Source: Deltaproteobacteria bacterium (GTDB taxonomy: Bacteria; SAR324; NAC60-12). From it: a stretch of DNA of 64,000 nucleotides. Below are positions 1-64,000 of this stretch, one piece after another; positions within the stretch are counted from its first letter, which is position 1; each line of letters begins with the position of its first letter. The stretch is from NCBI GenBank assembly GCA_038150265.1, contig JAYOTF010000011.1, positions 11,130 through 75,129 of the forward strand. The letters run 5' to 3'. The notes under the pieces were generated by a model. It was not told the origin of the DNA. It saw only the letters and a list, made by a program, of their open reading frames with translations, and made no database searches. The position numbers and the translations under genes were made by a program.

Positions 1-1394
1 GTGTCGGTAAACGCATCGTTGTTCCCCAGGTAAAACAGGTGCGTGGTGCGGCCCCTAGAGCCTTCCCGAGAAGCTCCTATATCCAGGTCAGCATCGTTCG
101 CCTCTTCCAGTGACACCAGGGGAGGATCTTGGGTCTGGCAATCGTTGTAAGGCAGGCACCCCGTCAGGTTGTCCTTGACGTGCCAAATCGCCGTTCCGCC
201 CAGATACGAAGAGCCGACCCCATTCTCACTGCTTCCGTCCAGCAGAATGCCAAGCCCGCGGTCGTAGCCTCCGGAGCTGCGGTTTTCCAGCAGAAAGTAT
301 TCATCTGAATTGGTTGTGGGAATCTTGTAGATGCCACAGGACGCATAAGCGGCGGGAAGCGTCGGGTTACTGGTTCCGGAAGGTACGGTTTGAGGAGAGC
401 AGACCCCCACCTGCTCCTTGGACCATGCCGAAAGGTGGACCGGTGTGGCGCCAGGTAAGTCCGTTGCGCTTTTTTGTCCCCAACTTCCGGCTCCCATCAA
501 CCCAAAATTGCCGATGCCTTCACAAACGCCACTGGTGCAGTAGAGGTCGGGATACCCGAAAAGCGCGTGCCCCAGTTCATGGGCAATGATGCCAATGGTG
601 GCATTGTAGGTCTCGCTGTCGCTGAACCCCTGGCGTTCTCCAAACTGCGAAAACCCGTTTTGAGCAGGAAGATCCGAGGCACCGGGATAGGCCTGAGCCG
701 GCCCCAACAGACGCACCTGGTCCAGGTACACGCCCCACTCGTTGGCCTCCGGATCTGAGTTGATGAATCCGTCGCCATCCTGGTCGCAGCTCATGCCGGT
801 TGCCATGCCCCATACGCCTCCGCCCGGCGTGCTGATGCCGGCTGCGCTTTCCCCCCCGGCCACAATGAACATGACCTGCAGTTCCTCAACTTCCAGGGCG
901 CCGCTTCCGTCTGAGTCGAAGCGTTGGAAGTCGACGGCCTCATCTGCCAGCTGAATGGCCCGGAAGGCGTAGTAGCTCCAGTCCAAATCCCCGGTATCCG
1001 GGTGATCAATGCGGTCAGTGACCGTCACCACGCCGTTATTGAGGAGGCCGCTGGACTCCGGTGCCGGGGAAAACTGAAGCTTGCCGTAGGTGGTTTCAGC
1101 AAAATACGAATTGAGCTGCCCTTCGGCTGTTCCAAAGATTTTGTCGGCCCAGACGGATTCATTATCCGTAAATTCCGCATTGGCGTACTGCACCCGGACG
1201 AGCAGCAACGGAATGGTCTTGGCCTCGCCACTCAGGTCCACCATGTCCGGCGGCGCTCCTCCGTAACACATGGGGGCGTCAACCGTTTCACCGGAGCCTC
1301 CACTGGAGCTGGTGCTGGAGCTGGTGCTGCACGCCGTTAACCACGTGGCCAGCCCCAGCAGCAGGCTGAAGAGGAGGAGGGGGATTGGTCTCAT
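1..1394 (-). CDS. M6 (immune inhibitor A-like) family zinc metalloprotease, predicted lipoprotein; 3' end lies beyond the left edge of the window
   Basis: Missing from the ORF track because it runs off the edge. Hand translation from ATG 1394 gives MRPIPLLLFSLLLGLATWLTAC (lipobox), an S/T/G linker, HELGHALFGYPDLY (HExxH at 567-581), GLMGAGSWG, HLSAWSK and EYFLLENR..GYDRGL..WHV, with no stop before base 1. Confidence 0.85.
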   Translation of the reverse strand, partial: MRPIPLLLFSLLLGLATWLTACSTSSSTSSSGGSGETVDAPMCYGGAPPDMVDLSGEAKTIPLLLVRVQYANAEFTDNESVWADKIFGTAEGQLNSYFAETTYGKLQFSPAPESSGLLNNGVVTVTDRIDHPDTGDLDWSYYAFRAIQLADEAVDFQRFDSDGSGALEVEELQVMFIVAGGESAAGISTPGGGVWGMATGMSCDQDGDGFINSDPEANEWGVYLDQVRLLGPAQAYPGASDLPAQNGFSQFGERQGFSDSETYNATIGIIAHELGHALFGYPDLYCTSGVCEGIGNFGLMGAGSWGQKSATDLPGATPVHLSAWSKEQVGVCSPQTVPSGTSNPTLPAAYASCGIYKIPTTNSDEYFLLENRSSGGYDRGLGILLDGSSENGVGSSYLGGTAIWHVKDNLTGCLPYNDCQTQDPPLVSLEEANDADLDIGASREGSRGRTTHLFYLGNNDAFTD

Positions 1395-1401
1395 CAGGGA
1401 C

Positions 1402-2475
1402 TCAGGCGACCTGCTGAACCCAACCAAAGGGGTCGGGCTCCTGGCCATACTGGATCGCCGTGAGGTGCTGGAAGAAGCGTTGGGCCACTGGTCCGGTCTC
1501 CCCACCGCCGACGATGTAATTCTCGTCCCGGTAGTTGAGCAGGCCGACAGGAGAGATGACCGCAGCGGTTCCGGAGCCAAACACCTCAGTGACAGAACCA
1601 TCCTGAATGCCCTTGACGACTTCATCAATGGCAATGCGACGTTCCACCACCTTCAGGCCCCAGTGGCGGGCCAGCTCCAGCACCGACATCCGGGTGATGC
1701 CCGGCAGGATCGTGCCGGTTAGCTGCGGCGTGTGCAGTTCACCGTTGAAGACGAAGAACAGGTTCATGGAGCCCACCTCCTCGACGTAGCGGCGTTCCAC
1801 CGCATCCAGCCAGAGCACCTGGGTGAACCCAGCAGCCTTGGCTTCCTTCTCAGCAAGGTTGCTCGCGGCGTAGTTTCCTGCCGTCTTGGCTTCCCCCACG
1901 CCTCCGGGAGCGGCGCGGACGTACTTTTCGGAGACGGTGATCTTGACCGGATTGAAGCCCTCGGCGTAGTACGGCCCAACGGGACAGGTGATGATGAAGA
2001 AGAGGTACTTCGAGGAAACCTTCAGGCCGAGAAACGGCTCCGTGGCAATCAGCGTCGGACGGATGTAAAGCGACGTCCCCGGCTCCTGCGGGATCCAGTT
2101 CCGGTCGGTCCGCAGCAGCTCCTCCAGGGCTCCCATCGTGAAGTCAATGTCGAGCTCCGGAAGGCACATCCGCTTTGCGGTCCGGTTCATGCGCTCAAAG
2201 TTCTGGCGCGGTCGAAACAGCAGGGTCTCCCCCTGAGCCCCCTGGTAGGCCTTGAGGCCTTCAAAGGCTTCCTGACCGTAGTGGAGGACCAACGTGGAGG
2301 GGCTCAGGCTCAGAGGGCCAAAGGGCTTGATCTCCGCGTTGTGCCACCCCTTCCCCGTCTCCCACTCCATCACGAACATGTGGTCCGTAAATACCGTCCC
2401 AAACACCACTCCACTCATGGTTGCAGGCGGGCTTTTACGCTGTTCGTGCGGGAGCACAGACTTCAGGAGTTCCAT
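1402..2475 (-). CDS. ilvE: branched-chain amino acid aminotransferase
   Basis: FTDHM, LHYGQEAFEGLKAY, YIRP, AKTAGNYA (PLP lysine), EEVGSMN, ILPGITR, GTAAVISPV. Confidence 0.95.
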   Translation of the reverse strand: MELLKSVLPHEQRKSPPATMSGVVFGTVFTDHMFVMEWETGKGWHNAEIKPFGPLSLSPSTLVLHYGQEAFEGLKAYQGAQGETLLFRPRQNFERMNRTAKRMCLPELDIDFTMGALEELLRTDRNWIPQEPGTSLYIRPTLIATEPFLGLKVSSKYLFFIITCPVGPYYAEGFNPVKITVSEKYVRAAPGGVGEAKTAGNYAASNLAEKEAKAAGFTQVLWLDAVERRYVEEVGSMNLFFVFNGELHTPQLTGTILPGITRMSVLELARHWGLKVVERRIAIDEVVKGIQDGSVTEVFGSGTAAVISPVGLLNYRDENYIVGGGETGPVAQRFFQHLTAIQYGQEPDPFGWVQQVA

Positions 2476-2497
2476 GGAGTTCCTTCCAACAGAGGGG

Positions 2498-2647
2498 TTA
2501 ACGCTGATTGAGATGGTTCATTTGACGGACAGCCAGGTGCTCCCGGACGGTCTCATAGTTCCAGACGAGGTACCCCAACAGGGCCCCCGAAATTCCCAGG
2601 ATGACCAAGGCCGAAAGCCAGACGATCCGATTCTTGAGCTGTAGCAT
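2498..2647 (-). CDS. small (49 aa) single-pass membrane protein
   Basis: Hand translation MLQLKNRIVWLSALVILGISGALLGYLVWNYETVREHLAVRQMNHLNQR*. It fills the gap upstream of ilvE, has one clear TM helix, and follows a TTGACT-N18-GATAAT promoter-like sequence. It is shorter than any ORF in the track. Confidence 0.55.
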   Translation of the reverse strand: MLQLKNRIVWLSALVILGISGALLGYLVWNYETVREHLAVRQMNHLNQR

Positions 2648-2731
2648 GGGAATGGCCAGAGCGAGGTTTGGATCTGCTCAGATTATCAGAAACCTGGCTT
2701 TGACAAGTCAAGCCGCGAGTAGAGGCGGGGC

Positions 2732-2824
2732 AGGGCATCAGGGGAGTGGGAGACGGGGATTCCGGAAAATGGGACACGCACCGCACTCCCCCCAGAATGA
2801 CGGTGCATGCCCCCCTGATGCCCT
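2732..2824. repeat. nested inverted-repeat element, CGTC-tagged REP-like
   Basis: The outer 13-bp IR AGGGCATCAGGGG (2732-2744) / CCCCTGATGCCCT (2812-2824) encloses GGATTCCGG (2757-2765) ... CCAGAATGACGG (2792-2803). Confidence 0.5.
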
Positions 2825-2837
2825 TCAGAGCCTGAGC

Positions 2838-5684
2838 TCAGTCATGATCAGGCATCAGGTAATAGGCTTCTTCCACCGGCTTGAGCGGACGCTTGAACCA
2901 CAGGGGCCGTCTCAGGTTGTCTGGACCGGGAGCCGGGCGGGTCAGGTCGACCCACTTGCGGTAGACCTCCATGGACTTGTTGGTGTCCACAAACACGTCG
3001 CCATAGGCATCGCCTGGCTGCGCCTTCTCGATCCGGACCTTCTGGTGCCAGCAGTGCATGCCGCTGATGGGGTCCGGATGCACGGGGAAGGTGATGTTCT
3101 GATGCACCCCCCCATCTTCCCAGAAGATCCGCTGAGTATCCGGATCCTCGGTCTTGGAAGGCTGCACCCCTTCCTGAAAGCGCATCTTCCACTGGCCACC
3201 ACCGAGTTCTTCGATGTTGGCCAGGTTGGTGCCCCAGCGGTTGCCCTCCGGATCCTGACTCCGTCGCCAGCGTCCGAGGTGGTGGGAGCAGGCAATCACC
3301 CCCGGACGGATCGCCTCGGTCGCCCACAACCGGACCACAAAGAAGCCGATCTCGGTATTGACCCGGACCAGATCCCCCGTCTTCAGGTCAAGGCGCTGTG
3401 CATCCGAGGTGTGCATCCAGAGGGGGTTGCGGTTCGAGATCTCCATCAGCCACTTGGCATTGGCTGACCGTGAGTGGATCAACGTGGGCAGCCGGTAGGT
3501 GGGAACCAGGGGGAAGTCCCCGGCGGCTCGATCCATTTGCGACTCATGAATGTGGCTCTGGATGTAGCCTGGAAGGGTGTACTCCGGCCACTTCCAGTCC
3601 TTCATCGTCTTGGAGAAGATCTCCAGCTTGCGGGTGGGCGTGGGGAAGCCGGTGCGGCCCGAGCCTTCTGCCTCCACCCCAACGACTTTTCCATCCTGCC
3701 AGACCACTCCGTTCACCGGATTCCCCTCAACCGGCTTGCGGTACAGCTCATACAGCTCCTTGCTCACCTCATAGGCGCCGTGACGCTGCATGTACTCGAG
3801 AGCCGTCAGCCCTTCCTTCTCTGCGGCTTCCGGAAGCCCCGGGACTTCCTCGAAGATGTAGCGGTAGTACTCGTCAATGGTCATCTTCTCGCCCGGACGG
3901 TAGGGAGACTCGAAGTACTTGCGGATGCCGAGGGAGCCATCCGGATCGACCCGCCAGGAGAGTTCCATCCAGAACTCGTCTTCCTCCCACACCTCGCCGG
4001 GGTTGGCTTCATACGTAAACTGAACGGGCTTGCCCTGGCGACGCTGGTACTCCCGGAGGACGGGCTGCCGGAACCCGACCCACAGGCCGGAGTGCGTCTC
4101 GTAGCTGACCACGTCATGGCGCTCCGGAGAGTGTCCCATTGGCAGCACGTAGTCGGCAAAAAACGCGGTTTCGTTCCAGGTGGGCGTCAACGCGGCATGC
4201 AGCCCAATCATCGACTCATCCCGCAGCGCCTCAATCCAGGTAAAGCCATCCGGATACGTCCAGACCGGATTGAAGACCCGGGTGAAGTACACCGACATCT
4301 TGCCCCGTCCCTCCTTGAGGAAGTGCGGGAGCAGGAAGCTCATTTCGTAGTGACACAGGGGCCACTCCTGCGGAAAGTGCAGCTCGTTCCACACCTTGTG
4401 AGGCGGAGCCGGGTTGGGCACATGCGGATGGAACTTGCCCCAGGAGTTGGGGAGGGTGCCCCCCTTGGTGCCAACGCTTCCGGTGAGAACATTGAGGAAG
4501 TTGAGGCAGCGAGCGACCTGCCAGCCTCCCAGGTTGCCAACAGCCGCGCTGCGCCAGACGTGAGCCGAGAAGCGAGGGCCGGCGTTGCCGATGCGACGCG
4601 CCACCTCAATGACGTTGGCCGCCGGTACGCCCGACTCCTGCTCAGCAAATTCCGGGGTGTAGGACGCGTAATGCTCCTTGAGCTTCTCAACAAACACCTC
4701 AAACTCGTGCGGCTCATCCGGATGATCAGCCGCCATCCAGTCCTGCCAGTTGACCCACTCCCGCAGGAACGACTCGTTGTAGAGGCCTTCGTCCAGAATG
4801 ACCTTCGCCATGGCCAGCAGCACCGCCGGCTCGGTTCCGGGAGACGTCGGAAGCCAGTAGTCAGCCCGGCTTGCCGTGTTGGAGAGCCGAATGTCCATCA
4901 CCCCCACCTTGGCGCCGTTGTTCTTGGCCTCAATGATGCGCTGGGCGTGTGGATTGAAGTAGTGGCCGGCTTCCAGGTGGGAGCTGATGAGGAGGATGAA
5001 CTCTGCATTCGCATAGTCCGGAGACGGACGATCGGCTCCCCCCCAGAGCATGTACCCCAACCGGGCCGCTCCGGAGCAGATGTTGGTGTGGCTGTTGTGG
5101 CCATCGACCCCCCACGCGTTGAGGACGCGCTCAATGTATCCCTCGTGTCCTGGACGCCCGACGTGGTACACGACTTCATCGCGTTTTTCCGCCAAGAGGG
5201 CTTCCCGGATGCGCCCGGCGATGTCGTCCAGCACCGAGTCCCAGCTGACGCGTTCCCACTGTCCAGACCCGCGCTCCCCCTTGCGTTTCATGGGGTACAG
5301 CACCCGGTCCGGATCCTCCAGCTGGTTGATCGTCGCCGGCCCCTTCGCACAGTTGCGGCCTCGGCTTCCGGGGTGGTGCGGATTTCCTTCCAGCTTGCGC
5401 ACCTCGCCGGTGCGCTTGTCGATGTAGGCCAGCAGGCCACACCCGGCCTCGCAGTTGAAGCAAACGGTGGGGACCAGCGAGTACTCCTTCTTCTCCTTCC
5501 GGGCCCAGCCGGTGGCTTCATACTCGGTCCAGTGGTCCCACTTTTCATAAGGCGGGAAGTTCTTCAGGTCCGGGTCGTCTCCCGGAACCGCTTCCGGGCT
5601 GGGGTCCGCCGGCTTTTCCAGCTTCGGCAGCACGCCCATTTTTTCAGCGGTGGTTTCAATCCAAGACGGCTTAAACACAGGCAT
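2838..5684 (-). CDS. molybdopterin (bis-MGD) oxidoreductase catalytic subunit, Psr/Ttr/Arr-related, no Tat signal
   Basis: FS0 motif CFNCEAGC..NCAKG, RVLYPMKRKGERGSGQWERVSWD, HTNICS (probable Cys Mo ligand), ADYVLP, and a C-terminal dinucleotide-binding domain (LWMHTSDAQRLDLKTGDLVRV). Confidence 0.9.
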   Translation of the reverse strand: MPVFKPSWIETTAEKMGVLPKLEKPADPSPEAVPGDDPDLKNFPPYEKWDHWTEYEATGWARKEKKEYSLVPTVCFNCEAGCGLLAYIDKRTGEVRKLEGNPHHPGSRGRNCAKGPATINQLEDPDRVLYPMKRKGERGSGQWERVSWDSVLDDIAGRIREALLAEKRDEVVYHVGRPGHEGYIERVLNAWGVDGHNSHTNICSGAARLGYMLWGGADRPSPDYANAEFILLISSHLEAGHYFNPHAQRIIEAKNNGAKVGVMDIRLSNTASRADYWLPTSPGTEPAVLLAMAKVILDEGLYNESFLREWVNWQDWMAADHPDEPHEFEVFVEKLKEHYASYTPEFAEQESGVPAANVIEVARRIGNAGPRFSAHVWRSAAVGNLGGWQVARCLNFLNVLTGSVGTKGGTLPNSWGKFHPHVPNPAPPHKVWNELHFPQEWPLCHYEMSFLLPHFLKEGRGKMSVYFTRVFNPVWTYPDGFTWIEALRDESMIGLHAALTPTWNETAFFADYVLPMGHSPERHDVVSYETHSGLWVGFRQPVLREYQRRQGKPVQFTYEANPGEVWEEDEFWMELSWRVDPDGSLGIRKYFESPYRPGEKMTIDEYYRYIFEEVPGLPEAAEKEGLTALEYMQRHGAYEVSKELYELYRKPVEGNPVNGVVWQDGKVVGVEAEGSGRTGFPTPTRKLEIFSKTMKDWKWPEYTLPGYIQSHIHESQMDRAAGDFPLVPTYRLPTLIHSRSANAKWLMEISNRNPLWMHTSDAQRLDLKTGDLVRVNTEIGFFVVRLWATEAIRPGVIACSHHLGRWRRSQDPEGNRWGTNLANIEELGGGQWKMRFQEGVQPSKTEDPDTQRIFWEDGGVHQNITFPVHPDPISGMHCWHQKVRIEKAQPGDAYGDVFVDTNKSMEVYRKWVDLTRPAPGPDNLRRPLWFKRPLKPVEEAYYLMPDHD

Positions 5685-5687
5685 GAT

Positions 5688-7292
5688 TCAGCTCAACGGA
5701 AGCAGTTGAGGCACCTGGACCCACAGTCGGACCAGATGCCAGAGACCAAAGAGGGAAAGCAGGGCGGCGGCCAGCAGCACCAGCGGCTCAAACGAGGCCA
5801 CCAGCAGCGCCAGTGGCAGCACAGAACCGAGCCCAACGCCATATTGCCAGAAGGCCTGGCGGTAGGGGCCCTTGGTGATGAGGTGCAGCGCCCGGTGCGA
5901 ATCTTCGGTGGGGTGCTCAGAGTACACTTCAGCGGCCAGCACCACGAGTTGCAGCACCAGTCCCGCCAGCAGGGTGTAGGTCATGGGCTCCTGATACGCC
6001 TGCAGCGTTCCGGAGACCAACGAGAGGCACAGCCAGACTGCAGGCCCGGCAATGAGTGCATGGAGGAACATGTGCAGGGCCATCAGCGGGCTCTGCCACA
6101 GGTCCCGCCCCTTTGCCTGCCCAAAGAGGAACGCGGTGTAGATCGCCGTCATGGCCCCCAGCACAATCAGCAGCACGCCTGCCGCATTGGCGAGCCACGA
6201 GGCGCCGATCCAGTCCAGGAGCAGCCACGCCGTCAGCAAGCCCCCGTACGCCGTGATGATGTAGGCGCCCTTGACCAGCCACGAGGTCGGGTTCGGACGC
6301 AGCAGCACATACAGGAAGCGGGTGGGCTGGTCGAGGTCCTTGACCAGCAAGGCTCCGGTGGCTCCCAGGAAGACCAGGGCCAGCAGCACTGACGCCCAAA
6401 GCGGCTCCGTGGCCGCCTGATCTCCCAACAGGTACGCAAGGAACGACACCATCACCACACCCGCCGACACGGCCTTGGTGAGGATGTACGCGGCCACTTC
6501 CCAGCCCCACATCACCCCCTTTGCCGGAGCATCGTACACGCGGCGCGCACTGGAAGCCCGGGTGGTCGGCTGGTTGTGGGTCTCAATGTGGTTCCGGATG
6601 GAATCCAGCGCGGCAGAGGCTTCTCCCATCACCTTGGCAAACTTCTCATCTCGCGAATCGGTCGCAGTGGCATGGTGCCCCACGCCTCGGGACTGCGAAC
6701 TCCACATGTAGGCGTTGTCCTGAGCAGCCATTCCGGGGGTCAGGGAGGCTTCGTCGCCTTCGATGTAGAAGAGCTTCGGACGGGTGCCCTTCTCTGGCTT
6801 CCGGACGGTCACCTGCTGGCGTGAAACCAGCTGCGAAATCTTCGACTGCGGGTTGTCCAGGTCTCCGGAGATGATCGCCTGTGTGGGGCAAACGTTCACA
6901 CAAGCCGGCTCCAGGTTCATCTCCACCCGGTGTGCGCAGTAGTTGCACTTTGCGGCGGTGTGCGTCTCGGGGTCAATGTAGATTGCATCATACGGACACG
7001 CCTGCATGCACGCCTTGCAGGCAATGCAGCGGCGGTTGTCAAAGTCCACAATGCCATCTGCGCGCACATGCAGCGCCTGCGTGGGGCAAATCGTTGTGCA
7101 CGGTGAGTCCTCGCAGTGGTTGCACCGCATGACGGAAAACAGCCGGCGCGTATTCGGAAACACGCCCTTTTCAATGTACTTCACCCAGGTCCGGTTGACG
7201 CCAATGGGGACGTCATGCTCAGACTTGCAGGCAACGGTACAGGCGTGGCACCCAATACAGCGACGGTTGTCAATGACAAAGCCGTAGTTCAT
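5688..7292 (-). CDS. fused 4Fe-4S dicluster (PsrB/NrfC-like) and NrfD/PsrC-like membrane anchor
   Basis: Start moved to ATG 7292 (MNYGFVIDNRRCIGCHACTVAC). Four Cys-cluster motifs (CNHCEDSPCTTICP, CIACKACMQACP, KCNYC..PACVNVCP), then WGWEVAAY, DLDQPTRF, SWLVKGA and about 8 hydrophobic helices. Confidence 0.9.
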   Translation of the reverse strand: MNYGFVIDNRRCIGCHACTVACKSEHDVPIGVNRTWVKYIEKGVFPNTRRLFSVMRCNHCEDSPCTTICPTQALHVRADGIVDFDNRRCIACKACMQACPYDAIYIDPETHTAAKCNYCAHRVEMNLEPACVNVCPTQAIISGDLDNPQSKISQLVSRQQVTVRKPEKGTRPKLFYIEGDEASLTPGMAAQDNAYMWSSQSRGVGHHATATDSRDEKFAKVMGEASAALDSIRNHIETHNQPTTRASSARRVYDAPAKGVMWGWEVAAYILTKAVSAGVVMVSFLAYLLGDQAATEPLWASVLLALVFLGATGALLVKDLDQPTRFLYVLLRPNPTSWLVKGAYIITAYGGLLTAWLLLDWIGASWLANAAGVLLIVLGAMTAIYTAFLFGQAKGRDLWQSPLMALHMFLHALIAGPAVWLCLSLVSGTLQAYQEPMTYTLLAGLVLQLVVLAAEVYSEHPTEDSHRALHLITKGPYRQAFWQYGVGLGSVLPLALLVASFEPLVLLAAALLSLFGLWHLVRLWVQVPQLLPLS

Positions 7293-7657
7293 AGCAATCT
7301 CGTGATGAGCGAAGGGAACAGGTCCCCAGGTTAAGGCGCGGCCAAACAGATGAGACCCAACTTCACAATGCGGTTGGCGCATTCTTCCCCGAAAGTTGGA
7401 CCCGGAAATCCGAATGGATTTTGCCTCTGAAGTCAATACTAAAATCGCTTTAACCCTCACTTTTGAGAACCCTATTCTCGATTTTCTGAGGCACCCTTCC
7501 CCCTCAATTCCACATTCATGATAAATTTGTCTTCTGCCTCACCGGCATTATGGGTATAACCTAGCGTTACCGTCACGGCCTTGCCCTGCCTTCGCTTGGG
7601 GGAAAGGGAAAAGGCCCACGCGTTTCCAGCACTCCTTCAGGCCCACGACTGACGTTC

Positions 7658-8821
7658 ATGAAACCGTTCCCCCTCCTCCTCAATCTGCACGGGCGCCACT
7701 GTCTGCTGATCGGAGAGGCAGAGGCCCTGGCGCAGCAGGCCGCGTTGCTGCTGCAATCCGGCGCAACGGTTTCGCTGGCCACACAGGCCCCGGGCCCGGC
7801 TCTTCAAAGCCTGCTCCACCAGCAACACGTCACCGCCTACACGGGTCCGATGGACGCCCTCGACTTCCGGGAGTTTGCGCTCGTGCTGGCCTCCACCACC
7901 GACCCGGAGTTCAATCAGTGGCTGCGGGCTCAGAGCAGGCGAGCGGGTACCTGGGTGCACCTGTTGGAAGATCCGGAGCACTCGGACTTCCAGCTTCCTC
8001 CTCGTCCCACGGTTCCGGAAGCCCCTCCTGCAGCGCAGGCGCGTTCCGGCCGAGGACACGTGGTGCTGGTCGGAGCAGGCCCAGGCGATCCGGAGCTGCT
8101 GACCCTCCGGGCGATCCGGCACCTGCAGGCTGCCGAGGCCATCGTGTTCGACCGCCTGGTCTCGCGGGAGATCCTCGAGTTTGCCGCGCCCGGAACCGAG
8201 CTGGTTTATGCCGGCAAGAAGAAGGCTCACCACTTCATGCGGCAAGAAGAGATCAACCAGACTCTGGTCTCGCTTGCTCAGGCGGGCAAGCGCGTGGTGC
8301 GCCTGAAGGGGGGAGACCCGTTTATCTTTGGACGAGGCGGGGAGGAAATTGAAGCGCTGCTGGAAGCCAACCTGGACTTTGAGGTGGTGCCCGGCATCAC
8401 GGCCGCGTCCGGATGTGCCACCTATGCTGGCATTCCGCTCACCCACCGGGACCATGCTCAGTCCTGCACCTTTGTCACCGGACACTCCAAGAAGCCGGAC
8501 CTCGACATCCGCTGGGAATCGCTGGCCGACCCCCGGCAGACGGTGGTGTTTTACATGGGCCTGAGCAACCTCGAGCTGATCTGCGAGCGCCTCCTTGCTC
8601 ACGGACGGGCGCCCCAAACGCCTGCTGCAGCCATTCACAGCGGAACCACCTCTCATCAATCGCTGGTGCTGGGCACGCTGGCCACGCTCCCGGAGGTCAC
8701 CGAGGCGTCTGAATTCCGGCACCCGACCCTGATCATTGTCGGGGAGGTCGTTGCCCTTCATGAGCGCTTTCAGGCGCATCACACCTACCCCCTCGCCTTG
8801 AGTTCCACAAACACCACCTGA
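7658..8821 (+). CDS. cobA: uroporphyrinogen-III C-methyltransferase with a degenerate, shortened CysG N-terminal domain
   Basis: C-terminal SUMT motifs [46 protein letters not shown] and FYMG. The N-terminus [16 protein letters not shown] resembles the start of CysG. Confidence 0.85.
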
Positions 8822-8877
8822 ATGACGGTTGCTCCAACCGCCCCTTGTTTCCTGTTTCTTCCTTCCTGGTTTTCTTC

Positions 8878-9813
8878 ATGCACTTTCGTTCCCCTCACCC
8901 CTTGCTCCTGCTTGGAGTCCTGCTGCTTCCGCATACTGCCTGGGCAGTCCCCTCCTCAGCCTCAGCGACCTGGCCCGCCTGGGTCTGGCTCCTGCTGCTG
9001 CTGCTGACCGCCTTTGTGATTGGACTCTTCGGCGTCATGGCGGGCATTGGCGGTGGCGTCCTCTTTGTTCCGTTGGTGAGCAGCTTCTTCCCCTTTCATA
9101 TTGACTACGTCCGGGGCGCCGGGCTCTTCATTGCCCTGGGGAGTTCTCTCGCCGCCACGCCGTTCTTGCTGAGGCAGAACCTCGCCAGCCTCAAACTGGC
9201 CATGCCGGTGGCCCTGGTCGCCTCGGTCTTCTCCATTGTCGGAGCCCAGCTGGGCCTCTGGCTATCGGGGCTCGACCCGCGCTACGTTCAGGGGGCACTG
9301 GGCGTGACCATCATTGGCATTGGCGCCTTCATGCTGGGGGTCCCCCCCAACCGGCAGGAGAACCTTCCGGAACTCGACAGCCTGGCCAAACGGCTGGGGC
9401 TCTTTGGACACTACCGAGCCGACTCGGGTGAGCTGGCAGACTGGACGGTGTTCCGGACGGCAAAGGGGCTGGTGGGGTTCATTGTGGTGGGGCTCGTGGC
9501 AGGAATGTTCGGGTTGGGGGCTGGCTGGGCCAACGTCCCGCTGATCAACCTGGTGATGGGCGTTCCCCTGAAGGTGGCGGTTGCCACAAGCAACCTCTCC
9601 ATTTCCATCGCATCTCCCGCGGCCTGGGTGTACCTCAACCAGGGGGCGGTGCTTCCGGCCCTGGTGGCGCCCTCCATGCTGGGGGTCATGTCGGGCTCCC
9701 TGATTGGCTCCCGCCTGCTCCCATACGTCCCCACCTCGGTCATCCGGAAGATGGTGATCGGCGTTCTCTTTCTCTCAGGTTTTCGCTCCCTACTGAAAGG
9801 ATTCGGATGGTAA
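8878..9813 (+). CDS. sulfite exporter TauE/SafE family membrane protein
   Basis: Duplicated glycine motifs GVMAGIGGGVLFVP and AGMFGLGAGWANVP, VPLKVAVATS, about 8 TM helices. The start (ATG 8878) is uncertain. Confidence 0.85.
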   Translation: MHFRSPHPLLLLGVLLLPHTAWAVPSSASATWPAWVWLLLLLLTAFVIGLFGVMAGIGGGVLFVPLVSSFFPFHIDYVRGAGLFIALGSSLAATPFLLRQNLASLKLAMPVALVASVFSIVGAQLGLWLSGLDPRYVQGALGVTIIGIGAFMLGVPPNRQENLPELDSLAKRLGLFGHYRADSGELADWTVFRTAKGLVGFIVVGLVAGMFGLGAGWANVPLINLVMGVPLKVAVATSNLSISIASPAAWVYLNQGAVLPALVAPSMLGVMSGSLIGSRLLPYVPTSVIRKMVIGVLFLSGFRSLLKGFGW

Positions 9814-10217
9814 CCTCGACTCCCTCGACTCCCATTGACGAGCACCAGGAATATGCCACGGTCCTGACCTGGGGCAACCGCCTTGGGTTGCTCCTGCTCG
9901 TGCTCGGTTTTGTCAGCTACGTCACCGGCCTGCTACCGGGCACCCTCCCCCTGAACGAGTTGCCCCAGCTCTGGTCCCTCCCGCTTCCGGAATTCCTGGC
10001 ACAGTCTCAAGCGCCTCAGGGCTGGAACTGGCTGACAGTCGCTGGTAACGGAGATGGCCTGGCCATGATGGGCATCCTCACCCTCGGGTGCATCACGGTG
10101 GTCAGCTACAGCTTCCTCGTGGTCCGGTTCCTCCGGACGCGTGAGACCCTGCGTCTGTGGATGGCATTGGGCGAGATCGCGGTCACTGTGGTGGCCGCTC
10201 TGGGGTGGGGGCTTTAG
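9807..10217 (+). CDS. DUF1634-like membrane protein, the usual TauE partner
   Basis: Three hydrophobic segments, YATVLTWG..LPQLWSLP..GWNWL, and overlap with the tauE stop codon. Confidence 0.7.
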   Translation: MVTSTPSTPIDEHQEYATVLTWGNRLGLLLLVLGFVSYVTGLLPGTLPLNELPQLWSLPLPEFLAQSQAPQGWNWLTVAGNGDGLAMMGILTLGCITVVSYSFLVVRFLRTRETLRLWMALGEIAVTVVAALGWGL

Positions 10218-10219
10218 GA

Positions 10220-10726
10220 CTAAAACGCCTCAGGGCAGTAGTGCGCGTCAATCGGCGCTCCGGCGCCAGAGACCTCTGGGCCAATTGGGCTCCAGCGCCG
10301 GTCTGGGCTCGCCAGAAAGGCAGCAAAATCGGCAGGCACGGATTCGGGCTCAATCCGGGTCACCCGCTCCAGGTCACACTCATACAGCCGGTACTGAACG
10401 ATCCACCCCTGGTCCACATCAAGCGCCTGGAGCTGGGCCAGTTGAAAACGCCGGGGCGGTGTTCCAGCCAGCTCCAGGCTCCGGGAAACACGAGGATTGT
10501 CAAAGATGAGGCGGGTGACCGGCTGAAAGAAGAGGTGGGCCACATTGTAGAGGTCGGGCTCCCGGATCTCCTGCAGCTCCACAAACTGCGGATGCTGCGC
10601 CTCCACGATCTGGCGCATCTGCTCTCCCCACTGCAAGCTGGTCCGGATGGCATACCCCCACCCCAGCACAATGAGGAGCAGGCTCACCACCTGAACGCGA
10701 CGGTTGGAGAAGAGCCGGCGGATCAT
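10220..10726 (-). CDS. hypothetical protein with N-terminal membrane anchor
   Basis: 168-aa ORF with a 4-nt overlap to the channel gene stop and an N-terminal hydrophobic helix. Confidence 0.6.
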   Translation of the reverse strand: MIRRLFSNRRVQVVSLLLIVLGWGYAIRTSLQWGEQMRQIVEAQHPQFVELQEIREPDLYNVAHLFFQPVTRLIFDNPRVSRSLELAGTPPRRFQLAQLQALDVDQGWIVQYRLYECDLERVTRIEPESVPADFAAFLASPDRRWSPIGPEVSGAGAPIDAHYCPEAF

Positions 10727-13227
10727 TTGCGCATGAATTGCTGAACCCGTTGCTTGCCCTTCTCCAGCAGGTGGCTCAGCTCCTCCTGAGGCGCTCCCAG
10801 CAGGTGGGAAATCTCTCCCAGCAGCTTCTGCTCTTCCGGAGCAAAGTCTCGGTCCACCACCGCAATGCTCAGCAGCTCCTCGAGCACCAGGGTGCGATCT
10901 TCGTCGCTGATGTCGATCGGCTCCACCTCCGGATGCCGCCCCAACAGGATCATCTCTTCGAGCTCCTGAACGTGTTCCGGATTGTCCAGCATCCGGACGG
11001 CGCCATGCAGGAAGGTCCGCTCATGCAGGTCGATGGTGTCGTCGGCCATCACCATGGCGACCACGGCCTTGGCGTACCAGAAGCGGTGCTCGGCATCAAA
11101 GTGCTGGAGCAGCTCGGCGCTCAGCTTCGGCCCTTCTTCCTCGTTGAGCGTCTCCTCCATCTCCCGGAGGACCCGAATCGACTTGAGGACCTTGTGGGCC
11201 TGTTCGTTGCCAGAAAGCGCAGACTCCCGGAACCAGTAGTAGGCCTCCTCCCGGTTCTTCGGCACCCCCTGGCCATTGAAGTTCATGATGCCCAGGTTGT
11301 ACTTGGCCCGGGCGTGATCCTGAATGGCCGCCTGATGGAACAGCCGATACGCCTCCCGGAGGTCGCCTCCGGACTTGGTCAGCTCCACCGCCTGCCGAAA
11401 CCAGTCCTCCGCCTCAGTCGGGTTCTGTGCTCGGACCGCTGCGGCCTGGGTCATGCGATCAGCGGCTTCATCGGCAAGCAGGGTGTGGTGCTTCTCAAAG
11501 AAGCTCTGGTTGCGGATGGTCTCCTCCAGCGCCAGGAAGATGAGGCTGTCTCCCGCATGCACCATCAGGTCCGGGTGCGGATTGACGATCAACTTGCGGT
11601 TGTGGCCACGGAGCAGGCCAACCGGCAGCTGATTCGACTGGCGCTTCACATTCAGCACCGTCTCCACCCACTTCAAGGAGGCCCAGGAGCTGGAAAGCCG
11701 CCGGACAAAGAGGCTCTGGACGTGGGCCTCTTCCGAGAGGATCTGGGTCACCAGCGTCCCGTACCCTTCGTTGGTCGCCGTCTGAGAGAGGATCGGCGCA
11801 ATCAGCTCATCCGCCTGCAGGCAGAAGTCGCACCCGACCTTCATCAGCTGCACATCAAAATCCGGCTCCCGGTAGCTCGCAATCGTAAAGATCTCGCCGC
11901 CGGTTTCCTGCTCCAGACGCAGAACGGCCATCAGGGTCTGTCCATCGTGCTGGTGGTCGATGAAGGCCACCTTGGCCTCGGTTGCCCGGGCCTTCCGGAA
12001 GGAGGCTTCGCTGTTGGAAACGCCTTCAATCCAGTCCACCTCCAGGCCTTCCGGAAAGTGCTCCAGGCGGGGGCTTTCCGTGATCACCACCACCCGTTCC
12101 CGGGTCCGTGCCTTCTGCAGCTCCCTGAGCAGGCGTTCAATGAACATCAGGTTATCGGAGCTGATCACCAGGTGTCCCTCCACCCGCAGGTCTTCCATTC
12201 CGGAAATTTCGAGAGCGTGCTCCTCCTGGTCTCCCTTGGGACGAGTGGCCGGGGGTTGGAGCTGCAGCACCTGTGTGCCCTTGGGCAGCACATGATCGGC
12301 CGGAGGATTCACCAGCACCATTTCATCCTCAAACAGCCCGATTGGCATGACGCCCTGCTCGCTCTTGAGGTGAGCAATCACGTCAATCCAGGCCTTGCCT
12401 TCGAGTTCCGGAGAGAGTTCCTGATTGACCAGTCGGTGCCCCTTGGGCTGGTTGACCACCTCATGCACCCATGCGGGCCCTCCCTGAGACCGGTAGGCCT
12501 GCACCATCAGGGGCACATAGACCTCATACGGATCCAGCGCATGGTCGCACCCAATTTCCTGGAAGTGCTTGCGGTTGCTCTCACCGGTGTACTGCGCCAT
12601 CGTCACCACCTCCCCGTTGCTGAGGCTCTCCAGCTGCAGCACCGTCATCAGGGTCAGGCTGTTCTCCTGGTAAGAGACGTATGCAATCTTGGCCTTTTCG
12701 GCAGACGCCTTGCGCAGGATGTCAATGCTGTAGCTCTCTCCAGAGATCCAGGGGAGCTTCTTGTAGCGTGTGGTGATCAGGGGGTGTTCGTCTCCCGGAC
12801 CAATCAGAGCGACCTTGTTTTGCTCCAGAAACGACTGGTTTTGTGCCAGGATTTCTTCCATGAAGGTGGGGCTGTCGGAACAAATCAGCACATGATCCTT
12901 CTCGGAAACCGGATCCAGCCCACGTTCGCGTCCGCTCTTGAACTCCTCAAACTTGGCTGTCACCAACGAGACAATGATGGAGAAGTTCACAATCCCGGCC
13001 GCCATGACGAGGAAGGTGAAGATCCGCCCCCCCACCGTGATGGGGGCCATGTCTCCATATCCGACGGTGGTGATGGTCTCCACCGTCCACCAGAGGGCAT
13101 CAAAGGGGGTGTTGAAGGTGCTGTTTTCGTCTCCCGTCAGGATGTATTCAAAGAAATAGATCCCGAGGGTGCTGGTGAGCAGCAGCAGCGGCAGCATCAC
13201 CAAAAAGATAAATCGCGCTTTGTTCAT
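10723..13227 (-). CDS. 2-TM potassium channel with tandem RCK domains, Sel1 repeats and a C-terminal TerB-like domain
   Basis: Pore and filter DALWWTVETITTVGYGD; two RCK units (VNPPADHVLPKG, VNPHPDLMVHAGDSLIFLA); Sel1 repeat AKYNLGIMNFNGQGVPKNREEAYYWFRESA; TerB-like AMVMADDTIDLHERTFL..IAVVDRDFAPEEQKLL. Confidence 0.9.
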   Translation of the reverse strand: MNKARFIFLVMLPLLLLTSTLGIYFFEYILTGDENSTFNTPFDALWWTVETITTVGYGDMAPITVGGRIFTFLVMAAGIVNFSIIVSLVTAKFEEFKSGRERGLDPVSEKDHVLICSDSPTFMEEILAQNQSFLEQNKVALIGPGDEHPLITTRYKKLPWISGESYSIDILRKASAEKAKIAYVSYQENSLTLMTVLQLESLSNGEVVTMAQYTGESNRKHFQEIGCDHALDPYEVYVPLMVQAYRSQGGPAWVHEVVNQPKGHRLVNQELSPELEGKAWIDVIAHLKSEQGVMPIGLFEDEMVLVNPPADHVLPKGTQVLQLQPPATRPKGDQEEHALEISGMEDLRVEGHLVISSDNLMFIERLLRELQKARTRERVVVITESPRLEHFPEGLEVDWIEGVSNSEASFRKARATEAKVAFIDHQHDGQTLMAVLRLEQETGGEIFTIASYREPDFDVQLMKVGCDFCLQADELIAPILSQTATNEGYGTLVTQILSEEAHVQSLFVRRLSSSWASLKWVETVLNVKRQSNQLPVGLLRGHNRKLIVNPHPDLMVHAGDSLIFLALEETIRNQSFFEKHHTLLADEAADRMTQAAAVRAQNPTEAEDWFRQAVELTKSGGDLREAYRLFHQAAIQDHARAKYNLGIMNFNGQGVPKNREEAYYWFRESALSGNEQAHKVLKSIRVLREMEETLNEEEGPKLSAELLQHFDAEHRFWYAKAVVAMVMADDTIDLHERTFLHGAVRMLDNPEHVQELEEMILLGRHPEVEPIDISDEDRTLVLEELLSIAVVDRDFAPEEQKLLGEISHLLGAPQEELSHLLEKGKQRVQQFMRK

Positions 13228-13649
13228 GGCATCAGGCTTTTGTGACGTTGGATGCCCCTCTGGGTCAACGGCAGGGGGCAGGGGCCCGGACCTGCCTCGT
13301 CAGCCTGTGCCTCCGGGGTCTCGGAGGGCACACTCACGTGAGGCAGCGTCTCAATGGGCGCAGGACCTCTTCCCGATTTTCTTGGGCAACAGGGGAAGGT
13401 GCTGTTGTTCTGCACTTCTGCAGAAAGGGCCTCAGGGAGGCCTTCAGGTCTCGTCTGTTCCAACCAGGAGCGTTGGAACCTGGGGGCACGCGGGAAGTGT
13501 CGGCCAGGGGACGGGGTGTTCATGGGCCTGCAGGGTTCATTCGGAGCCCACGGGCTCCTCCGGATGGCTCCGTCCAGCGGTTCGGGCCATGGCCGACCAC
13601 CGAGTCCGGATCACCAACCCGCTTCTGCAGCTTCAGCGCCTGGGCGGGC

Positions 13650-15170
13650 TCAGTCCAGGTCTCCGAGCGTGATGATCTGATCCGAAGGTGCCAGGACAAA
13701 GGAGCGTTCCAGGCTGGGACACCAGTCAATGCGACCGGTTTCCGTCGACTCCTCGCCATAGAGAATGCCCAAAAACACCTCGCCTTGCGTCTGAGCCGCC
13801 AGCACCAGGTCTGCCGTCTCCAGAGAAGCGGTGCTTTCGGGGAAGAGCGTCTCCACGGTTCGGGAGCGTACGCCCTGGGTTCGGTTTTCCACCAGTTGGG
13901 TCCAGAACGGGCTTTGCTCCGGATTCAGCACGGCCCGCAGCAGCACCCCCAGGAGCAGGGACTGCGACGACGTCGCCTGAACGCCCACTCGGGCATACGC
14001 CGCTTCTTGCCCCCACTGGCGCACCTCCACCACCCAATCCGGACGCGCGTCCAGCTGCCGGGCCTGGCGCTGGAGTTGCCGGCAGAGGCGCCACGCCTGA
14101 GCCCCTTCATCAGGATTCAGGATCAGCACCGAGGCATACTGATTCAGCTTCAGAGCCCGGAGGATTTTCGGATCCTGCACATCCAGGGAGCGGACCTTCA
14201 GGTTCAGGCCTGGCAGCTGGTGCTGGAGGTCCTGAATGGACTCGGCGGTCAAGGGCACCCCGGGCTCGGTGAGCACATGCAGAATGGAGCCATCCGGAAG
14301 CAACTCGGCAAGCTGTGTCAGCAGAGGCTCGGCCGTACGGGTCCAGCGCACCACCAGGTGCACCCCCGGACGCAGCACCGGATCCTGCGGCTGCAGACGC
14401 GGCACCTGCGAGGTCGCTGGCGTTGCACGAAAATCCAGGGGCGTTTCGGCCGGCATCCAGATCAAGAGCTCATCCTCGCCCTGAAGCTCGGTGGTGGGCG
14501 GAGGCGCAATGAAGATCCGGCCATCCGGAAAGCGAATCCCCACGGGTTGCCCCTGATAGGCCCGCAGCTGGGCCTCTCCAAAGCGCATGCCCTGCCAGCC
14601 GTCTTCCGGAGCATAGCGGCGCAGGTCTCCGGTGTGGCAAAAGCCCTCCAGGCACCGGGCCTGAAAGTCCGGACGCAGCGAGTTCGCCATCAGCCACCCC
14701 TGCAGCTCGCCTTCCACAAAGACGGTGGCATCCGGAAGCCACTCCAGCACCTGCTGGCGTCCTTCCTCAGTTTCCATCACCACCCCGACGCGTCCCAGGT
14801 CGGCGACGGTCAGGATGCTGGCGAGGGTCAGCAGGGTTTCGTCTTCCGAGGCCTCCGGCAGCACCAACACGCCGACCGGCCCTGCAAGCGGCAACGACTG
14901 CAGCAGGTCGCCATCTGACACCTGGCCCGGGATGACCTGTACCGACACCGGAAGGTGCGTCTGCAGAGCAGCCACGGCGGCAGACACTTCCAGGACGTCT
15001 GTTTCCGGGAGCAGCACAATCTGCTCCAACTCCAGGTTGAGTTGGCTGAGCCAGCGAAGGAGGCTCACCTGGCGCAGGCTTCCGCCGCAGATCAACAGGC
15101 TCTTCGGGGGACGCTGCAGGGCCTCCCAGTTCTCTGTCGCCGTGATCGGCTCAAACGGTTCCAGTTCCAT
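13650..15170 (-). CDS. soluble tandem-RCK protein (CASTOR/POLLUX/TrkA-like), no pore
   Basis: LLICGGS, GIRFPDGRIFIAPPPTTELQGEDELLI, HLVVRW, and C-terminal FLGI..GRIDWCPSLERSFVLAPSDQIITL. No TM pore or filter sequence. Confidence 0.6.
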   Translation of the reverse strand: MELEPFEPITATENWEALQRPPKSLLICGGSLRQVSLLRWLSQLNLELEQIVLLPETDVLEVSAAVAALQTHLPVSVQVIPGQVSDGDLLQSLPLAGPVGVLVLPEASEDETLLTLASILTVADLGRVGVVMETEEGRQQVLEWLPDATVFVEGELQGWLMANSLRPDFQARCLEGFCHTGDLRRYAPEDGWQGMRFGEAQLRAYQGQPVGIRFPDGRIFIAPPPTTELQGEDELLIWMPAETPLDFRATPATSQVPRLQPQDPVLRPGVHLVVRWTRTAEPLLTQLAELLPDGSILHVLTEPGVPLTAESIQDLQHQLPGLNLKVRSLDVQDPKILRALKLNQYASVLILNPDEGAQAWRLCRQLQRQARQLDARPDWVVEVRQWGQEAAYARVGVQATSSQSLLLGVLLRAVLNPEQSPFWTQLVENRTQGVRSRTVETLFPESTASLETADLVLAAQTQGEVFLGILYGEESTETGRIDWCPSLERSFVLAPSDQIITLGDLD

Positions 15171-15282
15171 GGGTTCAGCGCGGGAAAGAGGGTTGATTCA
15201 GGATTGGAGAAAAGTTCTCAGGTCTGGGCAGGGTGAGGACTCTAAAATTAAGGCCCTTTTCTAGCGAAACCATTCCGGATAA

Positions 15283-16401
15283 TCAAGCTTTGTCACGGGG
15301 GAACTGATGAACCCGCGGAATTCGCTCGGTCAGCCCGGTCAGAATCTCGTAGGCAATGGTCCCGGTTCGAGACGCCAGTTCCTCAGCCGTCACCTCCTGC
15401 GCGCCTTCCTGACCGATCAGCGTGACCCATTCCCCCACTTTGGCCTCCTCCGGAGTGGCAATCATGAGCTGATCCATGCACACCCGCCCCAGGATCGGGA
15501 CGCGTTCCTCCCGGAACAGAACCGGCCCGCCATTGGAGAGGTGGCGTCGGTAGCCATCGCCATACCCGACCGGAAGCGTGGCCACTGGAGTCGGCTCCGT
15601 TGCCTGCCACGAGGCGCCATAGCTGACGGTTGCTCCCGGAGGCACCGTTTTGCTAAAGGACACCTGCGCCTTGAGTGAAAGCGCCGGCTGAACCGGAACC
15701 GTCCGGTGACTCAACGGGTCGGGGTAGACCCCATAGAGCAGCAGCCCGGGGCGGACGCAGTCGAAGTGCGCGTCCGGAAAGTGCAACACGCCTCCGGAGT
15801 TGGCCATGTGCCGCATCGGCAGAGGCTGCCCCAGTTGCTCCCAAACCCTTGATACGGCCTCAAAGGCTTCCAGCTGCAACCGATTCATCGGGTGCTCCGG
15901 GTCGTCTGAGCAGGCAAAGTGCGAGTAGAGGCCCCGGACGTCCACCCAGCGCGAGCGCGCCACCGCCTCCAGCAGAGGCCGGGCCTCTGCCGCCCGCACG
16001 CCGGTCCGTTCCATGCCGGTGTCAATCTTGAGCTGAACCGGAAGTCGGGTCTGGTGTTTCTGTGCCAGCGCCTCCACGGCTTCCAGCATCTGCAGGTTCC
16101 CCAGGCTGAAGTCGAGGTGGTGGGTGTAGAAGTGGGGGAGCTGGTGAGGCTGGTGTCCGCCCAACACCAGGATCGGCGTGGTGATTCCAGCGGTCCGGAG
16201 CGCCATGCCTTCTTCCACCAGCGCCACAGCCAGCCACTCCACCCCCAGGTGTTCGTACCAGCGAGCCACCTCCACCAGGCCATGACCATAGGCGTTGGCC
16301 TTGACCACCGCCATCACCTGAGGCGCCCGGACGTGCTGGCGGATTGCCCGCAGGTTCGAGGCCAGGGCCGCCATGTCAATGAACGCTGCAGCAGGACGCA
16401 T
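15283..16401 (-). CDS. alr: alanine racemase
   Basis: MAVVKANAYGHG, KIDTGMER, SHFACSD, HMANSG, VRPGLLLYG, GYGDG, GRVCMDQ, TIAYEIL. Confidence 0.95.
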   Translation of the reverse strand: MRPAAAFIDMAALASNLRAIRQHVRAPQVMAVVKANAYGHGLVEVARWYEHLGVEWLAVALVEEGMALRTAGITTPILVLGGHQPHQLPHFYTHHLDFSLGNLQMLEAVEALAQKHQTRLPVQLKIDTGMERTGVRAAEARPLLEAVARSRWVDVRGLYSHFACSDDPEHPMNRLQLEAFEAVSRVWEQLGQPLPMRHMANSGGVLHFPDAHFDCVRPGLLLYGVYPDPLSHRTVPVQPALSLKAQVSFSKTVPPGATVSYGASWQATEPTPVATLPVGYGDGYRRHLSNGGPVLFREERVPILGRVCMDQLMIATPEEAKVGEWVTLIGQEGAQEVTAEELASRTGTIAYEILTGLTERIPRVHQFPRDKA

Positions 16402-17024
16402 CAGCCGTGCTGACTGTAAAAGCCGAAGATGGCGGCACAGAACAGCTCAAAGTTCTCCACCTCGGCATCTTCAGCAATGCGCTCCAGGGTTTCCAGGAAC
16501 GGATCAAAGCCGTAAAACTGCCGAAAGATTTCGGGAATGCGCACCCGGATCCTTTGCTCTTGCAGCAGGGGCACCAGTTCATTGACAATCAAGGGAAGGG
16601 CTTCTGGCGATTCCCGCAACCGCCGCAGGGTGTGCTGGAAGAAGCCCTGGACACGGGTGGAGAGGCGCTGCGGATTGCCCGGAAGCTGCGACGAGGCCGG
16701 AAACTTCCCCGGCTTGCGCGGAGGCTGCCCCAGCGCAGTGGAGGCGACCTTGCGTTTGCGGTGGGGGGAATCGGTCGACACCACCCCCAGCCCATAGGCG
16801 CCTTCGGCTTCGAGCTTCCGGAACAGCTGGCTCGCTTTCTCGGCATTGAGCTCACTCTCCGCATGCGGCGGAGCGATCGTGCGTCCCAGAAACGGATTCT
16901 TCCGATTCCGGTACACGCCGTACGTCTCGGCACCAAACTCGTAGGGCAGGGGCTGCACTCCCTTGATTTTTCCTCCCTCCTGATTGAGGATGAGGGGCAC
17001 TTTCTCTGAAGGCTTGTCGCTCAT
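16401..17024 (-). CDS. hypothetical protein
   Basis: 207-aa ORF whose stop codon overlaps the alr start codon by 1 nt; coding-like codon usage. Confidence 0.65.
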   Translation of the reverse strand: MSDKPSEKVPLILNQEGGKIKGVQPLPYEFGAETYGVYRNRKNPFLGRTIAPPHAESELNAEKASQLFRKLEAEGAYGLGVVSTDSPHRKRKVASTALGQPPRKPGKFPASSQLPGNPQRLSTRVQGFFQHTLRRLRESPEALPLIVNELVPLLQEQRIRVRIPEIFRQFYGFDPFLETLERIAEDAEVENFELFCAAIFGFYSQHG

Positions 17025-17148
17025 GATTCAGTTTGGTTCAACAGCATCCATCTCCCCCTCTGTGGGAAAGTGTGTCACAGTTCTTGCTCGTGGTGTTGGG
17101 CAACCTTAAGTTCACCCTCGGCCTACAACGCATGACCCCGGCGAAACC

Positions 17149-19296
17149 ATGTCGCTAACGAGATTCTACCAGCAAGCGAAAATCCTGCCATTTCTTCTCA
17201 CCAGTCTTCTGGTCCTCCCCGGGGCTTTGGGCGCACAGGTTGCGGATTATGCGCAGACGTGGAGCACCGCCCGGGCCGCATTTGTGGCTCAGGAGCCTGA
17301 ACAGGCCCTGCAGGAGCTGACCCCGCTGCTGCAAAGCGATGCCCCCTTCACCTGGCAACAGCGCGGGTGGATGCTCGCCGGCAAGAGCCTCCTGGCGCTC
17401 GGACGGCCTCAGGAAGCCAAGCAGTGGTTTGAAAAGGTCTCTCTTCCCGAAAACGAGCATTACGACCTCTGGCTATACTATCGTGCCGAAAGTCACCTGC
17501 AGGCTCAAGAGTACGAGCGGGCCTTTTACCTCATGGAGCTGCTGCTCCAGCACCCGCGTTACGAATCGTACCTCCCCCGCATCCGCCAGTCCCTGGCCCA
17601 GCAGGCTCAGGCGCCGGCTGCAGGGACGTACCTGCTGAGCCTGCTCAACAAACCTGAAAATCACGCCGAGTCCCTGCTGGAAGACGACCGCATTTACCGG
17701 CTCTACCTGAAGGCGGCCGAGCAAGCCGGACAGCCCATTCCGGTGGAACAGCAGCTGCTGGCCTGGAAGAATCCGGGAAGCGAAGCCGCTGCTCGTCAGA
17801 CCCAGCAGCTCCTGGAGCAGCAGAACACCCCCATCAGCGATGCGGCCGTCCGGGAGCGTGTGGATGCCCTCCGGCGCCTGCGCGCCCGAGACTACCTCCT
17901 GGAGCAACTGCCGCTGCTGATGAAGGGACGGTCTGCCGAGCTGCAAACGGAACTCGGCAAAATCTACATCCGGACCCTCTTCTACTCGCGGCAGTACTCC
18001 AAGATGGTTCGGCATTACCAGCGCAAGGACTTCCGCAAGCGCTACGCGGTTCCCGAGGAGACCGAGTACTACTGGATGATGCGGGCCTACCAGCGCCTGA
18101 AGCGGACCAAGGACGCCCGCTTCCTGCTCTACAAGCTGGAAGAGAACCATCCCAACTCCCCCCTCCTGCCCCTGGGTTATGAGCACATGGCCTCCTACTA
18201 CCAGGGTCAGCGAGAAGCCGAAAATGCCGCCTTCTGGTGGCGCCGCTTCCTGGAGCGGGTTCCCAAGCACCGCGACCGCGAGGGCATGCTCTGGAACCTG
18301 GCCTGGCACCACTCGCGCGGCAAGGGCTTCCTGACCGCCCTCAAGTACCTGGAGCAGGGCCTTGAAGAAGAAGCGCTGGGGCCCGAAACCCGAGGCAAGT
18401 TCCTCTACTGGAGCGGACAGTTTCACCTCAAGCTTCAGCAAAAAGAAGAAGCCCAGAAGCGCTTTGTGTCCCTCGCCGACACCCTGCCCAACACCTACTA
18501 CGGCCTCCGGCTCCGGCTGGACCAGCCCAACCTCTTCCCGGCCCCGCAGCCTCCCAAGGCCCTGGAAGAGCTGGACCTCCAGCTCAGTGAGCGCGAAGCC
18601 TCGTTCCTCCAGCACTGCGAGTACCTCTTCGAGGTTCTGGAGTCGGACCTTGCCGTCTGGCGCCTCCGCCAGGCCTTCCGTGACAAGCCCAGCCAGGCCC
18701 TGGTGCTGGAAACCGGAATGGTGCTGCAGCGGTATCACGAGTACCACGCGCTTCAGAAGCTGGTTGCCGGCCGTTACATCCAACGCCTGAAGTCGCAGGA
18801 CGTAGACGGCCAACCCGTCTGGACCATGGTCTTTCCCCGCCCGTACTGGGAGCAGGTGCAGCACTATGCTGAAGACGCCGGCATTGACCCCTACTGGGCC
18901 CTTGCCATCATGCGGGAAGAGAGCCTCTTTGACCCTCAGGCCGTCTCCTCGGCCAATGCCATGGGCCTCATGCAGCTCATGCCCGCCACAGCGAAGGACG
19001 TGGCCAGCTGGAAGAACATCGACCTGCGCATTCCGGATGACGTCTTCAATCCTCACATCAATGCCCGCCTCGGCACGAGCTACCTCGGGCACCTCGCCAG
19101 TCGGTTTGAGGATGAACTCATCCTCACGGCCGGAAGCTACAACGCCGGGCCCGGAAACATGGGCAAGTGGCTCAAGCGCATCCGCTTCCACTCCCTCGAC
19201 GAGTTTGTCGAAGACATTCCCTTTGAAGAGACGCGCAACTACGTCAAGCGCGTCTACCGGACTTACCAGCTCTACAAGCAGCTCTACCAAGGCTGA
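17149..19296 (+). CDS. soluble lytic transglycosylase (SLT domain) with N-terminal TPR-like repeats and signal peptide
   Basis: AIMREESLFDPQAVSSANAMGLMQLMPATA, SYNAGPG, IPFEETRNYVKRV. Confidence 0.92.
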   Translation: MSLTRFYQQAKILPFLLTSLLVLPGALGAQVADYAQTWSTARAAFVAQEPEQALQELTPLLQSDAPFTWQQRGWMLAGKSLLALGRPQEAKQWFEKVSLPENEHYDLWLYYRAESHLQAQEYERAFYLMELLLQHPRYESYLPRIRQSLAQQAQAPAAGTYLLSLLNKPENHAESLLEDDRIYRLYLKAAEQAGQPIPVEQQLLAWKNPGSEAAARQTQQLLEQQNTPISDAAVRERVDALRRLRARDYLLEQLPLLMKGRSAELQTELGKIYIRTLFYSRQYSKMVRHYQRKDFRKRYAVPEETEYYWMMRAYQRLKRTKDARFLLYKLEENHPNSPLLPLGYEHMASYYQGQREAENAAFWWRRFLERVPKHRDREGMLWNLAWHHSRGKGFLTALKYLEQGLEEEALGPETRGKFLYWSGQFHLKLQQKEEAQKRFVSLADTLPNTYYGLRLRLDQPNLFPAPQPPKALEELDLQLSEREASFLQHCEYLFEVLESDLAVWRLRQAFRDKPSQALVLETGMVLQRYHEYHALQKLVAGRYIQRLKSQDVDGQPVWTMVFPRPYWEQVQHYAEDAGIDPYWALAIMREESLFDPQAVSSANAMGLMQLMPATAKDVASWKNIDLRIPDDVFNPHINARLGTSYLGHLASRFEDELILTAGSYNAGPGNMGKWLKRIRFHSLDEFVEDIPFEETRNYVKRVYRTYQLYKQLYQG

Positions 19297-19422
19297 CGTC
19301 TTCCTCAGCGGCGGGTCCTGAAAACGCTGGACTCGCCCCGGTAAATGGGGACAATGCCTGATCAGGCTGTTTGAGGTGCACTGGGTGTTTCAAACTCTTC
19401 CCCCCTTTCCCTTAGGAGACAC

Positions 19423-20205
19423 ATGCGCTTTGCGGCACTATCCCCCGTTGGTTTGCACTACCGGATTTCCGGCAACCCCAGAGGGCCGGCGGTCCTCTTC
19501 CTCAATCCCCTTGGTACCGACCTGCGGCTCTGGAACCGGGTCATCCCCGGCTTTCAGGAACGCTTCCGGGTGATCCGCATGGACCACCGTGGGCAGGGCC
19601 TTTCGGACGCGCCTGCCGGGCCTTACACCGTCTTTGAGATGGCCGAAGACGTGGCTCGGCTGCTGGATCACCTCGAGATCCGCTCCGCCTCTGTTGTCGG
19701 CCTCTCCATCGGAGGCCTGATTGCTCAGGCGCTGGCGACGCTGCGTCCGGAACTGGTCTTCCGCCTCATCCTCTGTGACACCGGTGCCGTCATTGGAACC
19801 CCAGAGGGCTGGGAGGAACGCATCCAGGCCGTCACCTCCGGAGGGCTGGAAGCCGTTGCGGCCGCCACGCTGGAGCGCTGGCTTCCTGCCGAATACCGAC
19901 AGGACCACCCGGAAGAAGGGGCCCTCTGGCAAAACCTGCTGCTCCGGACCTCCAGGCAGGGCTACCTGGGAGCCTGTGCCGCTCTGCGAGACGCCAACCT
20001 GACGGAATCCACCCGAGCACTCAGTGTTCCGGCTCTGGTCCTCTGTGGCTCGGAAGACACGGTCACGCCCCCTTCGCTCGGTGAAGAGCTGGCCGGTCTG
20101 ATTTCCGGAGCCGAGTTCGACCTCATCGAAGGGGCGGCGCACCTGCCCTGCCTCGACCGTTCCGAACTGCTGGGGCACCGCATCCGGCAGTTCCTTTCGC
20201 GGTAA
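19423..20205 (+). CDS. pcaD: 3-oxoadipate enol-lactonase-like alpha/beta hydrolase
   Basis: NPLGTDLRLW, DHRGQGLS, GLSIGG nucleophile motif, GYLGACAAL, C-terminal AAHL. Confidence 0.8.
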   Translation: MRFAALSPVGLHYRISGNPRGPAVLFLNPLGTDLRLWNRVIPGFQERFRVIRMDHRGQGLSDAPAGPYTVFEMAEDVARLLDHLEIRSASVVGLSIGGLIAQALATLRPELVFRLILCDTGAVIGTPEGWEERIQAVTSGGLEAVAAATLERWLPAEYRQDHPEEGALWQNLLLRTSRQGYLGACAALRDANLTESTRALSVPALVLCGSEDTVTPPSLGEELAGLISGAEFDLIEGAAHLPCLDRSELLGHRIRQFLSR

Positions 20206-20219
20206 CTTCCGGAGGCTCC

Positions 20220-21059
20220 GTGCTCGAATCCGCCCTGCGCCCCTTTTTGGAACTCGTTGAGCAGCAGACCCCGTTTGTGGCGGTCACGCTCGTCGAGGCC
20301 AAGGGCAGCACCCCACAGGATGCCGGCAGCCGGATGCTGGTCACCGCCTCCGGACGGCACTGGGGCACGGTCGGTGGCGGACGCATTGAACAGAAGGCGC
20401 TCGCCGAGGCTCAGGCGCTGCTCCAGCAGTGGGCGCCTGCTCCCGAGTTCCGACGCTGGAACCTCAACAAGGACGTGGGCATGACCTGCGGCGGATCCGT
20501 TTCGCTGTTCTTTGAGCCCGTCGGGGTGCATCCCTGGCAAATCGTCATCTATGGCGCCGGACACGTCGCGCAGGCCCTGGTTCCCCTCCTCCTGCCCCTG
20601 CCGGCTCAGGTCCTCTGCCTGGATCCCCGCTCCGAGTGGCTCAGCCAGCTTCCGGAGGCGCCCAACCTGACCCGGCAGCAGGCCCCCGACCTCCCGGAAA
20701 CGGTGGATCAGGTTTCCCCAGAAGCCTTTGTGCTGTGCCTGACCTCCGGACACGCCACCGATCGTCCCATCCTCCAGCGCTTTCTGGAGCGTGGCAACCA
20801 GGCCTTCCTTGGCGCCATCGGCAGCCGTGCCAAAGCCGCAACGCTCCGCAAGGAGCTGCAGGCGTCTGGGCTGACCGCGGAGCAAGTCCAGGCCTTTTCC
20901 TGTCCGCTGGGCTGGTCGCTGGGCACCAATCATCCGCACGAAATTGCCATCAGCATTGCGGCTCAGCTGCTTCATGAACGCGACCAGCGCGCCGGCATTC
21001 AGCACCACCGGGTGCCCCTGCCTCCGCGGGAAACCGAGAGCCGCGACACAGGAATTTGA
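20220..21059 (+). CDS. xdhC: xanthine dehydrogenase accessory protein XdhC
   Basis: KGSTPQDAG, GTVGGGRIE, VGMTCGG, YGAGHVA, GAIGSRAK, HPHEIAISIAAQLL. Confidence 0.88.
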   Translation: MLESALRPFLELVEQQTPFVAVTLVEAKGSTPQDAGSRMLVTASGRHWGTVGGGRIEQKALAEAQALLQQWAPAPEFRRWNLNKDVGMTCGGSVSLFFEPVGVHPWQIVIYGAGHVAQALVPLLLPLPAQVLCLDPRSEWLSQLPEAPNLTRQQAPDLPETVDQVSPEAFVLCLTSGHATDRPILQRFLERGNQAFLGAIGSRAKAATLRKELQASGLTAEQVQAFSCPLGWSLGTNHPHEIAISIAAQLLHERDQRAGIQHHRVPLPPRETESRDTGI

Positions 21060-21174
21060 CCCCGAGCCACGACCGTAGCTTGCTCTCAGTGCGGGAATCC
21101 CGCACAATGCACGGTTCGCACAGTGACCCTCGCACAACACCATCCAGAATTTCCTGTTTCTTCCGTTTCCACTC

Positions 21175-24100
21175 ATGCAGCTTCCGTTTTCCGAAGTCTT
21201 TCCCCGGCTCCAGCACGCCTCTGAACTCCTCCACCTCGATGGCCTGCAGGGCTCCAGCAAGGCCCTGCTCCTGACGCTGCTTCAGCACGTCCGGCAACGT
21301 CCGTTTGTCGTCCTTTGCGAGTCCTACGAGGTGGCTGAACGGCTGCATGCCGACCTGGCCTACTTCAGTGGTCCGGAGGGGCTGCGCTTCTTTCCACATT
21401 GGGACGTCCTTCCCTATGACAACTTTTCTCCACACCGTTCGCTCACCGCTGAGCGCTTCCAGACCCTGCACGCGCTGCTGCACTCAGAGGCCCGGATTGT
21501 CGTCACCACGCCCCATGCGCTCATGCAGAAGCTCATGCCGCGCCGGGTGTTTGAGGCCGCCACCCTGCGCCTCACTGCGGGGCAGCCGGAGGTGCTGGAG
21601 ACCCTGACCCGGCTGCTCCGGGAAAGTGGTTACGTGGCCGTGGACACCGTGGAGGATCAGGGCGAATTTGGCCTGCATGGGCACATCCTTGACCTCTTTC
21701 CAATGGGGGCTCCCCATCCGTATCGCCTGGAGTGGAAGGCGGAAGACGGCGTGGAGGTGCTGGAGCGCATCCTGCCGTTTGACGTTCAGACCCAGCTCAG
21801 CCGCGCTGAAGAAGTGAAGGCCCTGGAGCTGCTGCCGGCTGCCGAGGTCCTCTTCACCGAAGCCACCCAGCAGAAGGCGCGCCTGGCCCTCAGTGACCGG
21901 CGCAAGGACTGCGACCCCCAGGTCTTCCGGAACCTGGACCGGCACCTGCGAGAGGCCGAGGTCTTTCCCGGAATGGAATCCCTGGCGCCGCTGTTCTTTG
22001 GCGCGCTTGAGACGCTGCTGGACTACCTTCCAGAGGAAGCCCAGCTCGTGTTTGACGAAGAGGACGTCCTCCACGACCGGGCTGAGCATTTTTACAGCGA
22101 GGTCTTCATGGAGTACGAACTCAGCCTGCAGCAAGAACGCCTGACGCTGCCACCGGAGCTGCTCTTTCTGGACCACCGCGAATTCAAGCGCCTGGCCGAC
22201 CAGCGCCTCAACTTCACCCTGCAGGCAGACGAGCCCCGAGAGGCCTTTGGGCAGCGCCTCCGCCTCCCGTTCACCAACAACCGCAAGCTCCGGGAAGGCT
22301 TCCGCGACCAGGCGGCTCTCTCGGCCTCCGGACATGCCGTCCAGCGCCTCGGGGAGTGGCAGCAGGAAACCCGGCACGTGCTGCTCAATGCCCGGAACCA
22401 GACTCAGGCCGATCACTTCCGGATGCTGCTGGAGGACCTCAGTGTGGAGGCTCACCCCACCGAGCCCAGCATTCATGCCGAAGACTGGCAGGCCTGGCTG
22501 CTCGGCCAGACGCTTCCGCAGGCTCCTCAAGGCGGGTTCCCGATCTTCCACGGCACCCTCTCGGCCGGCTTTCAGCTCCTCAGCCCCGAGGGCACCGTGC
22601 TGTTTGCCCTGGTCACGGAAGAGGAAATCTTTGGCGAAAAGACCCGCAGCCGCCGGACCCAGCGGGCACAGGTTCAGGCCACCGCGGGCAGCCTGGATGA
22701 CCTCAAGGAAAACGACCTCGTGGTTCACCTCGACCACGGCATCGGCCGGTACCGAGGCCTCCAGAAAATTGACGCCGGTGGACAGTCGCACGAGTTCATG
22801 CTCCTCACCTTTGCCCGCGACGAAAAGGTCTATGTTCCCATTGGGAAGTTCCACCTCGTCCAGAAGTACGTCAACCCCGATGGCGGCCCGGCCAAACTCA
22901 ACAAGCTCGGTGACAAGGTCTGGAAGAAAACCCGGGCCCGCGTCGCCAAGGCTGTGGAGGACATTGCCGAGGAGCTGGCGGAAATTTATGCGAAGCGCAA
23001 GGCCCGGCGCGGAATCGCCTTTGCTCCGGATGACCACGACATGAAGGAGTTTGAGCTGGGCTTCCCCTTTGAGGAAACACCGGATCAGCTGCAGGCCATT
23101 GAGTTGGTCAAGAAGGACATGGAATCCGAGCAGCCCATGGACCGCCTCATCTGTGGAGACGTGGGGTTTGGCAAAACCGAGATTGCGATGCGGGCCGCGT
23201 TCAAGGCCGCCAGCCAGGGCAAGCAGGTGGTGGTGCTCGTGCCCACCACCATCCTCGCCCAGCAGCACTACAACTCCTTCCGGAAACGCTTTGCCGATGC
23301 GCCCTTCCTCATTGACGTCCTCAGCCGGTTCCGGACCCCAGCCGAGCAGAAGGAGACGCTCAAGCGCCTCCAGGAGAAGCGCCTTGATGTCCTCATCGGC
23401 ACCCACCGGCTGCTCTCCAAAGACGTCAAGTTTGCGGACCTGGGGCTGCTGATTGTCGATGAGGAGCAGCGCTTTGGCGTCAAGCACAAGGAGCGCATCA
23501 AGCAGTTCCGGGCCGAGGTAGATGTCCTCACCCTTTCGGCCACTCCGATTCCCCGGACCCTGCACATGTCGCTGATGGGCATCCGGGACCTGACCATCAT
23601 CAACACGCCTCCCGCTGACCGGATGGCCATCCGGACCCGGCTGGTGCAGGCCAACGACTACATCATTCAGGAAGCCGTGGGCCGGGAGATCCGCCGAGGC
23701 GGACAGGTGTTCATCGTCCACAATCGCGTGGAGAGCATCTATGAATACGGCAACTACCTCCAGCGCATCCTTCCGGAGGTGCGGGTGGTTGTGGGGCACG
23801 GACAGATGGGCGAGCACCAGCTGGAGCAGGTGATGATGGACTTCATTGAAGGCCGCGCAGATGTGCTGCTTGCCACCACCATCATTGAGTCCGGACTCGA
23901 CATTCCGCGGGCCAACACCATCATTGTCAACAACGCCGACCACTTTGGCCTCGCCCAGCTTTACCAGCTTCGGGGCCGGGTGGGGCGCAGCAACGTGCAG
24001 GCCTACGCTTACCTGCTTGTGTCTCCCGAGAAAATCCTCAATAGTATCGCCCGAGAACGGCTGCAGGTGCTGCAGGACCTCAACGACCTCGGCGCCGGCT

Positions 24101-24723
24101 TCAAGGTGGCTTCCCGAGATCTGGAAATCCGCGGGGCCGGTAACCTGCTGGGCTCGGAGCAGTCGGGGCAGATCGCCAGCGTTGGGCTGGAGCTCTACAC
24201 GCAGATGGTCGAGCGGGCGGTCAAACGCCTCCAGCAGCAAGACGCGCCGCAGCTGGAAAGCGAGGACATTCGTGTCAACTTCGACCACATTCCTCAAGAA
24301 ATTCCAGAGAGCTACATCCGCAGCACCAACCAGCGGCTCTCGCTTTACAAGGCCCTCGCAGGCCTTCCGGATGAAGAAGCCGTCTGGGAGCTGCGCAATG
24401 CCACCGAAAACCGCTTTGGCCCCATGCCTGAGATGATGCTCAACCTCTTCAAGCTGGCCCAGATCCGCCTCTGGGCCCAACGGCAGGGCATCACCACCGT
24501 GGAGCACCGCAGCCAGGCCATTCGCCTGCAACTGGCTGATGCCGGACGCATCAACCCGGACCAGCTCATCGCCTGGCTCTCAGAGCCCGACTGCGCCCTG
24601 CGGTACATTCCGGAGAACACGCTTGAAGTCCGCAACGTTGCGTCAAACCTCGATGACATCCTCTTTGAACTTCGGCAGCTTGATCCTCTCTTTCAGCCGG
24701 GCACCACGCCCGTTCCCGCCTGA
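21175..24723 (+). CDS. mfd: transcription-repair coupling factor
   Basis: VVHLDHGIGRY, ETPDQ, DRLICGDVGFGKTE, DEEQRFGV, SATPIPRTL, QLRGRVGR, DLEIRGAGNLLG, and a C-terminal TRCF domain. Confidence 0.97.
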   Translation: MQLPFSEVFPRLQHASELLHLDGLQGSSKALLLTLLQHVRQRPFVVLCESYEVAERLHADLAYFSGPEGLRFFPHWDVLPYDNFSPHRSLTAERFQTLHALLHSEARIVVTTPHALMQKLMPRRVFEAATLRLTAGQPEVLETLTRLLRESGYVAVDTVEDQGEFGLHGHILDLFPMGAPHPYRLEWKAEDGVEVLERILPFDVQTQLSRAEEVKALELLPAAEVLFTEATQQKARLALSDRRKDCDPQVFRNLDRHLREAEVFPGMESLAPLFFGALETLLDYLPEEAQLVFDEEDVLHDRAEHFYSEVFMEYELSLQQERLTLPPELLFLDHREFKRLADQRLNFTLQADEPREAFGQRLRLPFTNNRKLREGFRDQAALSASGHAVQRLGEWQQETRHVLLNARNQTQADHFRMLLEDLSVEAHPTEPSIHAEDWQAWLLGQTLPQAPQGGFPIFHGTLSAGFQLLSPEGTVLFALVTEEEIFGEKTRSRRTQRAQVQATAGSLDDLKENDLVVHLDHGIGRYRGLQKIDAGGQSHEFMLLTFARDEKVYVPIGKFHLVQKYVNPDGGPAKLNKLGDKVWKKTRARVAKAVEDIAEELAEIYAKRKARRGIAFAPDDHDMKEFELGFPFEETPDQLQAIELVKKDMESEQPMDRLICGDVGFGKTEIAMRAAFKAASQGKQVVVLVPTTILAQQHYNSFRKRFADAPFLIDVLSRFRTPAEQKETLKRLQEKRLDVLIGTHRLLSKDVKFADLGLLIVDEEQRFGVKHKERIKQFRAEVDVLTLSATPIPRTLHMSLMGIRDLTIINTPPADRMAIRTRLVQANDYIIQEAVGREIRRGGQVFIVHNRVESIYEYGNYLQRILPEVRVVVGHGQMGEHQLEQVMMDFIEGRADVLLATTIIESGLDIPRANTIIVNNADHFGLAQLYQLRGRVGRSNVQAYAYLLVSPEKILNSIARERLQVLQDLNDLGAGFKVASRDLEIRGAGNLLGSEQSGQIASVGLELYTQMVERAVKRLQQQDAPQLESEDIRVNFDHIPQEIPESYIRSTNQRLSLYKALAGLPDEEAVWELRNATENRFGPMPEMMLNLFKLAQIRLWAQRQGITTVEHRSQAIRLQLADAGRINPDQLIAWLSEPDCALRYIPENTLEVRNVASNLDDILFELRQLDPLFQPGTTPVPA

Positions 24724-24732
24724 CCTCCGCTG

Positions 24733-25392
24733 ATGCAACTGCTGGAATCCTGGATTCGGGAACTCGAAGGCCTGCTGGAGCAGGTCTCTCAGGTGCTGGA
24801 AGCCCTCCACACCCTTCCCTTTCACAACGACTGGCCCACGTCGGCGCCTGGTCAGCTCTATCAGCAGGCGCTGGAAGCCATGGAGGCCACGCTGCTGGCG
24901 TTCTGGCATCAGCGCGAGGCACCCATTCAGGAGCTGGAGCAGGCGGTGCTGACCTGGTTCCTCCGCGATCAGCGTCACCCGGAAGGCGTCCTCCGCAGCT
25001 GCCTCCGCTGGAATGAAGCCCTCCTTGAGGCCCTGGCGCCTCTGGAGCCCAGCCGCAAGGCCGCTGGCTGGTCCGGATTCCTTGAGCATGCCATGCTGCA
25101 GGAGCCTCACCTGGTGGCACGCCTCCGGGCGCCAGAAAGTGGCGTGGCTCCGGAAGCCCGACAGGCCCTGGCGCGTGGCTACCTCGCGTGCATGCAGCCG
25201 GTTCATCAGGCGCCACTCAGTCAACTCGGCATCCGCTTCTTCTCCCTCCTCTCGGCCTTCACACGCCGGAGCGTCTTCCTCCCAGACCTGCACACTCCAC
25301 TCGGCCAACCCGCCTTCCAGGCCTCACTCGACGCCGCTCAACGCTGGGAGCGGTTCCAACAGGAATTCCTCCACACGCACCAACTCTCCTGA
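24733..25392 (+). CDS. hypothetical protein
   Basis: 219-aa helical-looking ORF starting 9 nt after mfd and filling the gap. Confidence 0.6.
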   Translation: MQLLESWIRELEGLLEQVSQVLEALHTLPFHNDWPTSAPGQLYQQALEAMEATLLAFWHQREAPIQELEQAVLTWFLRDQRHPEGVLRSCLRWNEALLEALAPLEPSRKAAGWSGFLEHAMLQEPHLVARLRAPESGVAPEARQALARGYLACMQPVHQAPLSQLGIRFFSLLSAFTRRSVFLPDLHTPLGQPAFQASLDAAQRWERFQQEFLHTHQLS

Positions 25393-25435
25393 ACGCCACC
25401 CACCTCAAGAAATGCAACGGGTCCCGAAATGAGGC

Positions 25436-25464
25436 TTGACCTGACCCTTTGTTATCGATAACAT
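25436..25464 (+). promoter_or_regulatory. sigma70-type promoter with an overlapping LacI/GntR-type operator
   Basis: TTGACC (25436-25441)-N17-TAACAT (25459-25464). The perfect palindrome TGTTATCGATAACA at 25450-25463 overlaps the spacer and -10. Confidence 0.75.
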
Positions 25465-25515
25465 CTCGAAATCTCAGGGCGTCCCCGAGGCGTCGGATTT
25501 CAACAGAGAGCCCTC

Positions 25516-26526
25516 ATGAACGGAAACGACAAACCGATTCGGATGCAAGAGGTCGCCGAGTATGCGGGGGTTTCCATCATGACCGTCTCGCGGGTGCTGC
25601 GGAAACCGGAGAAGGTGGCAGAGGGTTCACGCAAGCGGGTGCTGCAGGCGATTGACGCCCTGGGGTACGTTCCCGACCTCACCGCCGGCGCGCTCTCGTC
25701 GAAGCGCAGCCACTTCATTGTGGCGCTGATTCCGATGATGAACAGCTCCCCGTTTGCCGACACGATGCAGAGCCTCTCGTCGGTCCTCAACGAGGCCGGT
25801 TACCAACTGCTCATCGGCAGCACCGACTATGCGCTTGAGAAGGAAGAGTCGCTGGTCCGGACGCTGCTGGGGCACCGCCCGCAGGGCATGGTTCTGACTG
25901 GACGGCAGCACCACCCAGAGGTGTACAAGCACCTGAAGCGCTCTCAGATTCCGGTGGTGGAGATCTGGGACCTCCCTGACGAGCCCATTGATGGAGCCGT
26001 CGGCTACTCCAACTTTGATTGCGGGGTCTGCCTGACCGAATTTCTGCATGCCAAGGGGCGGCGGAAGATCGGGTTTGCGCTTGCAGAGATGCGAGACGAT
26101 GACCGAGGCGAGCAGCGCCTGCAGGGCTACCTCGCAACCGTTCAGCGCCTGGGGCTTCCGGAGCTGGTGGTGCGGGCCGGGCAACCGCCGGTGACCATGG
26201 AATTGGGAGGCCGCCTGCTGCAAGACCTCCTCCAGCAGCATCCGGAAGTCGACTCGGTGATCTGCGTCAGTGACACCCTGGCGATTGGGGTGCTCTCGGA
26301 ATGCCGGCAGCAGGGACGGCGGGTGCCGGAAGACCTGGCGGTGGTGGGATTTGGCGACTTCGAAGTGGCCCAGCACACCTCACCTCCGCTGACGACCATC
26401 CGGGTGTCCGGGCACGAAATTGGCCGGCAAACCGCACAGCTGCTGCTGAACCAGATTCAGGCCGGATCCTCGCCCCGCTCCAAAATTGATGTGACCTTTC
26501 AGCTAATTGAACGAGGCTCCACCTGA
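25516..26526 (+). CDS. LacI-family transcriptional regulator (similar to the E. coli gluconate repressor)
   Basis: HTH IRMQEVAEYAGVSIMTVSRVL, LGYVPD..AGAL, IPVVEIWD, VPEDLAVVGFGD..PPLTTI. Confidence 0.92.
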   Translation: MNGNDKPIRMQEVAEYAGVSIMTVSRVLRKPEKVAEGSRKRVLQAIDALGYVPDLTAGALSSKRSHFIVALIPMMNSSPFADTMQSLSSVLNEAGYQLLIGSTDYALEKEESLVRTLLGHRPQGMVLTGRQHHPEVYKHLKRSQIPVVEIWDLPDEPIDGAVGYSNFDCGVCLTEFLHAKGRRKIGFALAEMRDDDRGEQRLQGYLATVQRLGLPELVVRAGQPPVTMELGGRLLQDLLQQHPEVDSVICVSDTLAIGVLSECRQQGRRVPEDLAVVGFGDFEVAQHTSPPLTTIRVSGHEIGRQTAQLLLNQIQAGSSPRSKIDVTFQLIERGST

Positions 26527-26563
26527 GCCCCGGATTCCGCTTCCCCTTTGCAGGAGATTGTTC

Positions 26564-27025
26564 ATGAGTTACGAAAAACGCCTTCAGGAACTGGGCATCA
26601 CGCTTCCGGAAACCCCCACTCCCGTGGCCAACTACGTCCCCGGGGTCATCACGGGCGACTTGCTGTTCCTCTCCGGACAGGGCCCCCGGAAGCCGGACAA
26701 CACCTTTGAACTTGGCACCATCGGCGCAGACGTCAGCGTGGAAGAAGGCTACCAGCATGCTCGCCTGACGGGGCTCTTCCTCCTCTCTGCCGCCCGGAGC
26801 ATCCTGGGCAGCCTCGACCGGGTGGACCAGGTGGTGAAAATTCTGGCAATGGTCCGTGCCACCCCGGATTGCCCCGACCAGCCCAAGGTGGCCAATGGTC
26901 TGTCAGACCTGATGGTGGAAGTCTTTGGAGACGCCGGACGGCACGCCCGTTCCGCTGTGGGCATGGGGTCGCTTCCGAACGGCATGACCTTCGAGGCCGA
27001 GGCCATTTTGCGCATCAAGCCATAA
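26564..27025 (+). CDS. RidA/YjgF-family protein (long subtype)
   Basis: RBS CAGGAG before ATG 26564; PVANYVP, LFLSGQGP, VANGLSDLMVEVFGDAGRHARSAVGMGSLP. Confidence 0.9.
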   Translation: MSYEKRLQELGITLPETPTPVANYVPGVITGDLLFLSGQGPRKPDNTFELGTIGADVSVEEGYQHARLTGLFLLSAARSILGSLDRVDQVVKILAMVRATPDCPDQPKVANGLSDLMVEVFGDAGRHARSAVGMGSLPNGMTFEAEAILRIKP

Positions 27026-27034
27026 CCGACGGGC

Positions 27035-28930
27035 ATGAGCTCCTTCTCCTTCTCGGCACGCGTCACCTCCGCCCAGCAGCTGGCCTGTACGCTCCGCAAC
27101 CACAGCTCAGCGGCCTACCAGGGGTTTCAGCTTGGCCTCAGCCTGGTCACCGGCGGGGTGGCGGTTTCCGGATGTCGCCTCACGCGTCAGGTGGGAGGCT
27201 ACTGCGAGGTCGCTCCCGAGCCAGAGGGTCCCCTTGCTCCCGGAGCCACATGGGAGTTTGTCCTGGCCTACCACGAGGCGGGTTACGTCCCCTTCAACCA
27301 GTCGTGGGGACCACAAGGCGTCCACCTCCTCACAGCGCAAGGAGAGGCCCTTCCGGTGGAAGCCCACCCCCTCGAGTTTCCGGACGTGCCCCCGTTTCCG
27401 CAGCTGGACGTGACTCCAGAGGCTCCCGAGCTTCCTCTGATTCCGCATCCGGAATCCTGGAAGCCGACGGGCACAACCTGCTCGCTTGCTTCCGGAATCA
27501 CCGTGCTGGAGCCGCTTCCGTTTCCCGACGTTCCGGAGGCCGTGGACGCGCTCGCTCGACGGTGCGGGTTCTCCCCCCTGCAGGCGAGTTCCCCTTCCGC
27601 CTGCCCGCTGACGCTGCACCAGGATGCCTCGCTCGGTCTGGAGGCCTACTGGCTTGAGATTCACCCGGATCGGCTGGAACTCGGCGCCTCCGGACGCACG
27701 GGCGCGCTGTATGGCGGGCTCACCCTGCTGCAGTTGGCCGAAGCGACCCACCGGAGCCTGCCCTGCGGGCGCCTGGAAGACCAACCTCGGTTTTCGTGGC
27801 GTGGGCAGCACCTCGATTGCGCCCGGCACTTCTACGAAGTCGACACCCTCCTTCGGGTGCTGGACCTGATGGCCCTGCTCAAGCTCAACCGCTTCCACTG
27901 GCACCTGATTGATGATGAGGCCTTTCGGTTGGAGCTCGAGGGCTTTCCCGAGCTGGCCGCCCAGACTTCTGCGCGGGGGCATGGCTGTGTGGTGCCCGGC
28001 GTGTTTGGCGGCGGCGCCGGTCCCACCGGAAGGGCCTACTCGGCGGCCGACGTCGAGCGGGTCCGGCAGCACGCCCAGACGCTCGGCATTGAAGTGATGC
28101 CGGAGGTGGAGATTCCCGCCCACGCCTGGGCGCTCCTGCAGGTGTTTCCCGAGCTGCGGGATCCGGAAGACACCAGCCACGAGGTGTCGGTGCAGTGTTA
28201 CGCGGAAAACGCGATCAACCCGGGACGCGCAGAAACCTGGCGGTTTTTGGAGAAGCTGCTTCCGGAAGTGCACCAGCTCTTCCCGGATGGCTGGATTCAT
28301 CTGGGATGCGACGAGTTGCCGCCCGGGACCTGGGAGCGCTCTCCGGCGGTTGCACGACTCAAGGCCGAACACGGCCTGCACACCACCGAAGATGTTCAGG
28401 AGTGGACCATGCAGCGTGCGGCCGCCCTGCTCCAAAAAGCCGGGGCGCGGGTGGCGGCCTGGGAAGAAGCGGCCCGCGGGCAGCACGGAGGCATCGGTCC
28501 GGACACCCTGCTGTTTTCCTGGACGGGACAGGGGCCCGGACTTGATGCCGCCCGCCGCGGGTATTCCGTGGTGATGTGTCCGGCTCCGCACACCTACTTC
28601 GACCTGGCCCAGACCGCTCATCCTTCGGGGCGAGGCATCAACTGGGCGGGGACCGTGGGGCTTCGGGACGCCCTGGAGTGGCAGCCGGTTCCTCCGGAGG
28701 AGCCTGAGCTGGAAGCCCGCATTCAGGGCGTGCAGGGGCAGCTCTGGTCAGAGACCATTCTGGACGATCGCATGGTGGAGGCCCTGCTGGCCCCCCGGAT
28801 TCTGGCCCTGGCCGAAGTGGCCTGGTGTCCGGAAGCACGCAAGCGGGCGTTCCCGGAGTTTGTGGGAGCCGCCCAGGCGTTTTTACCCTTACTTTCCAAG
28901 ATGAACTGGGAGTCTCACCCCCTCGTCTGA
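27035..28930 (+). CDS. beta-N-acetylhexosaminidase (GH20), no signal peptide
   Basis: DQPRFSWRGQHLDCARHF, KLNRFHWHL, PEVEIPAH, catalytic HLGCDE, GVQGQLWSE, PRILALAEVAW. Confidence 0.92.
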   Translation: MSSFSFSARVTSAQQLACTLRNHSSAAYQGFQLGLSLVTGGVAVSGCRLTRQVGGYCEVAPEPEGPLAPGATWEFVLAYHEAGYVPFNQSWGPQGVHLLTAQGEALPVEAHPLEFPDVPPFPQLDVTPEAPELPLIPHPESWKPTGTTCSLASGITVLEPLPFPDVPEAVDALARRCGFSPLQASSPSACPLTLHQDASLGLEAYWLEIHPDRLELGASGRTGALYGGLTLLQLAEATHRSLPCGRLEDQPRFSWRGQHLDCARHFYEVDTLLRVLDLMALLKLNRFHWHLIDDEAFRLELEGFPELAAQTSARGHGCVVPGVFGGGAGPTGRAYSAADVERVRQHAQTLGIEVMPEVEIPAHAWALLQVFPELRDPEDTSHEVSVQCYAENAINPGRAETWRFLEKLLPEVHQLFPDGWIHLGCDELPPGTWERSPAVARLKAEHGLHTTEDVQEWTMQRAAALLQKAGARVAAWEEAARGQHGGIGPDTLLFSWTGQGPGLDAARRGYSVVMCPAPHTYFDLAQTAHPSGRGINWAGTVGLRDALEWQPVPPEEPELEARIQGVQGQLWSETILDDRMVEALLAPRILALAEVAWCPEARKRAFPEFVGAAQAFLPLLSKMNWESHPLV

Positions 28931-28956
28931 CGAGGCTCTCCAACCAGGAGGAATTC

Positions 28957-29880
28957 GTGAATACCCGCACTGCGGCTCGCCCCAATCGCTGGCAGCAGTT
29001 TCTGCGCTCTCCCGCCTTCTTTGCGTGGTTGCTGATCCTGCCTGCGGCCCTCTACCTGATGCTGGTGGTCGCCTGGCCCCTGGTCGAGACCGTCCGCCTG
29101 TCGTTTACGAACGCCGGGCTCGGCGGAGAGGAGTACATTGGATGGGAAAACTACGAAAAGCTCCTCTCCAGCTACTCCTTTCCTCAAATTGTGGGCCGGA
29201 CCTTTTACTGGATGATCCTCTCCGTCAGCCTCAAGCTGATCCTTGGGCTGATTGGGGCCACGCTGCTGAATGCCAAGATTCCCGGGCGGGCGCTCTTCCG
29301 GGTGCTGGTGATGCCACCGTGGGTGGTGCCGATTGCCATTGGCTGCATCGGCTGGCTGTGGCTGTACAACGGGCACTTCGGCATTATCTCCGGGGTCCTC
29401 ATGCGAACCGGTTTGCTCGATGGCCCCTTCGAGTTCCTGGCCTACAAGGACAGCGCCTTCTATTCAGCACTTGTGACCGATGTTTGGGTGGGCACCCCGA
29501 TGGTGACCGTCTTCTTCCTGGCGGCCATGCAGGGGGTGCCGGAAGACCTCTATGAAGCCGCCTACGTCGATGGTGCCTCCCGCTGGTACCGGTTCCGCCG
29601 CATCACGCTGCCCCAGATCATGCCGGTCATTGTGACCATGGCCCTGCTTTCGGCCATTTGGACCTTCAACTCCTTTGAGATCATCTGGATCCTCACCGAA
29701 GGCGGGCCTCGGGGAGCCACCACCACCCTGATCATTGACACCTACAAGAAGGCGATTTCGGGATACAAGTTTGGCGTCGGCGCCACCCGAGCGGTGATGG
29801 TGGTCCTGCTGCTGTCGGCCTTCTCGCTGCTCTACCTGTGGCTCCTGAACAAGATCAACCGCCGTTACCAAAACAAGTAA
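28957..29880 (+). CDS. carbohydrate ABC transporter permease
   Basis: RBS AGGAGG then GTG 28957; EAA loop LYEAAYVDGASRWYRFRRITLP. Confidence 0.92.
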   Translation: MNTRTAARPNRWQQFLRSPAFFAWLLILPAALYLMLVVAWPLVETVRLSFTNAGLGGEEYIGWENYEKLLSSYSFPQIVGRTFYWMILSVSLKLILGLIGATLLNAKIPGRALFRVLVMPPWVVPIAIGCIGWLWLYNGHFGIISGVLMRTGLLDGPFEFLAYKDSAFYSALVTDVWVGTPMVTVFFLAAMQGVPEDLYEAAYVDGASRWYRFRRITLPQIMPVIVTMALLSAIWTFNSFEIIWILTEGGPRGATTTLIIDTYKKAISGYKFGVGATRAVMVVLLLSAFSLLYLWLLNKINRRYQNK

Positions 29881-29882
29881 CC

Positions 29883-30722
29883 ATGGAAAAGTACGGATTG
29901 GGACAAAAAGTGGCTCTTTATGCGGCCATTGGCGTCTTCCTGACCTTCATCCTCCTGCCCTTCTTTGAGATGTTCATGGCGTCGTTGCGCCCGCTGGACC
30001 ACCTGTTCCGGATGCCGTACCAATTCTGGTCGCCCGACCTTTCGTTTCAGGCGTACCACGACATCTGGAAAACGGTGCCCAAGCTCCCCCGGTACATCTT
30101 CAACAGCATCTTCCTGGCGGTGGTGACCACGCTGCTGTGCATGATCTTTGTGGTGCCTGCCGCGTATGCGTATGCGCGTTTTGAGTTCAAGGGCAAGGCC
30201 GTCAGCCTCGGGATCTTCCTGGGGGTGAACATGTTTGCCGGCGCCGTGCTGCTGATTCCGCTTTACAAGCTGCTCCGGACAATGGGGCTGCTCAACACCT
30301 ACGCGGCCATGATCGTCCCCGGGGCCGCCTTCCTGGTGCCCACCGGCATCTGGATGCTGAAGGCCTACCTGGAGAAGATTCCGATTGAGCTGGAAGAGTC
30401 CGCCTGGGTCGATGGCGCCTCCCGTCTCTACATCCTGAGACGCGTGGTGCTGCCCCTTGCCGTCCCCGGATTGATTGTCGTTGGGGTGGCCACCTTCATT
30501 GGAGCCTATGCCCAGCAGTTCCTCTTTGCCGTGACCTTCAATCAGAACCGGGACTACATGCCGCTGCCGGCCGGGATCTTTGAGTTCATCGGCTACCAGA
30601 CGGTGATCTGGAACGAAATGATGGCCGCCAGCATCATCGGCATCATTCCGGTGCTGTTCCTGTTCATGTTCTTGCAGAAGTACCTGATGGCGGGCCTCAC
30701 CGCCGGCGCGTTGAAGTCGTAA
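29883..30722 (+). CDS. carbohydrate ABC transporter permease
   Basis: IPIELEESAWVDGASR and QKYLMAGLTAGALK; ATG 29883. Confidence 0.92.
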   Translation: MEKYGLGQKVALYAAIGVFLTFILLPFFEMFMASLRPLDHLFRMPYQFWSPDLSFQAYHDIWKTVPKLPRYIFNSIFLAVVTTLLCMIFVVPAAYAYARFEFKGKAVSLGIFLGVNMFAGAVLLIPLYKLLRTMGLLNTYAAMIVPGAAFLVPTGIWMLKAYLEKIPIELEESAWVDGASRLYILRRVVLPLAVPGLIVVGVATFIGAYAQQFLFAVTFNQNRDYMPLPAGIFEFIGYQTVIWNEMMAASIIGIIPVLFLFMFLQKYLMAGLTAGALKS

Positions 30723-30837
30723 CAGCGTGGTCCCTTACCTTCATGTGGAGTTGCCTATGGTCTCGTGATGCAGCCTCTAGTTTGCCTTTGCCTCAGGATG
30801 AGGCGTTTCTGATGACAACACCATTGAGAGAGTCAAC

Positions 30838-32058
30838 ATGAACCTCAAACAAGCCTTTGTGCGCTCCGTGCTGATTGGAGCCGGCGCCCTTGCTTTTGCT
30901 GGACTCGGTCAGGCTCAGGAGCTGACCTTTGTGATGTGTGGTGGAGAAGCCCGGGAGGCGGACCAACAGACCATTGATGCCTTCATGAAGGCCCGCCCGG
31001 GCGTGAAGGTCAACATGGAAGTCGTTCCGTGGGGAACCTGCCAGGACAAGTCCATGACCCTCGCCGCCGCAGGCGATCCCGTCAGTGTAGCCTACATGGG
31101 CTCCCGTACCCTGAAGCAGCTCGCCGAGAACAACCTGATTGTGCCAGTCAGCATTCCTGCTGCAGACCAGTCCAACTACCAGCCGGGCATCCTCAAGACC
31201 GTCTCGCACATGGGCAAGTTCTGGGGTTTCCCGCACGCCTTCTCCACCAAGGCGCTGTTCATGAACTGCGACCTCGTGGAGCAGGCCGGGTTGACCTGCC
31301 AGGGCCCGAAGACCTGGGATGAGATGTACTCCATGGCCAAGACCATCAAGGACAAAACCGGCATCGCCGGAGTCGGTCTTGCGGCCAAGGACTTTGACAA
31401 CACCATGCATCAGTTCCTGAACTACCTCTACAGCAACGGGGGACAGGTCATTGATCCGGACACGAATGAGATCACCCTCAACAGCAAGCAGACTGTCGAG
31501 ACCCTCGACTTCTACGGCAAGCTCGTGAGTGTGGCTCAGGAAGGCCCCACCGCTTTTGAGCGCTCCCAGATCAAGGACCTGTTCAACGATGGCAAGGTGG
31601 CCATGTACATCGACGGCCCCTGGGGTCGTGGCCAGCACAAGGAAGGCATGCGGACCATCACGGTGCCGATCCCTGCAGGTCCAAGTGGCGTGAGTGGCAC
31701 CCTGCTCATCACCGACTCGATTGCCGTGTTCAAGGGAACCGGACACGAGGACCTGGCCATGGAACTCGCCCGGGCCCTTTCGTCTGGAGAGGCCCAGTAC
31801 AACCTGGACCAGACCTGGGGCCTCACCCCCATCATGAAGTATGACGAAGGCATGGTGGCCAATCCCTACTACGCGGGAGACGCGTACTGGAAGGTCTTCA
31901 TTGACCCGATCACCACCGGGGGTCCGGAGCCTCTGTTTGTGGACTACAAGTCCCTGCAGACCGTCATGAACAGCATGATCCAGGGAATCGTCCTTGAAGA
32001 CGGCAGCGCCGAAGACCTCGTCGCTCAGGCAGCCGAGCAGTTGGAAGAGTTCAAGTAA
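30838..32058 (+). CDS. carbohydrate ABC transporter substrate-binding protein
   Basis: Signal peptide (..GLGQA/QE), PKTWDEM, FNDGKVAMYIDGPW. Confidence 0.9.
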   Translation: MNLKQAFVRSVLIGAGALAFAGLGQAQELTFVMCGGEAREADQQTIDAFMKARPGVKVNMEVVPWGTCQDKSMTLAAAGDPVSVAYMGSRTLKQLAENNLIVPVSIPAADQSNYQPGILKTVSHMGKFWGFPHAFSTKALFMNCDLVEQAGLTCQGPKTWDEMYSMAKTIKDKTGIAGVGLAAKDFDNTMHQFLNYLYSNGGQVIDPDTNEITLNSKQTVETLDFYGKLVSVAQEGPTAFERSQIKDLFNDGKVAMYIDGPWGRGQHKEGMRTITVPIPAGPSGVSGTLLITDSIAVFKGTGHEDLAMELARALSSGEAQYNLDQTWGLTPIMKYDEGMVANPYYAGDAYWKVFIDPITTGGPEPLFVDYKSLQTVMNSMIQGIVLEDGSAEDLVAQAAEQLEEFK

Positions 32059-32080
32059 GCCCGAACGCCTTCCGCCCTTC

Positions 32081-32112
32081 AAGCTTCCGGAGCCTCCTGG
32101 TTCCGGGGGCTT
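32081..32112 (+). terminator. intercistronic stem-loop after the binding-protein gene
   Basis: AAGCTTCCGGAGCC-tcct-GGTTCCGGGGGCTT, a 14-bp stem with G-U pairs and no strong U tract. Confidence 0.5.
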
Positions 32113-32151
32113 CCTGACCCAACCCTTTTGCTGACAGACGAGGTTTTCAGC

Positions 32152-33258
32152 ATGGCCGCTGTAACATTAAAGGCAATCAACAAGCACTTTGGCGCCACTC
32201 AGGTCCTGCATGACATCAACCTCGAGATCAACGATAAAGAATTTGTGGTGTTTGTCGGGCCATCCGGATGCGGGAAAACGACGCTGCTCCGGATCATTGC
32301 CGGCCTGGAAGAAGCACCTCAGGGAGAAATCTGGATCGATGGTGCCGAGGTCTCACAAGCCCGTCCCGTGGAACGGGGCATCTCCATGGTCTTTCAATCA
32401 TACGCCCTCTACCCGCACCTGACTGTTTTTGAAAACATTGCCTTTCCGCTCCGGGTCCTCAAGATGCCCGAGCCCGAGCTGCGCCAGCGCGTGGAAGCCG
32501 CGGCAGCGACCCTGCAGCTGACCGACCGCCTGCAACACAAACCCGGGCAGCTCTCTGGAGGACAGCGCCAGCGTGTGGCCATTGGCCGCTCCATTGTTCG
32601 GCAACCGAAGGTGTTTCTCTTTGATGAACCCCTCTCCAACCTCGATGCCGCGCTCCGTGGAGAAATGCGGGTGGAGCTGTCGAAGCTGCATCAGAACCTG
32701 GATGCGACCATGATCTATGTGACCCATGACCAGGTCGAGGCCATGACCATGGCCGATCGCATCGTCGTCCTTTCCAGGGGCTGGGTTGAGCAGTTTGGCA
32801 CCCCCATGGAGCTCTACCACCGTCCCCGGACCAAGTTTGTTGCCAGCTTCATTGGGCACCCCAAGATGAACTTCATTCCCACCCAGTGCCTCCAGGCGTC
32901 CACCTCCGGCGTCTCGGTTGCGCTTCCTGGCGTTGGGACCCTGACGCTTCCGGTCGACCCGGAAGCCGGACTGGAAGGACAGGCACTGGAAGTGGGGGTG
33001 CGCCCTGAAAACCTGCTCCTGTCCGAGACGGATGAGGGGCTCCCCATGGAAGTCCAGGTGCTGGAACGCCTGGGCGGCAGCTCCCTCGTCTATGGACGAA
33101 TTGCCGACACCGACGGCTGCTGCGCCATGCTTCCCGGAGACGCCCTGGTCCGGGAAGGAGCCACCATTCACCTGAAGGTCGTCCCGGAAGAACTCCACGT
33201 CTTTACCGCTTCCGGAATCGCGCTCCGCCGGCAAAAGGTCCCGGCGGTTCTCCTGTAA
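32152..33258 (+). CDS. carbohydrate ABC transporter ATP-binding protein (MalK type)
   Basis: GPSGCGKT, MVFQSYALYPH, LSGGQRQR, FLFDEPLSNLD. Confidence 0.95.
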   Translation: MAAVTLKAINKHFGATQVLHDINLEINDKEFVVFVGPSGCGKTTLLRIIAGLEEAPQGEIWIDGAEVSQARPVERGISMVFQSYALYPHLTVFENIAFPLRVLKMPEPELRQRVEAAAATLQLTDRLQHKPGQLSGGQRQRVAIGRSIVRQPKVFLFDEPLSNLDAALRGEMRVELSKLHQNLDATMIYVTHDQVEAMTMADRIVVLSRGWVEQFGTPMELYHRPRTKFVASFIGHPKMNFIPTQCLQASTSGVSVALPGVGTLTLPVDPEAGLEGQALEVGVRPENLLLSETDEGLPMEVQVLERLGGSSLVYGRIADTDGCCAMLPGDALVREGATIHLKVVPEELHVFTASGIALRRQKVPAVLL

Positions 33259-33280
33259 CCTCAAGTTTGTGCAAAGAACC

Positions 33281-34432
33281 ATGCGTGTCGCAATTGTGGG
33301 ACTCGGCCTCCGGGCCGGTCATGTCATTGGCCTGATGAAGCAGCAGCTGCCCGAGCTGGAAGTCGTGGGCTACGTCGATCCCTCTCCATGCGGAATGGAG
33401 CGGCTCGGGGAAGCCCAGCCCCAACGGAGCTACCCGGATCTTTCCGAGATGCTGTCTGACGCCCAGCCCGACCTGCTGTTTGTCGGGTCACCGAACCACC
33501 TCCACCTCGAACACATCCGGCTGGGGCTGGAAGCCGGGGTTCAGGTGTTTGCCGAAAAGCCGGTGGTGACCACCCTGGAAGATACCTTCACCCTGGCTGA
33601 GCTGCTGGCGAAGCACGGTCCCGACCGCGTCATGGTTGGGCTGGTGCTCCGCTACTCGCAGCACATGCGAGACCTCCGGACCGCTCTTGCCGGGGGGATG
33701 CTTGGGCCCATCGCCTCGATTGAGGCCAACGAGCACATTGCCCCGTACCACGGCTCCTTCTTCATGCGCGACTGGCGCCGCAAGGTCGCCTACTCCGGAG
33801 GCTTCATGCTGGAGAAGTGCTGCCACGACCTCGACATCTACAACATGGTCACTGCCAGCCGTCCGCAACGGGTTGCCAGCTTCGGAAGCCGCCGGTCCTT
33901 TGTTCCCGAGCAGGCGCCGCCTCCGGGCGCACACGATGACGTCTATCAGGTCAAGCGGTCCTTCTGGGAAGCAACGGATGACCCGTTTGCTTCCGATGGG
34001 GACATCATCGACAACCAAACCGCGCTCATGGAATTCGAGAACGGCGTCGGCATGACCTTCCACACGAACATCAACACCCCCGACGAGCACCGACGCTTCT
34101 GCATCATCGGCGCTCAGGGCATGGCGGAAGGCGACTTCGTTCGGGGCTTCCTCCGGGTCACGGAAGCGCGGACCGGCAAGCGCCTGATGGACGAGGACTA
34201 CACCCGGAATGCGGCAGCCAAAACCGCTCACTATGGTGCTGACGAGTTGATGGTTGCCGACCTCGCGGCCTACCTGAGGGAGGAGCGCGCGGACCTCCCG
34301 GTGTCCATTTTGGACGCACTGGAAGCAGGGGTCGTCGCGCTGGAGCTGGATGCGGCTCGTACCTCTGGAACCGTCCGGGACCTGGCCCCGCTGTGGAAGC
34401 GGCTGGACGCCTTTGGGCTGCGAAATGGGTGA
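33281..34432 (+). CDS. Gfo/Idh/MocA family NAD(P)-dependent oxidoreductase
   Basis: VAIVGLGLR, SPNHLH, AEKP, GGFMLEKCCHDLD. Confidence 0.9.
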   Translation: MRVAIVGLGLRAGHVIGLMKQQLPELEVVGYVDPSPCGMERLGEAQPQRSYPDLSEMLSDAQPDLLFVGSPNHLHLEHIRLGLEAGVQVFAEKPVVTTLEDTFTLAELLAKHGPDRVMVGLVLRYSQHMRDLRTALAGGMLGPIASIEANEHIAPYHGSFFMRDWRRKVAYSGGFMLEKCCHDLDIYNMVTASRPQRVASFGSRRSFVPEQAPPPGAHDDVYQVKRSFWEATDDPFASDGDIIDNQTALMEFENGVGMTFHTNINTPDEHRRFCIIGAQGMAEGDFVRGFLRVTEARTGKRLMDEDYTRNAAAKTAHYGADELMVADLAAYLREERADLPVSILDALEAGVVALELDAARTSGTVRDLAPLWKRLDAFGLRNG

Positions 34433-35330
34433 CTGGCTGTTGACGCTGGACGGCGGCGCCACGAACTGCCGGGCCGTTCTCTACCAGGGAGACACCGTTG
34501 TTGCCCGGGCCAGCGGCCCAGCAGCCAATGCCTGGTGGGGCGTGGAAGAAACCGTTCAGAGCATCCACAGCACCTGGGAGGCGGTTGCCGCCCAGGCCGG
34601 CCTCTCAACCCGTCCAGAAGACCACCAGGTCCAGCTGGTCGCCGGACTGGCCGGAGCCGAGCTGCACAGCCTCCGGAGGGCCCTGATCGCACACCTGCCC
34701 GGCTTCCAGGACATCCGGATCCTCACCGACGGCTATGCCGCCCTGATTGGTGCCGGAGAAGGACAGCCCTGCACCCTGATGATCGTGGGAACCGGATCCG
34801 TCGTCCACCGCCTGGAAGCCAACGGCCTGAGTCGCATTGCAGGAGGCTGGGGCATGATTGCCGGAGACCGGGGAAGCGCGGCCTGGATTGGCCTCGAAAC
34901 CGTTCGGCGCTGGCTCCAGTGGGAAGATGGAAGCCGCTCTCCAGACGGAAGCTCCCCCCTCCGTGAGCAGCTCAATCACCTCATTGGCACCTCCCGGGAG
35001 GCGCGTCTGGCCTGGCTCAAGGCAGCCAAGCCGGCCGACTACGGCGCCCTCTCCCGCTGGGTCGTGGAAGCTGCTGCCCAGGGCGATCCCTTCTCCGAGC
35101 GCCTGATGCAGCGCGCCACCGAAGAGGTCGCTGACAGCCTCTACACCCTGCTGGATGAAGACGCTCCCGGGTGGGTCTTCCTGGCAGGCGGGCTGGCTGA
35201 GACCTTTCAGCAGCGCCTGGAACGTCACCACAACCTCACCGTCAGCCGCCCCAGGCAAGACGCCAACTACGGCTGCTTCCTGGTCGGACGTGGACGGGCT
35301 CCGGAGGAGAGACGGGCCGACGATGCCTGA
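34425..35330 (+). CDS. BadF/BadG/BcrA/BcrD-family sugar kinase (N-acetylglucosamine/glucosamine kinase-like)
   Basis: LDGGATNCRA, GLAGAE, TDGYAAL, IVGTGS, GGWGMIAGDRGSAAWIG. Confidence 0.85.
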   Translation: MGDWLLTLDGGATNCRAVLYQGDTVVARASGPAANAWWGVEETVQSIHSTWEAVAAQAGLSTRPEDHQVQLVAGLAGAELHSLRRALIAHLPGFQDIRILTDGYAALIGAGEGQPCTLMIVGTGSVVHRLEANGLSRIAGGWGMIAGDRGSAAWIGLETVRRWLQWEDGSRSPDGSSPLREQLNHLIGTSREARLAWLKAAKPADYGALSRWVVEAAAQGDPFSERLMQRATEEVADSLYTLLDEDAPGWVFLAGGLAETFQQRLERHHNLTVSRPRQDANYGCFLVGRGRAPEERRADDA

Positions 35331-35934
35331 AATTGCCCCTCGTGTGCTGGGCCTGACTGGCGGAATCGGCTCCGGAAAGTCAACGGTCGCCCAGTGGTTT
35401 GCCGATGCCGGATTCCCCACGCTCAGTGCCGACCGGTTGGGACACGAAATCCTGGAGCCCGGGCAGCCGGCTCATGCAGAAATCGTGGCGCATTTTGGAT
35501 CCCACCTGGTGCTTCCCTCAGGCGCCATCGACCGCTCGCAACTGGGCGCCCTCGTGTTTGCCGATCCGGAAGCGCTCAAGGCGCTCAATGCCTTCACCCA
35601 CCCGCGCATTGCGCAAAGGGCTCAGGACGAGGCGCAACGCCTCGCGTCTGTCCGCGCCGACCACCGGGTTGTGCTGGAGGCGGCGCTGCTGATTGAAGCA
35701 AAGTGGCACCACTTCTGCGAAACCGTCTGGGTGGTGGAGGCCCCCACGGAGCAGGTGCTGGTCCGCCTGCACCTCCGAAACGGCCTCACAGCGGAGCAGG
35801 CTCAGGCCCGCATCCAGGCTCAGTTGCCTCCGGACGCCCGGCGCACGCATGCGCAGGAAGTGCTCCGCAATGATTCGACACTGGAAGACCTGCACCACCA
35901 GTGGTATGCTGCCTTGGAGCGTTGGTTAGCGTAA
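35323..35934 (+). CDS. coaE: dephospho-CoA kinase
   Basis: GLTGGIGSGKST, IDRSQLGALVF, THPRI, LEAALLIE, ARIQAQ. Confidence 0.93.
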   Translation: MPEIAPRVLGLTGGIGSGKSTVAQWFADAGFPTLSADRLGHEILEPGQPAHAEIVAHFGSHLVLPSGAIDRSQLGALVFADPEALKALNAFTHPRIAQRAQDEAQRLASVRADHRVVLEAALLIEAKWHHFCETVWVVEAPTEQVLVRLHLRNGLTAEQAQARIQAQLPPDARRTHAQEVLRNDSTLEDLHHQWYAALERWLA

Positions 35935-35953
35935 CCTGAATCCTCGGAGGACC

Positions 35954-36892
35954 ATGAGAAAGCACCTGCACCTCGTCGTTGATACCTACCTGCACCCCAG
36001 CATTGGGCTGTTCTGGCAACGTCACGGACTCCGCATCATGGAGCACCTGGTCCCGAGCGCCTTCTCCTGCACCTCTCGGGGCAACGGGCTGGAGGCGGTC
36101 TTTGACAAAGCTGTTCGGGGACGCTCGCGAAAGGTGGTGCTGATTGCCACTCCGGACAGCGTCCGCAATGCCTTCAACTGGCTCATGCAGCTGGATCCGG
36201 AAGAGCGGGCCTCGGTTCAGGTGGGGTTCTGGCCCCTGACGTCCCTTGAAGTGGCCACCTGGATGCTTCAGTTTTCCAGCAGCCTTTCCCCCTTTCTGCA
36301 GGTGTTCCGAGCCGGGCACACCCTGGCGGTGGATGTGGTGAAGGCCCAGTACCTCACGGATGAGCTGCACACCACCTACTTCTGGAACGACTTCCTCCTC
36401 AGCAGCACCCACCCCTCGGCCCACTCGATCCTCTTCCTCGACGATGAGGACTACACCCAGGAAGGCGCGGCCCGCTACCGGATCCGGCACCACGACCAGC
36501 CCCTGAGCTCGCTGGCCGCCAACCCCGGGAAGTTCTGCCGGAACGACAAGATGCGCCTCTTTGCCTCCGACCCCATGCTGGCCCAGAAGCGGGCCTGGCC
36601 CTCCTTGACGCGCCAGGAGCGGCTGGTCCGGACCGCTCGGCAGCTGGAGATTCAGGGGAACTGGGCGAACCTGGTGCTGCACTCGGTAGACGTCCGGGAC
36701 GCCGTCCAGTCCATTCACTTCGAGGTGGTGCGTCGGGCGTTTTCCCTCATTGTGCCGATGATTCCCATTCGGCAGCCCGAGCCCATTCGCGAGCGCCTGC
36801 TCTCCCTCCCCGTCCGCAACGTGGCCACCGCCCGGGAGCTTCCGTCGCGCACCCTGCGTTCCGGAAAGGACAAACCCAACCAGCTTTCCTAG
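35954..36892 (+). CDS. hypothetical protein, probable degenerate diacylglycerol-kinase (YegS/DAGK)-like fold
   Basis: RBS GGAGG. Element order matches DAGK by eye (VVLIATPDS at the GGDG position, VGFWPL, AVDVVK, YFWND, ARQLEI, IHFEVVRRAFSLIVP). Confidence 0.6.
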   Translation: MRKHLHLVVDTYLHPSIGLFWQRHGLRIMEHLVPSAFSCTSRGNGLEAVFDKAVRGRSRKVVLIATPDSVRNAFNWLMQLDPEERASVQVGFWPLTSLEVATWMLQFSSSLSPFLQVFRAGHTLAVDVVKAQYLTDELHTTYFWNDFLLSSTHPSAHSILFLDDEDYTQEGAARYRIRHHDQPLSSLAANPGKFCRNDKMRLFASDPMLAQKRAWPSLTRQERLVRTARQLEIQGNWANLVLHSVDVRDAVQSIHFEVVRRAFSLIVPMIPIRQPEPIRERLLSLPVRNVATARELPSRTLRSGKDKPNQLS

Positions 36893-37008
36893 CCCCTCGG
36901 CTTCGCGTCAGGAAGCGCCTCGGACAAAGATCCGCTTGAGCTTCCTGATGTTCCTACCTAAACTAGTTAGTTTTTGTCAACTTCAGCCATTAAAAGAGCG
37001 AACACATC

Positions 37009-38116
37009 ATGTTGAACGAGGAGATCACCAGTAAGATCGACGAGTTGGCAGAGCGTGTGGAGAGCCTAGAAGGGTATCTTTGAAGTCGCGAGCAAGCGAA
37101 CGCGGCTGGAAGAGCTAGAGGCCCTCACCACCGAAGACAACTTTTGGGAACGTCACCAGGACGAGCGAACCCCCATCCTGAAGGAAAAATCCGCGCTTGA
37201 GGGCGTGGTTCAGGAGTGGGACCGCGTCCGGGGCATGCGGGACGACCTGGAGACCGCGACCGAGCTGTACCGTGAGGAAGAGGATCCGGACCTGCTGCAG
37301 GAAATCACCCAGACCAGCCAAAGCCTGGAGACGCAGCTGGATGCCATGGAAATCCTGGGGCTGTTCTCTGGAGACAACGACACGAGCGATGCCATTGTCA
37401 CCATTCACCCCGGAGCCGGCGGCACCGAATCCACCGACTGGGCGTCCATGCTGTACAACATGTACCTCAAGTGGGCCCAGGAAGAGAGCTACAAAACAGA
37501 GCTGCTGGACCTCCTTCCTGGCGAAGAGGCGGGCATCAAGTCCGCGACCTTTGCCGTGAAGGGGCAATACGCCTATGGCAAGCTCAAGGCCGAGGTGGGC
37601 GTGCACCGGCTGGTCCGGATTTCTCCATTTGATGCCCAAAAGCGTCGGCACACGTCGTTTGCGTCGGTGTTTGTCTATGCGGATGTGGATGAGGAGATTG
37701 AGATCGACATCCGTCCGGACGAGCTGAAGGTCGATACCTACCGGGCCAGCGGCGCCGGAGGCCAGCACGTCAATACCACCGACTCAGCCGTGCGCATCAC
37801 GCACCTGCCTTCCGGAATCGTGGTGCAGTGCCAGAATGAACGGTCGCAGCACAAGAACCGGGCGACCGCCATGAAGATGCTCAAGGCCCGGCTCTATGAC
37901 CTCCAGCAGCAGGAGCTGAACAAGGAGAAGGAAGAGGCCAACAGCAAGAAGCAGGACATCGCCTGGGGCAGTCAGATCCGCAGCTACGTCCTCCATCCCT
38001 ATCAGATGGTGAAGGATCACCGGACCGGTTGTGAGACCGGAAACTCGCAGGCCGTGCTCCAGGGCGGCGCCCTGAACCCCTTCATCAAGGCAGCCCTTTC
38101 CCAGAAGGTCTGCTGA
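37009..38116 (+). CDS. prfB: peptide chain release factor 2, expressed through a programmed +1 frameshift
   Basis: ATG 37009 opens [24 protein letters not shown], ending at CTT TGA (37078-37083). The +1 frame from 37082 continues into the tracked ORF containing the SPF and GGQ motifs. Confidence 0.95.
37068..37084 (+). promoter_or_regulatory. RF2 +1 frameshift cassette
   Basis: AGAAGGG-TAT-CTT-TGA-A: purine-rich internal SD-like run, slippery CTT T and in-frame TGA. Confidence 0.85.
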
Positions 38117-38158
38117 ATGCCAACGGGCAGCCCCCTGCCCCCCAAGAGAGAGTCAGAA

Positions 38159-38653
38159 ATGGCCGCAAGTTTTTCCTTTGATATTGTTTGTGAAGTCGAT
38201 GCCCAGGAGGTCTCCAACGCCGTGGATCAGGCGCAACGGGAGATCACCAACCGCTACGACTTCAAGGGCACCAGCTGCGCCATCGACTTTGAACGTGGCG
38301 ACATGGTCCTCAAGCTCACAGCAGATGATGAGATGAAGCTCGACACCGTCCGCGACATCCTCCTCAGCAAGCTCCTGAAGCGCAACGTTCCGGTGAAGTC
38401 CCTGGTCTACGGAAAGGCCGAGCCCTCCGGAAAGGTGCTCAAGCAGGAGATCACCATTCAGCAGGGCCTGAGCAAGGAGCAGTGCAAGACCCTCAACGTG
38501 CTCATCAAGAACACCAAGCTGAAGGTCCAGTCCCAAATTCAGGGGGAAGCCGTCCGGGTCTCGGGAAAGAGCAAGGACGACCTGCAGAGCATCATGAACG
38601 AAATCAAGGCCAAGGACCTGGACTTTGATGTGCAGTTCACGAACTACCGCTGA
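38159..38653 (+). CDS. yajQ: YajQ-family nucleotide/c-di-GMP-binding protein
   Basis: SFDIVCEVDAQEVSNAVDQA, RYDFKG, KVQSQIQGEAVRVSGKSKDDLQ, QFTNYR. Confidence 0.93.
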   Translation: MAASFSFDIVCEVDAQEVSNAVDQAQREITNRYDFKGTSCAIDFERGDMVLKLTADDEMKLDTVRDILLSKLLKRNVPVKSLVYGKAEPSGKVLKQEITIQQGLSKEQCKTLNVLIKNTKLKVQSQIQGEAVRVSGKSKDDLQSIMNEIKAKDLDFDVQFTNYR

Positions 38654-38664
38654 AGAAGGCTCTC

Positions 38665-38699
38665 CGGCTGGCTGCTCTCACAGCTGAGAAGGCCAGCCG
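38665..38699 (+). terminator. stem-loop after yajQ
   Basis: Outer stem CGGCTGGC/GCCAGCCG and inner stem TCTCA/TGAGA; no U tract. Confidence 0.4.
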
Positions 38700-38917
38700 T
38701 CAAGATTGCATAAAAGCGCACCAAAATGTCCCAAATTGTTAAGTTTTGACCGCAATTTCCGGGGTCTTCTTCAAACATCCCCTGCAATATCAAAACGTTA
38801 ACTTTTTGACCGCCTCCCAACTCCTCCGAATTTTCAACCGCACCCCCTCATTGCTTTTCTGACACAGATCAGGGAAGATAACAGTTCGCATTCGCAGGAT
38901 AGGTGGCATCAGGTCTG

Positions 38918-38941
38918 TGCCGGGGTCAATTGACCCCGGCA
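38918..38941. repeat. perfect 24-bp palindrome just downstream of the NCS2 permease stop (terminator hairpin or binding site)
   Basis: TGCCGGGGTCAATTGACCCCGGCA. Confidence 0.6.
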
Positions 38942-38949
38942 GCGCGGGA

Positions 38950-40269
38950 TCAGTCTTCTTCAGGGAGCAGCAGGTTCAGCAGAATCGAGATGATGGCGAC
39001 CGGCAACAGTCCGGAGGTCATCAGCACCTTGAGGTTCGCGGGCACATGTTGCAGGGCAGAAGGAACCGACTGCAGCCCCAGTCCCACCGAAAGCGCCACC
39101 GCCAGAATCACCATGTTGCGGCGGCTCCACTTGACGTCGCTGAGGATGTTCAGTCCGGCGCTCACGACCATCCCAAACATCACGATCACGCCTCCTCCCA
39201 GCACCGAGATCGGCATGGACGCAATGATGGCCCCGATCTTGGGCACCAGCCCGCAGATGATGAGGAACACGCCTCCAATGGTGACAATGGTGCGACTCAT
39301 CACCCCCGTCAAGGAAATGAGTCCGACGTTCTGACTGAAGGACGTATTGGGCAAGCCTCCGAAGATGCCGGCAATCGCGGTTCCAAGTCCGTCGGCAAAG
39401 GTCCCCCCACTGAGTTCGCGGTTGGTCGCTTCACGGTTCGCTCCGCCCTTGGTGATTCCGGAGATGTCCCCAACGGTCTCAATCGCACTCACCACCGCCA
39501 TCAGGCACATCCCGATCACGGCTGCAGCATTGATCTCAAAGCCGTACTTGAACGGCACCGGGACCTCAAACCAGCCCGCCCGGGCGATGCCCCCAAAGTT
39601 CACTTCTCCCAGCAGCATGGCCACCAGGTAGCCGGCAACCAGTCCGACCAGAATCGCTGCGCTCGAGAGGACGCCCTTCGAGGAAAACTTCACCCCCAGG
39701 GCCACAACCACCACCGTCAGCGCCATGGTCCAGTTGGTCAAGCTTCCAAATTCCGGTTTCCCCATGAGGGGGACCCCGCCTGCGGCATACTGAATGCCCA
39801 CCGGAATCAGGGCCAAACCAATGGCCATCACCACCACACCCGTGACCAGAGGCGGTAGCCAGTTCCGGATCTTGCTGATGACGGTTCCCAGCAGCGTGTG
39901 AAAGACCCCGCCCAGGAAAATGGCGCCAAAGAGCGCTCCCATGCCCGCCGTTTTCACAATCGGGATCATCACGGGAATGAACGCAAAGCTGGTCCCCTGC
40001 ATCACGGGCAGGCGGGCGCCAACGGGTCCGATGCCGACCGTCTGAAAGAGGGTCGCAATGCCGGCAAACAGCATCGACATCTGGATCAGGAAGACGAGGT
40101 CGGGAGAGCCGAAACTGTATCCGGCCGCCAGCCCCACGATAATTGCCGGTGTGAAGTTGCTCACAAACATGGCAAGGACGTGCTGCAGTCCCAAGGGAAT
40201 GGCCTTGGAAAGCGGGGGCACAAAGTCTGGATCCCTTAGCTGTTCGGGGGTGATGGTGTCGTTACTCAT
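38950..40269 (-). CDS. NCS2 uracil/xanthine/urate permease
   Basis: RBS CAGGAG then ATG 40269; GLQHVLAM, GARLPVMQGTSFAF, ETVGD, NAT signature SFSQNVGLISLTGVMSR. Confidence 0.93.
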   Translation of the reverse strand: MSNDTITPEQLRDPDFVPPLSKAIPLGLQHVLAMFVSNFTPAIIVGLAAGYSFGSPDLVFLIQMSMLFAGIATLFQTVGIGPVGARLPVMQGTSFAFIPVMIPIVKTAGMGALFGAIFLGGVFHTLLGTVISKIRNWLPPLVTGVVVMAIGLALIPVGIQYAAGGVPLMGKPEFGSLTNWTMALTVVVVALGVKFSSKGVLSSAAILVGLVAGYLVAMLLGEVNFGGIARAGWFEVPVPFKYGFEINAAAVIGMCLMAVVSAIETVGDISGITKGGANREATNRELSGGTFADGLGTAIAGIFGGLPNTSFSQNVGLISLTGVMSRTIVTIGGVFLIICGLVPKIGAIIASMPISVLGGGVIVMFGMVVSAGLNILSDVKWSRRNMVILAVALSVGLGLQSVPSALQHVPANLKVLMTSGLLPVAIISILLNLLLPEED

Positions 40270-40389
40270 TGTCAATCTCCTGAAGCGGGAGGTTTCAAGG
40301 AGCGCACTGACGGGGGAGCGAGCCAGAAGCGATTCCCAGAATGATGAGCCTGGGGACAGGCTCGGACAGGTGCCTTGCGGCACAAAAAC

Positions 40390-40899
40390 TCATGGAGGCG
40401 GCAAAAGGAGCTTCTCCAGTCGCAGGTGGGTGATCTGGATCTGTTCCGCTGCTGCGGTGCCCAGCTCCTGCTGGCGATCCGATCCCAGCCGCGCGGTGAG
40501 GAGGGTCAGCAGCTCCGTCGCTGATTTTCCGGAGGCACAGACGATGTAGATGAAGCCGAACTTCTGTTCATACTCGGCATTCTTCAAGGCCATCTCCGCC
40601 TTGATCCGTTCATCAGCACTCTGCATGCCTGCCTGCTCTCGGGAGGTCCAGGAGGCGGTGTTTTGTGCCACCTCCGGAGGCTTGCTGGCGCCAATGCGAG
40701 GGTGTGCCGCAAAGGCCTCCAGCCAGTCGGCTTCTTCCATCTGCTGCCAAACGGCCTCCGCTTGCTCGTGCAGGGCCTCGGCGCTGGCAAAGGGCCGGCA
40801 CGCCAGCATGCCAGCCACCCAGCGCTGCGCTCCGCAGCACTTCTGCAGCGCTTCCGCACAGGCGGCGTCCGGAAGCGCGTTCAGTTCCTCAATCGTCAT
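40390..40899 (-). CDS. uraD: OHCU decarboxylase
   Basis: EAFAAHPRIG, SREQAG, YEQKFGFIYIVCASG, EQIQITHLRL. Confidence 0.92.
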   Translation of the reverse strand: MTIEELNALPDAACAEALQKCCGAQRWVAGMLACRPFASAEALHEQAEAVWQQMEEADWLEAFAAHPRIGASKPPEVAQNTASWTSREQAGMQSADERIKAEMALKNAEYEQKFGFIYIVCASGKSATELLTLLTARLGSDRQQELGTAAAEQIQITHLRLEKLLLPPP

Positions 40900-42323
40900 C
40901 AGTTTCGTCGTGCCTCTACAATTTTCCGGAAGGACCCGGCCTGGATTTCTTCCACTGTCACGCCAGCGGCTTCCACATCTTCCGGATCAATGGCCCCGGA
41001 ATTCAGGGCTCGGAAGAAGAAGTTCAGCAGCCCCTGTCCGGTGGCCGCATCATCAAAGACGTCTCCACTCAGGGTCGCCTTGGACGCCTGTTCCACAAAG
41101 TTCCTCAGCCGGGTGGTCGACTCCTGAACCTGCTCCAGGAAGAACGCCGCACACGCCGCATACCGTACGGGAATTTGCGCCGGATGCAAGTCCCATCCCT
41201 GATAAAATCCATGAGCCAGGGAGCGCCGGACGTGTCCGTAGCTGAGCCGCCACGCTCGGTGGACGGTCTCCAGGTTTTCCCGGACCTGCACCGGCGACAG
41301 GGAGTCTCCCCGGTGTGGCGCCACGGGCATGATGTTCGTTGCGCCGTCGGACAGAAAGATTCCCGTGCCACCAAACGCCACCTTCATGACGTGCCGAGCG
41401 AAGTCACACACGGCACTGTCCATCTTCTGGTAGGCGGCAATGAGGTCGCAGGACGCGGTGTAGTCGTAGGTCCCGAAGTGTGCCCCAATGCAGCGACCGC
41501 GCGCCGCGTTGGCAATCTTCCGGGCGGTGACTTCTCCGTTCGCATTGAAGACCGACTGCGTGGTCTCGATCATCACTTCCATCTTCAGGGTCCCCGGGGC
41601 CAGGCCCTTTTCGGCTTCAAACACCTCAAACAGCTCCACCAGCGCCGCGGCTTGCTCCGGAACCTCCACCTTCGGCAGCGTCACCACAAAGTTTTCCGGA
41701 AGCGCCCCTCCGGATTCTTCCAGCAGCGTGCTGAGGAACAGGTCCAGCGTCCGGATGCCCCGGTCGGAAAACTCGCGGTTGAACGGCTTGATGCGGATGC
41801 CAATGAAGGGGGGCAAGAGGCCCTGCTTCATGCCAGAGACCACCTCCTTGGCGCCCTGCACCGCAACGGCGTCTTCCTCCTCATCCGGACGGATGCCGAA
41901 GCCATCTTCGTAGTCGAGCCGGAAGTCTTCCACCGCCTCGCGTTCCAGCTTCTTGACCACCTGGGCATACACGCGCCACGCCAGCCACACCGGTTGATTG
42001 GCCGGAGAAACGCCCCGGTCTTCGACATCCTGCACCAGGGCTTCTACCTCGCTCTGGCGGGTCGGCAGCGTCTCGGCTCCAGCAAGTCCGAGCGCCTGCG
42101 CAAACACAACAAAGTTTGGAGCGTAGTCCTGCAGATTCCGGATGGCAAGTGTTCCCATCTTGGCGGCCAATTCCGCCTTGAAGAGGTGGGCGCCTCCGTA
42201 GATCGTGTGCACCGGTTGGCGGGCGAGGGACTTGCCCGGGTAGTCGAGGTTGAACTGCTGGTTGGCTTCAGACAGACGGCTCAGCGTGGAGCCAATGCGT
42301 TCGGGAGTAAGCGTTCGCGTCAT
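40899..42323 (-). CDS. HpcH/HpaI aldolase / citrate-lyase-beta-like protein (DUF6986-type, from recall)
   Basis: RQPVHTIYGGA, EDFRLDYEDGFG, GIRIK, VTLPKV, EVMIET, HFGTYDYTA, LSDGATNIMP, GFYQGWDLHPAQ; ATG 42323. Confidence 0.75.
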   Translation of the reverse strand: MTRTLTPERIGSTLSRLSEANQQFNLDYPGKSLARQPVHTIYGGAHLFKAELAAKMGTLAIRNLQDYAPNFVVFAQALGLAGAETLPTRQSEVEALVQDVEDRGVSPANQPVWLAWRVYAQVVKKLEREAVEDFRLDYEDGFGIRPDEEEDAVAVQGAKEVVSGMKQGLLPPFIGIRIKPFNREFSDRGIRTLDLFLSTLLEESGGALPENFVVTLPKVEVPEQAAALVELFEVFEAEKGLAPGTLKMEVMIETTQSVFNANGEVTARKIANAARGRCIGAHFGTYDYTASCDLIAAYQKMDSAVCDFARHVMKVAFGGTGIFLSDGATNIMPVAPHRGDSLSPVQVRENLETVHRAWRLSYGHVRRSLAHGFYQGWDLHPAQIPVRYAACAAFFLEQVQESTTRLRNFVEQASKATLSGDVFDDAATGQGLLNFFFRALNSGAIDPEDVEAAGVTVEEIQAGSFRKIVEARRN

Positions 42324-42348
42324 AACAGTCTCGGTTGGGAAAAAAGAG

Positions 42349-43362
42349 TTAAATGGCCTTGGTGCCAAGGATGCGCAAGCGACTGACCCCCCCATCTGGG
42401 TAGATGCTGAGGCGGATGTGCGTCACGGGGCCGAGCTCCTCGAGCTCTTCCTCAAAGAAGTGCTGGGCATCGGCCTCCAGCTTCACTTCCGTGAGCAGGG
42501 GCCTCCACGGCAGGTCTGCCGCCTCCCAGCTCTCGGGGTTCATGCCCTCCGGAAGGTTGAGGGCTTCCAGGCTGCAGCGGTCCGGGTAGTTGCCCTTGAA
42601 GTGGGCGGTGTCGACTTCCACTTTCTGGACAAACCCGGCACAGGCGAGGCGGAGGATGGCCCAGTCGTTTCCGGGTTCGCGGCGCCGGCGGGTTTCCCAA
42701 CCGTCTCCCATGTTGATGCCGCGTCCGGGAGCCACCAGGTTGTCCATGTGCCCAAAGTGCTGGTCGTTGCAGGCGAGGGCCTTGCCTCCGAGGCGGGACG
42801 ACGCCAGGTCGATCACCTCGTCCAGGCCAATGGCCTTCCAGTCCACCGAAGGTTCCCCATACACCCGCAGGCGCGCCACGCCTCCGTCGGGGTAGATGTG
42901 CAGGCGGATGTGGGTCCAGCGCTGGGAGTTCTTGATCTCAAAGAAGTTTTGGGTGTTCCCCTCCAGTGGCGACTTGGGGAGCAGCTCCGTCCAGGTGGTC
43001 GACTCATCCGGATCGCCCGCAAGCTCACAGGCTTCAACCGAAGCAAACGGAGGGAAGTTCCCCGTGAAGTGATTGGTGTCAATGTCGAGCGCATGGATGC
43101 GTCCGGGCGCGCCCAGGCGGAGGGTGCACCAGTCGTGTCCGGGAGTGCGCTTGCGGCGTGACTCCCAGCCATCCATCCACTTGCCGTGGTCATCAAACTT
43201 TCCCGGAATGAAGATGCCCCGTCCGGGCTTGATGAGGTTTTCCTTGGCGGCAAAGAAGTCATCCGTGGCATCCAGCACGACCGTATCCAGCCGCTCTTCG
43301 GCCAGGTTGAGGAAGCGTTGGGAGTAGCGATCGTCGTGCGGGTTTTCAATAAAGAGTTCCAT
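42349..43362 (-). CDS. alc: allantoicase
   Basis: Two repeats: WMDGWESRRKR..DIDTNHFTGN..IYPDGGVARLR and MGDGWETRRRR..VDTAHFKGN..IYPDGGVSRLR. Confidence 0.95.
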   Translation of the reverse strand: MELFIENPHDDRYSQRFLNLAEERLDTVVLDATDDFFAAKENLIKPGRGIFIPGKFDDHGKWMDGWESRRKRTPGHDWCTLRLGAPGRIHALDIDTNHFTGNFPPFASVEACELAGDPDESTTWTELLPKSPLEGNTQNFFEIKNSQRWTHIRLHIYPDGGVARLRVYGEPSVDWKAIGLDEVIDLASSRLGGKALACNDQHFGHMDNLVAPGRGINMGDGWETRRRREPGNDWAILRLACAGFVQKVEVDTAHFKGNYPDRCSLEALNLPEGMNPESWEAADLPWRPLLTEVKLEADAQHFFEEELEELGPVTHIRLSIYPDGGVSRLRILGTKAI

Positions 43363-43368
43363 AGGGGC

Positions 43369-44055
43369 TCAGCTGAAGTATTCCGGATGTTGATGCTGAA
43401 GGGTTTCGATGTGCGACAGCACATCGGTGAGGTGCTTCTGGAGGGCCTGTGCCGCCTGCTCCGGATGATGGGCGGCAATGGCTTCAAAGAGCGCGCGGTG
43501 CTGGTGAACGATTTGCTCCAGGTACTGCGGCAGGGCGTACGTCAGGACCCGGACTCGGTCCAGCTGCAGCTTGGCGCTGTCGATGACGCGCCAGACCTTC
43601 TCCGAGTGCCCGACCCCGGCAATGAGGCGGTGAAACTCCTGATCCAGCCGGTACAGCTCCTCGGTGTTCGCACGCTCCAGGCAAAACTGCTGGTTCCGGA
43701 GGTTGAACTCCAGGGCTTCCACCTGCTCGGCAGCAATCGACTCGGCAGCATGCTGCACCGTTGCAGCCTCCATCGTCATCCGGATGAAGTGATCTTCTCG
43801 GACGTCCTGCAGGTTGATCCGAGACACAAAGGTGCCCCGCTGCGGCAGAATCTCCACCAGGCCTTCGTAACTCAAGCGCTGGCAGGCTTCCCGAATCGGA
43901 GTCCGGGACACCCCAAAACGCTGGCAGAGGTCCTTCTCCGGAATCGCTTCCCCCGGACGAAGCTGAAACCCAATGATCTCTTCACGCAAGATTGCATGAA
44001 TCTGCTCCACCGTGTTCTGGCGGGGGTTCAGCTTCAACGCAGGAACCGATGACAC
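43369..44055 (-). CDS. GntR-family regulator with FCD domain
   Basis: RBS GGGAGGAG then GTG 44055; LRPGEAIPEKDLCQRFGVSRTPIREA, PQRGTFV, DQEFH..H..H. Confidence 0.92.
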   Translation of the reverse strand: MSSVPALKLNPRQNTVEQIHAILREEIIGFQLRPGEAIPEKDLCQRFGVSRTPIREACQRLSYEGLVEILPQRGTFVSRINLQDVREDHFIRMTMEAATVQHAAESIAAEQVEALEFNLRNQQFCLERANTEELYRLDQEFHRLIAGVGHSEKVWRVIDSAKLQLDRVRVLTYALPQYLEQIVHQHRALFEAIAAHHPEQAAQALQKHLTDVLSHIETLQHQHPEYFS

Positions 44056-44113
44056 AGCGCTCCTCCCAACTCCAAGCAACTCGTTCACAGAATCAAGTAA
44101 CAATTTTCTTGAT

Positions 44114-44163
44114 ACTTGTATACTAGTTTGTAACGATTATGCCCAGTTTCCGCTGCTTGTCAA
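44114..44163 (-). promoter_or_regulatory. sigma70 promoter and GntR/FCD-type operator upstream of the regulator-alc operon
   Basis: Minus-strand TTGACA (44163-44158)-N16-CATAAT (44141-44136), followed by the near-palindrome ACTTGTATACTAGT (44114-44127). Confidence 0.7.
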
Positions 44164-44195
44164 GGGTTCCGTGCAGGAAGAATGAAATCGGGGGC

Positions 44196-45101
44196 TCAGG
44201 GGCGATGATGCGTGTGCCAGTGCTGGGCGATCTCGGCGCGTTGACAGAGCCACACACGGTCGTGTCCCTGCACGTAGTCGAGAAACCGGGCCAGGGCGGC
44301 TGCCCGTCCGGGACGTCCCACCAGCCGGCAGTGCAGGCCAACGCTCATCATTTTGGGAGCGGTTGCTCCTTCGGCATACAGGGTATCGAAGGAATCCTTG
44401 AGGTAGGTGAAGAACTGGTCTCCGGAGTTGAAGCCCTGGTTGGTGGCAAAGCGCATGTCGTTCGCATCCAGCGTGTAGGGCACAATGAGGTGGGGCTTGC
44501 CCTCCAGGCCCTCGACCCAGTAAGGTAGGTCGTCGGCATAGGAGTCCGCATCATAAAGCAGGTCTCCGGCTTCTTCGAGGAGGATCCGACGGGTGTTGGG
44601 TCCGGTCCGTCCGATGTACCAGCCGAGAGGAGCCGAGCCGGTGACGCGGGTGTGAACCTCCAGGGCCTGGCGAATGTGGGCGCGTTCCTCGGCTTCCGGA
44701 AGGTACTGGTAGTCAATCCATCGGTAGCCGTGTGAGGCGATCTCCCAGCCGGCTTCCTGCATGCCCGCCACGGCTTCCGGGTTGCGCTCCAGGGCCATGG
44801 CGACGCCATAGACGGTGACCGGGATCTGGCGTTCCGTGAAGAGGCGGTGGAGCCGCCAGAAGCCCGCGCGGCTGCCAAACTCGTAGATCGATTCCATGTT
44901 CATGTGGCGGACGCCTTCCAGGGCCTGAGCGCCAACGATTTCGGAGAGAAACGCTTCAGAGGCGCGGTCTCCGTGCAGGATGCAGTTTTCACCACCTTCC
45001 TCGTAATTGATCACAAACTGCACGGCAACTCGGGCGTCCCCCGGCCACTGTGGGTGAGGCGTGTGGCGTCCGTAACCAATCATGTCTCGTGGATACGTCA
45101 T
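44196..45101 (-). CDS. puuE: allantoinase PuuE (polysaccharide deacetylase-like)
   Basis: YPRDMIGYG, INYEEGGEN, MESIYEFGSRAGFWRL, SHGYRW, YADDLPYW, DANDMRF, SVGLHCRLVGRPGR. Confidence 0.93.
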   Translation of the reverse strand: MTYPRDMIGYGRHTPHPQWPGDARVAVQFVINYEEGGENCILHGDRASEAFLSEIVGAQALEGVRHMNMESIYEFGSRAGFWRLHRLFTERQIPVTVYGVAMALERNPEAVAGMQEAGWEIASHGYRWIDYQYLPEAEERAHIRQALEVHTRVTGSAPLGWYIGRTGPNTRRILLEEAGDLLYDADSYADDLPYWVEGLEGKPHLIVPYTLDANDMRFATNQGFNSGDQFFTYLKDSFDTLYAEGATAPKMMSVGLHCRLVGRPGRAAALARFLDYVQGHDRVWLCQRAEIAQHWHTHHRP

Positions 45102-45238
45102 GAGAGTGTCCTTTCTGGTTGAGAGTAAAAAAAGCTGTGAGGAGAGTATCCGCAATCGTTCCTGACGTGCAACTAAAATTGCGTCCGGACGAGGCCACGT
45201 CTCCTCACCCCCTGAACCACCCTTAACGAGTGACTGCT

Positions 45239-46435
45239 ATGGAAACCTACTTGCTGGACTGGGCCAACCTGCTCATCCGTTGGCTGCACCTCATTGCCGG
45301 CATCGCCTGGATCGGCTCGTCCTTCTACTTTGTGATGCTGGACCTCTCGCTGCAGCCTCCGAAGAAGCCAGAGGACGCGGCGCGTGGGGTTTCCGGCGAG
45401 CTCTGGGCGGTTCATGGCGGAGGGTTTTACGTCAGCCAGAAGTTCATGACTGGCCCCAAGGGGGAGCCCCTGAGCGACAACCTGCACTGGACGAAGTACG
45501 AGTCCTACACCACCTTGCTGTCTGGACTGGCCCTGATGGCGATCATCTACTGGTTTGGTGCCAACTCGTACCTGATTGACCCGCGGGTGATGGAGTTGAC
45601 GCAGACGCAGGCGATTGGCCTCAGCGTGGCCTTCCTGATCGGTGGGTGGGTCGTCTACGACGGCCTGTGCCGCCTCCTCGTGGGAAAGGACACCCTGCTG
45701 GCGGCAGTGGTGTTTGTCTTCATCATGGCGGCCAACTACGCCCTCTTCCACCTCTTCAGCGCACGAGCCGCCTTTCTGCATGTGGGGGCCATGATGGGCG
45801 TGTCGATGGTGGCCAACGTGTACTTTCACATCATTCCGGGCCAGGAGAAGATGGTGGGGCAGATTCGCCGCGGTGAAGAGGTGGACCCCACCCCCGGAAT
45901 CATCGGCAAGCAGCGTTCGGTGCACAACACGTACTTCACGCTTCCGGTGCTGTTCATCATGATCAGCAACCACTACCCGATGACCTACAGCCACGAAATG
46001 GGGTGGCTGGTGCTGGGCCTGATCATGATGGCTGGGGTGCTGGTGCGGCAGTTCTTTGTGCTCCGGCACACCGGAAACGTCCAGTGGTGGCTTCCGGTTG
46101 CAGGCAGCGCGTTGATCGTGGCGGTGATCGTGTGGCTCCAGCCCGCCACCATCGATGGCTCCGCGCATCCGCAGGTGAGCATGACCCAGCTGCAGGGCGT
46201 CCTCAACCAGCGCTGCACCGTGTGCCATGCGGCTCAGCCCACGCAGCCCGGTTTTGCCCAGCCGCCCAAGGGCGTGATGCTGGAAACCGCCACCCAGATT
46301 CAGCAGCATGCGCCCAAGATCGCGGAGACGGTTGCGAGCGGGTACATGCCCCTTGGAAACCTGACGGGCATCACCGATGACGAACGGCAACTGATTGCCA
46401 CCTGGTACGCCCAGTTCACTGCAGCTTCCAACTGA
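45239..46435 (+). CDS. puuD: membrane urate hydroxylase PuuD with C-terminal cytochrome c
   Basis: RWLHLIAGIAWIGSSFYF, GELWAVHGGGFY, RSVHNTYFTLPVLFIMISNHYP, CTVCH, MPLGNLT. Confidence 0.92.
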   Translation: METYLLDWANLLIRWLHLIAGIAWIGSSFYFVMLDLSLQPPKKPEDAARGVSGELWAVHGGGFYVSQKFMTGPKGEPLSDNLHWTKYESYTTLLSGLALMAIIYWFGANSYLIDPRVMELTQTQAIGLSVAFLIGGWVVYDGLCRLLVGKDTLLAAVVFVFIMAANYALFHLFSARAAFLHVGAMMGVSMVANVYFHIIPGQEKMVGQIRRGEEVDPTPGIIGKQRSVHNTYFTLPVLFIMISNHYPMTYSHEMGWLVLGLIMMAGVLVRQFFVLRHTGNVQWWLPVAGSALIVAVIVWLQPATIDGSAHPQVSMTQLQGVLNQRCTVCHAAQPTQPGFAQPPKGVMLETATQIQQHAPKIAETVASGYMPLGNLTGITDDERQLIATWYAQFTAASN

Positions 46436-46978
46436 ATGACCATGCCTCCGGAAATCCACTACCGCGCTGATGCGGCCTTCACGACAGAAGACGATGCCCA
46501 GCTCCGGCACCTGCTCACCACCTGCTTCACCAAGCCGCAGGACCAGATCTTTCAGCAGCAGCGCTACTTCCGGGAGCCCTATGCGCACCGCTGGGTGATC
46601 CCCGGACCACCCCCAACGCTTTGGGCGCACGTGGGCCTGCACCTGAAGGAGGTCCGGACTCGAGAGCAGGGGTTTCCGATTGGGGGAATCTGTGAGGTCT
46701 GCGTCCATCCGGAGGTTCGGGGACGCGGCTACGTTCGGGAAATGCTCAAGGTCGTGCACGCCTGGGAAGCCGCAGCAGGCCTGCCCTTTTCCCTGCTCTT
46801 TGGAGAGCCCTCGGTGTATCAGTCCAGCGGCTACCGAGAGGTCCGGAACCTGGTGTACCACCCGCAGGGCGGAGCGTGGACGGAAGAAGCGGTGGTGCCC
46901 TTGCCGGTGATGGTCCGGACTTTGGGGGAGCAACCGTGGCCCGAGGAGACCGTGTTTCTCCCCGGACCCAAGTTTTAG
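46436..46978 (+). CDS. GNAT-family N-acetyltransferase
   Basis: GICEVCVHPEVRGRGY (acetyl-CoA binding motif A) and VYQSSGY. Confidence 0.8.
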   Translation: MTMPPEIHYRADAAFTTEDDAQLRHLLTTCFTKPQDQIFQQQRYFREPYAHRWVIPGPPPTLWAHVGLHLKEVRTREQGFPIGGICEVCVHPEVRGRGYVREMLKVVHAWEAAAGLPFSLLFGEPSVYQSSGYREVRNLVYHPQGGAWTEEAVVPLPVMVRTLGEQPWPEETVFLPGPKF

Positions 46979-47045
46979 GCGACGCTAGCGCGAGGGGTGA
47001 GGCCCGTTTGCGGTCGCGTCGTGCCGCCTGCCTGAAGCACGGGCA

Positions 47046-48008
47046 TCAGCCCTTGAGCTTGGCCACACTTTCCTCAAGAGCCGGGAGTGCCTTGAAGAGG
47101 TCACCCACGATGCCATAATCCGCGACCTTGAAGATTGGGGCATCCGCGTCCTTGTTGACGGCAACCACAATTTTTGAATCGGACATGCCCGCGAGGTGCT
47201 GGATCGCTCCGGAGATGCCGAGGGCCACATAAAGCTGCGGCTTCACCTGCGTTCCGGTCTGGCCCACCTGGTGCTTGTGAGGCAGCCACCCGGCGTCACA
47301 CACCGCCCGGGACGCCCCGAGCGCCGCCCCCAGCTGCTGGGTCAGCGGGCGGGCTTTTTCTGCCCCTTCCGGACCGCCCACCCCACGTCCCACCGACACC
47401 ACGACAGGCGCATCCGTCAGTGAGATTTCGTTGCTTTCCTCCACTTCCACCCCCAGGGTCTGGAGGCGGGCGTCGGCTTCCGGCACCGTCAGGGCGACTG
47501 TGTTCGCCGCGCAGGCAGGCTGGTCGTTCAGGGCAAAGCTGCCCCCGCGGATGCTGAGGACCTTGACGCCACTGTGCTTGAAGCGGCTCTTCTGAATCAG
47601 CTTGGTTGCCATGCAGGGCCGCTCCACCGTCACGGTTTCGCCGTCAACGGTCACCCCCGTGACGTCACTCAAGGCACCGACGCCGAGGCGCGCGGCCACC
47701 CGGGGCGTGAGGTCTCGTCCCATCTCAGAAGAGTTGAGCCAGACCATGGAGGCTCCGGACTGCTGGGCCGCATCGGCCACCGCCTGAGTGTAGGAAAGGG
47801 TGTGGTAGATCGCCAGGGAGGCGGCATCGGCGACATAAACCGTCTGGGCGCCCAGTCCGGCGGCCACATCGGCTTCTCCAGCCACCCCTTCACCGATCAG
47901 GACCGCATCAGCCGGAATTCCCAGCCGACCGGCTTCACTGAGCAGTTCCTTGGTGCCTTCCTTGAGTGCACCGTTCTTGAATTCAGCAACAACCAGAATT
48001 TTGGACAT
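47046..48008 (-). CDS. etfA: electron transfer flavoprotein subunit alpha
   Basis: [52 protein letters not shown]. Confidence 0.95.
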
Positions 48009-48018
48009 GGGGTTCCTT

Positions 48019-48804
48019 TCAGGCAAAGAGGGAGGTCGAGTCTTTCAGTAGCTGCATCACTTGCGGGACGGTTTCGGCTTCGTCTCCTTCAAACTTTCGC
48101 CCCTCCTTCTGCAGCTGTGGCGTCTCGTACCCCAGGGTTTCGATCATCACCCCATCGGTGCTCAGGAGGCTTGCGTCCAGGCCCAGGGAGTCGAGCGCCA
48201 CTTCTTCCATGGGCTTCTTCTTCGCCATCATGATGCCTCGCATGGAGGCGAGCCGGGCTTCCGCCATGCTGTCGTTGACGGTCGCCAGTCCGGGGAGGGC
48301 CATCTTGAAGATTTCGGTGCCGGCATCGCCCTTGCGGCGCAGGGTGACTTCTGAATCAGAAAGGTCGGAAAAGCCGGTGATGTTGGTCACCTGAGGCAGG
48401 TTGAGGAACTCGGCCAGCATGGTGGGGGTGAGTCCGGAATCGGAATCCTGGGCCTGCTTTCCTGCCAGAATGAGGTCGTAAGAGCGGCCTTCCAGCACCT
48501 TTGCCAGAACGCTGGCCGTCTGAAAGGAGTCCCAGCCGTCTGTGGAATCACAGGACACGTGGAGGGCCTTGTGGGCGCCGATCGCGAGCGCCTTGCGGAG
48601 GGCTTCCTGCACCCGAGCAGGTCCGATGGACAGCACGGTGACTTCTCCGCCAGCGGCTTCGGTCATCTGAAGAGCGGCTTCCAGTGCCGTTTCATCCCAG
48701 CCCCCAATGACCCAGCTCACGCCATCTTCCACGAGGGCCCCATCGTTCACCTTGATGTTCAGCGCAACATCCGGGGTTTGCTTGATCAGTACAATGATAT
48801 CCAT
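48019..48804 (-). CDS. etfB: electron transfer flavoprotein subunit beta
   Basis: VLIKQTPD, ALEAAL, LRKALAIGA, GKQAQDSDSG, RLASMRGIMMAKKKP. Confidence 0.95.
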   Translation of the reverse strand: MDIIVLIKQTPDVALNIKVNDGALVEDGVSWVIGGWDETALEAALQMTEAAGGEVTVLSIGPARVQEALRKALAIGAHKALHVSCDSTDGWDSFQTASVLAKVLEGRSYDLILAGKQAQDSDSGLTPTMLAEFLNLPQVTNITGFSDLSDSEVTLRRKGDAGTEIFKMALPGLATVNDSMAEARLASMRGIMMAKKKPMEEVALDSLGLDASLLSTDGVMIETLGYETPQLQKEGRKFEGDEAETVPQVMQLLKDSTSLFA

Positions 48805-48958
48805 GTTCAACTCTGCTGCAGGAGGCGGCCTGGACCGAGCAGGAAGGGTCCACCGCGTGTTGTCAGTGATGAGAGAAATGGAAGACAGGCTCCCACTTCA
48901 GAGGACGGTTATGAGCCTTTCAGTGTAACGGATTGCGCAGGCTGATGCTACTGTTGCT

Positions 48959-49489
48959 TCAGGTGGATTCCAGGACTGGAATGGGGATGAGGCGGAAGGC
49001 GTGTCCGGTCGCCTGAAAGAACTGCTCCAGCGCCTCCCGCGAAAGCTGCAGGGTGCTGGTATTGATCAGCGGGTGACAGAGGATGAAGCGTTCCTGCCAG
49101 AGGTCTTCATCAATCAGCACCTCCACCTGCTGCGTTTCATCATGAAAGAGCCCCAGCAAACTCACGGATCCCGGCTCCAGACCGAGGTGCTCCCTGAGGC
49201 GTTCCGGAGAGGCAAAGCTCAGCTTGCTGGAACCCGTCACGGCAGAGAGCCGCTTCAGGTCCACCCGCTTGTCTTCCTCCACCGTCACCAAAAAGTGCCG
49301 CTCGCCTTTTTTGTCCCGGAGAAAGAGGTTCTTGGTCTTCCCGCCTTCCATGTCTGGACAGAGCACCTTCGATTCTTCCACCGTAAAGACGGCAGGGTGA
49401 TCAAAGCGGGTGTAGGCCAGGTCATGCGCATTCAGGAAGGCATACAGGTCAGAAACACGAGCGTCAGGGGGAGGGGGAGCGGTGGGCAT
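48959..49489 (-). CDS. prolyl-tRNA editing protein ProX (YbaK-like)
   Basis: HPAVFTVEE, KNLFLRDKK, LSFAS, PGSVS, HPLINTST. Confidence 0.9.
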   Translation of the reverse strand: MPTAPPPPDARVSDLYAFLNAHDLAYTRFDHPAVFTVEESKVLCPDMEGGKTKNLFLRDKKGERHFLVTVEEDKRVDLKRLSAVTGSSKLSFASPERLREHLGLEPGSVSLLGLFHDETQQVEVLIDEDLWQERFILCHPLINTSTLQLSREALEQFFQATGHAFRLIPIPVLEST

Positions 49490-49492
49490 GAT

Positions 49493-50260
49493 TCAGTAGT
49501 TGGCTTCTTCGACTTCTTGCATTTGTTCCATGAAGCGCTGGACGGCTTCAGTGAGCGCCGACCGCATTTCGGCGCGCTCTTCAGGGTCGGCACACTGCAG
49601 GATCTGCTCCGCGTAGGTCGTCAGCTGCTGCAGGGACTCATGAAGCTGCGCGTCGTCCATGCGGTAGTACCAATCGGACGCCGACTCTTCCGGCTCCGGC
49701 TCCGGAATCGCCAGGGACTGTTCTTCCTTGTGGCGCTTCAGGGTTTCCCGAAGCTCCCGGATGGACGGGGCCGCCTTCTCCCCGCGGGCTTCATTCCAGA
49801 TGCGCTCACGCTCTTCCGGCGTATCGCAGCTGCTCAGGAGGTAGGCGCCAGAGGCGGTGTAGCGTCCAATGAGCTCGGGCTGCTCCGCGTAGGTTTCGGC
49901 CACCTTGCGACACTGCATGGCCGAGGAGTAGGGCATGTTGATGTTTTCGGCGTACCACGACTTGACCTGCTCCGTGGTGAGTCCGGACTTCCGCAGAGCC
50001 TTGTGCAGCGCACACAGGTGCAGGCCCAGCTGAAAGTAGTCATCGGCAATGTTGTCGATGTAGCGGTTGATCTGGTCCACCACCAGCTTCATCCGCTCCG
50101 TGCCTTCATCGACATTCTCGGGGTGGAGGTCGAGTTCCGGAACAAAGAAGTTGCTGCGGTGGACGTTCCCTGGAGGCGTGACGGGGTCCAGCAGGTCCCG
50201 GGAGCCCTCGCGCTCAATGCTGGACTGCGGCTTGAGTTCGATGTTAAGTCCCTTGGCCAT
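49493..50260 (-). CDS. hypothetical protein with a DUF3102-like helical region; putative ParA partner
   Basis: RBS GGAG then ATG 50260, overlapping the ParA 3' end. IADDYFQLGLHL..VKSWYAENINMPYSSAMQCRKVAE resembles DUF3102; the C-terminus is acidic and helical. Confidence 0.65.
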   Translation of the reverse strand: MAKGLNIELKPQSSIEREGSRDLLDPVTPPGNVHRSNFFVPELDLHPENVDEGTERMKLVVDQINRYIDNIADDYFQLGLHLCALHKALRKSGLTTEQVKSWYAENINMPYSSAMQCRKVAETYAEQPELIGRYTASGAYLLSSCDTPEERERIWNEARGEKAAPSIRELRETLKRHKEEQSLAIPEPEPEESASDWYYRMDDAQLHESLQQLTTYAEQILQCADPEERAEMRSALTEAVQRFMEQMQEVEEANY

Positions 50261-51038
50261 GGCTCCGTCGCTCCTTTTCCCGTTGTGCAATGCGGCGCAT
50301 GATCTCCTTGCAGAGGGCGTCATACATGTAGGCGCCGCGGGTTCGCCCGCCCCGGTAGTCGAAGATGTTCTGGTGAAACGCCGGGGCTTCCTGAATGGAA
50401 ACGCTTTCCTCAATGTGGTGCTCAAACATCAGCTCCGGCCAGCGTTCCTGCAGCCCCTTGCGGATGGTCTGAGACAAATTGGTCCGGGGGTTGTAGCGGG
50501 TGATGGCGACCCCCAGGACCTCGGCCTTGCACTGCCCCAGCGACTGCTTCTGGAACTCGGCAATGTACTCCATGATCTGGTCGCAGCCGCTGTACCCGAG
50601 GTAATCGGTCACCACCGGCACAATGATGTAATCGACGTACATCAGCAGGTTCCGGCTCAGGTCGCTCCAGCTGGGGGCGGTGTCGACAATCACGATCCCC
50701 TGTGCAATGGGCGCCAGGATTTCTTGCAGCAGGACATCCTTCTGACGGGCTTGTGCCAGCAGCTGAGTCGCCTCCACAATGTCCGTGCCTCCGGACGGGA
50801 GGAAGTGGAAGTGCTTGTCGAGGGTGAGGAAGTCGAAGGTCTTGACGCGACCGAGGATGATGTTTGCGAGGTTGCAGACGTGATCGCGCTGAAAAATCGT
50901 CGTCACGTTCGCCTGAACATCGGAATCGATCAGCAGCACTTCTCGACGGGCCTTGGCAATCCGGGCCGCCAGGTTCACAGAAAGGCTGGTCTTGGCCTGT
51001 CCACCTTTCATGGACATCACAGCGATTTTGATGCTCAC
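50244..51038 (-). CDS. ParA/Soj-family ATPase
   Basis: Deviant Walker A KGGQAKTS, LLIDSDVQAN, IVDTAPS, IIVPV, GVAITRY, IQEAP, GAYMY. Confidence 0.88.
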   Translation of the reverse strand: MSIKIAVMSMKGGQAKTSLSVNLAARIAKARREVLLIDSDVQANVTTIFQRDHVCNLANIILGRVKTFDFLTLDKHFHFLPSGGTDIVEATQLLAQARQKDVLLQEILAPIAQGIVIVDTAPSWSDLSRNLLMYVDYIIVPVVTDYLGYSGCDQIMEYIAEFQKQSLGQCKAEVLGVAITRYNPRTNLSQTIRKGLQERWPELMFEHHIEESVSIQEAPAFHQNIFDYRGGRTRGAYMYDALCKEIMRRIAQREKERRSHGQGT

Positions 51039-51246
51039 GCAGCTCCAGGGAGAGGTACTTGAATGCTTGGACGCAAAATTTACGAAAATAGCAACGTCCG
51101 GTCAAAAGACAAGCTGACTCACCATGGTCGGCAAAAACCCGCTTGCGGGAAGGCGGACTCCCTCTTGGCGTTCGCCCCGACCCGTGGCAGAATGGGAGGC
51201 TTGGTCCCCCGCCTCTCCCTCAATTTTCTTCCGGAAGGACGCTGAC

Positions 51247-52776
51247 ATGGATTTCCTCAAACGACTTGGACTCGACCCCCTGCTTTCTGGGGCCGTCACC
51301 GGCGCGACGCCTCACCCCTGCACCGGCCCCACCCTGACGGTCACATCGCCGATTGACGGGCGCGAGCTGGCACAGGTCCAGCAGGCCAGCGCAGCCGAGT
51401 ACGAGGTCCTGGTCCAGCAGGCGCAGGAGGCCTTCCTCCAGTGGCGCACCCTCCCCGCTCCGCAGCGCGGCGAAGTCGTCCGACAGATCGGAGACGCCGT
51501 CCGGGCTCACAAGCAGGACCTCGGCGCACTCGTGTCCTGGGAGGTCGGCAAGATCACGCAAGAGGGAGAAGGCGAGGTGCAGGAAATGATCGACATCTGC
51601 GACTTCGCCGTTGGGCTGTCTCGGCAGCTGTATGGCCTCACCATGACCTCCGAGCGTCCGGGGCACCGCATGTTTGAACAGTGGCACCCGCTGGGGCCCA
51701 TCGGCATCGTCACGGCGTTCAACTTCCCGGTCGCGGTGTGGTCCTGGAACGCCATGATTGCCGCAGTGTGTGGCAACACGATGATCTGGAAGCCCAGCCC
51801 CAAGGCGCCCCTGTGTGCCCTGGCGCTTCAGAAAATTGCCGGGCAGGTGCTGGAGCGCAACGGGCTGCCGGCCGGAGTCTTCACCACCCTCGTCGGCACC
51901 AATGAGGACATCGCCGCTCGCCTGGTCGACGACCCGCGGATTCCGCTCATCTCGGCCACGGGTTCCACCGCGATGGGGCAGGTCGTCGGCCAGAAGGTCG
52001 CGGCTCGGCTCGGACGCTCGCTGCTCGAGCTCGGAGGCAACAACGCCATCATCGTCACCCCCAGCGCCGACCTCAAGATCGCCATTCCCGGAATCGTCTT
52101 TGGCGCAGTCGGCACCTGCGGGCAACGCTGCACCAGCACCCGGCGCCTGATCATCCACGACTCCATCTACGAGACGGTCAAGGAGCGCCTGGTCCGGGCC
52201 TACCAGCAGCTGGACGACCGCATTGGCGACCCCACTCAGCCCGGCACCCTGATCGGCCCCATGATTGACGACGCTGCCGTGGACCGCTTCCTGGAGGCCA
52301 TCGCCGCCCTTCAGGCGGCAGGAGGCACCCTGCTGCATGGCGGTGAACGCCTCTCCGGAATGCCCTCCGGACGCTACGTCCGCCCTGCGCTGGCGGAAGC
52401 AGAAAACGCGTGGCCCGTGGTGCAGCAAGAAACGTTTGGGCCCCTGCTCTACCTCATCCGCTACCACACGCTGGAGGAAGCCCTGGCCCTGCAGAACGGC
52501 GTGCCCCAGGGGCTTTCCTCCGCCATCTTCACTCAGAATTTGCTGGAGTCCGAGCAGTTCCTCAGCGCCTCCGGATCCGACTGCGGGCTCGCCAACGTCA
52601 ACATTGGCACCTCCGGAGCTGAAATCGGCGGGGCCTTTGGAGGCGAAAAGGAAACCGGCGGTGGACGGGAGTCCGGATCCGACGCCTGGAAGGCTTACAT
52701 GCGGCGGCAGACCAATACCCTCAACTACTCCTCGGCCCTCCCCCTGGCGCAGGGCATCCGCTTTGACCTCGAGTGA
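51247..52776 (+). CDS. aldehyde dehydrogenase, ALDH7 / piperideine-6-carboxylate dehydrogenase-like
   Basis: GEVQEMIDICDFAVGLSRQLYG, AFNFPVAVWSWN, LELGGNN, GQRCT, SDCGLANVNIGTSGAEIGGAFGGEKETGGGRESGSDAWK. Confidence 0.93.
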   Translation: MDFLKRLGLDPLLSGAVTGATPHPCTGPTLTVTSPIDGRELAQVQQASAAEYEVLVQQAQEAFLQWRTLPAPQRGEVVRQIGDAVRAHKQDLGALVSWEVGKITQEGEGEVQEMIDICDFAVGLSRQLYGLTMTSERPGHRMFEQWHPLGPIGIVTAFNFPVAVWSWNAMIAAVCGNTMIWKPSPKAPLCALALQKIAGQVLERNGLPAGVFTTLVGTNEDIAARLVDDPRIPLISATGSTAMGQVVGQKVAARLGRSLLELGGNNAIIVTPSADLKIAIPGIVFGAVGTCGQRCTSTRRLIIHDSIYETVKERLVRAYQQLDDRIGDPTQPGTLIGPMIDDAAVDRFLEAIAALQAAGGTLLHGGERLSGMPSGRYVRPALAEAENAWPVVQQETFGPLLYLIRYHTLEEALALQNGVPQGLSSAIFTQNLLESEQFLSASGSDCGLANVNIGTSGAEIGGAFGGEKETGGGRESGSDAWKAYMRRQTNTLNYSSALPLAQGIRFDLE

Positions 52777-52887
52777 CGGAAAAACACGGCTGGCTCATGA
52801 CAGGGTCAGCCGGATCTGATACGGTTGCGTCTGGTGCGTCCCGGCACCTTCCTCAAGCCCTTCACCTTATTTGTCCATGGAACCGAA

Positions 52888-55800
52888 ATGACGCTTCGCC
52901 TCCCTGCTCTGATTGGCAACAAATCGACCATTGAGAAGCAACTGAATGCCCTCAGCCTGGTCCAAAAGGAGCTGCTGGTCAACCTGATGCTGGTTAACGA
53001 ATCCATCTCCAAGTCGAACCTGTTTGCCAAGATGTCAACGGTCTTGTTCAGCGAAGACACGAGGAACCGTACCAAGCTCTACAAGGCTTGGGAACAACTT
53101 GAGCGCGACGGATGGTTTCAGAGGGGAGAGTTCAACAAGCAGGCCCTGCTCACACCCTTTGCTCGAGGAGCGGCGCGAGTCATTGGCCGCAGCCATCCGG
53201 ACCTGGCCAAGGCCTCTGCCCTTTACCGGAAGCACCGACAGTCTCATTGGGGCTGGTGGGCCACCCAGTACCACCTCGATCTGGACGACAGTGAGGAGCG
53301 GTGGCTGCTGGGAGACCCGGAAGGGATCGAGGCACTCTTGAACAAGCTGGAAGCAGGACCGTCTCAGGCGACGAAGCCGTCGAAAGAGCGGGATGAAGAG
53401 ATCGAGGCCCTCCTGAGCAAACTGTCAACGGACCCCATTCAGTCGATCAAGCGGGATGAAGAGGTGGATGAAGAGCTTCGCCTCGAAATCGAAATCAACG
53501 TCATGGAGCTGCTGCTCAACCCCTGGATTCCGGAGCAGTTTTCCCAATTGAGTGTTCCGCATCAGTTCCGAATGCTGCACATGGCGCTCAACTCGTTTGT
53601 CACCCTGGAGTTCCCGGTGGCCCAGGAGGTCTTCGAGTACGCAGAGAGCCTGCTCCATCACGTCTCATCCGGAGGAGCCATTCTGGCGGGATCTCTGGCA
53701 ATCGTGTACCTGAGGCAAGGACGCTGGGAGCAGGCAAACGCGCTTCTGAATGCCCTGCCTCAGGACCACTTCACGTACTGGCAGGGACGCGGCACCCTGG
53801 AGTTCATGAGGGGCAATTATGCCGAAGCGCTGGACGCCTACCAGCAGGGCTTTCCGCTGTTCAACAGGGGCATCCGAGGACGCAAGCACCCCCTTCCCGG
53901 CCTCGCAGGAAACCTGATGCCCCTTGCCATGATTGGCGCTGACCCGGAAAAGGGCATTGATGCGGCCGTCGGTTTTTTGCAAAAGCTGGCGCTGACGGGA
54001 CGCCCCTTTCTGAAGACGCTCCAAAGCAACCTGACCGCGACGGTGCCCAAGTTGACGGATCGGGACATGGAGCCGGACATCAGCGCCCGGTGGCTGAATC
54101 TTTTCCTGGGCTACTGGAGCGGAGACACCCAAAAACGACCTTACCTCTCTGACCCGCTTCTCCAGACATTTCAGGCCCATCAATTCGTCTGGGACCTCAG
54201 TCAGTTGGTCCACCTGCAGCACGCCACCAAGGAGCCTCCGTTTACCTCTCCCAGGGGGTTCGCCAAGCATGGTTTTGGCAACCTGACCGAACTGCGTCCC
54301 AAGGAAGAAGAATGGGAGCGCACCCTCAAAACCCTCTCGGCCTTTGGAAAGGCGCGCTCAGTCTCGGCCACCAGGAAGACTCAGCAAAAACGCCTGGCTT
54401 GGGTGATCGACATTCGAGGAGAAGGGATCACGCCAGTGGCCCAGATCCTCAACAAATCCGGAAACTGGACGGGCGGACGAGCCGTTGCGCTGAAGCGCCT
54501 GAAGAACGGCCTGCCCTTCATGGAGGAGCAGGACTACCAGGTCGCCTCCCAGGTCCGGGAGTACCACCACTACTACGGAGCCAGGGAGTATGAGTTGCCC
54601 TTTGAGAAGGCGATTCCGCTGCTGGTGGGGCACCCCCTGCTGTTTCAGACAGGCGCTACGGAACTGCCCCTGGAACTGGTCGCAGGCACTCCGGAACTGC
54701 TCGTGCAGGAAACCGCCAAGGGCTACCAGATCAAATTCCCCTACCAGCTCAAGTCAGACTCCTCAGTCGTCTTGCAGAAGGAGACCCCCACCCGTTACCG
54801 AGTGATTTCCTTCTCTCAGGAGCAGCTTGATTTGCTGGGAGCGGTTGAGCAAAAATCCGTGACCATTCCGCTGGCAGGAAAGGAGAAACTGACCCAGGCT
54901 CTGGAAAACCTGAGCCCCATCATTTCCATCACCTCTCCGCTTGGCATTGGCGAAGAGGACCTCCCGGAGGTTCCGCCCAGCACTCGGATTCATGCGCACC
55001 TGCTTCCGCTGGGCGAGGGGCTCCGGTTGGAGTTGCTGGTGCGCCCCCTCGGCGACGGAGGCCCCTACACGCAACCCGGACGGGGCAGCACCCTCTGGAT
55101 TGGAGAGGTCGACCAGGAACGCAAGCGGACGAAACGGTCGCTGAAGAAGGAACAGCAGGAGTACAACAGGGTGCTGGCCCAGGCTCCCCTCCTCAGCGAG
55201 TGGCCTCATGAGCAAGGCGAGTGGCGCTTTGAGGCCCCGGAAGACTGCCTGGAGATCCTTCAGGAACTGCAGGAGCTCGGCGAGCAGGTGCAGGTGGAGT
55301 GGCCGGAAGGACAGAAGCTCAAGCTGTCTCGGCTGGTCGACTTTGAAAACCTGGCGCTGCGCATCAAGCGCCACCGAGACTGGTTTCAGGTGGAAGGAGA
55401 GCTTCGGCTCAGCGACGAGCAAACGCTGTCGCTGCAGGTCCTGCTGAATCACCTCAAGCAACGCAGGGGCCGATTTGTCCCGATTGGCGACCAGGAGTTC
55501 CTCACCCTCACCGACCAGTTCCGCAAACGCCTGGAGGAGCTTGATGCCTTTACCGAACGCTCCGGAAACCAACTCCGGCTGCCCGACTTTGCGGCTCCGG
55601 CTCTGGAGGACTGGGTGGAGTCGGTGGGAGCCCTGGAGGCTGATCCTTCGTGGAAGGAACGGCTGAACAAGCTGCGGGACGCCCAGAGCCTGAACCCGGC
55701 GGTGCCGTCTACCCTGCGAGCGCAGCTGCGGGATTACCAGCAGGAGGGCTTCACGTGGCTCACGCGTCTGGCCCACTGGGACGCAGGCGCCTGCCTGGCC

Positions 55801-57105
55801 GATGACATGGGGTTGGGAAAAACCGTGCAGGCCATTGCATCGATGCTTGAGCGGGCTCCGCAGGGTCCGGCCCTGGTCCTGGCCCCGGCCTCGGTGGCCA
55901 TCAACTGGACCCGGGAAATTGAAAAATTTGCTCCCACCCTCAGGCCCGTGCTGCTCGCCTCAGAAAACCGTCAGCAGGTTGTGCAGGAAGCGGGCGCCTT
56001 CGACGTCATCATCAGCAGCTACGGCCTGTTGCCTCAGGAAACCGAAACGCTGTGCAGCCGACGCTGGCGGACCCTGGTGCTTGATGAGGCGCAGGCCATC
56101 AAGAACGCGGCCACCAAGCGCTCTCAGTCGGTGATGAAGCTGGAGGCCGACTTCCGCATTGCCACCACCGGCACGCCTCTGGAAAACCACCTGGGCGAGC
56201 TGTGGAACCTGTTCCGCTTCCTGAACCCCGGCCTGCTGGGGTCTCGGGAACGCTTCCAGGAGCGCTTTGCCGGCCCGATTGAACGGGACCACGATGCAGA
56301 AACCCGGCAGCGCCTCCGCAAGCTGATCCGCCCCTTCATCCTCCGGCGCCTCAAGCACGAGGTGCTGGACGAACTTCCGCCCAAAACCGAGATTGTCCTC
56401 ACCGTTGAGCTCAGCCCCGAGGAGCGGGTGTTTTATGAAGCGCTGCGGCAAAAGGCCCTTGAGGACCTTGAGAACACCTCCCAGCAACCTCCCGGCGCCC
56501 GAAATCTGCAGATCCTTGCCGAAATCACACGGCTCCGCCGAGCCTGCTGCCACCCGAAACTCGTGCTTCCGGAGACGCGGCTTCCGGGCTCAAAGCTGAC
56601 CCTGTTTCAGGAGGTCCTCGGGGAGCTGCTGGCCAACCGGCACAAGGTCCTGGTCTTCAGCCAGTTTGTGGCCCACCTCGACATTCTGAGGGAGCACCTT
56701 CAGCAACACTCCATTGCTTATCAGTACCTTGACGGAAGCACGCCTCAGAAGCAGCGGCAGCAGGCCATTGATGCCTTTCAGAAGGGAGAGGGAGAGGTGT
56801 TTCTCATCAGCCTCAAGGCGGGAGGAACCGGCCTGAACCTGACGGCAGCCGATTATGTGATTCACATGGACCCCTGGTGGAACCCGGCAGTGGAGGATCA
56901 GGCTTCCGATCGGGCCCACCGCATGGGGCAGGAGCGCCCGGTGACGATCTACCGGTTAGTCACTCAGGGAACCATTGAGGAGCAGATCGTCAGCCTCCAC
57001 CATGAAAAGCGGGACCTTGCCAACAGCCTCCTCGAGGGCAGCGACCGTCTCCATCGCCTCTCTCCGGAAGCCCTCCTGCAGCTCCTCAAGGAGGATCCGG
57101 CGTGA
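52888..57105 (+). CDS. SNF2-family helicase/ATPase with a long N-terminal region including a TPR-like segment
   Basis: LRDYQQEG, LADDMGLGKT, LDEAQAIKN, TGTPLENHLGELW, LVFSQF, LISLKAGGTGLNL, DPWWNPAVEDQASDRAHRMGQ; start uncertain. Confidence 0.93.
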   Translation: MTLRLPALIGNKSTIEKQLNALSLVQKELLVNLMLVNESISKSNLFAKMSTVLFSEDTRNRTKLYKAWEQLERDGWFQRGEFNKQALLTPFARGAARVIGRSHPDLAKASALYRKHRQSHWGWWATQYHLDLDDSEERWLLGDPEGIEALLNKLEAGPSQATKPSKERDEEIEALLSKLSTDPIQSIKRDEEVDEELRLEIEINVMELLLNPWIPEQFSQLSVPHQFRMLHMALNSFVTLEFPVAQEVFEYAESLLHHVSSGGAILAGSLAIVYLRQGRWEQANALLNALPQDHFTYWQGRGTLEFMRGNYAEALDAYQQGFPLFNRGIRGRKHPLPGLAGNLMPLAMIGADPEKGIDAAVGFLQKLALTGRPFLKTLQSNLTATVPKLTDRDMEPDISARWLNLFLGYWSGDTQKRPYLSDPLLQTFQAHQFVWDLSQLVHLQHATKEPPFTSPRGFAKHGFGNLTELRPKEEEWERTLKTLSAFGKARSVSATRKTQQKRLAWVIDIRGEGITPVAQILNKSGNWTGGRAVALKRLKNGLPFMEEQDYQVASQVREYHHYYGAREYELPFEKAIPLLVGHPLLFQTGATELPLELVAGTPELLVQETAKGYQIKFPYQLKSDSSVVLQKETPTRYRVISFSQEQLDLLGAVEQKSVTIPLAGKEKLTQALENLSPIISITSPLGIGEEDLPEVPPSTRIHAHLLPLGEGLRLELLVRPLGDGGPYTQPGRGSTLWIGEVDQERKRTKRSLKKEQQEYNRVLAQAPLLSEWPHEQGEWRFEAPEDCLEILQELQELGEQVQVEWPEGQKLKLSRLVDFENLALRIKRHRDWFQVEGELRLSDEQTLSLQVLLNHLKQRRGRFVPIGDQEFLTLTDQFRKRLEELDAFTERSGNQLRLPDFAAPALEDWVESVGALEADPSWKERLNKLRDAQSLNPAVPSTLRAQLRDYQQEGFTWLTRLAHWDAGACLADDMGLGKTVQAIASMLERAPQGPALVLAPASVAINWTREIEKFAPTLRPVLLASENRQQVVQEAGAFDVIISSYGLLPQETETLCSRRWRTLVLDEAQAIKNAATKRSQSVMKLEADFRIATTGTPLENHLGELWNLFRFLNPGLLGSRERFQERFAGPIERDHDAETRQRLRKLIRPFILRRLKHEVLDELPPKTEIVLTVELSPEERVFYEALRQKALEDLENTSQQPPGARNLQILAEITRLRRACCHPKLVLPETRLPGSKLTLFQEVLGELLANRHKVLVFSQFVAHLDILREHLQQHSIAYQYLDGSTPQKQRQQAIDAFQKGEGEVFLISLKAGGTGLNLTAADYVIHMDPWWNPAVEDQASDRAHRMGQERPVTIYRLVTQGTIEEQIVSLHHEKRDLANSLLEGSDRLHRLSPEALLQLLKEDPA

Positions 57106-57132
57106 AGCACCGACTCCGGACCGCAGATGCCA

Positions 57133-57660
57133 TCAATTACTGGAGGTGAAGTACGAGGTGAACAGCTGCGGGTCCAGCGTGCCGGAGTAGGCATACAGCT
57201 CCGGACCCTTGTCAAGAAGCCGGATGCTCAGCTCTAACGCACCGCCCGAAGCGAAGTGTTCCTTCATCTCAGACATGTGCCGCTGGAAGGCCCTGCGGTA
57301 AGCCTCCGGGTTGAAGGTCCGATTGAGAAACACGTTGTACAGCTCCGGATCTCGAAACGCAGGCAGCAACGCATCTCCTCGATCGTTTGCCACGAACGGA
57401 TAGGTTTTTGCCTCCCCATCGAAGGAAATCTGTACCTCGTAGTGCGCTCCCGGCTCAAAGGTTTCCTCCTGACGGTGCCCCACCAAGTAGGAAAAGCCCT
57501 TGAATGCGGCCAAATAGTACCCGTCACTGAGACTCGCATAAAGAAACTCCTTGGTCTGCTGCGTCTGCGGGTCCTGACGCTTGTACACCTCCCACTTTGC
57601 ATTCTGTGCCCAGAGCAAGGTGGGCACGCTCAGTAGGAGCACCAATATTCCCTTCCACAT
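57133..57660 (-). CDS. hypothetical secreted protein
   Basis: Signal peptide MWKGILVLLLSVPTLLWA/Q; upstream AAAGGGGA RBS. Confidence 0.75.
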   Translation of the reverse strand: MWKGILVLLLSVPTLLWAQNAKWEVYKRQDPQTQQTKEFLYASLSDGYYLAAFKGFSYLVGHRQEETFEPGAHYEVQISFDGEAKTYPFVANDRGDALLPAFRDPELYNVFLNRTFNPEAYRRAFQRHMSEMKEHFASGGALELSIRLLDKGPELYAYSGTLDPQLFTSYFTSSN

Positions 57661-57840
57661 CGCTATCCCCTTTCCAGTTATTGAGTTTGTGTGGCAGGAA
57701 GAGTAGTGAATTCATCCGCACTTTTCAAACATTTTTTAACCATGAAAACAGATATTTGGCTAAGGCCTGAACACATCTTTCCTCCAGGGAAAATCGAGTG
57801 CCGGTAATTTTACAAAAATCCAGCAGCCGCTCCTCCGTAC

Positions 57841-58014
57841 CCCATTTTGTCCTACCCTCCCAAGGCTCCTAAAAATGTCATTTTGAGACAAGCAGATACA
57901 GGCACCCGGACCTTCACTCAAATGTCCTCGTGAGAAAATCCGGTCAAAATTTTTGGTGGATCGGACAAAAAGCCCTCAGAGGTCCGGGACAAAATGGGAC
58001 AAAACAGGACGAAG
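57841..58014. repeat. cluster of direct and inverted GG(A/T)CAAAA motifs in an AT-rich intergenic region
   Basis: GGACAAAA at 57963, 57987 and 57997; GGACGAAG at 58007; GGTCAAAA at 57942; 12-bp IR CCCATTTTGTCC (57841-57852) / GGACAAAATGGG (57987-57998). Confidence 0.55.
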
Positions 58015-58114
58015 GCGGAAGCAGCCCCCTGGGCCGCGTTGCGCTCGCGGCTCCGGGAAGGCCGATGTCACAGGAAACGGGCCCAGGGAGGAGAGTCGGA
58101 AGGGCGCTGGGCCT

Positions 58115-58969
58115 TCAGAAGAATTCAGATCCCAGGCGGAGGATCAGGAGGCCGAGGAAGACCAGAAGTGCCGCCAGCAGCTGTCTTGGGTCAAAGCGCT
58201 CCTTGAGGAGCACCACGCCCAGGAGGGGAGTCAGCACCACGCTCGTCTCCCGGATGGAAGCCACCAGCGGGACGGGAGCATGAGCCATGGAATAGATCAC
58301 CAGCCCGTAGGCGGTGGAGGAGAACACGCCTGCCAGGAGGCTGCCCCACCCCGCCTGCCGCACCCTGGCTCGGAACACCGGACCACGGCGCCACCAGGCC
58401 AGCAGCACCGCGGGAGGCGCTTCCCAGAAGATCAGCCAGCCGATGTACGCGCCCTCGCTTCCGGACAGCCGGACGCCCGCCCCATCCACCAGCGTGTAGG
58501 CGGCAATGAAGCCACCGGTTCCCAGCGCATACGCCACGCCCTTCCAGTGAAACGCCTGCGGGCCACGGCGCAGCACCAGGCTAAAGAGCCCCAGCGAGAT
58601 CACGCCCACGCCCACCCCTTCCGAGACCGTCAGTTGATCCGGAAGCCACACCAGGGCCAGCACCGTTGTCAACAGAGGCGCCGAGCCCCGGGCCAGTGGG
58701 TACACCTGCCCCAGCCCCCCATGCGCATAGGCCTGAATCAGAAAAAGGTTGTACCCGATGTGCAGCAGCACGGAAGCCAGGATGTGAGGCCAGCTCTCCG
58801 GATGCGGCAAGGGCAGCGGTCCGAGCAGAAGCGGTGTCACCAGCACTGCTGGCACCAGGTGCAGCACCGCCAGGCTCACCAGCCGGTCCTCGCTCCGCTT
58901 GAGCAGCAGGTTCCAGGTTCCGTGAAGAACCGCCGCCAAGAGCACCAGACCCAAAATTTCGTTGCTCAT
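58115..58969 (-). CDS. EamA/DMT-family transporter
   Basis: LVLLAAVLHGTWNLLLK, QVYPLARGSAP, IAAYTLVDG, ASIRETSV, LLKE; about 10 TM helices. Confidence 0.92.
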   Translation of the reverse strand: MSNEILGLVLLAAVLHGTWNLLLKRSEDRLVSLAVLHLVPAVLVTPLLLGPLPLPHPESWPHILASVLLHIGYNLFLIQAYAHGGLGQVYPLARGSAPLLTTVLALVWLPDQLTVSEGVGVGVISLGLFSLVLRRGPQAFHWKGVAYALGTGGFIAAYTLVDGAGVRLSGSEGAYIGWLIFWEAPPAVLLAWWRRGPVFRARVRQAGWGSLLAGVFSSTAYGLVIYSMAHAPVPLVASIRETSVVLTPLLGVVLLKERFDPRQLLAALLVFLGLLILRLGSEFF

Positions 58970-59231
58970 GAGGTTCCGCAAGCATGGCCCCTCCTCACGT
59001 CCCAACCCCATGTTTCGGACGCCTGAAGCAGCAGCAGGCTCCTCTAGTGTACGGCTTCTCTTCCGAAAGCACAATCGTGCTGTAAAAAATCACAAAAATT
59101 CCGTTTGCCCCCAGAGACCGCCGAATGTGGGGAGGGATTTCTGAAATTCATTTGCGATCTGTTAGCGTTTGCGATACAAACATCATCTTTAAGCCTCGTT
59201 CCCCTGAAACCTCATTTTTTGGAGTCGCCCC

Positions 59232-60308
59232 ATGAGCACCCAACGCCGTACTCGCTTGACCCGACGATCCTTCCTCCAGGGCCTGGGGGCCGTGGCCGCA
59301 GGCCTCACCTTCTTGCCTCAGGAAGGCTGGAGCGCCGAAGAGAAGAAGCTGAACTTCTACAACTGGGACACCTACATTGGGGAAACCACGCTGCAGGACT
59401 TCCTGGATGCCACCGGGGTGGAAGTGTCCATGGACCTCTTTGCCGACAACGATGAGCTGTTTGCCAAGCTCAAGGAAGGCAACCCGGGGTACGATGTCAT
59501 TGTGCCCACCAACGATTTTGTCGAGCGGATGATCCGGGCCAACATGCTGATGAAGATCGACCGCGCGAAGATTCCGAACTTCAAGAACCTTGATCCGGCT
59601 TTCCAGGACGCCGCCTTTGATCCTCAGCGGACCTACAGCCTCCCCTACATGTGGGGCACCATCGGCATCGGCTACCGCAAGTCCCGGGTCTCTCAGGTCC
59701 CCACCAGCTGGGCCGCGCTCTTCAACTCCCCGGAGTACTCCGGACGCATCTCCCTCATCAACAGCCCCTCCGAGACGCTGCCGGTGGTGCTCAAGTACCT
59801 CGGACACTCCCTCAACTCCACCGACCCGGCGGCCATCAAGGAAGCCGAGGAGATGCTCACCCGGCAAAAGGAGCACATCAAGGTCTTTGCCGAGGACAAT
59901 GGACAGGACCTGCTGCTTTCGGGAGACGTGGACCTGGCCATGGAGTACAATGGCGACATCATCCAGGTTCAGGAAGAGGACGACGACATCGGCTTCATTG
60001 TTCCTGATGAAGGAACCCTCGTGTGGCAAGACTGCCTCTGCATTCCCACCGGTGCCCCGCACCCGGAAAATGCCCACGCCTTCATGAACTACCTCCTGGA
60101 CGCCGAAGCGGGCGCCCTGATCGCCGACTACATCCAGTATGCGACCCCGAACGCGGCGGCCAAGGCCAGGATGTCGAGCGAGTACCAGAACAACCCGGCC
60201 ATCTTTCCCACAGACGCCGTGCTCCAGCGCAGCGAATCGGCAAAGTACCGGGGTGAGGCAACGCAACGCCTGTTTGACGAGGCCTGGACACGCATCTCCG
60301 CGTCCTGA
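59232..60308 (+). CDS. spermidine/putrescine ABC transporter substrate-binding protein (PotD/PotF-like) with Tat signal
   Basis: TRRSFLQ, LNFYNWDTYI, GYDVIVP, PYMWGTIGIGY, PDEGTLVWQDCLCIP. Confidence 0.9.
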   Translation: MSTQRRTRLTRRSFLQGLGAVAAGLTFLPQEGWSAEEKKLNFYNWDTYIGETTLQDFLDATGVEVSMDLFADNDELFAKLKEGNPGYDVIVPTNDFVERMIRANMLMKIDRAKIPNFKNLDPAFQDAAFDPQRTYSLPYMWGTIGIGYRKSRVSQVPTSWAALFNSPEYSGRISLINSPSETLPVVLKYLGHSLNSTDPAAIKEAEEMLTRQKEHIKVFAEDNGQDLLLSGDVDLAMEYNGDIIQVQEEDDDIGFIVPDEGTLVWQDCLCIPTGAPHPENAHAFMNYLLDAEAGALIADYIQYATPNAAAKARMSSEYQNNPAIFPTDAVLQRSESAKYRGEATQRLFDEAWTRISAS

Positions 60309-60321
60309 GCCTTCCTAACTC

Positions 60322-60338
60322 GGGGGGCCTCGCCCCCC
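60322..60338 (+). terminator. intercistronic GC hairpin
   Basis: GGGGGGC-ctc-GCCCCCC between the binding-protein gene and the first permease. Confidence 0.4.
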
Positions 60339-60373
60339 TCGTTTGACCACCCTCTCACTGGTGGACCTCCATC

Positions 60374-61291
60374 GTGGATTCCTGGCGCCGTGCTCCTCGC
60401 GTGTTCTGGGCTCTTGGCCTGCCGCCAACCTTCTGGCTGGTCGCCTTCTTCCTCGCCCCCCTCGGCCTCATCTGGGGCCTCAGCTTTGGGGAAAAGCAAG
60501 GCATTGTCGAAGTGGCCATCACCGGGACACTGGACAACTACATCCGGGCCCTCCAGCCCATCTACCTGCAGATCTTCCTCAAGTCGTTCTGGTACGCCGG
60601 GCTGACCACCTTCTTCTGCCTCGTTGTTGCCTTTCCCACCGCCCTCACCATCACCTTCGCCTCCGACCGCTGGAAGCCCATCCTCCTCCTGCTCGTCATC
60701 CTTCCGTTCTGGACCAACCTCCTCATCCGGACCTATGCCCTGATTGCGGTGCTGCGGACCAACGGGTACCTCAACGACCTGCTCGAGGTGTTCTGGACGG
60801 CCGGAGACGGTTTCCTGACCCTGCTGGGCCTGGGGGACTGGCAACTGCTGGGCGCCCGCTTCAATCCACTGGAGCTGCTCTACAACAACTTCGCGGTGGT
60901 GTACGGGCTCGTTTACGTCCACCTGCCGTTCATGGTCCTGCCCCTTTATGCCGCCCTGGACCGCCTGGACCGCAGTTACATTGAAGCCAGCCTCGACCTC
61001 GGCGCCAGCCAGTGGCGCACGTTCCGGTCCATCATCATTCCGCTGGCGCTCCCGGGCATCATCTCTGGCGTCATCATCACCTTCATCCCAGCGCTGGGTT
61101 CCTACCTGACCCCAGACCTGCTTGGAGGAACCGACAGCCAGATGATCGCCAACGTCATTGAACGTCAGTTCAAGTCTGCCAATGACTGGCCCTTTGGCGC
61201 CGCTCTCTCCTTCTTGCTGATGTACCTGACCTTCTTTGCGCTCGCCGTCCGGGCGGTCTACAGCCGCCGCTCGGGATTGGAGGCCTCATGA
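60374..61291 (+). CDS. potB: polyamine ABC transporter permease (PotB-like)
   Basis: LPFWTNLLIRTYA, LPFMVLPLY, EASLDLGAS, DWPFGAALS. Confidence 0.85.
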   Translation: MDSWRRAPRVFWALGLPPTFWLVAFFLAPLGLIWGLSFGEKQGIVEVAITGTLDNYIRALQPIYLQIFLKSFWYAGLTTFFCLVVAFPTALTITFASDRWKPILLLLVILPFWTNLLIRTYALIAVLRTNGYLNDLLEVFWTAGDGFLTLLGLGDWQLLGARFNPLELLYNNFAVVYGLVYVHLPFMVLPLYAALDRLDRSYIEASLDLGASQWRTFRSIIIPLALPGIISGVIITFIPALGSYLTPDLLGGTDSQMIANVIERQFKSANDWPFGAALSFLLMYLTFFALAVRAVYSRRSGLEAS

Positions 61292-62136
61292 AGCCCCGCA
61301 CGCCCATGGGTCCGCTCGACTACGGACGCCGCACCTGGATGCGCCTGACGCTGCTCGCCACGTTTGTGTTCCTCTATGCGCCCATCGCGACCCTGGTGGC
61401 GTTCAGCTTCAACGACAGCCGCCGCAACATTGTCTGGCGCGGCTTCACCTTCAAGTACTACGGCAAGGCAGCGGGAAACGCTTCCCTCATGGAAGCCTTT
61501 GGCAACTCCCTGACCATCGCCTTCCTCAGCACCGCGGTCAGTGTCCTCCTCGGCACCCTGATTGCGGTGCTGCTCTGGCGGTTCCGGTTTCCCGGCAAGG
61601 CGGTGTACGAAGGGGCCATGTCGTTGCCGATTGTGATTCCGGAAATCTGCATGGGGGTGGCGATGCTCGCCTTCTTCTCTCGTGTGGGCTGGCCCTCCGA
61701 CCTGCCCTGGCCCCTGAACCTGGGCGCCATCACCATCGCCCACATCTCCTTCAGCTTCCCCTTTGTTTCAGTCGTGGTCCGGGCCCGGCTCAGCAGCTTC
61801 AACCGCGAGCTGGAGGAAGCCGCCAAGGACCTGGGCGCAACCGAGTGGCAGGCCTTTCGCGATGTCCTCATTCCGCACATGAAGCCCGGCCTCATCGCGG
61901 GGGCGCTGCTGGCCTTCACGCTGTCGCTCGATGACTTTGTCATCACCTTCTTCACCTCCGGACCCGACACGGTGACCTTCCCGATCAAGATCTACTCGAT
62001 GATCCGCTTCTCGGTGACTCCGGAAGTCAACGCGGCTTCCACCGCTCTGATCGTCCTCACCCTCCTCCTCACGACCCTGGCCCTGTGGTACCAGAACCGC
62101 AGCGGCGAAAAACTGGAAGACTCTGCACATGGCTGA
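61288..62136 (+). CDS. potC: polyamine ABC transporter permease (PotC-like)
   Basis: FLYAPI..FSFN, LEEAAKDLGA, FTLSLDDFVIT, TPEVNA. Confidence 0.85.
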   Translation: MKPRTPMGPLDYGRRTWMRLTLLATFVFLYAPIATLVAFSFNDSRRNIVWRGFTFKYYGKAAGNASLMEAFGNSLTIAFLSTAVSVLLGTLIAVLLWRFRFPGKAVYEGAMSLPIVIPEICMGVAMLAFFSRVGWPSDLPWPLNLGAITIAHISFSFPFVSVVVRARLSSFNRELEEAAKDLGATEWQAFRDVLIPHMKPGLIAGALLAFTLSLDDFVITFFTSGPDTVTFPIKIYSMIRFSVTPEVNAASTALIVLTLLLTTLALWYQNRSGEKLEDSAHG

Positions 62137-63214
62137 AGCTCCTGTCATTCTGGAAATCCAGGATGTGGTCAAACGCTTTGGCAGCACCACCGCTGTCGAT
62201 CACGTCTCCCTGCAGATCCGGGAAGGCGAGTTCTTTGCCCTCCTCGGCCCCTCCGGATGTGGGAAGACCACCTTGCTCCGGATGCTGGCCGGCTTTGAAT
62301 TTCCGACCGAGGGCCACATTGCCATTGACGGAAAGCCCAGCCAGGACCTTCCTCCCAACCGCCGCCCTGTCAACATGGTCTTCCAGTCCTACGCCGTCTT
62401 CCCCCACATGAAGGTCGCCGACAACGTGGCCTATGGCCTGCGGGTGAGCGGGGTCTCGGAGCAGGAGGTCGGCCCACGGGTTCAGGAAGCCCTTGGGCTG
62501 GTGAAGCTCGACGGCTACGGCTCCCGGATGCCGGACCAGCTCTCTGGTGGTCAGCGGCAGCGGGTGGCCCTGGCCCGGGCGCTCGTGAAGCGTCCTCGGG
62601 TGCTGCTTCTTGACGAGCCCCTCTCCGCCCTGGACGCCAAGCTCCGGGAGGCCATGCAGCTAGAACTGGTGCGGCTGCAGCAGGCCGTCGGGATCACCTT
62701 TGTGATCGTCACCCACGACCAGGATGAAGCCCTCTCCATGGCCGACCGCATTGCGGTCATGGAAGCCGGACACGTCCGCCAGGTCGCTCCTCCCAGTGTG
62801 CTCTACGAATCTCCCAACTGCCGATTCGTTGCCGACTTCATCGGGCGCATGAACCTCCTGCCCGGAGAGGTCCAGGGGCACGAAAACGGCATGCTGGCGG
62901 TTCAGACCGAGCGCTTCGGGTCCCTCCTCATTCCGCATCCGGAGGCGTTGCAGGGCAAGCTGTACCTGGCCGTCCGGCCCGAGAAGGTCCGGGTCTCGCC
63001 AGAACCGCTTCCGGCGCCCCAGCTTTCGTTCCGGGGCTGCGTGGAGGCCATCATCTACCATGGCAGCGAGAGCCACCTGTTCCTGAAGACCGAAGCCGGC
63101 CCCACGGTTGCTGCCACGCAGCTCAACCCAAGCCGCCACGCCCCACGCTACGCCAAGGGCGACACCCTCTGGATCGGCTGGGCTCCTGAAGACACCCTGG
63201 TCCTGCCCGAGTAA
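62129..63214 (+). CDS. potA: polyamine ABC transporter ATP-binding protein (PotA-like)
   Basis: GPSGCGKTTLLRMLAGFE, RPVNMVFQSYAVFPHM, LSGGQRQR, TOBE-like tail. Confidence 0.88.
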   Translation: MAEAPVILEIQDVVKRFGSTTAVDHVSLQIREGEFFALLGPSGCGKTTLLRMLAGFEFPTEGHIAIDGKPSQDLPPNRRPVNMVFQSYAVFPHMKVADNVAYGLRVSGVSEQEVGPRVQEALGLVKLDGYGSRMPDQLSGGQRQRVALARALVKRPRVLLLDEPLSALDAKLREAMQLELVRLQQAVGITFVIVTHDQDEALSMADRIAVMEAGHVRQVAPPSVLYESPNCRFVADFIGRMNLLPGEVQGHENGMLAVQTERFGSLLIPHPEALQGKLYLAVRPEKVRVSPEPLPAPQLSFRGCVEAIIYHGSESHLFLKTEAGPTVAATQLNPSRHAPRYAKGDTLWIGWAPEDTLVLPE

Positions 63215-63243
63215 CGCTTTCCTTCACTTCATTGAGATGGTTG

Positions 63244-63834
63244 ATGATTCCCCAACACCTCACGCTTCGGCTCCCTGACTGGGTGGCCGGCTTTATTGCT
63301 GAATTCACCTTCCCGCTGGCTTCCAACGAGGAGCGCATGCGCTTCGTGCTGGCCCTGACGGAACGCAACATCCGGGAGCAAACAGGAGGGCCCTTTGGCG
63401 CCGCTGTCTTTGAGCGAGTTTCCGGAAACCTGGTGTCAGTCGGCGTGAACGTGGTGGTCGCACAAGGCTGCTCAGCAGCACATGCTGAAATGATGGCCCT
63501 GATGCTGGCGCAACAGCAGTGCGGGAGCTTCGACCTCGCGGCCGAGTCCCTTCCGGACCATCAGTTGGTGACCAGCGGGAAGATGTGTGCCATGTGCCTG
63601 GGGAACGTCTGCTGGTCGGGAGTCAAAGAGGTGGTCTCTGCCGCTGAGCCTGAGGATGTGGAGTCGCTGACGGGCTTCGATGAAGGCCCCACACCTGCGG
63701 ACTACAATGCTCAGCTGGAACGCCGGGGCATCCGCATCCTTCCGGAGGTGCTGCGGGAAGAAGGCCGCCGGGTGCTGCAGCTTTATGTGGAACAGGGAGG
63801 CACCATCTACAACCCGGCCCGCGCGACCTCCTGA
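63244..63834 (+). CDS. zinc-dependent nucleoside/guanine deaminase-family protein
   Basis: GGPFGAAVF, AHAE, CAMC, GFDEG. Confidence 0.85.
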   Translation: MIPQHLTLRLPDWVAGFIAEFTFPLASNEERMRFVLALTERNIREQTGGPFGAAVFERVSGNLVSVGVNVVVAQGCSAAHAEMMALMLAQQQCGSFDLAAESLPDHQLVTSGKMCAMCLGNVCWSGVKEVVSAAEPEDVESLTGFDEGPTPADYNAQLERRGIRILPEVLREEGRRVLQLYVEQGGTIYNPARATS

Positions 63835-63948
63835 GCCACGCGGCTCCTGCCCCAGGCTGCGGCTGGCTTCCCAGCCTTGCAGGGCAATCGCATGAAACAA
63901 ATGGCTGGACGAATGGGCTTGGCGGTTGGTGCGGACTGCCGCTTCGTG

Positions 63949-63975
63949 GTCATCCCAGCGCAGGCTGGGATCCAG
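63949..63975 (+). repeat. REP-like palindrome (GTCAT..-type)
   Basis: GTC-ATCCCAGC-GCAG-GCTGGGAT-CCAG. The window ends in ..TCGATTC, which may be the start of an inverted second copy. Confidence 0.6.
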
Positions 63976-64000
63976 TCTGTGAACCGAGTGCCGTCGATTC

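Follow-up and report, generated by a model that had tools for sequence, protein, structure and literature searches.

Highly iterated palindromes have been a puzzle in cyanobacteria for three decades. The uptake sequences of Neisseria (DUS) and of the Pasteurellaceae (USS) are 9-12 nt long and non-palindromic, with an asymmetric core, and we know of no helical register for either. In E. coli, Dcm/Vsr very-short-patch repair shapes the frequencies of CCWGG. SeqA on paired GATC sites and cooperativity of the lambda-repressor type both involve a dimer on a short palindrome and interaction at certain helical angles over a few turns; to our knowledge, no genome-wide excess of a word has been reported for these systems, and a half-turn register is not theirs. 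The cyanobacterial HIP1 (GCGATCGC) has alternates in GGCGCC, GCCGGC/rCCGGy and GCsGC, and the accessible portion of the paper describing them takes as marks of a HIP a methyltransferase that targets the word or its core specifically and one-letter deviants located mostly at the outer positions (Elhai, 2015; PMC4390886). According to the accessible sections of a later study, HIP1 sites outlast control words between genomes and have a period of tens of kb (Xu et al., 2018; PMC5861425).

TCCGGA is a phenomenon of the HIP kind in an uncultured lineage unrelated to cyanobacteria, and the word is absent from the accessible portion of Elhai's text (PMC4390886). Like HIP1, it is a GC-rich palindrome that far exceeds expectation, whatever the reading frame and also between genes; its occurrence depends on lineage, with some exceptions in the clade, and it outlasts control words between close genomes. 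Unlike HIP1, it is six letters long, not eight, its density is roughly threefold higher (about 1 per 343 bp of genome versus about 1 per 1000 bp), no matching C5 methyltransferase was found in its genome, its positions are not kept between genera, and its period is 10.5 bp with a genus-specific register, as opposed to the tens of kb given in the accessible part of PMC5861425. With DUS and USS it shares thousands of copies spread evenly over genes and spacers and an upkeep that would lie in drive or weak selection instead of site-specific function, but its core is a six-base palindrome with a helical register and not an asymmetric sequence of 9-12 nt. The likeness to Dcm/Vsr is that of a sequence-specific fixation bias shifting the genome-wide frequency of a word, although the Dcm/Vsr effect is small and confined to one base, and the TCCGGA genome contains no match to PF00145 or PF03852. 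Finally, a putative TCCGGA reader would resemble SeqA and lambda repressor as a dimer on a short palindrome with angle-dependent contact between neighbours; the genome-wide excess and, in some genera, the half-turn register set it apart, and SeqA was not found in the genome.

Abundance of TCCGGA in the window and the genome

In the window, the whole 64-kb stretch of DNA analysed, TCCGGA occurs 190 times (about 1 per 337 bp) and covers the entire length. Composition alone predicts 21.2 copies, and 100 dinucleotide-preserving shuffles gave a mean of 23.65 (sd 5.08, maximum 37), none of them reaching 190. Other palindromes lie far below (GGCGCC 75, CTGCAG 73, ACCGGT 14), and in neither the window nor the genome was any GC-matched palindrome comparably enriched. 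An earlier note on this DNA had put the expectation at about 1 per 3 kb, which is right, and the GC content at about 65%, which measures 61.9%. By our own crude gene caller, for which Pfam domains were found on 7 of 8 calls checked, 174 copies lie inside called genes and 16 are not fully within one.

The loci singled out in that note agree with our recount, and every coordinate it gave reads TCCGGA. The GH20 glycoside hydrolase gene at 27035..28930 (+ strand; PF00728, PF02838) holds 11 copies in phases 0 and 2 (27167, 27379, 27448, 27491, 27532, 27689, 28162, 28261, 28498, 28693 and 28828) and no ACCGGT. Five copies (41656, 41695, 41709, 41750 and 41884) fall within 41656-41889, inside a DUF6986/malate-synthase-like gene at 40899..42395 (- strand; PF22484, E 2.6e-173), and five more (46447, 46653, 46708, 46842 and 46914) in a GNAT acetyltransferase gene at 46436..46978 (+ strand). 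All three codon phases are represented, as had been claimed, by the copies at 27167 (phase 0), 46653 (phase 1) and 27379 (phase 2). The five copies reported as intergenic do lie outside called genes: one at 2761..2766; one at 15274..15279, between a gene ending at 15170 and one starting at 15283; one at 32086..32091, between the genes at 30838-32058 and 32128-33258; one at 45184..45189, in the gap between divergent genes at 44196-45155 (-) and 45230-46435 (+); and one at 57115..57120, between convergent genes at 52825-57105 (+) and 57133-57660 (-).

Across the 3.39-Mb genome (87 contigs, the largest 214 kb; 97.78% complete) there are 9711 copies, which makes TCCGGA the commonest of all 4096 hexamers, in excess by 8.7x over mononucleotide, 7.6x over dinucleotide and 2.4x over third-order expectation. 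The fourth-order Markov ratio is low (1.22-1.29) because the pentamers TCCGG and CCGGA themselves carry the excess. The palindromic core is six bases long and no more: flanking positions hold at most 0.08 bits each, in a weak symmetric extension, gcT-TCCGGA-Agc, that is alike in genes and non-coding DNA. The 18 one-letter variants number 341-4124 copies each, with ratios to dinucleotide expectation of 1.41-2.35 for changes at outer positions and 0.85-2.13 at inner positions, and the near-identical CCCGGA and TCCGGG are 2.4-2.5 times rarer than TCCGGA.

A fourth-order ratio of just 1.22, together with the fact that TCC, CCG, CGG and GGA are common codons, could be taken to mean that the excess simply follows as a by-product from base composition, from the amino acids encoded, or from preference for codons or codon pairs, a reading to which we give practically no credence. 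Density is 2.92/kb in coding and 2.41/kb in non-coding DNA, and the 1024 non-coding copies compare with 133 expected by composition (7.7x). Coding DNA has 8639 copies versus 2074 in synonymous-codon shuffles (4.2x), with phases 0, 1 and 2 at 2022, 2379 and 4238 against shuffle means of 520, 731 and 823 (3.9x, 3.3x and 5.1x), so that no single codon preference accounts for the motif, as the earlier note had argued; TCCGGA occupies 41% of the coding places that the proteins permit (8639/21036). Dicodon-level expectation, at which the excess might have vanished, is still exceeded in phase 1 (2379 versus 1768, 1.35x) and phase 2 (4238 versus 2646, 1.60x). The codon-pair bias itself appears to be made of the motif: an xxT-CCG pair is used 48.6% of the time if the next codon begins with GA and 6.7-25.6% otherwise, and seven of the eight strongest codon-pair biases consist of motif fragments, namely TCC-GGA and six xxT-CCG pairs, so that the word distorts codon-pair statistics. 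Relatives with the same proteins can be unenriched (1.17x in a sample of G014). The non-coding excess, the synonymous and dicodon controls and the unenriched relatives refute the by-product reading.

Because of the non-coding excess, its presence in all phases and the codon-pair context, we judge the process to act at the level of DNA and not of codon preference. The earlier note's proposal of HIP-like behaviour outside cyanobacteria, that is, of a hyper-abundant palindrome with lineage-specific upkeep at the DNA level, is borne out. The chromosomes of many relatives are also filled with TCCGGA, and the excess is a strong signature for binning and host assignment in these lineages.

Helical phasing and its register among relatives

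Among permissive places in the source genome, co-occupancy by TCCGGA has a period of 10.53 +/- 0.03 bp that decays over about 200 bp (z = 21; 0 of 200 within-gene shuffles reach the signal), and pairs 11-17 bp apart are depleted, at 0.16-0.32 of expectation. The permissive places themselves have no 10.5-bp period, and the signal is specific to the word, with a power of 63.8, whereas none of 14 control word sets exceeded 7.9. Relative to true sites, outer one-letter variants are partially phased (15.6) and inner variants not at all (2.0). When the two copies are in different genes, or non-coding DNA is involved (1575 pairs), the best period is 10.5 (power 9.8); for non-coding DNA alone (555 pairs) phasing is non-significant (power 3.1). 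The window gives a local view: seven pairs lie 40-43 bp apart (Poisson about 2.3), with none at 30-33 bp, one at 36-39 bp and two at 46-49 bp. The first spans 3032..3078 (3032/3073, 41 bp, or four helical turns), and the remainder are 7972/8014, 27448/27491 (43 bp) and 27491/27532 (41 bp) in the GH20 gene, 34672/34714, 41709/41750 and 52570/52612.

No A/T periodicity at 10.5 bp was found around TCCGGA sites, and the signal is therefore one of site to site and not a wrapping code. A protein-free code of DNA mechanics, in which TCCGGA would be flexible or bent and phased for curvature or supercoiling, would suit a period of 10.5 bp and a range of about 200 bp, near the stiffness length of DNA. 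We consider it highly improbable: besides the missing A/T periodicity, the scarcity of CCCGGA and TCCGGG speaks against it, and physics does not change from genus to genus, while the register does, with whole-turn to half-turn pairs at 277:167 in the source genome (G000) versus 73:161 in G001, within one GTDB genus.

This difference is part of a wider pattern. Among 22 genomes counted, whole-turn pairs are in excess in 17 (15 at p<0.05), one genus reaching 9x Poisson, and half-turn pairs in five, G001, genus g12 and G011, where whole-turn pairs are all but excluded. Whole-turn counts are higher in every one of the 12 genomes of genus g11, each at p<0.05, and in 3/3 of genus g4 (p<0.05 in two; 25:19, p = 0.45 in G061), with ratios as strong as 268:40 in G018 and 95:7 in G052; the three genomes of genus g12 give 25:181, 16:127 and 2:67. 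In G002, which shares a GTDB genus with G000 and G001, the whole-turn register is a trend only (149:119, p = 0.08). Peak distances are 31, 42, 51 and 62 bp in G000 and 27, 37, 48 and 59 bp in G013. The phasing register is thus inherited by lineage, and the whole-turn group (G000/G002, g11, g4) against the half-turn group (G001, g12, G011) offers a clean comparative contrast for gene finding. We also note that cooperative binding does not usually take the form of a preference for half turns at 27-59 bp, and to that extent the register counts against a reader protein.

Elsewhere in the same class TCCGGA falls below its reversed word, in G067, G068 and the sister family f7 (G081, G083-G087), with 15-267 copies in the f7 genomes; in a sample of G087 many other 6-bp palindromes are depleted as well. 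The source genome, in which TCCGGA is enriched, does not have the depletion of restriction-site avoidance.

Turnover of sites and candidate enzymes

On a large scale TCCGGA is scattered in a Poisson manner (variance/mean 1.04), its occupancy of genes is uniform and binomial (chi2/df 1.02), and a genome-wide search for operator-like arrays yielded a single place with at least five copies in 150 bp. Between genera, co-occupancy relative to independence came to 1.21 and 1.14 for all sites together and, for phase 2, to 0.99 and 0.94. At long range, against G001 and G013, phase-2 site memory was -0.01 and -0.03. Against the close relative G002 it was 0.25-0.47, compared with 0.14-0.27 for control words. 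Greater conservation of sites in relatives, a test that the earlier note had raised, was seen at close range and not at long range. Between G000 and G002, codon pairs completing the motif were lost at 0.50x (CI 0.38-0.65) and 0.39x (0.26-0.58) of the rate for the same pairs outside the motif, and this turnover fits a fixation bias.

The data fit selection and biased conversion alike. The lack of operator-like arrays, the Poisson scatter, the binomial occupancy and the absence of shared positions between genera weigh against a reader, and neutral drive predicts them equally well.

In such a molecular drive, the main rival to a reader, sequence-specific repair or conversion, Vsr-like or methylation-linked in the manner of Elhai's HIP ratchet, would turn near-cognate mismatches into TCCGGA; the slower loss and raised gain of sites that we observe are in keeping with it. 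Type IIE and IIF restriction enzymes require a second cognate site, and phasing would follow if the drive enzyme were a dimer of dimers needing such a site at a set helical angle; new copies would arise in register with old ones, and abundance would come without function. We regard this as rather unlikely. A helical register is without precedent among known repair drives, the deamination neighbours TCTGGA and TCCAGA are not depleted (O/E 1.5, with no depleted deamination neighbour among the one-letter variants), and at discordant sites the third base of CCG shows 28 transitions versus 44 transversions.

Nor were the enzymes found: neither member of a Dcm/Vsr-type pair, C5 methyltransferase (PF00145) and Vsr (PF03852), has a match in the 97.78%-complete source genome; the same searches found PF00145 in 9 and PF03852 in 3 of 14 control genomes, and N6_Mtase (PF02384), MutH, SeqA and histones were not found in it either (97.8% complete). 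One PF01555 methyltransferase lies in a reverse-transcriptase island, and G001 alone has a full-length relative. A single-copy methyltransferase-like gene (G000:C51; motif I, then SPPY), whose best-matching relatives of solved structure are DNA cytosine-N4 methyltransferases (8s9n, E 1.7e-5), is present in G000 and, counting it, in 25 of the 31 genomes searched. It would favour a drive, as would the CCGG-core alternate HIPs (rCCGGy/GCCGGC) with a matching methyltransferase in a cyanobacterium that the accessible text of PMC4390886 describes, but it occurs also in the non-enriched G003, G014 and G006. The search for a TCCGGA or CCGG methyltransferase proposed in the earlier note thus turned up two methyltransferase-like genes, neither of which follows the trait across relatives.

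An uptake or recombination signal, built up by preferential uptake of DNA from the same species, as for DUS/USS and as proposed for HIP1, would suit the even genome-wide spread over genes and spacers and the presence of ComEC in the source genome. However, ComEC is near-universal (10 of 14 control genomes), a 6-bp palindrome discriminates little, known uptake sequences being 9-12 nt and asymmetric, and the 10.5-bp register, the 11-17 bp exclusion and the flip of register between genera are left unexplained. We find such a signal improbable, even though HIP1 is linked to transformation in the accessible parts of two reports (PMC13756078; bioRxiv 10.1101/2024.09.10.611283).

A putative nucleoid-type reader

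Helical register needs the geometry of double-stranded DNA, which argues for a protein. Among the three mechanisms that the earlier note had offered for an undescribed system, methylation-linked repair, DNA uptake and nucleoid organisation, a protein reader is favoured because of the helical phasing and the genus-specific register; the evidence leans towards nucleoid organisation, and no methylation link emerged, with C5 methyltransferase, Vsr and MutH not found in the genome. Our best explanation, held tentatively and with confidence just short of even, is weak genome-wide selection for the sites of a putative DNA-binding protein, a dimer in contact with its neighbours; we infer the protein cause, the dimeric state, and selection rather than biased conversion.

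Such a reader would be an abundant protein of the nucleoid type, sequence-specific and with two-fold symmetry, and TCCGGA would be the site it prefers. Every copy would bring a small advantage irrespective of position, and weak selection would therefore push permissive places genome-wide towards the word, by way of synonymous codons in genes and free change in spacers, until occupancy came to equilibrium near 40%, copies being gained and lost all the while. Along the helix, each bound dimer would make contact with those next to it or detect them, such that new copies no more than about 200 bp away were favoured or disfavoured by their angle. This contact geometry would be a property of the protein that could be altered in evolution, giving whole turns in some genera and half turns in others. 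No candidate reader was found.

TCCGGA offers two handles that HIP1 lacks, a helical register and its variation by genus. Should a repair drive acting on paired sites be the cause, neutral processes would have a new route for writing structure into genomes; a reader protein, should there be one, would represent a sequence-specific nucleoid organiser of a new type. It is possible, though we are doubtful, that these genomes contain a novel chromosome-reading system, in which a putative protein reads some 10,000 TCCGGA sites per genome, couples neighbours through the helix and has switched in evolution between same-face and opposite-face contact. If true, the genome sequence would record the shape of a protein complex, and these bacteria would carry a sequence-encoded layer of chromatin without a described counterpart.

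Abundance of TCCGGA in the window and the genome

The palindrome TCCGGA occurs 190 times in the window, compared with a mean of 23.65 (sd 5.08, maximum 37) in 100 dinucleotide-preserving shuffles, none of which reached 190, and with 21.2 copies predicted from composition at 61.9% GC, the value we measure in place of the ~65% used in an earlier note on this DNA. The sites that note listed all read TCCGGA on re-checking: within the GH20 gene (27035-28930) there are 11 copies and ACCGGT is absent, the GNAT gene has five, the three codon phases quoted for example sites are correct, and the five copies described as intergenic all lie outside called genes. Behind it among the palindromes of the window come GGCGCC (75) and CTGCAG (73).

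Across the G000 assembly from which the window is taken (3.39 Mb in 87 contigs, completeness rated 97.78%; the window spans 11130-75129 of contig C11), TCCGGA ranks first among all 4096 hexamers with 9711 copies, and the next ones, TTCCGG (5574) and CCGGAG (5468), overlap it; the 18 one-letter variants are present in 341-4124 copies each. The ratio of observed to expected copies is 8.69 under a mononucleotide model, 7.57 under a dinucleotide model, 2.39 at third order and 1.22 at fourth order, the last being depressed by the pentamers TCCGG and CCGGA, which themselves contain the excess. A longer consensus was rejected, as the flanks carry at most 0.08 bits per position; there is a weak symmetric context, gcT-TCCGGA-Agc, which recurs in non-coding DNA alone.

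Composition and codon explanations of the excess are excluded. Genes were called with a self-trained codon model (2764 genes, 87.5% of the genome covered); Pfam domains lie in the called frame for seven of eight window gene calls checked, and Pfam searches of five long ORFs antisense to called genes returned no domains. The density of TCCGGA is 2.92 per kb within genes and 2.41 per kb outside them, where 1024 copies compare with 133 expected. Genes without N contain 8639 copies, against 2074 ± 50 after within-gene synonymous-codon shuffling, and this ratio of 4.2 is the highest among hexamers with an expectation of at least 50; by reading-frame position, there are 2022, 2379, and 4238 copies in phases 0, 1, and 2, against 520, 731, and 823 in the shuffles. 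In all, 41% (8639/21036) of permissive places, the coding sites where the protein allows the word, are occupied. The choice of xxT-CCG depends on what follows, being made in 4238 of 8713 cases (48.6%) before a codon starting with GA and in 6.7-25.6% before the 15 other starts, and a dicodon-preserving model predicts too few copies (1768 vs 2379 observed in phase 1, 2646 vs 4238 in phase 2). The TCC-GGA pair, at 4.18 times codon usage, ranks fourth among 2675 codon pairs, and six of the seven other top pairs are xxT-CCG, that is, fragments of TCCGGA.

Part of the window (38950-46435) resembles a purine-breakdown neighborhood, with a xanthine/uracil permease (38950-40383, minus strand), a DUF6986/malate-synthase-like gene (40899-42395, minus strand), and a protein with a urate oxidase N-terminal domain (45230-46435, plus strand). 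Elsewhere, a 1426-aa SNF2-family helicase (52825-57105, plus strand) has an N-terminal extension of ~950 residues with weak, sub-threshold TPR matches, and an 834-aa protein (10723-13227, minus strand) combines an ion-channel pore, TrkA/RCK domains, a Sel1 repeat, and a TerB-like C-terminus. Parts of the window DNA are found in 20 public runs labeled estuary, aquatic, mangrove, salt-marsh and similar, all stored as assembled contigs; for 21001-31000, six runs from three studies (estuary and aquatic metagenomes) contain at least half of the sampled words, and runs from mangrove, salt marsh, wastewater, and seawater contain smaller shares.

Scatter and helical register of the copies

On the kilobase scale, the copies in G000 are scattered at random. 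Gaps between them are exponential (mean 343 bp, CV 0.98) except below ~50 bp, counts in 1-kb bins have a variance/mean of 1.04, and occupancy across 1836 genes fits a binomial (chi2/df 1.02) and shows no relation to GC3 (r = 0.07). Over the initial 60 nt of a gene it is 26%, lower than the 43-44% beyond them. Dense arrays or operators were rejected, since at least five copies in 150 bp occur at one place only in the genome. So were motif-free islands: the longest copy-free stretches (3.6, 3.5, and 3.3 kb) are those that a Poisson process gives and are sited in ordinary genes, and Rfam searches of the five regions examined returned nothing beyond one tRNA.

At short range, the distribution of inter-copy distances has peaks at 9, 19, 31, 42, 51, 62, 72, 85, 94, and 105 bp. 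When the test is conditioned on permissive places, so that the protein sequence cannot contribute, their co-occupancy has a period of 10.53 ± 0.03 bp that decays over ~200 bp, and only 0.16-0.32 of the expected co-occupancy is seen at 11-17 bp. The phasing power exceeds that of 200 within-gene occupancy shuffles by 21 sd, with none of them reaching it, and the permissive places on their own have no ~10.5-bp period. For TCCGGA the power is 63.8, vs at most 7.9 in 14 control word sets that include equally common ones; true sites are phased in part with outer one-letter variants (15.6) and not with inner ones (2.0). The 1575 pairs that span different genes or spacers have a best period of 10.5 and a power of 9.8, and a register that crosses gene borders requires the geometry of double-stranded DNA; non-coding pairs alone, which are too few (n = 555), give 3.1. 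The sequence flanking the copies lacks A/T periodicity.

The register differs between lineages, a new observation of the present analysis. A sample of G013, a relative in genus g12 (1.16 Mb, 2667 copies), has a period of 10.4-10.5 bp (power 16.3, amplitude 0.93) with peaks at half-integer turns (9, 27, 37, 48, 59, and 68 bp), and has almost no pairs at 30-35 and 40-43 bp, the positions of peaks in G000. Pairs were then counted in whole genomes, 33 and later 22 of the most enriched, selected on enrichment and not on spacing, within five distance windows (20-23, 30-33, 36-39, 40-43, and 46-49 bp) on which the register in most genomes rests; whole-turn counts sum 30-33 and 40-43 bp, and half-turn counts sum 36-39 and 46-49 bp. 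The whole:half ratio is 277:167 in G000 and 149:119 in its congener G002 (p = 0.08). All 12 genomes of genus g11 have a whole-turn excess, from 1.8 to 13.6 : 1 (G018 268:40, G052 95:7), and relative to Poisson expectations they reach 2-9x at three turns and 1.2-3.6x at four; dividing the two-turn counts by those expectations gives up to 1.4-5.9x at two. The three g4 genomes, among them G061 with 25:19 (p = 0.45), lie at 1.3 to 3.9 : 1. On the half-turn side are the g12 genomes G013 (25:181), G062 (16:127), and G063 (2:67), which at whole turns have 0.00-0.21x the Poisson expectation, together with G001 (73:161) and the relative G011 (9:22); G001 and G000 belong to one genus and have opposite registers. 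The spacers listed for such pairs are unrelated in sequence and do not form a repeat family. In g11 (G018, G052, G042, and others, of lower GC), up to ~7% of copies fall in 30-33 bp pairs, and many read TTCCGGAA or ATCCGGA.

Intrinsic DNA mechanics could be considered as a source of helical spacing. A register that is inherited within genera and varies from one genus to another excludes plain mechanics of this kind, and we regard this explanation, which fits less well than a DNA-binding protein or a neutral drive, as very improbable. The genus-inherited register points to a lineage-specific protein.

Turnover and distribution among relatives

Orthologues were taken as best blastp pairs that spanned 70% or more of the G000 protein. 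Between G000 and G002, 281 pairs passed an identity cutoff of 80% (mean 90.5%), with a four-fold-site identity of 0.51. At jointly permissive places, G002 is occupied in 334 of 621 cases if G000 is occupied and in 151 of 891 if it is not. Under a stationary two-state model of gain and loss, a codon pair that completes TCCGGA is lost 0.50 times as fast as the same pair outside the motif in phase 2 (bootstrap CI 0.38-0.65) and 0.39 times as fast in phase 1 (0.26-0.58), and it is gained 1.98 and 1.47 times as fast, respectively. With loss slowed and gain raised, the enrichment does not reflect a one-way burst of mutations that create sites; the turnover behaves like fixation bias, by selection or biased conversion. 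Over longer distances, individual positions are not kept: in G001 (279 pairs, ~70% identity) and G013 (268 pairs, ~60%), co-occupancy over independence is 1.21 and 1.14, and in phase 2, the largest class, 0.99 and 0.94, with a memory of -0.01 and -0.03, while the small excess in phases 0 and 1 is inseparable from place-to-place heterogeneity.

These kinetics bear on the main rival, a neutral drive in which an enzyme for site-specific repair or conversion would act only with a second site present at a set angle. Such a drive accounts just as well for the Poisson scatter and binomial occupancy, for the absence of positional conservation, and for the kinetics of fixation bias. No enzyme was identified for it, and we judge it a serious though rather unlikely alternative to selection for the sites of a binding protein.

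Across the family, the excess is graded when whole-genome counts of TCCGGA are set against the reversed word AGGCCT, in a comparison where related genomes are not independent and all genome sizes except that of G000 are rounded. The counts are 8293/2133 and 7726/1548 in G000's own genus, 7675/254 in G013, up to 5316/226 in g11, and 4063/483 in g4; there is no excess in the nine genomes of genus g2 (e.g. 812/840) or in genera g5, g8, and g9. Sample-based composition ratios are 7.7x for G001, 8.0x for G013 (56.8% GC, TCCGGA again the top hexamer), and 1.17x for G014, a relative without enrichment.

Several members of the same class (G081 and G083-G087, all of the sister family f7, as well as G067 and G068) have far fewer TCCGGA than AGGCCT, with 15-267 vs 1435-1882 in f7. 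A depletion specific to TCCGGA was rejected, because a 234-kb sample of G087 (loci L128-L141) is short of many 6-bp palindromes (TCCGGA 0, GTCGAC 0, GTATAC 1, CTCGAG 2, GTGCAC 2); the low counts are thus general palindrome avoidance and not a mirror image of the trait. In these lineages GCCGGC is not strongly depleted, and an excess of TCCAGA was sought and not found. Four C5 methyltransferases found in the sister lineage share only 28-32% identity. In G084, an HpaII-type restriction endonuclease adjoins a C5 methyltransferase as a restriction-modification pair (contig C5, 127578-131510; L118).

Candidate genes and comparison with known palindromes

Searches of G000 (97.78% complete) gave no match for C5 methyltransferase (PF00145), Vsr (PF03852), or N6_Mtase (PF02384), nor for MutH, SeqA, or a histone fold; control genomes matched as expected in each search. 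The only PF02086 match is a weak one, to a conserved, single-copy SPPY methyltransferase-like gene (contig C51, 248-1384, within locus L002:248-1387). In its 379-aa product, motif I (DPFMGGGT) precedes SPPY and an N-terminal extension carries an Arg/Asp-rich repeat; its best solved relatives are DNA cytosine-N4 methyltransferases, aligned in permuted order. The gene is present in single copy in 25 of the 31 genomes searched, G000 included, with an identity that follows kinship, and was rejected as the determinant of the excess because it occurs in non-enriched genomes too. A reverse transcriptase island (contig C45, 1404-5096; L001) has, head to tail, a 469-aa RVT_1 ORF, a 258-aa PF01555 methyltransferase, and a 311-aa ORF of no known family. 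The island carries TCCGGA at 7x and is therefore not a recent arrival; its methyltransferase was rejected as a writer, as a full-length relative is found only in G001 (71% identity).

Candidates for a reading protein common to G001 and G013 and missing in G000, screened in samples covering 12% of G001 and 34% of G013, were also rejected, the top hits being an operon of amidohydrolase, peptide-transporter, and CobW genes. Small ORFs from this screen had no family match, and the two loci holding them no Rfam RNA family.

Among known systems, TCCGGA comes closest to the highly iterated palindromes of cyanobacteria; the earlier note had called it a possible analogue of one of them, HIP1. TCCGGA shares their defining abundance and frame-independence, but differs in word length, density, helical register, positional turnover, and the missing cognate methyltransferase. 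HIP1 is described with a periodicity of ~39 kb in one strain and with sites conserved between genomes (Xu 2018, PMC5861425), and as linked to type IV secretion and uptake (2026, PMC13756078); TCCGGA is absent from the text of a study of these palindromes (Elhai 2015, PMC4390886), and literature searches brought up no paper about its abundance in bacteria. ComEC is present in G000. A role of TCCGGA as an uptake signal fits less well than a binding protein or a neutral drive, and we think it improbable.

We tentatively favor weak genome-wide selection for sites of a putative symmetric DNA-binding protein, whose bound units may interact along the helix. For testing binding, the paired copies of g11 offer the best starting material.

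Follow-up and report, generated by a model that had tools for sequence, protein, structure and literature searches.

A tandem-RCK K+ channel with a conserved and portable Sel1-TerB tail in uncultivated SAR324 bacteria

Judged by its sequence, the channel gene described here is a genuine, conserved and lineage-restricted variant of the tandem-RCK K+ channels in uncultivated SAR324 bacteria. Its C-terminal Sel1-TerB tail is an accessory and portable element, and the tailed channels do not form one clade. We see about an even chance that the protein is a housekeeping, cation-modulated channel of the GsuK/Slo type, which would serve ion and osmotic balance and carry a tethered TerB domain for sensing or docking. 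The pore-RCK-RCK-Sel1-TerB architecture had been called unusual in a preliminary description of this DNA, and a literature search found no published account of it; it is apparently undescribed.

Architecture of the channel gene

The gene is located on the minus strand of the window, which is the whole 64,000-nucleotide stretch of DNA that was analyzed, and comprises the following parts:

10723..13227, minus strand: channel gene, 834 aa, in the order pore, RCK1, RCK2, linker, two Sel1 repeats and TerB-like domain
12928..13227, minus strand: two-helix K+ pore, residues 1-100 (Pfam Ion_trans_2; two transmembrane segments by hydropathy)
13051-13068, minus strand: TVGYGD filter, found by motif search at this position
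12238..12906, minus strand: RCK1, residues 108-330, whose beta-A loop C116-S117-D118 replaces GxGxxG (sequence match, alignment)
11518..12186, minus strand: RCK2, residues 348-570, 27% identical to RCK1 (alignment)
12148-12174 and 11944-11958, minus strand: candidate cation pocket in RCK2, formed by S357-D358 and D424-H425-x-x-D428, respectively (alignment, conservation)
11428..11517, minus strand: variable linker, with pLDDT <50 at residues 580-599 (model)
11146..11427, minus strand: Sel1 unit, made up of a degenerate repeat (11314-11427), a Pfam-grade repeat (11206-11313) and a capping helix
10726..11130, minus strand: TerB-like domain with the acid pairs D729..E736 and D792..E799 and with R737, H741, E757 and E758

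The filter, the two RCK units, Sel1 and TerB were all found where the preliminary description had placed them, and Pfam agrees, with the two-helix K+ pore, two TrkA_N stretches, one Sel1 repeat and the TerB domain each scoring above cut-off. As in KcsA and MthK, a TVGYG filter lies between two transmembrane helices together with a pore helix; among 71 homologs the filter reads TVGYGD in 58, TVGFGD in 10, and TLGYGD and TIGYGD in one each, with a gap in the remaining sequence. Two RCK domains per chain directly follow the pore, which is the arrangement of the GsuK/Slo type. An AF2 model built from 28 sequences (mean pLDDT 83) consists of the pore, the two RCK domains, a low-confidence linker and a helical tail.

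Distribution in SAR324

A protein search returned 92 matches, 58 of which (the query not counted) cover at least 98% at 45-90% identity, and the full-length matches with a taxon name belong to SAR324 or carry its older names. The intact gene is present in 25 of the 88 phylum genomes, three further genomes contain a broken or partial tailed copy, and the window's own genome encodes a 48% identical paralog. Consequently, the gene is no assembly chimera, a possibility that had been raised beforehand and is now ruled out. The gene is also spanned or bridged by contigs from other sequencing runs, and at least half of the stretch was recovered in five runs of three studies (four labeled as estuary or aquatic metagenome, one unlabeled). 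The SAR324 hosts are uncultivated and were obtained from marine and estuarine samples.

Within the phylum set, tailed channels are confined to the window's own family (45 genomes) and occur, for example, in 13 of the 18 g2 genomes. Tailless cores exist in seven genomes, two of which also contain a six-helix form. In an all-species scan, 78 of the 80 channel loci among the matches listed lacked the tail, and these are the loci outside SAR324. Six-helix (Ion_trans) channels that share the tandem RCK ring but lack the tail, a Slo-like architecture in bacteria, were observed at L038:2617-4749 (G083) and L039:5372-7504 (G084).

The paralog (L001:413-2950, G000:C64) exhibits a TVGFGD filter and a C-terminal extension that is common to other clades, and heteromers with the window's channel protein are possible. 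Also encoded in this genome are TrkH and KefC-like proteins and a single-RCK channel of conventional type that contains GxGxxG.

The Sel1-TerB tail

When folded alone, the tail yielded a pLDDT of 88 and two Sel1-type hairpins, of which one has a degenerate sequence; the SLR helical-hairpin fold is accompanied by a PF08238 match above cut-off. The TerB-like domain matches PF05099 with 39.3 bits (cut-off 24.4) and contains two D..E hairpin motifs, and a profile of 18 SAR324 TerB-like domains matches 2h5n, 2ou3 and, weakly, 2jxu. The structure-search lists for the tail model were filled by Sel1 matches, and TerB was modeled together with Sel1. The two acidic motifs pointed out in TerB beforehand proved to be conserved across homologs (D729 and E736 in 65/65 each, D792 in 61/63, E799 in 63/63), and R737, H741, E757 and E758 are enriched in channel tails. 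The tail is under strong purifying selection on both channel types that carry it, with dN/dS values of 0.02-0.08: the pair G000/G047 gave 0.018 for Sel1 and 0.073 for TerB, and three bestrophin pairs gave 0.037-0.078 for the tail.

The second channel type was found in genus g12, where in all three genomes a tail approximately 50% identical to that of the window is fused to a PF25539 bestrophin; none of these three genomes, which are 89-93% complete, contained the tandem-RCK core. A tail profile retrieved 76 metagenome loci, of which 66 place the tail behind an RCK domain and five behind a bestrophin, with three at contig ends and two in generic Sel1 proteins. In the tail tree, calculated from 24 of 32 rows with LG+G4, the tails of the bestrophins cluster with three g11 channels (support 96/96), and the jump to bestrophin is a single event. 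In G058 and G059, which hold two of the three g11 channels, and in five of the 66 metagenome loci, the channel gene faces a free bestrophin gene in head-to-head orientation; the fusion is likely to have arisen by recombination between such neighboring genes. The core tree was built from 21 of 38 rows. In it the tail appears or disappears at least twice, the grouping of all tailed channels in one clade is rejected (AU p 7e-5) and the tail is missing from two clades. As this tree is unrooted, the changes correspond either to two losses or to a gain and a loss. Because it is also kept on bestrophin, a member of a pentameric family, the tail presumably depends neither on an RCK ring nor on four-fold symmetry. 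At one locus (L036:361-5378, G061), three channel genes occur in a row, encoding a pentapeptide-repeat protein with a K+-type pore, a CASTOR/DMI1-like channel and a bestrophin-Sel1-TerB protein.

TerB matches were found in 82 of the 88 phylum genomes, with up to 26 matches, and an iterated profile identified 12 TerB-like ORFs in the genome of the window. The fusion partners in a sample of 18 include receiver, STAS, PilZ, MFS, peptidase and DUF2225 domains, and TerB looks like a lineage-expanded signaling module in SAR324. It is possible, if doubtful, that Sel1-TerB constitutes a new transplantable control module of ion channels, that is, a sensor of metal or membrane stress that would gate or couple unrelated channels of any pore family or symmetry, in a lineage where TerB is also found on receiver, STAS, PilZ and MFS proteins. 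As TerB is both expanded and fused to many partners, however, its arrival on two channels may be due in part to its abundance and to the adjacency of the genes. Examples of fusions that join a TerB-like domain to an MFS transporter or to a STAS, receiver or PilZ domain are found at L156, L157, L155, L165, L168 and L161 (G045, G041). A widespread family of 460-600 aa with several copies per genome (L055:3305-4867, L056:3782-5362, L050, L051, L160) combines one or two N-terminal TerB domains with a DUF2225-like C-terminal part.

The RCK ring and its candidate ligand

The GsuK-type nucleotide motif (GxGxxG...D/E) is absent from the beta-A loop of either RCK domain in all 71 homologs, as the preliminary description had noted for the two units of the window. 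Its suggestion that the tail took over as substitute gate is not supported. Tailless relatives have beta-A loops of the same C/S-S/A-D form, also without GxGxxG, and nucleotide gating was therefore not exchanged for the tail; MthK also lacks the motif at the corresponding loop of the alignment.

Instead, the ring itself carries conserved polar residues. In RCK1, S117 and D118 are each present in 70/70 sequences, and RCK2 retains D358 (71/71), D424 (70/71), H425 (67/71) and D428 (71/71), a near-invariant set of acids and histidine suggesting that the ring is where a cation gates the channel. D424 aligns with the Ca2+ ligand D184 of MthK, whose equivalent exists in RCK2 only (70/71). The positions of E210 and E212 are replaced (by S/T and H/R) in both RCK domains, so the MthK Ca2+ site is incomplete in the channel; RCK1 lacks all three ligands, and the D184/E210/E212 set was not found in the alignment of 71 homologs. 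Cation gating at the candidate RCK2 pocket is nevertheless likely on the basis of residue conservation, and the alignment suggests that the pocket residues, as well as the TerB acids, may cluster in space. D428 is a general TrkA_N residue and may be structural.

Several known channels resemble parts of the protein. GsuK of Geobacter sulfurreducens (4gx0, 4gx2, 4gx5), the top Foldseek match, shares the two-helix K+ pore and tandem RCK but is 14% identical and has no Sel1-TerB tail. The GsuK activation pocket is situated in the same RCK2 loops as the candidate pocket, whereas its RCK2 contains GxGxxG and binds ADP/NAD+ (PMC3510474); neither RCK of the SAR324 channel has this motif. MthK (1lnq and others) is the best sequence match for pore and RCK (E 4e-18) but has a single RCK per chain and no tail. 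The Slo1/Slo2/Slo3 and CASTOR/DMI1 rings are 14-17% identical and tailless, and the SAR324 channel lacks a voltage sensor; a six-helix tailless relative of it is present in g40. The modeled fold of the ring is closest to CASTOR at 17% identity, with no CASTOR match obtained by an RCK profile. CASTOR conducts Ca2+ and its sites differ (PMC6697748); its Ca2+ sites are D442/D444 and E493.

For the tail, the profile match and both D..E pairs are shared with TerB-like proteins (PF05099; 2h5n, 2ou3, 2jxu; the DjlA N-terminus; DinB of Dionysus, and Shango and Bunzi). The SAR324 domains differ from these in standing behind Sel1 on ion channels, in lacking a ter operon or defense context and in the extra R737/H741/E757/E758. 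To our knowledge, KpBest, a pentameric bacterial bestrophin unrelated to the K+ channel, has no Sel1-TerB tail. It conducts Na+ upon activation by ATP (PMC8496536).

Genomic neighborhood

The neighbors of the channel vary, and those that recur act in ion transport, comprising a KefC-like antiporter, TrkH, bestrophin and CASTOR-like channels. The KefC-like antiporter lies beside 39 of the 66 metagenome loci, which include redundant kin. In the window, the neighbors of the channel encode alanine racemase, lytic transglycosylase, TauE and CysG, with a CASTOR-like gene as the sole ion gene, and the remaining genes serve metabolism and housekeeping. Two genes directly flank the channel:

13650..15170, minus strand: pore-less CASTOR/POLLUX-type tandem-RCK protein, 506 aa, upstream after a 422-bp gap
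10220..10726, minus strand: downstream ORF of 168 aa, its start overlapping the stop codon of the channel, with one predicted transmembrane segment and no Pfam, NCBIfam or PADLOC family

The 506-aa protein is 24% identical (E 4e-26) to a 660-aa CASTOR-like protein, which in turn matches plant CASTOR (6o6j, E 1.5e-48). Its gene is intact and under purifying selection (dN/dS 0.07), and the product is possibly a soluble gating-ring subunit. A full-length CASTOR-like gene also exists in the same genome (contig C32), and the g12 bestrophin fusion is likewise preceded by a full CASTOR-like gene. A near-identical form of the pore-less gene, as well as the 168-aa ORF beside the channel, occurs only in G000 and G047.

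Proposed mechanism and alternative explanations

In the favored reading of a cation-modulated housekeeping channel, four subunits would form an eight-RCK gating ring, as is known for the family. The ring would read a divalent cation, most likely Ca2+, at D358/D424/H425/D428 of RCK2 rather than a nucleotide, and the histidine in this pocket may allow Zn or Mn. TerB domains bind metal. The tail, the least certain part of the scheme, would provide a second, self-contained input on a flexible linker, in which metal binding by the TerB acid pairs could lead to docking on a membrane or partner and plausibly tune opening.

It is also conceivable, albeit somewhat unlikely, that the tail serves as scaffold or locator instead of a sensor, with Sel1 and TerB binding a common partner or membrane site to cluster channels, for example the K+ channel with bestrophin or a CASTOR-like channel, or to aid assembly, as might also be true of DjlA- or LETM1-type TerB-like domains. 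Sel1 indeed equals the core in conservation (mean identity 0.50 versus 0.50-0.56, with the dN/dS of 0.018), E757 is found in 37/37 channel tails but 2/17 others, both of which are split channel tails, and H741 in 33/37 versus 3/17; the head-to-head bestrophins in G058, G059 and five of 66 metagenome loci and a weak DjlA match (E 0.003) point in the same direction. However, no partner is constant, as bestrophin was found in 1/18 and the CASTOR-like query in 0/18 of the g2 genomes, and free TerB proteins conserve the acid pairs with equal strictness. A ring that has lost its own ligand, leaving the tail as primary gate, would agree with the missing GxGxxG and the strong conservation of the tail. 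This appears unlikely in view of the near-invariant RCK2 pocket, the seven genomes with tailless cores and the same loops, the repeated changes of tail presence and the flexible linker of the model.

Binding of a small organic ligand, or of a nucleotide in a non-canonical manner, with the acids holding Mg2+ or being structural, is distinctly unlikely: an Asp replacing the glycine loop is expected to disfavor phosphate, and the nucleotide motif is missing throughout. On the other hand, W160, G163, H148-P149-L150 and both G-C-D motifs are (near-)invariant, exceeding the needs of a single ion site, and GsuK binds several ligands (PMC3510474). Least of all do the data favor the defense depolarisation device suggested initially, in which TerB would sense phage. 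TerB domains occur in tellurite operons and several phage-defense systems (bioRxiv 2025.09.30.679545), among them Shango (PMC10952713), Bunzi (bioRxiv 2025.09.30.679545) and, together with a pore former, Dionysus (bioRxiv 2022.11.11.516204), so this reading is retained at very low probability. PADLOC matched none of six proteins (2023 release, without Dionysus), a search found no viral relative, and no defense genes were present among 49 sampled neighbors of 23 loci or the 42 window proteins scanned. The features of the Shango, Bunzi and Dionysus systems (TerB_N/C, ATPase, helicase, pore former, defense context) were not found together, and the channel has no TerB_N/TerB_C domains, unlike defense-type TerB proteins encoded elsewhere in the phylum. 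Genus-wide retention with long-lived paralogs under purifying selection, the housekeeping and ion-transport neighbors and the flat GC content of the window (0.58-0.66) likewise argue against it.

Fusion of TerB to a channel turns the question of TerB function into a current measurement. Were the sensor reading true, channel recordings would for the first time show directly which signal TerB domains sense, and tailless homologs, the two paralogs of one genome and the same tail on bestrophin offer natural controls. In addition, the RCK ring represents a bacterial tandem ring, modeled closest to the CASTOR and Slo rings, with an uncharacterized acid/His candidate pocket.

Other genes of the window

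The ORF at 16401-17024 (minus strand, 207 aa) matched no Pfam, NCBIfam or PADLOC family. A purine (urate/allantoin) degradation cluster is located at 38953-46432. The region 2838-9813, which encodes a molybdopterin oxidoreductase, a fused 4Fe-4S/NrfD subunit, a CysG-like methylase, a TauE exporter and DUF1634, is a respiratory cluster of the polysulfide/sulfite type.
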